Part shown: in pieces, positions 1-15,645 of the stretch
Position numbering within the stretch: position 1 is the first letter of the stretch
Layout of the letters: the number at the start of each line of letters is the position of its first letter
IMG/VR virus record: IMGVR_UViG_3300037454_000603
Location: 1 to 15,645 of that record
DNA: 15,645 nt
Reading direction: 5' to 3' (one strand)
From: a virus
Lineage: Duplodnaviria; Heunggongvirae; Uroviricota; Caudoviricetes
Notes under the pieces: model-generated
Told to the model about the DNA's origin: nothing
Databases searched by the model: none
What the model saw: the letters and a program-made list of their open reading frames with translations, nothing else
Translations under genes and position numbers: made by a program

Positions 1-31
1 CCCCTTTAATTTTTAAACTAATTGTTAATAA

Positions 32-52
32 TGAAATACCTCTCCAATTTCA
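32..52. repeat. boundary palindrome J0
   Basis: TGAAAT-acctctcca-ATTTCA with TTAATAA/TTGTTAA extended arms. Confidence 0.9.
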
Positions 53-125
53 TTGTTAATATTTAGGAAAAGTATGAACCCCTTATTAAAATTGAAATGG
101 GGGGGGCGGATTTAAAAAAAAGAAT

Positions 126-144
126 AGGGGTCATTAAGACCCCT
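126..144 (-). terminator. intrinsic terminator
   Basis: AGGGGTC/GACCCCT stem followed by a T-run on the minus strand. Confidence 0.8.
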
Positions 145-150
145 TTTAAA

Positions 151-387
151 TTACCATTCCCAAGGACAAGATTGTGTAATTTCTCTAAAACCGCATGTAT
201 TTTCTTTATTTTCTCTATAAAATGGACAGTCCTTACAATCATCAGTATTATTACAATATTCTCTTACTTGACTAACCATATTAAAGAATTCATCTACTTT
301 TGATTTAAAGAAAAATTGTTCATGCTTTACACATTCTGTTTTATTCTCAAACTGTTCTCCATCAAAACTTTCATAAATTATTTTCAT
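151..387 (-). CDS. Cys-rich hypothetical protein (paralog of 948..1190)
   Basis: 78 aa ORF; SD GGGGTG upstream; Y-x-S-x-DG-x-x-F N-terminus and C-x6-C-x2-CPFY...C...CPWEW C-terminus; terminator directly after the stop. Confidence 0.85.
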   Translation of the reverse strand: MKIIYESFDGEQFENKTECVKHEQFFFKSKVDEFFNMVSQVREYCNNTDDCKDCPFYRENKENTCGFREITQSCPWEW

Positions 388-400
388 TTTATTTCACCCC

Positions 401-625
401 TTACTTATCAACAGTATATCCTTCGATGTAGCAAACACCCTCTATGCTACCAATTGCTTCAAATTCTTCCAGAATTTCCTCAAGGTCTTCTTTATCATAG
501 TTATCACCGTGAAGTCTGAGCCAAGGTTCTACGCAGATTTCTCTTGCTTTTTCCTGAGCTTTTTCAAAAGTTGAATAAAGTCCTCTTACAATATTGTCCT
601 CGTCCTGTAAAAAATAAATCATCAT
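401..625 (-). CDS. small acidic hypothetical protein
   Basis: 74 aa; SD GAAAGGA; promoter at 679-707; GLYSTFEKA motif typical of small phage proteins. Confidence 0.85.
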   Translation of the reverse strand: MMIYFLQDEDNIVRGLYSTFEKAQEKAREICVEPWLRLHGDNYDKEDLEEILEEFEAIGSIEGVCYIEGYTVDK

Positions 626-678
626 AGTATCAAATCCTTTCTAGTTTTTAAGAGTTTTCTTTCTCTTATCTTGATTAT

Positions 679-707
679 ATTATAGCATATAATTGTTTGT
701 TTGTCAA
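679..707 (-). promoter_or_regulatory. sigmaA-type promoter
   Basis: TTGACA-17-TATAAT with TG extension. Confidence 0.85.
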
Positions 708-782
708 TAGGTTTTTGAATTTTATTTTGTAAACTATTTATGAATAGAATAAAAGATTTAACTATGAACTATATGTTATTTT

Positions 783-845
783 TGAAATACATTGTGCCGC
801 GACACCAATAACAAAATATGAACAGTGAAATGTGTTTGCATTTCA
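783..845 (+). repeat. composite boundary site J1
   Basis: TGAAAT 783, GCCGCGAC 796, palindrome 826-845 (N8). Confidence 0.85.
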
Positions 846-914
846 ATCTTAACAATTCCTTAATATTAAAATATCCAACCCCTATTTCAAAATTAATCTT
901 TTATTAAAAAAGAA

Positions 915-941
915 TAGGGGTTCAATTTAATTGAACCCCTA
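915..941 (-). terminator. intrinsic terminator
   Basis: 12-bp stem TAGGGGTTCAAT/ATTGAACCCCTA. Confidence 0.85.
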
Positions 942-947
942 ATTAAT

Positions 948-1190
948 TTACCAATCACATGGCATTTTATCATCGTCTATGTATTCACTATATCCAAGGC
1001 GGCATTTATCTCCATTATAAAACGGGCAGTTTTCACAATAATGTTCCTGACAAATTTCTTTAATATATGGAATAAATTCATTTATCTTTGTAATTATATC
1101 AAGCTTTTTCTCGTGTTCTAAACATTCATCAGCACTATTAAAAATTCTCCCATCACTTGCTTTGTATTTTTTAACCATAATCTCTTCCAT
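948..1190 (-). CDS. Cys-rich hypothetical protein (paralog of 151..387)
   Basis: ATG at 1190 chosen from SD AAGAGG (track start 1199 is TTG); YKASDGRIF...C-x4-C-x2-CPFY...C...PCDW. Confidence 0.85.
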   Translation of the reverse strand: MEEIMVKKYKASDGRIFNSADECLEHEKKLDIITKINEFIPYIKEICQEHYCENCPFYNGDKCRLGYSEYIDDDKMPCDW

Positions 1191-1300
1191 TAAAATCAAC
1201 CTCTTTTCTTAATCTTAGCAAAAGTTTTTCAGAATAGGGGTCACTATTGCAACCCCTTATCTTATCTTACCCAACATCTTAGGGTATAATCTTGAATGGT

Positions 1301-1390
1301 CTATCGTCCTCTTGTAAACCACTCAACAAGTCGAATTAGCCAATGCCTATCACCATACTTGCAACGAATTTTAAATAACAGATTTCTCAT
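1301..1390 (-). CDS. 29-aa small ORF MRNLLFKIRCKYGDRHWLIRLVEWFTRGR
   Basis: Not in the track; SD AAAGGCGG and promoter 1423-1451 immediately upstream; ends at TAG. Confidence 0.6.
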   Translation of the reverse strand: MRNLLFKIRCKYGDRHWLIRLVEWFTRGR

Positions 1391-1422
1391 TTATTCACCG
1401 CCTTTGCTCTTTTGTTATACTA

Positions 1423-1451
1423 AGTATAACATATAAATAGAAATTTGTCAA
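1423..1451 (-). promoter_or_regulatory. sigmaA-type promoter
   Basis: TTGACA-17-TATACT with TG extension. Confidence 0.85.
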
Positions 1452-1526
1452 GAGGTTTTTAAAAATTTCTTTGTAAACTATTTATTAAGTAGTTAGAAGA
1501 TTTAATTATTACAGAATTATTAAGAC

Positions 1527-1591
1527 TGAAATAGTTGGTCTGGCGGCGCGAGGTAAATAAATATGAACAATGAAATACCGTCCCTATTTCA
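1527..1591 (+). repeat. composite boundary site J2
   Basis: TGAAAT 1527, GGCGGCGC 1542, palindrome 1571-1591. Confidence 0.9.
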
Positions 1592-1655
1592 ACATTAACA
1601 ACTGCTTAATAATTAAAACAACTAACAAATTAATAAAAACTTGACATTTTAACCC

Positions 1656-1684
1656 TTGATTTTTAATATAATTTATGATATAAT
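1656..1684 (+). promoter_or_regulatory. sigmaA-type promoter
   Basis: TTGATT-17-TATAAT with TG extension; extra TTGACA at 1641. Confidence 0.75.
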
Positions 1685-1715
1685 TATTATAGAAAATAAG
1701 AAAAGGGGTGCTAAA

Positions 1716-1916
1716 ATGACTGAACCATTAAAACTTTCTCATGATGAATTGCTTAACTTATATCAGGACTGTATGCATTATGGTATAATTCATTATTGTG
1801 ATGATAAAGTTCATTGGAATGGAGATTTTGAAACTATTAAGTTATGCCGTTTAAAAGACAAAGTCTATTTATTCTCTTGTATTAATGGTGACGTGGAATC
1901 TGTAATTGAATGTTAA
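1716..1916 (+). CDS. hypothetical protein (66 aa)
   Basis: ATG 1716 after SD AAGGGGTG; the track start 1656 lies inside the promoter. Confidence 0.85.
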   Translation: MTEPLKLSHDELLNLYQDCMHYGIIHYCDDKVHWNGDFETIKLCRLKDKVYLFSCINGDVESVIEC

Positions 1917-1928
1917 AGAGGTGATTTA

Positions 1929-2030
1929 ATGCGATTTAAGATTATGTATTTTGTAAATCAGTTCTGGATATATGCTGATTTAATAGTAGGTTTTATTTAC
2001 AATACAATAATAGGAATAGGAGTGTTTTAA
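1929..2030 (+). CDS. 33-aa hydrophobic putative membrane peptide
   Basis: Not in the track; SD AAGAGGTG; MRFKIMYFVNQFWIYADLIVGFIYNTIIGIGVF; TAATG overlap with the next gene. Confidence 0.65.
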   Translation: MRFKIMYFVNQFWIYADLIVGFIYNTIIGIGVF

Positions 2031-2191
2031 TGGCAACAACAGTAACTAAGGGTGTAATTTATGTAGACAAGGACGGAAAACGTCATTTACTCAATCGTGA
2101 AGAATTTCACAATCTTATGGTTAAGTTGAACCGCAGAGCAAAAGCAATTCACAAAATGAAAGTTGTTGAACAGATAGAGATAGAGGATTAA
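2030..2191 (+). CDS. 53-aa hypothetical protein MATTVTKGVIYVDKDGKRHLL...
   Basis: Not in the track; SD AGGAG; coupled start; terminator overlaps the stop. Confidence 0.75.
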   Translation: MATTVTKGVIYVDKDGKRHLLNREEFHNLMVKLNRRAKAIHKMKVVEQIEIED

Positions 2192-2202
2192 TTCCTCTAT
2201 CT
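2178..2202 (+). terminator. intrinsic terminator
   Basis: 10-bp stem AGATAGAGGA/TCCTCTATCT. Confidence 0.75.
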
Positions 2203-2223
2203 TTATTAAGAGAATGTTAATAG

Positions 2224-2244
2224 TGAAATAGAGTTGGCATTTCA
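2224..2244. repeat. boundary palindrome J3
   Basis: TGAAAT-agagttggc-ATTTCA. Confidence 0.9.
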
Positions 2245-2332
2245 TTGTTCACATTTAAAACGTTCGTACTACATCTCATTGTTCATACGGCGTTAATAAT
2301 TAATTCTTTTAACTTATTCACAGAAAGTTTAC

Positions 2333-2361
2333 TTGACAATTTTTAAATTATATGTTATACT
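2333..2361 (+). promoter_or_regulatory. sigmaA-type promoter
   Basis: AAAGTTTAC-TTGACA-17-TATACT. Confidence 0.85.
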
Positions 2362-2395
2362 TAGTATAGAAAATTAAGAAAGGCGGTCGATTTAA

Positions 2396-2830
2396 TTGGC
2401 TAAAATTATTAACTTCGATATGGACGGCACTATTGCAAATTTGTATGGGGTTGACAATTGGTTAGATTATTTAATCAATAGCAATACTTATCCTTATGAA
2501 GTTGCAAAACCAATGGTTAATATGTCTTATCTTGCAAGACTTCTTAACCGATTAATTAACAAGGGATATTTAATTAATATAATCTCTTGGACTTCAAAAA
2601 ACGGCACTCCTGAATACAATGAAGCGGTTAAACAAGCAAAAATTAAGTGGTTAAAAACTCACTTAAAATCAGTTAATTTTTCAAACATTTACGTGATTCC
2701 ATACGGCACACCAAAACACACAATTTCAAGTGGTATTCTTTTTGATGATGAAGAACCAAACCGCATAAAATGGGGGAACGGTGCTTACACTGAAAAAGAA
2801 ATTTTCAAAGTTTTAAAGGCGATTGCATAA
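2396..2830 (+). CDS. HAD-superfamily phosphatase, 5'(3')-deoxyribonucleotidase-like
   Basis: Motif I FDMDGT, motif II ISWTS, K in motif III region, motif IV ILFDD; TTG start after SD GAAAGGCGG. Confidence 0.8.
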   Translation: MAKIINFDMDGTIANLYGVDNWLDYLINSNTYPYEVAKPMVNMSYLARLLNRLINKGYLINIISWTSKNGTPEYNEAVKQAKIKWLKTHLKSVNFSNIYVIPYGTPKHTISSGILFDDEEPNRIKWGNGAYTEKEIFKVLKAIA

Positions 2831-2839
2831 ATCGCCTTT
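2815..2839 (+). terminator. intrinsic terminator
   Basis: AAAGGCGATT/AATCGCCTTT plus T-tail. Confidence 0.85.
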
Positions 2840-2875
2840 TGTTTTTTCTTTTAACTATTAATTAAATGTGAACAC

Positions 2876-2942
2876 TGAAATAGTTCGGTGCCGCGGCACG
2901 ATGTAAACAGAATGTGAATATTGAAATACCCATCCTATTTCA
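2876..2942 (+). repeat. composite boundary site J4 (convergent junction)
   Basis: TGAAAT 2876, GCCGCGGC 2890, palindrome 2922-2942. Confidence 0.9.
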
Positions 2943-2957
2943 ATGTTAATAAATAAG

Positions 2958-2985
2958 AAAAGGTTCAGATAAAACTGAACCTTTT
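2958..2985 (-). terminator. intrinsic terminator
   Basis: AAAAGGTTCAG/CTGAACCTTTT. Confidence 0.85.
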
Positions 2986-2990
2986 ATACT

Positions 2991-3392
2991 TTAAATCAAA
3001 ACTCTATAACTATTCTTACTATCTCTAAACTGTTCAATATTATCATCGGCAATATTATAAACAGCATATAATCCTCTACAAGCTTCCCCAATGAACATAT
3101 ATTCCGTATCATCATAAAAGAATACGTCGCCGTTTTTCATTTCTGAAAGTTTTTTCATTTCGATGATAGTCGGTACTTCAAAGTCATAGCACCTTGTATA
3201 AGCGATTGCCACTCCTATTGTAAAATCAAAATCATCATCGGGGTGACATCTTGCTACACCAACTTTGCCTGTTGTTGTATCATAACAAATAGTTGCATTT
3301 GAGTTAGGAATAGTTCCTATATAGCAAGAACGATTTCTCTTTGCATGGTCATATGCTCTTTTTGCCCACTTATAAAATTCTTCTCTTGTCAT
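2991..3392 (-). CDS. hypothetical phage protein with GKVGxARxHPDD motif (paralog of 5453..5857)
   Basis: 133 aa; SD GGAGGG; the G-x-A-x-C-H-P-D-D...G-x-A-I-A motif is recalled from small phage families (T7 gp1.7 / N4 gp49-like), unverified. Confidence 0.85.
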   Translation of the reverse strand: MTREEFYKWAKRAYDHAKRNRSCYIGTIPNSNATICYDTTTGKVGVARCHPDDDFDFTIGVAIAYTRCYDFEVPTIIEMKKLSEMKNGDVFFYDDTEYMFIGEACRGLYAVYNIADDNIEQFRDSKNSYRVLI

Positions 3393-3445
3393 AATATCAA
3401 GTCCCTCCTAGTTTTTAAGAGTTTTCTTTCTCTTATCTTGGTATA

Positions 3446-3474
3446 ATTATAACACAAAACCCGCTTTTAGTCAA
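3446..3474 (-). promoter_or_regulatory. sigmaA-type promoter
   Basis: TTGACT-17-TATAAT. Confidence 0.85.
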
Positions 3475-3525
3475 TGAATTAATTGTTAATTTTTCTTTAA
3501 AATATTGTGAACACTTTGTTACTGT

Positions 3526-3546
3526 TGAAATCGTAGCACTATTTCA
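3526..3546. repeat. boundary palindrome J5
   Basis: TGAAAT-cgtagcact-ATTTCA. Confidence 0.9.
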
Positions 3547-3600
3547 ATGTTCACATAACGTTAATAATTAATTCTTTTAATCAATTCATAAAAAGTTTAC

Positions 3601-3629
3601 TTGACAAATTCAGAAATATATGTTATACT
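3601..3629 (+). promoter_or_regulatory. sigmaA-type promoter
   Basis: AAAGTTTAC-TTGACA-17-TATACT. Confidence 0.85.
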
Positions 3630-3685
3630 ATATACAGAAGATAAGGAAAGACCTTATCAAATAAAAAGAAAGAGAGTGATTTTAA

Positions 3686-3889
3686 ATGATTACAATTGAA
3701 GTAGTTGACTGGTATGACGGTGACAGAGAGGTTATAGGCATAGCACATTCTTTTAGTGAAGCCGCGGCAATTCGTAACGCAAGATATGAAGATACTGATG
3801 ATGAAGCTGATGTTAATTGCTATATGGGCGGTGAATGTGTAGACCACATTGTATCACTTTATAGTCCTTGTGATGATGAAGATTATTAA
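3686..3889 (+). CDS. small highly acidic protein
   Basis: 67 aa, 18 D/E versus 3 R and no K; own promoter and terminator. Confidence 0.85.
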   Translation: MITIEVVDWYDGDREVIGIAHSFSEAAAIRNARYEDTDDEADVNCYMGGECVDHIVSLYSPCDDEDY

Positions 3890-3913
3890 AAGAGAGGGCG
3901 TAAGCCTTCTCTT
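3890..3913 (+). terminator. intrinsic terminator
   Basis: AAGAGAGGGC/GCCTTCTCTT plus T-tail. Confidence 0.8.
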
Positions 3914-3933
3914 TTTTAACATTCTTTAAACGA

Positions 3934-3954
3934 TGAAATCTGGACGACATTTCA
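3934..3954. repeat. boundary palindrome J6 (convergent junction)
   Basis: TGAAAT-ctggacgac-ATTTCA between two terminators. Confidence 0.9.
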
Positions 3955-3970
3955 TTATTCATAATTAAGA

Positions 3971-3997
3971 AAAGAGTTGAGATAAACTCAACTCTTT
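3971..3997 (-). terminator. intrinsic terminator
   Basis: AAAGAGTTGAG/CTCAACTCTTT. Confidence 0.85.
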
Positions 3998-4374
3998 TTA
4001 ACGATATTTATTCCCTTTTCAACTAAGTACTGAATTGCAAGTTCATTTTTTGAATAGTTCAAGATTTGATTAATAGAAACATTTTCAGCTTTTGTATAAT
4101 AAGTCTTTAATAAAATTCGTGTAGTATCATTCTTCCACTGTTTAAGCGGTTTAATGTATCTATTCCACAAATTAAAATGAATAACTTTTCCTTTTTTCTT
4201 ATTTTGAGAATAAAAGCCATAACACCCGCTAAATTTTTCTACATTTGCCCAAGTAACTACTTCCGTTTCCTCTACACTACTTTCTTTTTCATCAATAATT
4301 ACTAACCATGAATCAGACCGTACTTCTTCATCATTAAAATAAGTATCCTTGTGTTTGTAATAGCAACCCAACAT
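3988..4374 (-). CDS. hypothetical protein
   Basis: 128 aa; SD GAAAGGA; promoter 4412-4440; terminator overlaps the TGA stop. Confidence 0.85.
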   Translation of the reverse strand: MLGCYYKHKDTYFNDEEVRSDSWLVIIDEKESSVEETEVVTWANVEKFSGCYGFYSQNKKKGKVIHFNLWNRYIKPLKQWKNDTTRILLKTYYTKAENVSINQILNYSKNELAIQYLVEKGINIVKKS

Positions 4375-4411
4375 TTAAATCAAGTCCTTTCTTAATCTTT
4401 ATTGTACTTAC

Positions 4412-4440
4412 ATTATACCACATTAATTCCATTTTGTCAA
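4412..4440 (-). promoter_or_regulatory. sigmaA-type promoter
   Basis: TTGACA-17-TATAAT. Confidence 0.85.
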
Positions 4441-4479
4441 CCCCTTTCTCAAACTTAATTGTAAACATTTTATTACGAC

Positions 4480-4545
4480 TGAAATACCGTCTATATTTCA
4501 TCGTTCACAATTTAAGTTAATCTCGCGCCGCCGTACTATATTTCA
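4480..4545 (-). repeat. composite boundary site J7 (reversed)
   Basis: Palindrome 4480-4500, GCGCCGCC 4525, ATTTCA 4540. Confidence 0.9.
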
Positions 4546-4609
4546 GTATTCACACTACGTTAATAATTAAATCACTTAACCAATTAACAAAAACTTAAAT
4601 AAATAACTA

Positions 4610-4638
4610 TTGACTTTTAATATAATTTATGGTATAAT
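4610..4638 (+). promoter_or_regulatory. sigmaA-type promoter (upstream of tandem pair)
   Basis: TTGACT-17-TATAAT. Confidence 0.8.
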
Positions 4639-4728
4639 ATATTCAGAAAAGAAAAAGAGAACAGAAAAAATCAGAAACCAAACTGAGAGATTTGGTTAAG
4701 TAAAAAAACAAATTAAAAAAAAGTTTAC

Positions 4729-4757
4729 TTGACAAAATCGAAAAAATATGGTATAAT
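4729..4757 (+). promoter_or_regulatory. sigmaA-type promoter (downstream of tandem pair)
   Basis: AAAGTTTAC-TTGACA-17-TATAAT. Confidence 0.85.
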
Positions 4758-4855
4758 AAATGTAGAAAAGAGAGAGAGAGAGAAAACAAAACAAAATCCA
4801 TAACAACCAAACTGAAAGTCAGCCGTAGACGTTAAAACGGAGAAAGTAGGTAAAT

Positions 4856-5275
4856 ATGGCAAACGTAACTGGCACTAACACTGAGAACAAGGCAATGACC
4901 ACAAGAGAGTTCTACACCGCTGTCATCAATGCAAATGTGGCTGAGGACGTAACCAAGTTCGCAGAGAACGCACTCGCAAAGCTCGATGAAAAGAACGCAA
5001 AGAGAAAGGCTGAGGGTAGCAAGACCGCTAAGGAAAACGTAGCTATCAAGGCAAATCTTGTTGCCGCTATGGAAAAGGGCGTTACTTACACTGCCGCAGA
5101 ACTGTTCGCACTGGGCGTTGAGGGTGTAACTTCCACACAGAAAGCAAGCGCACTGATTCGTCAGGTAGTTAAGACGGGTGAAGCGGTTGAGAGTGAAATC
5201 AAGATAAAGGGCAAGGGTAAGGTCAAGGGTTACACTCTTGTTACTTCTGAGGACGACGAAACCGTTGAGGAATAA
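4856..5275 (+). CDS. putative DNA-binding protein: coiled-coil N-terminus plus winged helix-turn-helix (paralog of 6938..7345)
   Basis: TYTAAEL...STQKASALIRQVVKTG...KGKVKGYTL matches a wHTH helix-turn-helix plus beta wing pattern; codon choice (TTC, AAC, AAG) differs from neighbours. Confidence 0.8.
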   Translation: MANVTGTNTENKAMTTREFYTAVINANVAEDVTKFAENALAKLDEKNAKRKAEGSKTAKENVAIKANLVAAMEKGVTYTAAELFALGVEGVTSTQKASALIRQVVKTGEAVESEIKIKGKGKVKGYTLVTSEDDETVEE

Positions 5276-5280
5276 AAAGA

Positions 5281-5298
5281 GAGGGGCATTTGCCCCTT
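5281..5298 (+). terminator. intrinsic terminator
   Basis: GAGGGGC/GCCCCTT plus long T-tail. Confidence 0.85.
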
Positions 5299-5352
5299 TT
5301 CTTTTTTCTTTTAATTTGTTAAAATTTTTAACTATTAACCAATTATGAACAC

Positions 5353-5418
5353 TGAAATAGTTGGTGCCGCGGCGCAATGTAAATAGAATATGAACGTTGA
5401 AATGCTAATTCAATTTCA
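5353..5418 (+). repeat. composite boundary site J8 (convergent junction)
   Basis: TGAAAT 5353, GCCGCGGC 5366, palindrome 5398-5418. Confidence 0.9.
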
Positions 5419-5440
5419 TTATTAACATTTTTATAATAAA

Positions 5441-5468
5441 GAAAATGTCCGATTATTCGGACATTTTC
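5441..5468 (-). terminator. intrinsic terminator
   Basis: 12-bp stem GAAAATGTCCGA/TCGGACATTTTC. Confidence 0.8.
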
Positions 5469-5857
5469 ACATCAATCATTTCAAATAGTATCGGACTATC
5501 ATTCCATGTGAGATATTCAGAATGTGATATCAAATCTACAACTTGATTATTACAGTTTTTGCCAATATAACGGTATTTCTCACCACGCCAGAGAAAAACT
5601 TCTCCATTTTTCATCTCACAAAGTCTTTTATATACCGTGAGTTTAGGAAACTCTTTACCTGTACAACGGCAGTAAGCAAGAGCAATACCGTAATCTCTTA
5701 TTTTTTCATCATCGGGGTGAAGTCTTGCCATGCCCACTTTGCCGTTTCTCTCGTTTACTACAAAAGTATAAACATCTCTTGTAATAACTCTATACTTGTC
5801 GCGGTTGATACTGTCCGCAGTCTTGTGTACCCAGTCAAGCAGTTCATTTTTGTTCAT
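5453..5857 (-). CDS. hypothetical phage protein with GKVGxARxHPDD motif (paralog of 2991..3392)
   Basis: 134 aa; shares GKVG.AR.HPDD, IA.AY.RC and EMKNG.VF with 2991..3392. Confidence 0.85.
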   Translation of the reverse strand: MNKNELLDWVHKTADSINRDKYRVITRDVYTFVVNERNGKVGMARLHPDDEKIRDYGIALAYCRCTGKEFPKLTVYKRLCEMKNGEVFLWRGEKYRYIGKNCNNQVVDLISHSEYLTWNDSPILFEMIDVKMSE

Positions 5858-5909
5858 AATTTTAATTCCTTTCTGGTTTTTAGAGTTTTCCTTCTCTTAT
5901 CTTGATTAT

Positions 5910-5938
5910 ATTATAACACATATTCATCGAATTGTCAA
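5910..5938 (-). promoter_or_regulatory. sigmaA-type promoter
   Basis: TTGACA-17-TATAAT. Confidence 0.85.
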
Positions 5939-5984
5939 TAGGTTTTTTTCAATTTTATTTGTAAACTATTTATGAATATGTTGC

Positions 5985-6037
5985 GCCGCGGCACTTATGG
6001 AATAATTATGAACAGTGAAATACTGTCCCCTATTTCT
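5985..6037 (+). repeat. degenerate composite site J9
   Basis: GCCGCGGC 5985; TGAAAT-N10-ATTTCT 6016-6037. Confidence 0.75.
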
Positions 6038-6114
6038 AAATTAATATTTTGTTAAAATAGGCAAAATCACCAAACTTTACTCTTATTTTTGTACAATTTT
6101 TTATAAAAAAGTTA

Positions 6115-6143
6115 TTGACATTTTTATTATTATATGATATAAT
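6115..6143 (+). promoter_or_regulatory. sigmaA-type promoter
   Basis: TTGACA-17-TATAAT with TG extension. Confidence 0.85.
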
Positions 6144-6293
6144 ATATATAGAGAAAAGGAAGAGGGAAAGAGAGGGAAACGGGACTGCCCTTGTAAAAAA
6201 ATACTTTTCCGACCCATTAAGGCGCCACAACGGGGAACACTGGCTTAACCCTTGACTATTCTCTATTAATAATATTTGAAAGGAATTGATTCT

Positions 6294-6692
6294 ATGAGTT
6301 ACGAAAGAATAACAACCATTTTTGACGGTATAGCAATCCCCGAAGAAATTATTTTAAGTAATGTTTTAGATGATTTTATCAACAAAACCAAAACTAAGGT
6401 AGAAATATTCGACCGTTGTATAGCATATCATAGTATTTACCCTCATGAGTTGAACGGAGATTGGCTTGAGGAGTATTTAAGAGATATGGGATATATTGTT
6501 TTTGATGAATATATGTCTTACCTTTATCTTGGTAGAAGTATTATGTCAGTCGGAGATGATACGGGTACTTGCTCTTTAATAATGGATAACTTGCCCAATT
6601 TTCCTGATTACACTTCTGAAATTGACGAGTTGATTAAATTAGTTTTCCCCGACTACGAACCACATAGATATCTTATAAATTGGTATCTTTGA
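6294..6692 (+). CDS. acidic hypothetical protein
   Basis: ATG 6294 after SD GAAAGGA (track start 6276 is TTG); terminator 6700-6727. Confidence 0.85.
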   Translation: MSYERITTIFDGIAIPEEIILSNVLDDFINKTKTKVEIFDRCIAYHSIYPHELNGDWLEEYLRDMGYIVFDEYMSYLYLGRSIMSVGDDTGTCSLIMDNLPNFPDYTSEIDELIKLVFPDYEPHRYLINWYL

Positions 6693-6699
6693 TTTAACT

Positions 6700-6727
6700 A
6701 AACCGAGAGCAGAAATGTTCTCGGTTT
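6700..6727 (+). terminator. intrinsic terminator
   Basis: AAACCGAGAGCA/TGTTCTCGGTTT with GAAA loop. Confidence 0.85.
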
Positions 6728-6746
6728 ATTTCTTATTTGTGAACAA

Positions 6747-6767
6747 TGAAATCCCTTTCCTATTTCA
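6747..6767. repeat. boundary palindrome J10
   Basis: TGAAAT-ccctttcct-ATTTCA. Confidence 0.9.
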
Positions 6768-6793
6768 ACTTTAACACCCCATTCACAATTAAC

Positions 6794-6831
6794 TGTAACC
6801 ATTCTGTAACTATTTGTAACCGAATTGTAAT
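6794..6831 (+). promoter_or_regulatory. four phased TGTAA(C/T) hexamers forming two WalR/OmpR-type boxes
   Basis: TGTAAC-N5-TGTAAC (6794-6810) and TGTAAC-N5-TGTAAT (6815-6831) abutting the -35. Confidence 0.6.
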
Positions 6832-6859
6832 TGACTTTATCCCTATTGTATGATATAAT
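6831..6859 (+). promoter_or_regulatory. sigmaA-type promoter
   Basis: TTGACT-17-TATAAT with TG extension. Confidence 0.85.
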
Positions 6860-6937
6860 ATAGTTACAGTAAAGGAGAGGTAAAGACAACCACTCCACAA
6901 CAACTTAGACCGCCCAAGGGGCAGAAAGAGGTACAAT

Positions 6938-7345
6938 ATGACACAGAGAGAATTTTTTGAAGTAATCGCAAATGGCACTGGTAAGGTATCTTACAAGAAC
7001 GGTGAAAACACTGTTTTTAAGACCATTGATATCAATGACCCCGATATCAAGGAGTACGCAAAGTCGGCTATCGAGAAGCTTAATGCTAAGAACGAAAAGC
7101 GTAAGACAGAAGGAAGCAAGACCGCAAAGGAAAATGAGCCTATCAAGGCAAATATCATTAAGCTTTTTGAGGATAACCCTCAGACAGTTTATACCGCAAA
7201 GAACATTGCTGATAAGATAGGTATTTCCACACAGAAGTCTTCTGCACTTCTTCGTCAGATAGTATCAACTGGCAGAGTTGATGTTTTTGACACCAAGAAC
7301 GAAGAGAAGAAGAAGGTTAAGGGATATCAGTTTAAGGGTGAATAA
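6938..7345 (+). CDS. putative winged-helix DNA-binding protein (paralog of 4856..5275)
   Basis: Shares MT.REF, K..KRK.EGSKTAKEN..IKAN, YTA, STQK.SAL.RQ.V..G and KVKGY with 4856..5275. Confidence 0.8.
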   Translation: MTQREFFEVIANGTGKVSYKNGENTVFKTIDINDPDIKEYAKSAIEKLNAKNEKRKTEGSKTAKENEPIKANIIKLFEDNPQTVYTAKNIADKIGISTQKSSALLRQIVSTGRVDVFDTKNEEKKKVKGYQFKGE

Positions 7346-7349
7346 GATT

Positions 7350-7369
7350 AAGAGGGCATATGCCCTCTT
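7350..7369 (+). terminator. intrinsic terminator
   Basis: AAGAGGGC/GCCCTCTT plus T-tail. Confidence 0.85.
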
Positions 7370-7396
7370 TTTCTTTTTTAAAGTAATTGTTAACAA

Positions 7397-7417
7397 TGAA
7401 ATTGGATTGGCATTTCA
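7397..7417. repeat. boundary palindrome J11
   Basis: TGAAAT-tggattggc-ATTTCA. Confidence 0.9.
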
Positions 7418-7493
7418 CCGTTCATAATTCGTTAATTGTTAAAACGACGAAACTAATTTACATATAATTTACAATTAAATTTTCCAAAACCTG

Positions 7494-7522
7494 TTGACAA
7501 TTTGACTTTTATGTGCTATAAT
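7494..7522 (+). promoter_or_regulatory. sigmaA-type promoter
   Basis: TTGACA-17-TATAAT. Confidence 0.85.
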
Positions 7523-7608
7523 ATAGATACAGTAAGGGGAACGAAAACCTTACAAAACAAAGTAAAGTGACGTGTACAACACTTAAAAACCAGAAAGGAT
7601 TTGATTTT

Positions 7609-8073
7609 ATGGCAAGGATAAAAAACAGCAAGAAAGAACTTAATTTGACAGTAGATAGTAAGCAGTTCCGAGAAATTAACAGACAGAAATGTATAAGAAA
7701 GCGTGACATTCGCTCTCTCACAAAAATTGCAGACGGTTTCACTAATGCCGCAAATGATGATGAAATACTCCGTCTAGCTCGAGAGATAGTTTATCAGGGA
7801 CAGAGAAAGGAAAAAGCAATTATTAATGAAATCAATCTTACTAATATTAAAGAAAAACTTCTTGAAAATGTTAGTCAGGGAGATATGTTTACACTTGATA
7901 GTGTATATAAAATTCTTTGGGAAACCAAAACTTCCCCAAAGGGAGCACATCTTGGTCATGCACTTCTCGCCGCACTTGATGACCTTGTAAAAGACAATGT
8001 ACTTGAAAGAAAAACAATGGTGCATGATGTACCCAGTGGCACTAGCCATGTAACCGTTTATACGGTGCTTTAA
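7609..8073 (+). CDS. basic hypothetical protein with possible C-terminal winged helix
   Basis: ATG 7609 after SD GAAAGGA; C-terminal FTLDSVYKIL...LLAALDDLVKDNVLER...VYTVL resembles a wHTH (inference). Confidence 0.8.
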   Translation: MARIKNSKKELNLTVDSKQFREINRQKCIRKRDIRSLTKIADGFTNAANDDEILRLAREIVYQGQRKEKAIINEINLTNIKEKLLENVSQGDMFTLDSVYKILWETKTSPKGAHLGHALLAALDDLVKDNVLERKTMVHDVPSGTSHVTVYTVL

Positions 8074-8076
8074 TAA

Positions 8077-8100
8077 AAAGGGGTGAGAAATCACCCCTTT
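8077..8100 (+). terminator. intrinsic terminator
   Basis: AAAGGGGTGA/TCACCCCTTT with GAAA loop. Confidence 0.85.
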
Positions 8101-8124
8101 TCTTTTTGAAGTAATTGTTAACAA

Positions 8125-8145
8125 TGAAATACCAACCCCATTTCT
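8125..8145. repeat. boundary palindrome J12 (one mismatch)
   Basis: TGAAAT-accaacccc-ATTTCT. Confidence 0.8.
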
Positions 8146-8215
8146 GTAGTTACAATTCCTTAATATTTATTTTACAAAATCTTTATAAAAAATACAAGAA
8201 ATAATCCTTTTTTTC

Positions 8216-8224
8216 TGTTATAAT
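8216..8224 (+). promoter_or_regulatory. extended -10 promoter, no recognisable -35
   Basis: TGTTATAAT about 33 bp upstream of ATG 8257. Confidence 0.6.
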
Positions 8225-8256
8225 AAATATAAAGAAAACAAAAGGAGTTGTTTAAA

Positions 8257-8484
8257 ATGAAAGAAAAAATCTTTGAAAACTTAGGGTATGTAGGTTTAGC
8301 AGGGCTAATAATTGCACAATGTATCATTGGTAAATGGTACATTGCAGGTCAGGCAACTTATTTGCTTTGTAATTTAATTTTTCTGTCAAGGTCTTTCATA
8401 CTTAAAAGACCAGTAGCGGATAAGATTAAAGACAGTTCATGTACAGCAATTACAATTGGTTTAATTTTACTTGCATTAAGATAG
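8257..8484 (+). CDS. small membrane protein, about 3 hydrophobic segments
   Basis: ATG 8257 after SD AAGGAG; three hydrophobic stretches; ends at TAG. Confidence 0.8.
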   Translation: MKEKIFENLGYVGLAGLIIAQCIIGKWYIAGQATYLLCNLIFLSRSFILKRPVADKIKDSSCTAITIGLILLALR

Positions 8485-8496
8485 GGGGATTTAAAA

Positions 8497-8673
8497 ATGA
8501 ATAGATATTATTTAAGTTTTGTATGCTTAGAAACTGATTATGAATATGGCTTTACCGCGACTTGTGAAAATACAACAGAAGCAATATCAATTGTTAGAGA
8601 TAAGCTTTTTGAAATGTTAACCGCAGTACTCCCAAAAGTTACATTAGTTCTAAAAGATTTAATAATTTGTTAA
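8497..8673 (+). CDS. 58-aa hypothetical protein MNRYYLSFVCLETDYEYGF...
   Basis: Not in the track; SD AGGGGG; terminator at the stop. Confidence 0.75.
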   Translation: MNRYYLSFVCLETDYEYGFTATCENTTEAISIVRDKLFEMLTAVLPKVTLVLKDLIIC

Positions 8674-8696
8674 GAGTTGAGATTTTCTCAACTCTT
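8672..8696 (+). terminator. intrinsic terminator
   Basis: AAGAGTTGAG/CTCAACTCTT. Confidence 0.85.
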
Positions 8697-8713
8697 TTCT
8701 TATTTATGAACGA

Positions 8714-8819
8714 TGAAATCCCTTCCCTATTTCATTATTCACAATTTTTCAATACCTTGTGCCGCCTTACTAAATTTCAGCGTTCACAATTCAGACAAAT
8801 ATGAATATGTTGCCGCGGC
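8714..8819 (-). repeat. composite boundary site J13 (reversed) plus extra GC box
   Basis: Palindrome 8714-8734, GCCGCC 8761, ATTTCA 8774, second GCCGCGGC 8812-8819. Confidence 0.9.
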
Positions 8820-8854
8820 GCAACAAATTAACAAAGAGTTTACAATTATATCCC

Positions 8855-8883
8855 TTGACAAATTGATGAATATAGTGTATAAT
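8855..8883 (+). promoter_or_regulatory. sigmaA-type promoter
   Basis: TTGACA-17-TATAAT. Confidence 0.85.
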
Positions 8884-8962
8884 ATATATGTAAGGTACAG
8901 AAAGACAATGCAATACGGCATAAATCTAAACTGTATCAAAAACTGAAAGGAATGATATAAAA

Positions 8963-9703
8963 ATGAGTAGTAAATTTATGGTTCTTGACGTTGAGGGTTA
9001 TTCGGCTTGCCGTCCATATGATATCGGCTTTAAAGTTACCGATAAAAGCGGAAAGACTTTTGAAGAACATTCCGTAGCAATAATGCCTGCTACATTTGAG
9101 AATATGTGCTATAAAGCAGACAAAGCACTTGTTAAAGGTTTGTCGGGCGCACACGAGATGGCACACCGCAACATTGAAGAAATATGCAACGATACACAGG
9201 ACAAATATATTAAATGCTTTGACATAGATAAGTTCTATTTTGCATTTGTTGCTATTATTCAAAAGTACAATATTAAAAGGATATGGGCGTACAATTGCAG
9301 TTTTGACAAAGCCGCATTAAATAGGCTTTTCGGTGATGAAAAGTTCGGCGTTATAAATTCAATGGTTGAATTTTGTGATATAATTCCTGCAATACTTCAC
9401 ACAAAATTGCTGAATAAAGAATACATCGACTTTTGTAAGAAAAATAAGTTTATAACTGAAAAAGGTAACATTCAGACAAAAGCAGAAGTCGTTTACAAAT
9501 TCTTAACAGGAAATTTAAATTTTGAAGAAGAACATACTGGACTTGCCGACGTTCAGATTGAAACAGAAATTTTGCTTACTGCCATGAGAGAAAGTAAGAA
9601 TGTAAAGCGCAAGCCTTGCCAAGCATGGAAAATTATTAGAGAATTTTGCGTAGTTAATGACATTGAACTTCCAACAGTAAGTTTTGAAGAAATGATGAAT
9701 TAG
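8963..9703 (+). CDS. DEDDh-family 3'-5' exonuclease
   Basis: ExoI VLDVEG, ExoII AYNCSFD, ExoIII EHTGLADV. Confidence 0.9.
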   Translation: MSSKFMVLDVEGYSACRPYDIGFKVTDKSGKTFEEHSVAIMPATFENMCYKADKALVKGLSGAHEMAHRNIEEICNDTQDKYIKCFDIDKFYFAFVAIIQKYNIKRIWAYNCSFDKAALNRLFGDEKFGVINSMVEFCDIIPAILHTKLLNKEYIDFCKKNKFITEKGNIQTKAEVVYKFLTGNLNFEEEHTGLADVQIETEILLTAMRESKNVKRKPCQAWKIIREFCVVNDIELPTVSFEEMMN

Positions 9704-9710
9704 TTAAAAG

Positions 9711-9733
9711 ACCGCCCGCAATTCACGGGCGGT
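9711..9733 (+). terminator. intrinsic terminator
   Basis: ACCGCCCG/CGGGCGGT. Confidence 0.8.
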
Positions 9734-9758
9734 TCATTTTTGAACGTAGTGTGAATAC

Positions 9759-9824
9759 TGAAATAGTTGGTGCCACGGCACAATATTACCCAAATGTTAA
9801 CAACGAAATGCCATCCATATTTCA
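9759..9824 (+). repeat. composite boundary site J14 (convergent junction)
   Basis: TGAAAT 9759, GCCACGGC 9772, CGAAAT-N9-ATTTCA 9804-9824. Confidence 0.85.
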
Positions 9825-9840
9825 TCGTTCACAAATAAGA

Positions 9841-9865
9841 AAAGGTTCAGAATATCTGAACCTTT
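9841..9865 (-). terminator. intrinsic terminator
   Basis: AAAGGTTCAGA/TCTGAACCTTT. Confidence 0.85.
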
Positions 9866-9868
9866 CTT

Positions 9869-10069
9869 TTACCTATTATACCAGACCTTTTTATTATTGT
9901 GGTCTATTATAATATTGCCCCTGTTTGCTTTTGTATCTCCTAAGCAAACTCTCATAGCTTCCTCAATATATTGAGATTCTCTATTCCACGAGATACAAGG
10001 CGGGTTAACGATAACATGATAGCCTTTGAATTTTTCTTTAAAAACTTCACCAATTGTTTTGTTTGACAT
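9869..10069 (-). CDS. hypothetical protein
   Basis: 66 aa; SD GAAAGG; second gene of a two-gene unit. Confidence 0.8.
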   Translation of the reverse strand: MSNKTIGEVFKEKFKGYHVIVNPPCISWNRESQYIEEAMRVCLGDTKANRGNIIIDHNNKKVWYNR

Positions 10070-10084
10070 AACATCACTGCCTTT

Positions 10085-10285
10085 CTAACTTAAATCTGCA
10101 TAAAAGTTCTTGTATATTACGTAGGGACGTTCTTCTAACTGTAACATAATCAATTCAACTTCACAATCTTTTAAGTTGGGATAATATAACTTTAAATGCT
10201 CTTCTACTGCCTGAACTGCTTTTACCCATGAAGAGTAAGATTTAATTATAGTAACTCCATCGTATTGAATACATATGCTTTGCAT
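10085..10285 (-). CDS. hypothetical protein
   Basis: 66 aa; SD GAAAGGA within the shared leader module. Confidence 0.8.
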   Translation of the reverse strand: MQSICIQYDGVTIIKSYSSWVKAVQAVEEHLKLYYPNLKDCEVELIMLQLEERPYVIYKNFYADLS

Positions 10286-10338
10286 AATATCAAATCCTTT
10301 CTAGTTTTTAAGAGTTTTCTTTCTCTTGTCTTGACTAT

Positions 10339-10367
10339 ATTATAACATATAAATGTTGATTTGTCAA
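10339..10367 (-). promoter_or_regulatory. sigmaA-type promoter
   Basis: TTGACA-17-TATAAT. Confidence 0.85.
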
Positions 10368-10397
10368 GAGGTTTAATTGTAAATTATTTATATACGT

Positions 10398-10418
10398 TGA
10401 AATATTATCTCTATTTCA
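10398..10418. repeat. boundary palindrome J15
   Basis: TGAAAT-attatctct-ATTTCA. Confidence 0.9.
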
Positions 10419-10442
10419 TTATTCATATTTTATTTAAAAAGA

Positions 10443-10463
10443 AAAGAGGGCATAGCCCTCTTT
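10443..10463 (-). terminator. intrinsic terminator
   Basis: AAAGAGGGC/GCCCTCTTT. Confidence 0.85.
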
Positions 10464-10467
10464 ATTT

Positions 10468-10917
10468 TTATTCTATTTTAATATTTTTAATCTGTCCCGC
10501 AAAAAGTTTTTCACAAGAAAGTTCCTGAATTATATCTGTTATTTCATGAAAATCATTTGAATAGAGATTAGGTTCAATTGTTATTCCGTTTACTAACTGA
10601 ATTTTGATTTTAAACTTTTGAGAACTATTACTTGCGGTTTTCTTTTCTTTATTATGATATGCGTTAAATTCATAAAAAAGTGCGGCAGGAAGACAATTTT
10701 CGTTAATGGGTCTATATAAGCAATCATAAGCATCATATTGATAATAACAACTTTCCGCTTCTTTCAGAAGTGCAGTTTCATGTTCTGTACCCTCTTCCGT
10801 AATCCACTTAATTGCGTCTTCATATCCCTTTTCATTGAATATAACTAAATATATTGCGTTTTCAGCATATTCCACAGGATTATAAGAATCATTGTATGCC
10901 TTAAAATTTTCAAACAT
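10468..10917 (-). CDS. two-domain hypothetical protein (C-terminal domain similar to 11210..11617)
   Basis: 149 aa; shared leader module; own promoter and terminator. Confidence 0.85.
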   Translation of the reverse strand: MFENFKAYNDSYNPVEYAENAIYLVIFNEKGYEDAIKWITEEGTEHETALLKEAESCYYQYDAYDCLYRPINENCLPAALFYEFNAYHNKEKKTASNSSQKFKIKIQLVNGITIEPNLYSNDFHEITDIIQELSCEKLFAGQIKNIKIE

Positions 10918-10972
10918 AACATCAAGTCCTTTCTAGTTTTTTTAAGAGTTTTCTTTCTCTTATCTTGATTAT

Positions 10973-11001
10973 ATTATAGCATATTTAGGGGAATAAGTCA
11001 A
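10973..11001 (-). promoter_or_regulatory. sigmaA-type promoter
   Basis: TTGACT-17-TATAAT. Confidence 0.85.
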
Positions 11002-11041
11002 TTAATTATTTGTATTTATTTTATTGCTAAATTGTGAACTT

Positions 11042-11093
11042 GCGCCAGCACAATGTTAACCAAATATGAATGATGAAATACCACTCTATTTCG
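11042..11093 (+). repeat. degenerate composite site J16
   Basis: GCGCCAGCACAATGT 11042; TGAAAT-N8-ATTTCG 11074-11093. Confidence 0.8.
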
Positions 11094-11147
11094 TCGTTTA
11101 CATAGTATTAATATTTAAAATTCTTAACTAATTAATAAAATATTTAC

Positions 11148-11176
11148 TTGACAAAATGAGATTTATATGTTATACT
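11148..11176 (+). promoter_or_regulatory. sigmaA-type promoter
   Basis: TTGACA-17-TATACT. Confidence 0.85.
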
Positions 11177-11209
11177 ATATATAGAAAATAAAGAAAGGTG
11201 GTCATAAAT

Positions 11210-11617
11210 ATGGCTTATAAAATGTTTGATAAAAATTTTGAGGAAATTTCTATTGATGGTGAATGGCGTTATCTTTATGTTACAGACTGGGAAGATTTTG
11301 TAGAAGAATTCGGCGATACATGGATTCTGGAAGGCATTTTTGAAGATGGTGTTTATGAGTATGATGATTACTATGAGAAGTGGTCAGAACTTGCAGAAAA
11401 CTCTTTTGCTTATAAAGAAATTTTAAAAAGAGTTTCAAATAGTGTTGAAAATACTAAGAAAAGATGGGGTATTGTTGTAACACTTGATACTGGCGAAAAG
11501 ATTAAAACTAATATAGTTCCCGTTTCAATAGAAGATGTACAGGAAGCAATTGGTGTACTGGTTAAACCTAGTATTCTTGGAATGAGAATAAAAAGTATAG
11601 AAATAGTTACGGAGTAA
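11210..11617 (+). CDS. two-domain protein with acidic aromatic N-terminus
   Basis: ATG 11210 after SD GAAAGGTGG. Confidence 0.85.
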   Translation: MAYKMFDKNFEEISIDGEWRYLYVTDWEDFVEEFGDTWILEGIFEDGVYEYDDYYEKWSELAENSFAYKEILKRVSNSVENTKKRWGIVVTLDTGEKIKTNIVPVSIEDVQEAIGVLVKPSILGMRIKSIEIVTE

Positions 11618-11626
11618 TCCGTAACT
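11605..11626 (+). terminator. intrinsic terminator
   Basis: AGTTACGGA/TCCGTAACT plus T-tail. Confidence 0.85.
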
Positions 11627-11648
11627 TTTTTGAACTAAATATGAACAC

Positions 11649-11714
11649 TGAAATACTTTCCTATTTCATCATTAACATTTTGTTAAATAACTTGCGCCGC
11701 CTTACCATATTTCA
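11649..11714 (-). repeat. composite boundary site J17 (reversed)
   Basis: Palindrome 11649-11668 (N8), GCGCCGCC 11694, ATTTCA 11709. Confidence 0.9.
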
Positions 11715-11768
11715 GACTTAACATTTCATTAATAATTAAATGCTTTGACCAATTCACAAAAAGTTTAC

Positions 11769-11797
11769 TTGACAAATTCCGATTTTTAGTGTATAAT
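11769..11797 (+). promoter_or_regulatory. sigmaA-type promoter
   Basis: AAAGTTTAC-TTGACA-17-TATAAT. Confidence 0.85.
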
Positions 11798-11829
11798 ATA
11801 GTTAAAGAAAACGAAAGGAAGTGCTTTTA

Positions 11830-12192
11830 ATGGCAAGATATGATGATTTAAACGAATTTAAGAACGAACGTGAGAAAATGAACGCAATCCGTGAGAGAGT
11901 ATCAAAAGTAATCTATGAGAGAATCAAACCAGAGTTCGGTGAAGAATTTGTGCGTTACATTCCTAAAGATATTGGAATAACACCAAATGCTTCTAAGGTT
12001 GCCAAGTATACCGTAGTTGCGGACGTTGGTGATGTAAAGGACAATGGCGGGTGTGATGTCGGAGTATGTGTAGAAATCACAGTCAAGGTCAAAAAGTGGA
12101 ATACTGTTGAAACCAAATCGGACAAAATAACATACGGTATAACACTTGATGATTATGACATTGAGTTAGAAGAGGAAAAAGAGGGGGAATAA
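11830..12192 (+). CDS. hypothetical protein
   Basis: ATG 11830 after SD GAAAGGA; weak similarity to 14564..14944. Confidence 0.85.
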   Translation: MARYDDLNEFKNEREKMNAIRERVSKVIYERIKPEFGEEFVRYIPKDIGITPNASKVAKYTVVADVGDVKDNGGCDVGVCVEITVKVKKWNTVETKSDKITYGITLDDYDIELEEEKEGE

Positions 12193-12201
12193 CCCCTCTT
12201 T
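12178..12201 (+). terminator. intrinsic terminator
   Basis: AAAGAGGGG/CCCCTCTTT plus T-tail. Confidence 0.85.
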
Positions 12202-12222
12202 TTTTGAACGAAATATGAACGT

Positions 12223-12290
12223 TGAAATGGAGATGGTGCCGCGGCGCAATGTTAACTAGATATTAATAGTGAAATATCAATCATATTTCA
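12223..12290 (+). repeat. composite boundary site J18
   Basis: TGAAAT 12223, GCCGCGGC 12238, palindrome 12270-12290. Confidence 0.9.
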
Positions 12291-12344
12291 TCGTTCATAT
12301 TTTGCCAATAATTAAAAGTTTAAACTTATTAATAAAAAGTTTAC

Positions 12345-12373
12345 TTGACAAATTCTAGTTTTTAGTGTATAAT
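12345..12373 (+). promoter_or_regulatory. sigmaA-type promoter (near-copy of 11769)
   Basis: AAAGTTTAC-TTGACA-17-TATAAT. Confidence 0.85.
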
Positions 12374-12401
12374 ATAGTTAAAGAAAAGGAGTTGAGTATC
12401 A

Positions 12402-12569
12402 ATGAAATTTAAAGAATACGTCGAAGGAGTAAAGAAAATGTTAGAAGAACACCCTGATTGGGGTGAATTAGAAATGACACAAGTAGAAAGGTGGGAAGGA
12501 GAGGACGTTTGTTTGCCTTGGCATGAAGAACCTTTTATGAGTTTTGAAGATGGAAGAATATATCTTTAA
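12402..12569 (+). CDS. 55-aa acidic protein MKFKEYVEGVKKMLEEHPDWGELEM...
   Basis: Not in the track; SD AAGGAG; directly after promoter 12345-12373. Confidence 0.85.
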   Translation: MKFKEYVEGVKKMLEEHPDWGELEMTQVERWEGEDVCLPWHEEPFMSFEDGRIYL

Positions 12570-12592
12570 TAATTGAAAAGGAGAGATTTAAA

Positions 12593-12778
12593 ATGGCAAC
12601 TTACACAGTAAATTTCGCACAGTGGTTTCCCTATGAGGTAGAAGCAGATAGTCCCGAAGAAGCAATCAATATAGCGCACGAAGATTTTGTTCAGAATATG
12701 TATAGAGCAGTAGTAACCACAGATTATGATGAGGTAATAGTTGAAGATGAAGACGGCAAAGAAGTAGTACACTATTGA
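12593..12778 (+). CDS. small acidic protein with EVEADSPEEA motif
   Basis: 61 aa, 15 D/E versus 2 K/R; SD AAGGAG. Confidence 0.85.
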   Translation: MATYTVNFAQWFPYEVEADSPEEAINIAHEDFVQNMYRAVVTTDYDEVIVEDEDGKEVVHY

Positions 12779-12789
12779 GTGTACTACTT
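12762..12789 (+). terminator. intrinsic terminator
   Basis: AAGTAGTACACT/AGTGTACTACTT plus T-tail. Confidence 0.85.
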
Positions 12790-12812
12790 TTTTATTAACA
12801 GAATATGTCCGA

Positions 12813-12833
12813 TGAAATACCAACCCAATTTCA
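12813..12833. repeat. boundary palindrome J19
   Basis: TGAAAT-accaaccca-ATTTCA. Confidence 0.9.
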
Positions 12834-12916
12834 TCCTTCACACCCTCTTAATAATTAAAAGTCTTAACCAATTAATAAAATTTTAACTTTAAATCCCTTA
12901 CCAGTTAACATTTATC

Positions 12917-12925
12917 TGTTATAAT
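12917..12925 (+). promoter_or_regulatory. extended -10 promoter, degenerate -35
   Basis: TGTTATAAT; only TTACCA-like sequence near the -35 position. Confidence 0.6.
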
Positions 12926-12970
12926 AATAATGTACTTAAAGAGTACAATAAATATTAAGGAGTTGTTACA

Positions 12971-13627
12971 ATGATAAAGAAAAATTATTATTTGATGTTG
13001 GACACGGAAACGGCAGGAAGTCTTAATAAACCATTAGTTTATGATATTGGCTTGGCAATAATCGACCGTAAAGGAAAAATTTACAAGTCTTATTCTCTTG
13101 TAATTTCAGAAATCTTTTACGGAGAAAAAGACCTCATGAAGTCAGCCTATTATGCCAAAAAAATTCCAATGTATTTAGATCATATTAAACAAGGTAAAAA
13201 AACCGTTACAAGTTTTTGGCAAATGAAACGACTTATTGAAAAGCTTTTCACGCTTTACAACATTAAAGCGGTGGTTGCCCATAATGCAAGTTTTGACATT
13301 AAAGCACTTAACAATACAATTAGCTTTTTATCTAATGGAAGTGAAAAATTTTTCTTTGATAGTAATGTCAATATTTGGTGTACTCTTGCTATGGCAAGGA
13401 GTACAATTTGCAAACAGCCAACTTATATAAAGTGGTGTAAAGAACACGGTTATTATTCGCGGAGAGGGGCGAGGGCAACGGCAGAAATTTTGTATAGGTT
13501 TATTAGTGGCAACAATAGTTTCATTGAATACCATACGGGATTGCAGGATGTTTTAATTGAAAAAGAAATTTTTGTTAGGTGTATGAGACAGCATAAGAAA
13601 ATGAACAAAAACCCAGTTAATTGGTAG
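12971..13627 (+). CDS. DEDDh-family 3'-5' exonuclease (paralog of 8963..9703)
   Basis: ExoI MLDTETAG, ExoII AHNASFD, ExoIII YHTGLQDV. Confidence 0.9.
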   Translation: MIKKNYYLMLDTETAGSLNKPLVYDIGLAIIDRKGKIYKSYSLVISEIFYGEKDLMKSAYYAKKIPMYLDHIKQGKKTVTSFWQMKRLIEKLFTLYNIKAVVAHNASFDIKALNNTISFLSNGSEKFFFDSNVNIWCTLAMARSTICKQPTYIKWCKEHGYYSRRGARATAEILYRFISGNNSFIEYHTGLQDVLIEKEIFVRCMRQHKKMNKNPVNW

Positions 13628-13631
13628 AATT

Positions 13632-13655
13632 TAAGTGGCGAGAAATTGCCACTTA
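13632..13655 (+). terminator. intrinsic terminator
   Basis: TAAGTGGC/GCCACTTA plus T-tail. Confidence 0.8.
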
Positions 13656-13674
13656 TTTCTTTTTTTATTAATAT

Positions 13675-13740
13675 TGAAATAGTTGGTGTCGCGGCACAAT
13701 GTTAACCAATTGTAAATGTAGAAATAGTTGCACTATTTCA
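13675..13740 (+). repeat. composite boundary site J20
   Basis: TGAAAT 13675, GTCGCGGC 13688, AGAAAT-N9-ATTTCA 13720-13740. Confidence 0.85.
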
Positions 13741-13794
13741 TCATTCACTGAATATTAATAATTAAAAGTCTTAACTAATTAAAGAAAGTTTAAC

Positions 13795-13823
13795 TTGACA
13801 TTTTAGAATAGTTGTGATATAAT
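13795..13823 (+). promoter_or_regulatory. sigmaA-type promoter
   Basis: TTGACA-17-TATAAT. Confidence 0.85.
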
Positions 13824-13849
13824 GAAGTTAAAGAAAAGGGGTGAGTTAA

Positions 13850-14080
13850 ATGATGTTAGTTTTAACAAAAGGTCTTGTGTGGTTTTATGTTTTAACTTTC
13901 TGCTGTCCTATCTTTTTAGCCAAAGCATACAAAAAAATTTTTAAACCTAAAGGAAAACAATGGTTTAAAATTCTTGATATTGTTGGTTATTTAGTGGTAT
14001 GGTCATCAAGAATATTCTTTTCATTTTGTGGAATTTTCCTATTATATATAATATATGTAGGTTGTAAAAATATTTTTTAA
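13850..14080 (+). CDS. small membrane protein, two hydrophobic segments
   Basis: SD AAGGGGTG; two TM-like stretches separated by a Lys-rich loop. Confidence 0.75.
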   Translation: MMLVLTKGLVWFYVLTFCCPIFLAKAYKKIFKPKGKQWFKILDIVGYLVVWSSRIFFSFCGIFLLYIIYVGCKNIF

Positions 14081-14092
14081 GGAGTGTTGAAA

Positions 14093-14431
14093 ATGAGTAC
14101 GAGAGATTACTGGATTGAATGTATTTATGATGTGATAATTGATATGGGATATAGTTTTTACGATTACTACACCGAGGAAGAGGGTTTGAACTGCACTGAC
14201 GTTTTGCCGTCAGAAGACTTGCTGTCAGACTTAGAACACGACATAAACGATATTATTAAAAATCTTGATTTAGATGTTTATTTGGACGGGCGGGAACTTT
14301 TATGTGAAATTTTAGATGAATTTCAGGACTATGCTATGTGCTTTGAAGTAATTAAAGATGAAGACTATGCCACAAAACTTGTAATAAGTTATTTACTGCC
14401 CGAAGTTGCATGGAAATTCACAAATTCTTAA
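14093..14431 (+). CDS. highly acidic protein, DNA-mimic candidate
   Basis: ATG 14093 after SD AAGGAG; 112 aa with 28 D/E versus 6 K/R. Confidence 0.85.
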   Translation: MSTRDYWIECIYDVIIDMGYSFYDYYTEEEGLNCTDVLPSEDLLSDLEHDINDIIKNLDLDVYLDGRELLCEILDEFQDYAMCFEVIKDEDYATKLVISYLLPEVAWKFTNS

Positions 14432-14436
14432 CAATT

Positions 14437-14456
14437 AAGACCCCTTTTGGGGTCTT
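14437..14456 (+). terminator. intrinsic terminator
   Basis: AAGACCCC/GGGGTCTT. Confidence 0.8.
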
Positions 14457-14473
14457 TAATTTTTTATGAACAA

Positions 14474-14495
14474 TGAAATACCCACTCCCATTTCT
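14474..14495. repeat. degenerate boundary palindrome J21 (convergent junction)
   Basis: TGAAAT-N10-ATTTCT. Confidence 0.75.
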
Positions 14496-14555
14496 TCCTT
14501 AACAATTTGCAAATATTTGAATAAGTCAAATTTTTTAACAGATTAAAGAAAAAAG

Positions 14556-14574
14556 AAAAGGCATTACGCCTTTT
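14556..14574 (-). terminator. intrinsic terminator
   Basis: AAAAGGC/GCCTTTT. Confidence 0.8.
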
Positions 14575-14944
14575 CTCTCTCTGCTTTTCTCTGTTCTCTT
14601 AACTCTTTATCGCGCTTAATTTTAGCTTCTTTTTTAGCTTTATTTTCTTCTGCTTTAATTTCTCTCTCATTAACTTTATTAACATATTGTGCCGCCGCTT
14701 CATTAACATTATATGCCTTAATTGTTTTGGTCTTGGTTTTGCGGTCGCAATAGTCCTTAACAGTCGGACTAAAGGTTGCATAAATCGGTTCACCGTCGGG
14801 TGAAGTGTCAACCTGAACAGCAATTTCACTATCACCAATAATGAAAACTAAGTCCTCACCGTAATGTTGTCTAAAAATTTCTACCATTGTTTTAAAAGCA
14901 AGTCCGCGTGCCTCATTCTTAATTGTTGTTGGTGTCTTTTCCAT
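14564..14944 (-). CDS. hypothetical protein with charged C-terminal coiled coil
   Basis: 126 aa; SD AAGAGG; promoter 14995-15023. Confidence 0.85.
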   Translation of the reverse strand: MEKTPTTIKNEARGLAFKTMVEIFRQHYGEDLVFIIGDSEIAVQVDTSPDGEPIYATFSPTVKDYCDRKTKTKTIKAYNVNEAAAQYVNKVNEREIKAEENKAKKEAKIKRDKELREQRKAEREKA

Positions 14945-14994
14945 AAGTACCTCTTTTCTACCCAGTGGGCAACTCTTGTTTTGTTTACACCCTA

Positions 14995-15023
14995 ATTATA
15001 CCATACTCCATGCCAAAAGTCAA
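14995..15023 (-). promoter_or_regulatory. sigmaA-type promoter
   Basis: TTGACT-17-TATAAT. Confidence 0.85.
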
Positions 15024-15075
15024 GTAAAAGATTTGCTAATTAATTAAAAGTTTTAACTTGTCAAACATTTGACTC

Positions 15076-15127
15076 GCCACGGCAATAGTTAAAAGATTTA
15101 ACAAAACCAAAGGCATTTCATTGTTCA
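15076..15127 (+). repeat. eroded composite site J22
   Basis: GCCACGGC 15076 and right half-site ATTTCATTGTTCA from 15115; left half-site lost. Confidence 0.6.
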
Positions 15128-15270
15128 AACTTCCTTAATAATTCCACGACAAATAGACCTTTAGTTAAAAGATTAAACTAAAAGCCGAAAATTCTATTAA
15201 GTTAAATTTTTAAACAAGTCAAGTTAATAGTTCATCATCTTTCCGACGACTTTTAACTTTAATTAATTAG

Positions 15271-15344
15271 TAGTGCATCACCTAATCGCGGCGGCTTTCT
15301 AACTAGATTGCAAACTTAGTACATCACCTAATTGCGGCGGCTTT
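15271..15344 (+). repeat. 28-bp direct repeat pair
   Basis: TAGTGCATCACCTAATCGCGGCGGCTTT (15271-15298) and TAGTACATCACCTAATTGCGGCGGCTTT (15317-15344), 2 mismatches. Confidence 0.9.
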
Positions 15345-15645
15345 TGCTTGCTAATTTTAAGTAGGAATTAAGTTAATGTTCTCAAAAAAATTCAGACCAA
15401 CTTATTAACAAGGTGTTAAGGTTGAAATAGTCCCTTCAGTTAAAACTTTGAACCAATTAAACTCTTCTTAATATTTTCTGCCGACAGTCCAAAAAATAGG
15501 ACAAGTAATTTTAAATAAATTTAAATAGAATTTTAAAAAGCCGCGAATTTGTTAATACTTATAAGTAAAACAAAATTTTGTCTCTAATTTTCAATAAAAT
15601 CAAAGCAAATTTTCAATAAAAATTTAATAAGTTACAAATTTTTGA

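Follow-up and report, generated by a model that had tools for sequence, protein, structure and literature searches.

The window, a 15,645-nt stretch of phage DNA, holds a row of small gene units with one copy of a 39-bp palindrome at each unit boundary. With modest confidence, we read it as a cassette array resembling the PeSLs (promoter-early stem-loops) found in the hyperplastic regions of T4-type phages (Arbiol et al. 2010, PMC2839356; Comeau et al. 2014, PMC4122927), in which the seam between cassettes doubles as the docking site of a putative dimeric regulator. The source is a large phage from gut or rumen with a 179-kb genome, in which TAG encodes glutamine and the expression signals are of the Gram-positive type; no DNA similarity to it was found among catalogued phages. 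The window is a gene array transcribed by the host polymerase, and its genes, judging from promoter type and stop-codon use, are probably early ones. The array comprises ~25 autonomous units, each consisting of a sigma-70-type promoter, a Shine-Dalgarno sequence, one to three small genes and an intrinsic terminator. In the window, 23 promoters agreed with the consensus at 11–12 of 12 positions and terminator-like sites numbered 38 (7 expected), both arranged unit by unit, and gene strand was uniform within each interval between sites, with both strands used across the array, in agreement with the first-pass annotation, which had described the sites as bounding self-contained expression units. 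The boundary modules resemble one another at 70–85% identity. Next to the array is a non-coding, repeat-rich stretch, a possible origin, and the phage encodes proteins resembling the gyrase subunits GyrB and GyrA.

The core motif, TGAAAT-N8-10-ATTTCA, occurs in 17 exact copies in the window, against 0.05 expected (200 shuffles), and the remaining 5 of the 22 boundary copies carry one arm mismatch (6016, 8125, 9804, 11074/13720 and 14474), so that all 22 copies located by the first-pass annotation proved correct. The full site is a 39-nt palindrome, TRTKAAYRnTGAAAT-N9-ATTTCAnYRTTMAYA, whose arms are longer than had been described. Across the 76 sites from which a 39-nt weight matrix (42.8 bits) was built, the inner arms were invariant; in the outer arms, the four mirror positions that vary were complementary in 30–35 cases, with 33–40 expected under independence, and the arm mismatches (CGAAAT, AGAAAT, ATTTCT and ATTTCG) were uncompensated. 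Because the arms lack compensatory changes, the site is best understood as a protein-binding site in duplex DNA rather than a hairpin. An Rfam search with the site gave no match. The alternative to a recombinase offered by the first-pass annotation, a DNA-organising protein, may hold, and the anatomy of the site makes a sequence-specific dimeric binder likely.

The spacers, previously regarded as not conserved, turned out to be biased and polar: the 9-nt spacer, though variable between sites, is C-rich on one strand, where it follows RCCnYCCnT. This polarity was forward at 61 sites and reverse at 12; along the genome it kept mostly to one direction, whichever strand the flanking genes were on. 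Each junction carries its own spacer from genome to genome, as ACCTCTCCA, ATCAATCAT and AGTTGCACT recur at orthologous junctions. A GC box, GYGCCGCGGCRC, lies ~40 nt from the site centre at ~30 junctions; about half of the sites have one at this fixed distance.

Scanning the 179-kb genome with the matrix gave no match of at least 12 bits outside the interval from 176.1 kb to 13.7 kb; the motif is thus not spread through the genome, whereas an even spread would have told against the cassette reading of the first-pass annotation. The genome has only two other exact copies, at 70985 (unflanked) and at 178802 (site 32 repeated in the contig-end overlap), and the one-mismatch copies outside the window, at 176121 and 178000, show the array to continue across the contig end. 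The arrays with the motif have 22–26 copies each. The earlier statement that no copy lies inside an ORF is true only of flanked copies, because one exact copy without the conserved flanks (14305–14325, Table 1) falls within an ORF; it scores below 12 bits with the 39-nt matrix, and a relative keeps it as coding sequence.

Table 1. Boundary sites, related motifs and winged-helix genes in the window (window coordinates).
Feature	Position	Strand	Remarks
J0	32..52	+	exact; spacer ACCTCTCCA; repeated in contig-end overlap (178802)
J1	826..845		exact; 8-nt spacer; GC module on left, 783-812
J2	1571..1591	+	exact; divergent promoters either side; GC module 1527-1556
J3	2224..2244	-	exact; reversed spacer polarity
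J4	2922..2942	+	exact; convergent terminators, no promoter nearby; GC module 2867-2908
J5	3526..3546		exact; divergent promoters either side
J6	3934..3954		exact; convergent terminators either side
J7	4480..4500	+	exact; divergent promoters either side; GC module on right, 4516-4555
J8	5398..5418	+	exact; convergent terminators either side; GC module 5344-5384
J9	6016..6037	+	10-nt spacer; right arm ATTTCT; GC box 5971-5996
J10	6747..6767	+	exact
J11	7397..7417	-	exact; reversed spacer polarity
J12	8125..8145	+	right arm ATTTCT
J13	8714..8734	+	exact; GC modules on right, 8757-8789 and 8801-8830
J14	9804..9824	+	left arm CGAAAT; convergent terminators either side; GC module 9750-9790
J15	10398..10418	+	exact
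J16	11074..11093	+	8-nt spacer; right arm ATTTCG; GC box 11033-11060
J17	11649..11668	+	exact; 8-nt spacer; GC module on right, 11690-11724
J18	12270..12290	+	exact; GC module 12214-12256; left end of unit missing from relative L087
J19	12813..12833	+	exact; right end of unit missing from relative L087
J20	13720..13740		left arm AGAAAT; GC module 13675-13707
J21	14474..14495	+	10-nt spacer; right arm ATTTCT
Unflanked exact match in ORF	14305..14325		not a family member
Degenerate half-site ATTTCAttGTTCAaa	15112..15135		past last promoter; right edge of array; no matrix match
Gene F2a	4856..5275	+	139 aa, winged-helix protein; long 5' leader
Gene F2b	6938..7345	+	135 aa; paralogue of F2a
Gene F6	7609..8073	+	154 aa, winged-helix protein; weak binder candidate

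Terminators abut the sites. Of 68 terminators that point at a site, 39 have their stem end 25–44 nt from its centre, and the distances from the site centre to the -35 box fall into classes of 64–66, 75, 86–87, 119 and 128 nt. Phasing at an 11-nt period gave a resultant vector of 0.61 for 87 promoters, reached by 0 of 3000 nulls, statistics that are inflated because the counted promoters are partly orthologous or paralogous. This ~11-nt phasing was significant in four of the five arrays; in the window's own array it was not (R 0.41, p 0.4). At five of the window's 22 sites, the terminators on either side converge and no promoter is close by.

The same palindrome array was present in four relatives. 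Unit maps of the five arrays showed gain, loss, duplication, translocation and inversion of whole units against a colinear backbone, and gene order among the relatives was not identical. A whole AAA-ATPase unit, for example, is inserted at the position of J7 in relative L183, J14 is a breakpoint of a unit translocation seen in relatives, and J16 travels with the unit 11074–11649 in relatives. The ends of homology blocks, which can be placed no finer than ~25 nt either side because all copies of the palindrome are alike, lay 10–30 nt past the site centre in 23.5% of cases, against 2.8% under a uniform null and 5.5% under a non-coding-only null, and were 4–8 times commoner than chance at the far edge of the palindrome. 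Junction alignments put the cross-overs inside the palindrome or at most ~25 nt away; the position varied by event, the extremes being 25 nt to the left of the palindrome and within its right half. Some rearrangements fall within units, as for the gene pair 9869–10285, which is split up in relatives. The idea of exchangeable cassettes, proposed in the first-pass annotation, therefore holds, because relatives carrying the motif shuffle whole units with breaks in or beside the palindrome. More distant relatives have different palindromes at the same position, namely 22 copies of TTGGTCCCTTAAGGGACCAA, each directly after a terminator (L097), ACCGTT-N2-AACGGT, one per gap (L185), and GTTAAA-N3-TTTAAC adjoining a GC box (L184).

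The agent of exchange suggested earlier, a dedicated site-specific recombinase, was not borne out. Profile searches of the 179-kb genome gave no match to Phage_integrase (PF00589), which all control genomes matched, to Resolvase (serine recombinase) or to Y1_Tnp (PF01797); moreover, partner spacers differ and cross-over points are not fixed. The variable cross-over points therefore point to homology-driven exchange, as at PeSLs. The boundary can serve as a recombination seam because ~40–60 nt of it is near-identical everywhere and the same in both orientations, and comparison of the five arrays shows this role in whole units that have been added, deleted, duplicated, moved and flipped.

At least three winged-helix proteins are encoded in the array. 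F6 was found in all five arrays with the motif and in none of the six without it, and its AlphaFold model (pLDDT 81) matched winged-helix folds, including a weak match to B. subtilis RTP (E 0.02, TM 0.3–0.4). This co-occurrence is offset by its closest out-group member, which adjoins a different palindrome and yet has a similar putative recognition helix, and as the binder we regard F6 as a weak candidate. In F2, the recognition helix does not vary across lineages without the motif, which counts against F2 as the binder.

We propose that at each unit boundary one 39-bp palindrome docks a sequence-specific dimer or a pair of dimers, the protein being probably phage-encoded. A boundary or operator role is suggested by the placement of the site, which lies directly behind the terminator of the unit ending there; most related arrays also have it on one fixed helix face upstream of the next promoter. 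Once bound, the protein could stop read-through and switch the early promoters on either side. The repeated boundary sequence also acts as a seam for ordinary homologous recombination, with no special recombinase needed. It is possible, though we hold this only tentatively, that one fast-evolving, lineage-specific boundary protein runs the whole early-gene set of this group of gut and rumen phages. Such a protein would insulate and switch ~25 autonomous units at once, using the GC box as a partner site and a fixed helical phase relative to the promoter that follows; its divergence in specificity between relatives would resemble stoperator heteroimmunity, though in lytic phages, and its sites would let cassettes be exchanged in either orientation without a recombinase.

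Several other explanations were weighed. The palindrome might be a recombination seam only, bound by no protein, as PeSLs work as seams (PMC2839356, PMC4122927); its copies would be kept alike by mutual recombination (concerted evolution), and its palindromic form would permit insertion in either orientation. The observed shuffling of cassettes at the sites fits this explanation, as does the failure to find either a recombinase or a binder. We nevertheless consider it unlikely, since concerted evolution should homogenise the spacers as well, whereas here invariant arms enclose differing spacers that are inherited with their junctions; nor would it explain the fixed distance of the GC box, the 11-nt promoter phasing or the different short palindromes at the same position in relatives. 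A binder supplied by the host, such as a transcription factor or nucleoid protein that the phage uses to time or tune early transcription, or that its sites titrate, would account for the differing palindromes by differing hosts. The host polymerase reads early units before phage proteins exist, no phage binder was found, and the form of the site is that of a classical dimer operator. We know, however, of no matching host operator, and close relatives within one phage group switch between unrelated palindromes, a switch more easily explained if the factor is encoded by the phage and evolves fast, like the repressors that bind stoperators (PMC6550527), which renders a host factor rather unlikely.

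The dedicated recombinase of the first-pass annotation would correspond to recombination sites of the lox, attC or res type served by an unrecognised enzyme. Inverted arms do flank a spacer at one site per cassette boundary, and the composite of three parts, GC box included, is reminiscent of multi-subsite recombination sites. At lox/FRT-type sites, though, partner spacers are identical and the cross-over point is fixed, whereas here partner spacers are unlike and the cross-over position changes between events. Together with the absence of tyrosine and serine recombinases and a Y1 transposase from the 179 kb, the conservation of sequence rather than structure (the opposite of attC) and the presence of a promoter in each unit, in either orientation, unlike integron cassettes, this makes such sites improbable. 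A topological or replication boundary, either a preferred site for the phage gyrase/topoisomerase or an RTP-Ter-like polar fork barrier that shields the heavily transcribed array, seems quite improbable. REP/BIME elements in E. coli are preferred gyrase/topoisomerase sites, and the GyrB- and GyrA-like proteins, the largely uniform spacer polarity regardless of transcription direction, the possible origin next to the array and the appearance of RTP among the fold matches of F6 would suit this explanation, but all of these points are circumstantial. To our knowledge, gyrase sites are not short conserved palindromes; the resemblance to RTP is weak and of a kind common to winged helices, and promoter phasing is not predicted. 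That the palindrome works as a hairpin in RNA or single-stranded DNA, whether it backs up a terminator, marks a processing site or is a REP-like element mobilised by a RAYT-type enzyme, is very improbable: a stem of ~13 bp could form just after terminators, but the mirror positions lack excess complementarity, mismatches are uncompensated, and neither an Rfam match nor a Y1 transposase was found. The position downstream of terminators also means that the site is seldom transcribed, which counts against a hairpin.

A seam that also docks a regulator, our preferred reading, can be set beside four known systems. The first-pass annotation held that the array matches neither integron attC sites nor PeSLs, and for attC this stands. 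Integron arrays have an adjacent integrase (a tyrosine recombinase), attC sites conserved as folded single strands, and promoterless cassettes in the same orientation. The array shares with them a recombination-prone inverted-repeat site at each boundary and small accessory genes in a row, but it has no integrase, conserves sequence rather than folded structure, and combines its own promoters and terminators with both orientations and variable cross-over points. Enterobacterial REP/BIME elements are likewise imperfect palindromes of ~35–40 bp between transcription units, often right after terminators or between convergent genes and composite with neighbouring boxes; they differ in being dispersed genome-wide, structure-constrained hairpins tied to RAYTs, none of which applies here. 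The stoperators of Cluster A mycobacteriophages are 13-bp, asymmetric, genome-wide and transcription-oriented sites to which a temperate phage's immunity repressor binds, with blocking of the elongating polymerase as their proposed action (PMC6550527). Both systems have 20–30 copies of one short site per genome, mostly intergenic and outside promoters, with consensus sequences that differ between related lineages, but the sites described here are palindromic, limited to one array and polar irrespective of transcription direction. For PeSLs, the earlier claim of no match fails in module make-up and exchange: in both systems small genes (non-essential in PeSLs) are each framed by a module of a terminator and a strong sigma-70-type promoter, and between related phages units are inserted, deleted and replaced, with cross-overs within the module and homologous recombination in place of a dedicated recombinase. 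The array differs from PeSLs in that its most conserved core is a separate 39-bp palindrome, not the promoter or terminator, free of hairpin constraint and in many cases accompanied by a GC box at constant spacing, and in that its units lie on both strands, flipped between relatives, in one contiguous array of ~25 sites in an unrelated, TAG-recoded phage that has Gram-positive-style signals and is not of the T4 type.

Within the 15.6-kb window, TGAAAT-N8-10-ATTTCA occurs in 17 exact copies, against 0.05 expected by chance, and the other five of the 22 positions listed in the first-pass annotation are copies with a single arm mismatch, so that all 22 had been placed correctly. The same annotation held that no copy lies inside an ORF. 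An additional exact copy does occur within an ORF, at 14305, but it has no conserved flank, and, because a similar stretch is present in the orthologous gene of a relative, we regard it as a coding coincidence; the statement thus stands for flanked sites and not for the bare motif. The virus record is 178,943 nt long, with the window as its first 15.6 kb, and its ends overlap by approximately 173 nt. Degenerate copies at 176121 and 178000 indicate that the array crosses the contig join, running from approximately 176 kb to approximately 14.5 kb. Aligning 76 sites gave a weight matrix (39 positions, 42.8 bits), and scanning the rest of the genome with it yielded no match of at least 12 bits outside the array, hence no autoregulatory copy elsewhere. 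An IMG/VR scan with the flanked motif, leaving out the window's own record, returned nothing beyond single chance matches, while a DNA similarity search against catalogued phages and an IMG/VR protein-pattern scan with a 246-aa protein of the array returned nothing.

Alignment of the sites revealed a 39-nt palindrome, TRTKAAYRnTGAAAT-(9)-ATTTCAnYRTTMAYA, the full span of which had been missed in the first-pass annotation. The spacer, described there as not conserved, proved to be non-random: it follows RCCnYCCnT on one strand, with a polarity of 61 sites one way versus 12 the other (four arrays), regardless of the strands of the neighbouring genes. A GC-rich box, GYGCCGCGGCRC, is present in approximately 30 junctions from five arrays, 38–42 nt from the site centre, and is usually followed by a third half-site, TGAACAnTGAAAT; this GC-box module is found on either side of the palindrome. 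Since a palindrome may also act as an RNA or single-strand hairpin, we examined the four mirror pairs of positions at which the outer arms vary. Complementary combinations showed no excess over independence (observed/expected, 32/36, 30/33, 30/38, and 35/40), the inner-arm mismatches CGAAAT, AGAAAT, ATTTCT, and ATTTCG were uncompensated, and an Rfam search gave no match. The hairpin model was rejected for want of covariation at mirror positions, which, together with the uncompensated mismatches, suggested that the two halves evolve independently under sequence constraint. As judged from the alignments, such independence is what a duplex site recognised by a symmetric protein should show, and an RNA or single-strand hairpin should not; it speaks against attC-like, REP-like, and RNA-processing readings.

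A consensus scan of the window identified 23 promoters with 11–12 of 12 matches to TTGACA-17-TATAAT, mostly with an extended -10 TG, and 38 terminator-like sites were found versus 7 expected. The genes within each inter-site interval all lie on one strand, and the description of the units as self-contained therefore holds. Sixty-eight terminators point towards a site no more than 150 nt away, and in 39 of them the stem ends 25–44 nt from the site centre, so that the T-tract abuts the outer arm of the palindrome. An operator at a fixed distance from its promoter was rejected, because the distances span 40 to 132 nt; a phasing of approximately 11 nt appears instead. Where a site lies upstream of a strong promoter (87 cases), the distances from the site centre to the -35 box fell into classes of 64–66, 75, 86–87, 119, and 128 nt, with a periodogram peak at 11 nt (R 0.61) that was reached by 0 of 3000 nulls, figures that are inflated by the shared ancestry of the modules. 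The phasing was still significant when only distinct distance values were used (p ~0.0007, likewise inflated by ancestry); it was significant in four arrays and not in the window's own array (R 0.41, p 0.4). Five of the 22 window sites sit between convergent terminators without any promoter, suggesting that the site is primarily a boundary element and is linked to a promoter where one follows.

Four further arrays with this palindrome were found through homologues of the 246-aa protein and a motif scan of metagenome contigs. In the unit maps the backbone is colinear, and whole units are present or absent, tandem-duplicated, moved, or placed on the opposite strand. Of the 238 homology-block ends in the four closest arrays, 23.5% fall 10–30 nt past the site centre, at the far edge of the palindrome; randomly placed ends would give 2.8%, or 5.5% if confined to non-coding DNA. 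These data supported the earlier proposal that the sites delimit exchangeable cassettes. The co-transcribed pair at 9869-10285 is split up in relatives, a change away from the seam. The AAA+ ATPase, MazE/AbrB-type, and PcfJ-like cassettes of relatives show the kinds of cargo that are swapped in.

The sites had been proposed to be bound by a dedicated recombinase or DNA-organising protein encoded elsewhere. The exchange points lie at the seam, but they fall at varying nucleotides and the spacers of the partners differ, which is unlike a lox- or attC-type enzyme and fits homologous recombination over a short repeat. A search of the genome gave no tyrosine recombinase, serine recombinase, or Y1 transposase, and the recombinase proposal was not supported; an HU-like (TF1-type) protein was also absent from the genome. 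Homologous recombination further fits the flipped units, as a palindromic seam gives homology in either orientation.

Table. Features of the array, its relatives, and their surroundings (L numbers, loci of related phages)
Feature	Location	Observation
Deoxyribonucleotidase unit	window 2396-2830	early unit with NT5C-type 5'(3')-deoxyribonucleotidase (Pfam E 2e-6), kept in all relatives examined
Site J7	window 4480-4500 (+)	AAA-ATPase unit inserted here in L183
Leaders of winged-helix genes F2a, F2b, F6	window 4760-4855, 6860-6937, 7525-7608; also L095 6470-6545	long 5' leaders sharing ACAGTAAAGG...CAGAAAGAGGT ahead of the start codon
Similar leaders	L092; L089	distant relatives; repeat families D18 (L092) and D13 (L089)
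Paralogous proteins, 246 and 218 aa	window 8963-9703 and 12971-13627	28% identical; part of the conserved backbone; hundreds of metagenomic homologues; 218-aa protein with weak match to Rv2179c-like 3'-5' exoribonuclease domain
Moved unit	window 11074-11649	between 246-aa gene and unit 9804-10398 in three relatives
Missing unit	window 12270-12813	absent in L087
Gene families F0, F7, F19		occur in both orientations
Non-coding stretch right of array	window 15000-15645, on to genome ~16480	1.4 kb; direct repeat catcacctaatYgcggcggcttt x2 and 17-29-nt tandem repeats
Gene past the stretch	genome 17561-17983	matches weak HTH_36 gene of L087; ~1 kb past the non-coding stretch
Relative array L087		same palindrome; from 177.7-kb contig
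Relative array L176 plus L142		same palindrome; one 22.9-kb contig
Relative array L158		same palindrome
Relative array L183		same palindrome
Variable cassettes	L183 8528-9580; L087 4330-4620, 7994-9103	AAA+ ATPase, MazE/AbrB-type small protein, PcfJ-like protein
Cross-over, junction alignment		10-15 nt left of palindrome
Cross-over, junction alignments		between GC box and palindrome, and apparently inside palindrome
Cross-over, junction alignment		right half of palindrome, or anywhere -22 to +65 nt of centre
Half-retained site	L176 11722-11742	right half only; left arm TGAGAT, foreign flanks; cross-over with neighbouring array maps inside retained half; looks like scar of within-site exchange
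Other palindrome	L097 542-13226	TTGGTCCCTTAAGGGACCAA, perfect; 22 copies, each ~12 nt after terminator; 47% protein identity
Half-site clusters	L097 2141-2245	GGTCCCTT
Other palindrome	L185 2-1836	ACCGTT-N2-AACGGT, roughly once per intergenic gap
Other palindrome	L187 317, 1004	CCGTTATAACGG, roughly one per intergenic gap
Other palindrome	L184 2659-13227	GTTAAA-N3-TTTAAC beside GC box, roughly one per intergenic gap
Looser arrays	L092, L095	TGTGAAT/TTCACA words with GC boxes
Longest TAG-sense frames	genome, e.g. 140971-148851 (-)	as long as 2626 codons, with 71 TAGs in frame

More distant relatives have the same array architecture with other short palindromes at the same place. The simplest explanation for such a swap of palindromes at an architecturally conserved position would be a co-evolving DNA-binding factor. 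The array itself encodes three winged-helix proteins, F2a, F2b, and F6. F2a and F2b matched a MarR-type PHROG weakly, were modelled by AlphaFold with a pLDDT of 84, and had PadR/MarR-like fold matches, and the F6 model (pLDDT 81) gave winged-helix matches including PadR, MarR, TFIIE, and RTP, all weak; in the fold searches with F2 and F6, the matches were all weak and of a generic winged-helix kind (E 0.008 to 0.1). F2 forms a large family, and it was rejected as a specific binder because its recognition helix is nearly invariant even in lineages lacking the motif and because the outer-arm word TRTKAAYA is not enriched in step with the presence of F2. F6 was present in five of five arrays with the motif and in none of the six without it, and an exhaustive profile search recovered only 36 cluster representatives. 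Its candidacy is weakened, since contigs of its distant homologues carry other palindromes and the member P0250, with a helix like that of the L087 protein, adjoins CCGTTATAACGG. Prediction of an F6 homodimer complex scored 0.11 (mark 0.42), which counts neither way. Neither F2 nor F6 can be named as the binder. A cis-regulatory role is possible for the long 5' leader shared by the winged-helix genes.

When TAG was read as a sense codon, the long-ORF coverage of the whole genome rose from 0.35 to 0.69, and the genome is that of a TAG-recoded phage. TAA is the usual stop codon of the array genes, and on either side the array is bordered by genes containing in-frame TAG; this pattern, combined with promoters of the host type, suggests that the array is the early region. 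The genome also encodes GyrB- and GyrA-like proteins, PhoH, DnaB, and an intein-bearing RNA ligase. The repeat-rich non-coding stretch to the right of the array is a possible origin or control region.

In large phage genomes, no part is less understood or changes faster than the early "host-takeover" genes. The array shows, in sequence, early genes packaged as plug-in units and swapped among relatives, in a phage group far from T4; to our knowledge, the promoter-early stem-loop (PeSL) cassettes, found in T4, are the only described parallel to such units. With its strong matrix, the 39-bp seam provides a direct handle for fishing out the putative regulator of the entire early programme, and a marker with which early-gene arrays can be found and delimited in uncultivated phage genomes. 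A binder that is phage-encoded and lineage-specific could also account for exclusion among competing relatives.

In T4-type phages, PeSLs are repeated terminator-promoter modules that serve as points of homologous exchange shuffling small genes (PMC2839356, PMC4122927). They are the closest described system, and the present array behaves alike in evolution; however, its conserved core is a dedicated palindrome that is not a hairpin and has a GC box as its partner, its units lie on both strands, and it is a single contiguous run in an unrelated group of phages. The stoperators of Cluster A mycobacteriophages (PMC6550527) offer the closest parallel for a lineage-specific protein site that recurs many times outside promoters, but they are asymmetric, occur throughout the genome, and follow the direction of transcription, so that the array does not belong to this family. 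On the defining features tested, it also falls outside the integron attC, lox-type, and REP/RAYT systems. On balance, we lean somewhat towards a PeSL-like array in which the seam doubles as the predicted docking site of a dimeric regulator acting at unit boundaries.

Follow-up and report, generated by a model that had tools for sequence, protein, structure and literature searches.

An oriented accessory arm and a genome-wide GC word at the cassette seams of a cattle-gut phage

What does a palindrome do when it recurs between small phage genes and is accompanied, at some of the junctions, by a third copy of its half-site and a GC-rich box at a set distance? The window analyzed here (15,645 nucleotides) comprises the opening 15.6 kb of a virus record of 178,943 bp that was assembled circularly and represents a cattle-gut phage. 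The half-site is confined to one 20-kb block that runs from approximately 175.3 kb through the record end to approximately 15.8 kb, is made of small autonomous gene cassettes, each with its own promoter, gene or genes, and terminator, and is probably expressed early. A full core palindrome lies at 21 of the 22 transcription-unit boundaries of the window (5 convergent, 5 divergent, and the remainder tandem) and at all 21 boundaries of the related contig L177, and no cores were found within operons of either. The type of boundary is immaterial, with one core per boundary at convergent, divergent, and tandem junctions alike. What is new is that an accessory arm is attached to these seams and that its GC word is used genome-wide.

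In each core, a 13-bp half-site, TGAAY-NN-TGAAAT, is present as an inverted pair, and the semi-conserved spacer between the two copies measures about 9 bp (8–10 bp). The pattern TGAAAT-N9-ATTTCA with at most one mismatch has 19 matches in the window versus 0.43 expected by chance; the matches at 10526 and 14305 lie within ORFs and have no outer arms, and the pattern misses five real cores with 8- or 10-bp spacers (at 826, 6016, 11074, 11649, and 14474). The extended half-site TGAAC-NN-TGAAAT has 34 matches versus approximately one expected. Although the core hexamers are near-invariant, the spacer beside them is variable, and the spacers of two cores bracketing one cassette are not identical but differ at most positions. 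The two arms of a core are anticorrelated: in 45 of the 66 cores (32.6 expected), a TGAAY arm stands opposite a T[T/A]AAY arm. A hairpin reading of the sites was rejected because the cores fold weakly (mean MFE −5.3 kcal/mol), only 3.8 of 7 outer-arm positions are complementary, the GC box folds with z = −0.36, and an Rfam search of the seam sites matched no family. Cores alone, with no strand assigned, make up the seams at 25–59, 3519–3553 (a divergent junction, where 48 bp separate the end of the right arm from the −35 at 3601), 3927–3961 (convergent), 6740–6774, 7390–7424, 8118–8152, 10391–10425, 12806–12840, and 14467–14502 (convergent, 10-bp spacer).

Ten of the 22 cores (approximately 40%) are extended on one side only by an arm that consists of a third half-site in direct repeat 43–47 bp (45 ± 2 bp) away and the sequence GCGGC(G/A)C 27–32 bp away. 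Seven of these composites are forward, on the plus strand: J1 (776–852; third half-site 776–788, GC box GTGCCGCGACAC at ~792–805, core 819–852 with an 8-bp spacer), J2 between divergent promoters (1520–1598; third half-site 1520–1532, GCGGCGC 1543–1549, core 1564–1598), J4 at a convergent, promoterless junction (2869–2949; third half-site 2869–2881, palindrome GTGCCGCGGCAC 2888–2899, core 2915–2949), J8 at a convergent junction (5346–5425; third half-site 5346–5358, GTGCCGCGGCGC 5364–5375, core 5391–5425), J14, also convergent (9752–9831; third half-site 9752–9764, GTGCCACGGCAC 9770–9781, core 9797–9831), J18 (12216–12297; third half-site 12216–12228, GTGCCGCGGCGC 12236–12247, core 12263–12297), and J20 (13668–13747; third half-site 13668–13680, GTGTCGCGGCAC 13686–13697, core 13713–13747). 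Three are reversed, on the minus strand: J7 (4473–4552; core 4473–4507, GCGGCGC 4525–4531, third half-site 4540–4552), J13 (8707–8786; core 8707–8741, GCGGCAC 8759–8765, third half-site 8774–8786), and J17 (11642–11721; core 11642–11675 with an 8-bp spacer, GCGGCGC 11694–11700, third half-site 11709–11721). These counts bear out the first-pass annotation, which had placed a three-part site at about half of the junctions and listed the same orientations.

The distances it gave were likewise recovered. From the third half-site to the same-orientation core hexamer there are 43 bp at the core at 826, 44 bp at 1571, 45 bp at 4480, 5398, 8714, 9804 (obtained by direct count), and 13720, 46 bp at 2922 and 11649, and 47 bp at 12270. 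GCGGC starts exactly 29 bp before the core hexamer at 2922, 5398, 9804 (where it reads ACGGC), 12270, and 13720, that is, at J4, J8, J14, J18, and J20, and 27–32 bp before it at the remaining composites. The composite length is 77–82 bp, and exactly 80 bp in seven of the ten. In the larger set of 66 cores, drawn from the block of this genome and from related contigs including L177 and L178, 27 of the 37 same-orientation TGAAAT words within 120 bp sit at 42–47 bp (13 of them at exactly 45 bp) and 22 of 24 GC cores at 27–32 bp, so the spacing is not random; opposite-orientation TGAAAT words within 120 bp of these cores have no distance peak. The third half-site is the cassette's own terminal half-site, placed like the core arm of plain junctions, either directly behind the terminator or with exactly 48 bp between it and the downstream −35 (at J17 it ends 48 bp before the −35 at 11769). 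Therefore, the arm, GC word plus extra half-site, behaves as a 45-bp unit set between the cassette end and the seam. Other junctions depart from this plan: J3 is a degenerate composite reversed on the minus strand (2217–2285; core 2217–2251, third half-site TGAACAATGAGAT at 2273–2285) with a decayed GC box, J9 on the plus strand (5950–6044) follows a second grammar of TAAAC-N6-TGAAT, then GCGCCGCGGCAC at 5983–5994 and a core at 6009–6044 with a 10-bp spacer, with no TGAAAT third half-site, and J16 (11028–11100, plus strand) has TGAAC, then a GC box (TTGCGCCAGCACAA) and a core at 11067–11100 with an 8-bp spacer.

The GC word is a signal separate from the half-site. Its invariant part is GCGGC(G/A)C, and the CCGCGG that had been attributed to the box is found in the palindromic allele but not in the others. 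That palindrome, GYGCCGCGGCRC (at most one mismatch), occurs in 27 copies in the genome, 19 of them outside the block, versus approximately 0.03 expected from base composition, and in 12–14 copies in each of the relatives G001–G003 and G006 versus 0–3 for controls. Many of the genome-wide copies lie within coding sequence, and an extra, unstranded GC palindrome (TGTTGCCGCGGCGCAA, 8808–8823) lies between J13 and the promoter at 8855. The word thus stands at the seams but is not private to them, its palindromic form being over-represented genome-wide. The 10-mer GGCGGCRCAA is strand-biased, with 2 forward and 13 reverse copies here, 13 and 2 in G001, and 0 for controls, a bias close to that of the coding strand. 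Neither the 12-mer nor the 10-mer is enriched over controls in six Clostridia genomes, which include a Ruminococcus MAG and may not be those of the host.

The composite recurs in L177, L178, and L343, three related contigs that come from other samples. At orthologous junctions of the four genomes, the third half-site and core hexamers are at least 90% identical whereas the spacer is 30–60% identical, a pattern that fits protein recognition and more than one factor. The GC box, 40–90% identical in the same comparison, is conserved only moderately: it has decayed at J14 in L178 and L343 and at J4 in L178, and the 45-bp arm of J8 is wholly missing at the orthologous place in L177; the arm is thus dispensable at individual junctions. 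Comparison with the relatives shows cassettes gained, lost, and reordered at conserved seams: each extra cassette in L177 (one of them at the window seam 7390–7424) has a core on either side, both of which align to the same one core of the window, and in L178 cassette C8 is relocated and C15 and C16 are swapped. L302, at 51% protein identity, keeps the grammar of palindrome, GC-rich box, and TGAAT-N6-TGAAC with a different palindrome, and its box is GC-rich but variable in sequence, so that its role could be physical rather than sequence-specific. For further relatives, fetched through a shared winged-helix protein family, the stretches obtained contain at least six other palindromes that recur, as expected if each lineage-specific palindrome coevolves with a specific binding protein.

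Which proteins might read these sites? The only DNA-binding-like family in the block is this winged-helix-like one (139 and 135 aa), and the other window proteins have no Pfam matches. The putative recognition helix of this family, STQKASALLRQ, does not change between phages whose palindromes differ, and we therefore rejected the family as the specific reader; no binding protein or cognate regulator was identified. No C5 or N4/N6 methyltransferase gene was found, leaving methylation of the sites by a phage enzyme unsupported. Judging from sequence pattern and conservation, the composite may well mark cassette seams as a docking site for two factors on double-stranded DNA, an interpretation that we adopt tentatively. 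At this oriented site of approximately 80 bp, at least two proteins would dock between autonomous cassettes: a lineage-specific DNA-binding protein would read the half-sites as three protomers or pairs, and a second factor would read the GC word used genome-wide in this phage clade. Together they could assemble into a higher-order complex by which cassette ends are marked, insulated, or looped, and might thereby govern the whole block.

An unlikely alternative is that the seams are passive repeats, that is, paralogous regulatory DNA homogenized by homologous recombination or gene conversion, in which the spacing is inherited from a common ancestral 80-bp unit and there is no dedicated binder. 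PeSLs of T4-type phages operate in this manner (PMC2839356), the gain, loss, and reshuffling of cassettes map to seams, and between the window and L177 the arm is an exact 45-bp indel between direct half-site repeats. Variants of the GC box are lineage-specific and common to paralogous copies (GCCGCGGC here, GCCGGC in L178), and the promoter-upstream blocks, with their identical 48-bp spacing in six cassettes, are clearly paralogous. However, gene conversion cannot hold 6-bp hexamers near-invariant while the 9 bp between them vary, cores are present at convergent junctions that lack promoters, the arms carry a non-random G/W asymmetry, and neither a RecA/UvsX-like nor a RecT-like gene was found in the genome.

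It is distinctly unlikely that the cores are early-gene operators bound by a dimeric repressor or activator, with the third half-site and GC box adding cooperativity and their placement at seams incidental. In relatives with a TGGGAC-type palindrome, every −35 does have the palindrome approximately 10 bp upstream of it, six window cassettes have a reversed half-site at exactly 48 bp upstream of their −35, and the lineage-specific palindromes recall the diversification of immunity-type operators. Yet all five promoterless convergent junctions have a core, three of them a full composite, and arms are equally frequent on the terminator and promoter sides (five each). Furthermore, cores never overlap a promoter and lie 23–91 bp upstream of the −35, a range that no single regulatory geometry fits.

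We consider it very unlikely that the composite is a site-specific recombination platform, similar to att, attI, or res, in which crossover would occur at the core and the arm would hold an accessory factor and additional protomers of a recombinase from an unrecognized family. At cassettes C1, C3, C7, C13, and C17, an arm lies just within each of the two flanking cores, so that they resemble integrated elements (attL ... attR), although at one end of C1 and of C3 the arm is degenerate and without a GC box; this geometry of core and arm ... arm and core is kept in L178 for C7, C13, and C17, insertions in L177 fall exactly at cores with the core duplicated, and the direct-repeat third half-site recalls FRT and DR1/DR2 of attI1. 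But the 179-kb genome has no Phage_integrase, Resolvase, Y1_Tnp (Y1-HUH), rve, or IS110-type gene and thus no tyrosine or serine recombinase, and the spacers flanking a cassette differ at most positions; therefore, the comparison with res- or Xer-type sites made at first is unsupported, and the spacer of 8–10 bp instead of 6–8 bp and an arm of a single half-site plus a GC word, in place of another inverted pair of subsites, also speak against it. The accompanying proposal of a two-protein assembly survives in that two recognition elements stand at fixed spacing, but not in its analogy to res and Xer cer/psi.

Highly improbable is a Chi-like polar GC word that stops a host exonuclease entering at core breaks, starts recombination, and protects the arm-bearing cassette, since, even though GCGGC(G/A)C-type words are GC-rich, over-represented, and strand-biased in a phage without RecA and RecT, and their orientation in all ten composites puts the arm-bearing cassette on the protected side under the direction rule of Chi, the words are not enriched in the Clostridia genomes surveyed, the strand bias is near that of coding strands, and the palindromic 12-mer is longer than any Chi known to us.

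The block recalls the promoter-early stem-loop (PeSL) cassettes of T4-type phages (Arbiol et al. 2010, PMC2839356; Comeau et al. 2014, PMC4122927). In both, repeated intergenic modules enclose small ORFan genes that have their own sigma70-type promoter and terminator and lie in a plastic region of the genome of a large lytic phage. In both, relatives differ by cassette insertion, deletion, or replacement at the modules, and no dedicated recombinase is encoded. However, a PeSL is itself a promoter plus a stable stem-loop, whereas the seam unit here has weakly pairing inverted 13-bp half-sites with a variable spacer, is separate from promoter and terminator, is present at promoterless convergent junctions, and in approximately 40% of copies adds a third half-site and a GC word at fixed spacing. 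The integron site attI1 (a simple site plus direct repeats DR1 and DR2) and yeast FRT (two inverted and one direct 13-bp element) also combine an inverted pair with a one-sided extra direct copy at the edges of gene cassettes, but here there is no tyrosine recombinase, the 8–10 bp spacer is not common to partner sites, the third element is 45 bp distant and separated from the core by a GC word, and cassettes have their own promoters and run in both directions. Similarly, res of Tn3/gamma-delta and Xer cer/psi join a core to accessory DNA at fixed phasing, which implies more than one bound protein; yet res comprises three inverted pairs next to a serine resolvase gene, in cer/psi ArgR/PepA or ArcA/PepA bind approximately 180 bp of accessory DNA and the central region measures 6–8 bp, and none of these features recurs here. 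REP/BIME elements are likewise composite mosaics between genes, in which palindromic units of either orientation are interspersed with other motifs, but REPs are GC-rich hairpins spread chromosome-wide by Y1 (RAYT) transposases, whereas this genome has no Y1 gene, its seams form no stable hairpin, and its half-sites are limited to one 20-kb block. In the KorB OB/KorA OA operators of RK2 and the C1 operators of phage P1, one short palindrome is reused across a replicon and the site of a second factor sometimes adjoins it at fixed spacing; although no ParB/KorB-like gene is present here and many GC words lie inside coding sequence, the GC word is likewise used both at the seams and genome-wide.

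The inverted pair TGAAAT-N9-ATTTCA occurs 19 times in the window against 0.43 matches expected, and the extended half-site TGAAC-NN-TGAAAT occurs 34 times against about one expected; genome-wide, the half-site words are restricted to a block that runs from ~175.3 kb over the record end to ~15.8 kb. We refer to two inverted 13-bp half-sites around a short spacer as the core. In 10 window cores, a third half-site lies 43–47 bp from the core hexamer of the same orientation and a GCGGC(G/A)C box stands 27–32 bp before the core; these composite sites are 77–82 bp long, and seven of the ten measure exactly 80 bp. The first-pass annotation had described such a three-part site, had placed GCGGC exactly 29 bp before the core at junctions J4, J8, J14, J18, and J20, and had listed composites as forward at J1, J2, J4, J8, J14, J18, and J20 and reversed at J7, J13, and J17, all of which our analysis reproduced. 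Partial junctions are found at 2217–2285, where the GC box is lost, and at 5950–6044 and 11028–11100, where the GC box is present and the TGAAAT third half-site is absent. The spacing is not random in a larger, pooled set of 66 cores either: of 37 TGAAAT words that have the orientation of a core and lie no more than 120 bp from it, 27 are at 42–47 bp (13 of them at 45 bp), and 22 of 24 GC cores lie at 27–32 bp. TGAAAT words in the opposite orientation around these 66 cores have no distance peak.

A full core is present at 21 of the 22 transcription-unit boundaries in the window, with a lone half-site at the remaining one, and at all 21 boundaries in the related contig L177, and operon interiors are without cores. 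Five of the core-bearing junctions (2922, 3934, 5398, 9804, and 14474) are convergent terminator–terminator junctions without a promoter, and three of these five have the full composite. Because there is one core per boundary, promoter-less convergent junctions included, and because the distance from core to −35 box ranges from 23 to 91 bp, the core is a mark of cassette seams and not of promoters or terminators. Every cassette is bounded by inverted 13-bp half-sites, and six plus-strand cassettes have the reversed half-site inside a conserved upstream block, where it ends exactly 48 bp ahead of TTGACA. Where the junction is composite, the third half-site occupies this 48-bp-upstream position or the position directly after the terminator. 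Since the third half-site thereby takes the position of the cassette end, the arm is best described as a 45-bp unit, made up of the GC word and one extra half-site, between the cassette's own end and the seam. Arms lie just inside both flanking cores in cassettes C1, C3, C7, C13, and C17, and at one end of C1 and C3 the arm is degenerate and has no GC box; the related contig L178 retains the arrangement with arms at both ends for C7, C13, and C17.

The ~22 small transcription units of the window lie in both orientations. A pattern scan identified 11 perfect TTGACA-17-TATAAT promoters and 12 further ones matching at 11 of 12 positions, together with 38 terminator-like hairpins versus seven expected. 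In a Pfam scan of 28 window proteins, an NT5C-like nucleotidase was the only one to pass the cut-off, and the other cassette proteins have no Pfam family. Weaker matches were obtained for two pairs of paralogs. Two DnaQ-like 3′–5′ exonuclease-like proteins (phrog_20187; weak match to Rv2179c-like) are encoded in separate cassettes at 8963–9703 and 12971–13627; arms lie at both ends of the first and at the terminator end of the second. Two winged-helix-like proteins (phrog_19455; weak MarR/HTH matches; 426 homologs) are encoded at 4856–5275 and 6938–7345 and have in common an invariant helix, STQKASALLRQ, and a wing with the sequence KGKGKVKGY. The gene at 4856–5275 has tandem consensus promoters (4610 and 4729), purine-rich leaders, and a higher GC content, and for these reasons is probably very highly expressed. 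A leader of ~150 nt (6144–6293), which lies between a consensus promoter at 6115 and a start codon at 6294 and is GC-richer than its surroundings, has no match in Rfam and may be a structured leader.

The IMG/VR record (178,943 bp, 32.5% GC) is 100% complete according to CheckV and is classed as linear by IMG/VR. Its ends overlap by ~174 nt (window 1–100 versus 178770–178943 of the record) with one poly-G difference of eight versus nine G, and the assembly therefore closes on itself. It is possible that the block represents a long terminal repeat, of the kind known from SPO1- or T5-like phages, that has been collapsed. A search for bracket repeats common to both block edges found nothing convincing. 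At one edge, a non-coding stretch of ~1.2 kb rich in short repeats (15030–15645 and on to ~16200 in the record) could represent an origin or terminus, or the limit of a terminal repeat. Some of its repeats, similar to GTTAAAAGATTTAAC, recall the seam palindrome of GTTAAA-type relatives, and CATCACCTAAT(C/T)GCGGCGGCTTT is present in it twice.

Relatives were found through proteins only. Homologs of the 139-aa winged-helix-like protein led to three contigs from other samples, L177 (SRR28341240), L178 (ERZ27270735), and L343 (SRR30535856), which are ~75–85% identical to the window at the DNA level and have the core, the third half-site, and the GC box, so that the site is conserved in related genomes. 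At orthologous junctions, the third half-site and the hexamers of the core are at least 90% identical, the core spacer is 30–60% identical, and the GC box 40–90%, with box alleles swapping between the palindromic GGTGCCGCGGCRC and a single GGTA[A/T]GGCGGCRC. The GCGGC(G/A)C part, as proposed in the first-pass annotation, is invariant, whereas the palindrome is optional. The arm at J14 is decayed in L178 and L343, and that at J8 is absent from L177, where the window is longer by exactly 45 bp flanked by a direct half-site repeat. Beyond single arms, L177 and L178 differ from the window in whole cassettes bounded by cores. The additional cassettes of L177, namely an AAA-ATPase cassette, a 71-aa cassette, and two others, each sit between two cores that both align to one window core (4480, 7397, and 2224), and L177 is without C8 and C9. 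In L178, C8 is found at another place and the order of C15 and C16 is exchanged with their orientation retained. Cores that flank one cassette have different spacers, and at ~80% identity the breakpoints are resolved no more finely. The window also has gene splits without counterpart in the relatives, at 9869–10285 (minus strand) and 8257–8673: a near-identical Logan contig has one 138-aa gene in place of the 75 and 58 aa of the window, and the first 66-aa ORF shares its start position with a 148-aa minus-strand gene that is truncated by the end of its contig. Missing from L177 are core 10398 and the second 66-aa gene together with its promoter. Exact matches of three window proteins were confined to contigs of run SRR12681651, in the same gene order. 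Searches with the exact core pattern returned only single chance matches in IMG/VR and, among the matches listed, single chance matches in JGI metagenomes and GTDB genomes, and megablast against the phages collection gave no match.

Farther relatives, fetched through the winged-helix family, have recurrent palindromes of their own in the stretches retrieved. Among those encoding a winged-helix-like protein of 120–140 aa (the survey included L048–L055, L302–L309, L316, L317, L321, and L322), we found at least six other types of recurrent palindrome: TGGGACGT-N3-ACGTCCCA; GTTAAA-N3-TTTAAC, together with ATGTAAACGATTACAT; GTTAGT-N4-ACTAAC; TTAGACG-N5-CGTCTAA; TATACGT-N3-ACGTATA; and CGAACA-N2-TGTTCG, the last of which looks like the Gram-positive SOS box. 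Only the TGGGAC and GTTAAA/ATGTAA types were read in place, the others being taken from fetched stretches. In the 178-kb contig L302, of the GTTAAA type, a three-part grammar is again present and consists of the palindrome, a GC-rich box of 12–15 bp and variable sequence, and GTTCATAAATTATTCAT, which is TGAAT-N6-TGAAC on the opposite strand. This second grammar is also found in the window upstream of some minus-strand promoters (e.g., 5950–6044). Neither a third half-site nor a GC box was found in the TGGGAC-type relatives.

The GC box is not restricted to the junctions: the 12-bp GC palindrome GYGCCGCGGCRC, allowing at most one mismatch, occurs 27 times in the genome versus ~0.03 expected from base composition, and 19 copies lie outside the block (e.g., at 36290, 40846, 89700, 121018, 132153, 150466, and 161838). 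The commonest GC-only 8-mer of the genome is GCCGCGGC. Maximal-order Markov ratios for the GC word are only 1.0–1.6 per step, and the excess therefore accumulates over all word lengths. Long ORFs contain ten of the copies outside the block, in the frame encoding Ala-Ala(-Ala), and most coding copies in the related phage genome G001 likewise encode it. Four related phage genomes (G001–G003 and G006) have 12–14 copies each with controls at 0–3, and three others (G004, G005, and G007) have 0–3 copies. The GC box is thus a clade-wide phage word. Six Clostridia genomes of 1.3–4.7 Mb have 0–7 exact copies, and neither the 12-mer nor the 10-mer GGCGGCRCAA is enriched as a general feature of such candidate host-like genomes; a literature search on GC 12-mers returned unrelated primers only. 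The 10-mer occurs 2 times forward and 13 times reverse in the phage genome, 13 and 2 times in G001, and 0 times in controls, a strand bias near that of the coding strand; it may be a Chi-like or other polar signal. The recruitment of a clade-wide GC word to the junctions at a fixed distance from the half-sites fits a second factor.

The 37-nt cores have a mean fold energy of −5.3 kcal/mol, versus −13.5 kcal/mol for the palindromes of the TGGGAC-type relatives. Only 3.8 of 7 positions are complementary between the outer arms of the core, and the arms are anti-correlated: of the 66 cores, 45 have TGAAY in one arm and T[T/A]AAY in the other, where 32.6 would be expected. Folding of the GC box does not exceed that of shuffled sequences (z = −0.36), and no Rfam family matches the sites. 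Together, these results rule out a hairpin or RNA element. Because the hexamers are nearly invariant beside a freely varying spacer, gene conversion alone cannot maintain the pattern. Taken together, the weak folding, the anti-correlated arms, the lack of an Rfam match, and the contrast between hexamer and spacer argue for protein recognition on double-stranded DNA. The winged-helix-like family of 139 and 135 aa was considered as reader of the core and rejected as its specific reader, since its putative recognition helix is invariant across lineages whose palindromes differ. The arm could also be read as an empty mini-cassette in which a degenerate inverted half-site would form the GC box; we set this aside because the GC word is independent and genome-wide and the invariant GCGGCRC has no counterpart in the half-site. 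From these sequence patterns, we infer that two factors dock at the cassette seams, the same places at which cassettes are exchanged. Of the original proposal, the assembly of more than one protein is still the best reading.

The closest described system is the PeSL (promoter-early stem-loop) cassette of T4-type phages (PMC2839356). In both systems, ORFan cassettes have the motifs on either side, and the indels and replacements that distinguish relatives end at these motifs; in PeSLs, recombination between the motifs also produces mini-circles. The PeSL repeat differs in that it includes an early promoter of sigma70 type and an AT-rich region upstream of it, whereas core and composite contain no promoter, the −35 boxes being 23–91 bp away, and a PeSL includes a stable terminator stem-loop, whereas the core folds weakly and the intrinsic terminators are separate. 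PeSLs are therefore nearest, yet two of their defining features, promoter and stem-loop within the repeat, are lacking here. As operators, the sites would be expected at a fixed distance from promoters and with a cognate regulator gene; in six cassettes the half-site does lie exactly 48 bp upstream of the −35 box, but the distance is 23–91 bp overall, five sites are promoter-less, and no regulator was identified. The ends of transposons or MITEs resemble the sites in that each cassette is bounded by inverted 13-bp half-sites, but such elements have a transposase and identical target-site duplications, whereas the spacers on either side of a cassette differ and Y1_Tnp (PF01797), rve (PF00665), and IS110 DEDD (PF01548) are absent from the genome.

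The composites could, in a reading that we regard as quite improbable, be att-like sites of core and arm that belong to the cassette-exchange platform of a virulent phage run by a recombinase or nuclease of an unrecognized family. Such a platform would be a functional counterpart of the integron, in which the half-sites would be the binding sites of the enzyme and the genome-wide GC word that of an accessory or architectural factor. The arms would belong to anchor cassettes, and new host-takeover genes would be acquired in variable bays between these anchors. Sites of tyrosine recombinases (att, attI/attC, FRT, and Xer dif/cer/psi) have a central region of 6–8 bp that is identical between partners, unlike the seam spacer, which is 8–10 bp long with no two identical in the window; the tyrosine recombinase family (PF00589) is absent from the 179-kb genome, and the control search was positive in 14 of 14 genomes. 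Integron attC sites are single-strand hairpins with paired R″/R′ and L″/L′ boxes, and it is their structure that is conserved and not their sequence, whereas here the sequence of the arms is conserved and their pairing is not, the arms being anti-correlated and the fold weak. A serine recombinase gene lies next to res sites, which comprise three inverted-pair subsites, whereas here there is one inverted pair and a single half-site, and the serine recombinase family (PF00239) is absent from the genome, as are RecA and RecT. The analogy of the original proposal with res- or Xer-type recombination fails in these comparisons. A parS/KorB-type reading of the GC word finds no ParB family member (PF02195) in the genome. 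A target of a phage methyltransferase (CCGCGG or GCNGC) is unsupported, as the C5 (PF00145) and N4/N6 (PF01555) families are absent from the phage genome.

Large phages keep their fast-evolving host-takeover and anti-defense functions in blocks of tiny early genes, and the organization and reshuffling of these blocks are known in outline only for the PeSLs of T4-type phages. The clade described here has a different solution, a protein-site-like, lineage-specific seam word that is separate from promoter and terminator, and in one lineage an added arm joins this seam word to a GC word used genome-wide. If found, the binding factors would provide a handle on the control or insulation of the roughly 25 very strong promoters that are crowded together head to head, and on whether cassette exchange is a by-product of control or a catalyzed process. 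The defined 80-bp geometry of three half-sites and one GC word makes this question directly testable.

Follow-up and report, generated by a model that had tools for sequence, protein, structure and literature searches.

A repeated palindrome at the transcription-unit junctions of a phage early block, read as a boundary mark and cassette seam

Palindromes between early transcription units

The window, that is, the whole stretch of 15,645 nucleotides analysed here, is the start of a circular 178.9-kb contig from a large cattle-gut phage. Its gaps carry a repeated 15-nt half-site, TRTKAAYRNTGAAAT, with a conserved inner hexamer, TGAAAT (ATTTCA on the other arm), and an outer hexamer, TRTKAA; ten near-invariant positions are interspersed with positions that act as free two-state choices. 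Two inverted half-sites form a palindrome of 43 bases, with AT-rich arms of 15 to 17 bp around a freely varying spacer of 8 to 10 bp, and no T-run follows it. The spacer differs in sequence among all copies and varies in length; its polarity is mostly uniform along the genome axis. In a composite form, the palindrome is joined by an extra half-site and a GC box of the GGTGCCGCGGCAC type, a genome-wide word that could be a phage-specific promoter element.

The half-site PWM has 78 matches in the genome, against 7 to 14 in shuffled genomes, and 70 of the 78 fall inside one 19.3-kb early block (175,282-15,816). All 53 matches in the window are intergenic and located in gaps between transcription units (P ~2e-22 if uniformly placed). 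The word has no match in IMG/VR, two chance-level matches across 185,579 species genomes and no enrichment among 401 Clostridia genomes; it is private to this phage lineage.

Every one of the 21 junctions in the window (11 tandem, 5 divergent and 5 convergent) has exactly one inverted pair, and the window holds 22 palindromes, none of them within genes or intra-operon gaps. Palindrome number tracks junctions, not promoters or terminators: the element also occurs where two terminators meet with no promoter present and where two promoters lie without any terminator, and at divergent junctions both promoters share a single site. Half-sites lie 5 to 17 nt past 17 of the 22 terminators. Apart from the convergent sites, the elements are as follows.

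21-63: leftmost palindrome of the window; the array runs on over the contig join to ~175,282
815-856: J1 palindrome, tandem minus-strand junction
1560-1602: J2 palindrome, one site common to two divergent promoters; composite half-site at 1516
3515-3557: J5 palindrome, divergent junction, right border of cassette E08
4469-4556: J7 palindrome (4469-4511), then GC box and single half-site at 4539 (minus strand), a composite reversed in orientation
6005-6048: J9 site, left half strong, right half degenerate; GC box 5984-5994
10387-10429: J15 palindrome, tandem minus-strand junction, between promoter 10339-10367 (minus strand) and terminator 10443-10463 (minus strand)
11063-11104: J16 palindrome, divergent junction, left border of cassette E19
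2213-2255, 6736-6778, 7386-7428, 8114-8156 (right half weak): first four of the further palindromes at tandem plus-strand junctions
8703-8745, 11638-11679, 12259-12301, 12802-12844, 13709-13751: the other five
8773 (minus), 11708 (minus), 12212 (plus), 13664 (plus): composite half-sites at these further tandem plus-strand junctions

Promoterless junctions and the relation to promoters

A sequence-only reading had placed five sites at convergent junctions between two terminators, with no promoter nearby and three of the five in composite form, and our analysis bears out this description. TGAAAT begins at 2922, 3934, 5398, 9804 and 14474, each time between a plus-strand and a minus-strand intrinsic terminator, and J4, J8 and J14 are composite (extra half-site at 2865, 5342 and 9748, then a GC box). 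Within these spacers, no sigma-A-like match exceeds 9/12, and its -10 or -35 hexamers are poor, on a scale on which 22 working promoters score 10-12/12.

2911-2953: J4 palindrome, half-sites 2911 (plus) and 2936 (minus), PWM 21.2 and 19.3 bits, between TU4 (plus) and TU5 (minus)
2815-2839 (plus) and 2958-2985 (minus): J4 terminators
2865-2910 (plus): J4 composite add-on, half-site 2865-2882, GC box 2889-2899
3923-3965: J6 palindrome, half-sites 3923 (plus) and 3948 (minus); entire convergent spacer 98 nt
3889-3917 (plus-strand hairpin and T-run, read directly in the sequence) and 3970-3998 (minus strand): J6 terminators
5387-5429: J8 palindrome, half-sites 5387 (plus) and 5412 (minus), between TU8 (plus) and TU9 (minus)
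5274-5306 and 5441-5468: J8 terminators
5342-5386 (plus): J8 composite add-on, half-site 5342-5359, GC box 5365-5375
9793-9835: J14 palindrome, half-sites 9793 (plus) and 9818 (minus), between TU14 (plus) and TU15 (minus)
9710-9734 and 9840-9866: J14 terminators
9748-9792 (plus): J14 composite add-on, half-site 9748-9765, GC box 9771-9781 (GCCACGGC variant)
14463-14506: J21 palindrome with a 10-bp spacer, half-sites 14463 (plus) and 14489 (minus), between TU21 (plus) and TU22 (minus)
14437-14456 and 14549-14581: J21 terminators

Judging from the predicted terminators and promoters, the convergent spacers are presumably not transcribed. The PWM scores of the promoterless-junction sites match those of the other sites. 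When J6 and J8 are compared with two relatives, 80/80 invariant positions are identical, against 42/56 degenerate positions, 11/36 spacer positions (31%) and 126/200 flanking positions, a pattern which, for these two junctions in two related contigs, indicates that the promoterless copies are under purifying selection.

At promoter-containing junctions, the element had been described as lying well upstream of the -35 hexamer, and the distance from palindrome edge to -35 is indeed 19 to 217 nt (median 61, 21 promoters), with no overlap at any promoter junction. We rejected a classical repressor operator on the basis of this 19-217-nt gap to the -35 hexamer and of the five sites without a promoter. 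The earlier proposal that the palindrome is not just a repressor operator is thus upheld by the lack of promoter overlap, by the single site at a junction of any type and by the purifying selection on promoterless copies. Its companion claim, that the function is positional rather than control of initiation, is supported in part; a role in initiation keeps some probability, given a spacing near -100 at some promoters and the cre sites of sister phages.

Indeed, the palindrome centre is fixed at ~-100 in the class-A promoter module (five promoters), as expected for an upstream activator site. The palindromes could then be upstream transcription-factor sites at which an activator or a distantly acting repressor controls the early promoters, and the convergent copies would be passengers of cassette exchange at these sites. 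Every promoter has a palindrome 19 to 217 nt upstream, the right arm belongs to a conserved 121-nt promoter module (family D3), and the sister phages have perfect cre sites at equivalent junctions. We nevertheless find this explanation somewhat unlikely, since the five promoterless junctions have equally high-scoring sites with all 80 invariant positions kept in relatives, since divergent junctions hold a single site for two promoters, and since site-promoter distances vary apart from class A.

In the sister lineage, the junction layout is the same but the words are different, among them perfect CcpA cre sites (TGWAANCGNTNWCA), which phages L002-L005 carry at the same kind of junction. L002 contains 13 perfect cre consensus sites versus 0.05 expected, and one sister-phage cre site lies inside a promoter (6258-6271 within 6251-6278). 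The inner arms of our palindrome, TGAAAT and ATTTCA, are identical to the six outermost bases of each half of cre, the central CG of cre being replaced by 9 bp. We rejected the 14-bp cre for the window, with 0 perfect matches and 3 one-mismatch matches versus 1.24 expected. In clostridia, CcpA can bind crevar, inverted hexamers over a variable spacer, with a TGTAAA/TTTACA core in which single changes abolished binding (PMC5263246). Crevar was also rejected for the window palindrome, which has a conserved inner TGAAAT and an outer TRTKAA whose fourth base is A in just 4/36 half-sites.

Cassette exchange in relatives and the reading of the site

Two cassettes illustrate how related phages differ around the palindromes.

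2933-3536 (minus): cassette E08, with terminator, gene 2991-3392, promoter and a palindrome at each end
11084-11658 (plus): cassette E19, with gene 11210-11617 and a palindrome at each end

E08 is missing in the relative L013 and replaced in JAEIGA010003988.1, E19 sits between E16 and E17 in three relatives, and relatives hold novel cassettes; such losses, replacements and relocations break at or within the palindrome. About 13 structural breakpoints lie at most 36 nt from a palindrome centre, and 31% of all HSP ends are within 45 nt of one, versus 10% of random points. In L013, the palindrome between E07 and E09 is chimeric and joins homology to window positions 2414-2951 and 3540-4140; the two homologies overlap by 16 nt within the right arm. 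Recombination had been listed among the conceivable roles, and these breakpoints in or beside the element, together with the chimeric copy, support it as an evolutionary seam. Repeated promoter and leader modules of 90 to 120 nt could also mediate exchange.

Could the palindrome be a mere homology patch for cassette shuffling, with no protein reader, as promoter-early stem-loops (PeSLs) are thought to be? The breakpoints, the chimeric palindrome, the lack of a dedicated recombinase gene and the other words placed by sister lineages in equivalent gaps would all suit such a patch. However, homology alone would favour long identical copies, whereas here conservation is position specific (ten near-invariant positions per half-site among free two-state ones), the two arms avoid identity, and divergence is faster in the spacer than in the flanks, with no change at the invariant positions. 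We therefore judge a mere patch quite unlikely.

The inverted 15-17-bp arms and asymmetric 8-10-bp spacer also recall the core site of lox-, att- or integron-type site-specific recombination, which would insert and excise the cassettes that the sites bound in both orientations. This is very improbable given the gene content: in the 178.9-kb genome, PF00589 (tyrosine recombinase/integrase) and PF01797 (RAYT, Y1 transposase) have no match, and no serine recombinase or DDE transposase was found. Moreover, spacers differ in every copy, their length is variable, and the arms show no attC-type co-variation. The likeness to lox/FRT (inverted 15-17-bp arms, 8-10-bp spacer) is one of layout only; identity was rejected in the absence of a tyrosine or serine recombinase, with spacers that differ among copies and orthologous sites. 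Integron attC was rejected as well (no IntI-type tyrosine recombinase by PF00589, no arm co-variation, 170 vs 199 +/- 9.4).

A parS-like, packaging, DNA-entry or condensation signal would account for an array that is confined to one 19-kb block, which may enter the cell first, and for a spacer polarity that is mostly uniform along the genome axis. We give it very little credence. PF02195 (ParB) has no match in the 178.9-kb genome (control genomes were positive), which leaves the earlier suggestion of parS-like loading unsupported, and no gene for an HU-type protein was found in the genome. As for the packaging or entry signal also suggested, ~24 copies over 19 kb misfit a single signal, and the copies follow transcription-unit boundaries exactly, which such a signal has no reason to do.

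Since the inverted repeat adjoins terminators, it might act as an RNA or single-strand hairpin, be it an extra terminator, a processing site or a folded recombination site. Such a role is barely credible: there are no compensatory changes, and across 64 palindromes the arms agree at variable positions less often than chance (170 vs 199 +/- 9.4). Mean RNA folding energy is -6.4 kcal/mol for the palindromes and -14.5 for the adjacent terminators, with some palindrome copies at -0.4 to -3; the palindrome lies downstream of strong terminators and matches no Rfam family. An intrinsic terminator was rejected on the grounds of AT-rich arms, this mean fold of -6.4 kcal/mol and no subsequent T-run. There is no selection for pairing, and the palindrome would act in double-stranded form.

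Its reader would be a sequence-specific protein, probably dimeric and probably phage encoded. Among the early proteins, a DNA-binding fold occurs only in the winged-helix paralogues encoded at 4856-5275 and 6938-7345, whose recognition helix is conserved in phages with other words.

Known systems and the proposed role

The closest parallels are the PeSL cassettes of T4-type phages (Arbiol et al. 2010, PMC2839356; Comeau et al. 2014, PMC4122927). In both cases, a hyperplastic region holds small orphan early genes with repeated regulatory sequences on either side; single cassettes are inserted, deleted or replaced between close relatives, with a chimeric repeat copy at the scar; and no dedicated recombinase is known. 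The orphan-gene indels and replacements in our phages are bounded by the repeat, with a chimeric scar (E08 lost in L013, E19 relocated). In contrast, the PeSL repeat is itself promoter plus terminator stem-loop and directional, whereas our repeated unit does not combine a sigma-70-type early promoter with a terminator stem-loop: the 43-bp palindrome is separate from both, marks the seam, occurs without a promoter and serves cassettes in both orientations. Its conservation pattern looks like that of a protein site, and the host is a Gram-positive rumen bacterium.

The block of many small early genes with strong host-type promoters resembles the host-takeover module of Bacillus phage SPO1 (PMC6873191), a terminal block of ~12-20 kb with many small early genes and strong host-type promoters and ribosome sites; SPO1 is not known to have a repeated palindromic seam word. 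Cluster A mycobacteriophages have stoperators, asymmetric 13-14-bp sites oriented with transcription, which occur within transcribed regions genome-wide and are bound by the monomeric immunity repressor of a temperate phage (PMC9283540, PMC6550527). They are bound away from promoters, an example of repressor sites with no promoter overlap. Our array likewise has many copies of one word in intergenic gaps away from promoters, with putative protein binding. It differs in its palindromic sites, which lie beyond predicted terminators and in one block only, in a genome without an integrase; stoperators were rejected given the palindromic site beyond predicted terminators and the missing integrase.

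Imperfect palindromes outside genes, between convergent genes and in composite forms also recall the REP/BIME elements of enterobacteria, imperfect extragenic palindromes of ~35-40 bp that are often found between convergent genes, come in composite forms and bind proteins such as gyrase and IHF. REPs are genome-wide, often transcribed at operon ends, hairpin forming and tied to RAYT (Y1) transposases. This identity was rejected (no RAYT by PF01797, no hairpin selection).

The presence of the palindrome in every gap between the small early units, including the five with terminators only, points to a boundary mark and seam rather than an ordinary promoter switch. In our best reading, it thus behaves as a boundary mark and gene-swapping seam. 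More precisely, we consider it rather more probable than not that the palindrome is a protein-docking seam of an early-gene cassette array, with a PeSL-like role in shuffling. A single half-site would take one protein subunit beside the GC box. Each cassette ends in a half-site at both sides, the terminator-side one usually 5-17 nt past the terminator, so that any two neighbours, in any orientation, rebuild one palindrome in the spacer. The number of sites per junction is thereby one, whether the junction is tandem, divergent or convergent.

The bound protein would most likely act on the whole block and not as a promoter-by-promoter operator factor: it would separate strongly transcribed units as a barrier or insulator, or serve as a scaffold for shut-down of the block; the roadblock or insulator role suggested earlier fits the placement. 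Related phages gain, lose and move cassettes at the repeated symmetric seam, probably by general homologous recombination, the symmetry allowing insertion in either orientation.

We also entertain, as an unlikely extension, that the array is an undescribed dedicated phage system, in which symmetric protein-bound seams would be both barriers and orientation-independent exchange docks, run by a binder or exchange protein of no known family. Each strongly transcribed early unit would be shut off from its neighbours, by a topological barrier or a barrier to read-through, and the vocabulary of the seams would turn over between lineages, the sister lineage having adopted the CcpA site of its host at the equivalent positions.

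Placement of the palindrome at unit junctions

The half-site is a 15-nt word, T-R-T-K-A-A-Y-R-N-T-G-A-A-A-T, in which 10 positions are near-invariant and those between them act as free two-state choices. A weight matrix applied to the whole genome returned 78 matches at 12 bits or more, 70 of them within the 19.3 kb (175,282-15,816) spanning the contig join, compared with 7 to 14 matches in total in shuffled genomes. Inverted half-site pairs with an 8-10-bp spacer number 22 and correspond to the palindrome of the sequence-only reading. About 10 additional half-sites are unpaired, each with a GC box (TGGTGCCGCGGCGCAA type) immediately after it, and this combination, located 44-47 nt from the adjacent palindrome, gives the composite form.

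GC boxes of the composite form in the window
795, 1535, 2889, 4523, 5365, 5984, 8811, 9771, 11692, 12237, 13687: GC box

The GC box, which belongs to a word found genome-wide, roughly CTTGCGCCGCSnnACCAT, is common to this phage and to a sister lineage (L002-L005). Relative to the adjoining DNA, the 9-bp palindrome spacers have a higher GC content, and most are C-rich on the plus strand regardless of gene orientation; at junction J8 (5404-5412), compared with the relatives JAEIGA010003988.1 and L013, one relative has a G-rich and possibly flipped spacer. Where the block has its left edge (175220-175420 of the phage genome), outer hexamers cluster alone (TGTGAAC, ATGAACA, TGTTCAT) without the inner TGAAAT, and the half-site itself is therefore built of two separable words. 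Of the GC-box word, GCCGCGGC has 26 copies outside the early block (versus 0.08 expected) and is the most over-represented 8-mer, mostly in one orientation and often intergenic; several are arranged as inverted pairs with 25-40 nt between them, and no fixed distance to gene starts was found.

The window was laid out as 22 transcription units separated by 21 junctions (J1-J21), and each junction, be it tandem (11), divergent (5), or convergent (5), carries exactly one palindrome, with one strong and one degenerate half at J9 and J12. All 53 half-site matches of the window lie in inter-unit spacers (P ~2e-22 under uniform placement); the genes, 61% of the window, and the seven intra-operon gaps contain none. 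The sequence-only reading had described the site at the tail-to-tail junctions J4, J6, J8, J14, and J21 as lying between two terminators with no promoter nearby, as composite at three of them, and as well upstream of the -35 elsewhere, and every detail was confirmed. Each of the five sites sits between two predicted terminators; at J6, the entire spacer measures 98 nt, and the composite ones are J4, J8, and J14. The best sigma-A-like match in the five convergent spacers reaches 9/12 and is poor in its -10 or -35 hexamer, compared with 10-12/12 for working promoters. At promoter-containing junctions, 19-217 nt (median, 61) separate the edge of the site from the -35.

A promoter part would occur in two copies at divergent junctions and in none at convergent ones, and a terminator part would show the reverse. 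Since every junction has one copy, copy number tracks the junction. When the half-site and terminator maps were combined, a half-site was found to start 5-17 nt past 17 of the 22 terminators, and in the class-A promoter module, the other palindrome arm belongs to the conserved 121-nt unit; each cassette is therefore half-site-ended on both sides. Two adjacent cassette ends rebuild one palindrome whatever their orientation, which covers the convergent-terminator sites with no extra assumption. Plus-strand units mostly carry a module of 86-121 nt; a second, different promoter-plus-leader module of 92 nt, with a long leader able to form a small hairpin, is common to five minus-strand units (65-91% identity).

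Copies of the 92-nt promoter-plus-leader module
623-714, 3390-3481, 5854-5945, 10283-10374, 10917-11008, minus strand: 92-nt module

Nature and conservation of the seam

Across 64 palindromes taken from this phage and two relatives, agreement between the arms at variable positions is below chance (170 versus 199 +/- 9.4 in 2000 permutations); hence, pairing is not selected and perfect palindromes are avoided. Predicted RNA folds average -6.4 kcal/mol for the palindromes versus -14.5 kcal/mol for the much shorter terminator stems. With no selection for pairing, weak folds, and no Rfam match in the block, we reject the hairpin reading, and the palindrome is, judged from its sequence, a double-stranded DNA site.

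The word is absent from IMG/VR outside this genome (one unrelated match to the exact pattern, none to the degenerate pattern), and a metagenome scan yielded contigs that carry this word and are 70-89% identical in nucleotide sequence.

Same-word contigs
JAEIGA010003988.1: 22.9 kb
Ga0247610_10005279: 13.6 kb
Three further contigs: shorter

When all same-word contigs were cut at the palindrome centers, the shared cassettes proved co-linear, and no cassette inversion was seen, all shared segments having the same orientation. One relative lacks the cassette E08 (2933-3536), and another has a replacement for it; in three contigs, E19 (11084-11658) is shifted leftward by two units; and several cassettes of the relatives are not present in this phage. 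About 13 breakpoints fall at most 36 nt from a palindrome center, and identity jumps from 70% to 93% between neighboring cassettes. In the relative lacking E08, the homologies to 2414-2951 and 3540-4140 share 16 nt within the right arm, which makes the palindrome chimeric. The recombination role listed in the sequence-only reading thus gains support, as a seam, from the breakpoints and the chimeric palindrome. The same pattern, with cassette loss or replacement bounded by a repeat and a chimeric repeat, is known from the promoter-early stem-loop (PeSL) cassettes of T4-type phages (PMC2839356).

When the promoterless junctions J6 and J8 were set against those of two relatives, the invariant half-site positions proved identical in 80 of 80 cases, the degenerate positions in 42 of 56, and the 25-nt flanks in 126 of 200, a small sample of two junctions and non-independent relatives. 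The spacers diverge faster than the flanks (11/36 identical, 31%). The promoterless sites are thus maintained by selection, with their spacers almost randomized, and are clearly not decaying relics; the seam therefore has a job of its own.

Candidate readers and the sister lineage

Pfam searches of the whole genome gave no match to ParB, tyrosine or serine recombinases, Y1 or DDE transposases, HU, RecA, or RecT, which removes membership in the parS, integron, lox/att, and REP-RAYT classes and leaves the suggested parS-like loading unsupported. A packaging signal, also suggested, is likewise not supported. Profile searches of the genome detected no sigma-70 region 2; a T7-type RNA polymerase gave no match either, but its control was equally silent, so that this negative carries no information. 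On the host side, the full palindrome has two single matches among 185,579 species genomes, no more than chance would give, and the half-site shows no enrichment across 401 Clostridia genomes, where counts are in line with those of a reversed-pattern control (maximum, 17 versus 11); no host regulon using this word was found in either set. A DnaA box was considered, as the outer hexamer can spell TGTGNATAA, and was dropped: by position frequencies, a perfect box would occur in only ~1/28 half-sites, and such a box does not include the invariant TGAAAT.

Two early genes encode putative winged-helix proteins.

Winged-helix genes
4856-5275 and 6938-7345: paralogues g12/g15, 45% identity, phrog_19455

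The structure prediction is confident (pLDDT 80.6), and resemblance to proteins of the MarR, PadR, and RTP types is weak (best Foldseek E-value 0.02), so the fold is only weakly confirmed. We rejected them as lineage-specific readers, given that the recognition helix is unchanged in phages using other words and that the protein is just 53% identical among same-word relatives. The first gene belongs to a unit (4610-5275) with two tandem consensus promoters (4610 and 4729) and a 100-nt leader, the second unit spans 6831-7345, and ESM Atlas matches restrict the phrog_19455 family to viruses. Pfam and PHROG scans revealed no DNA-binding family among the other early proteins. A 107-aa open reading frame at 62.6 kb with a sub-threshold LacI-type HTH match (21.1 bits; cut-off, 27) is a lead only.

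Through the winged-helix protein (47-56% identity), we found the sister lineage L002-L005, which has the same cassette layout with different junction words. Among these words are perfect matches to the CcpA cre consensus (TGWAANCGNTNWCA; also written TGTAAACGATTACA), which number 13, 13, 11, and 4 in the early blocks of L002 (5800-17104), L003, L004, and L005, respectively, against 0.05 expected. Convergent terminators flank some of the cre sites, and one sits within a promoter. These sites suggest that the sister phages dock or soak up the host carbon regulator CcpA. The outer hexamers of cre are the inner arms of the palindrome of this phage, split here by 9 bp; however, no cre was found in the window, and the palindrome lacks the cores that define cre and split crevar sites (PMC5263246), so we rejected this assignment.

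The early block and the possible role of the seam

The window is the first 15,645 nt of a contig of 178,943 nt, with a GC content of 32.5%, whose ends share a 172-nt overlap that makes the assembly circular; genes outside the window were called with TAG read as glutamine. The window holds ~30 small genes on both strands, and nearly every one of the 22 units combines a consensus TTGACA-17-TATAAT promoter with a strong ribosome site and an intrinsic terminator. Pfam and PHROG scans assigned no family to most of the proteins. By its look, the window resembles an early or host-takeover block, similar in appearance to that of SPO1 (PMC6873191).

Among the few early genes with an assigned family is 2396-2830, whose 144-aa product matches NT5C-type 5'-deoxynucleotidases (28 bits; cut-off, 24.8). 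Of two larger genes (8963-9703 and 12971-13627), which are 91-93% conserved in same-word relatives, one matches phrog_20187 (E 3e-30) and the other has a weak, sub-threshold match (E 0.003) to a 3'-5' exoribonuclease family. The promoter at 6115-6143 serves the gene 6294-6692 through an unusually long, GC-richer leader of ~150 nt (6144-6293) with no Rfam match. A gene-free stretch of ~1 kb (15024-15645 and on to ~16000), possibly the early-block edge, contains lone half-sites at 15114, 15412, and 15799, words of AGTTAAAAGATTTAAC type that resemble sister-lineage ones, and, at ~15270-15345, a direct repeat ending in CACCTAATYGCGGCGGCTTT.

The conclusion that the palindrome is unlikely to be just a repressor operator holds, as it is not a classical operator. 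A barrier or insulator role would fit its placement. Promoter control from a distance is possible, because the site is fixed near -100 at five class-A promoters and the sister lineage has true transcription-factor sites (cre) at its junctions. By analogy, we file the element as a PeSL-like seam, but one that is symmetric, promoter-independent, and of a protein type.

Early regions of large phages are a testing ground for new, mostly unknown genes. To our knowledge, how these regions stay expressible while being shuffled is understood only for T4-type PeSLs. The rule found here, one symmetric site per gap for any orientation of the neighbors, is cleaner than that of PeSLs. If the site truly insulates converging and diverging strong promoters, it would be a naturally occurring, compact insulator part for use in Gram-positive hosts. 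Should the sister lineage truly recruit CcpA, phage early expression, or host carbon control, would be tied to the feeding state of rumen bacteria.
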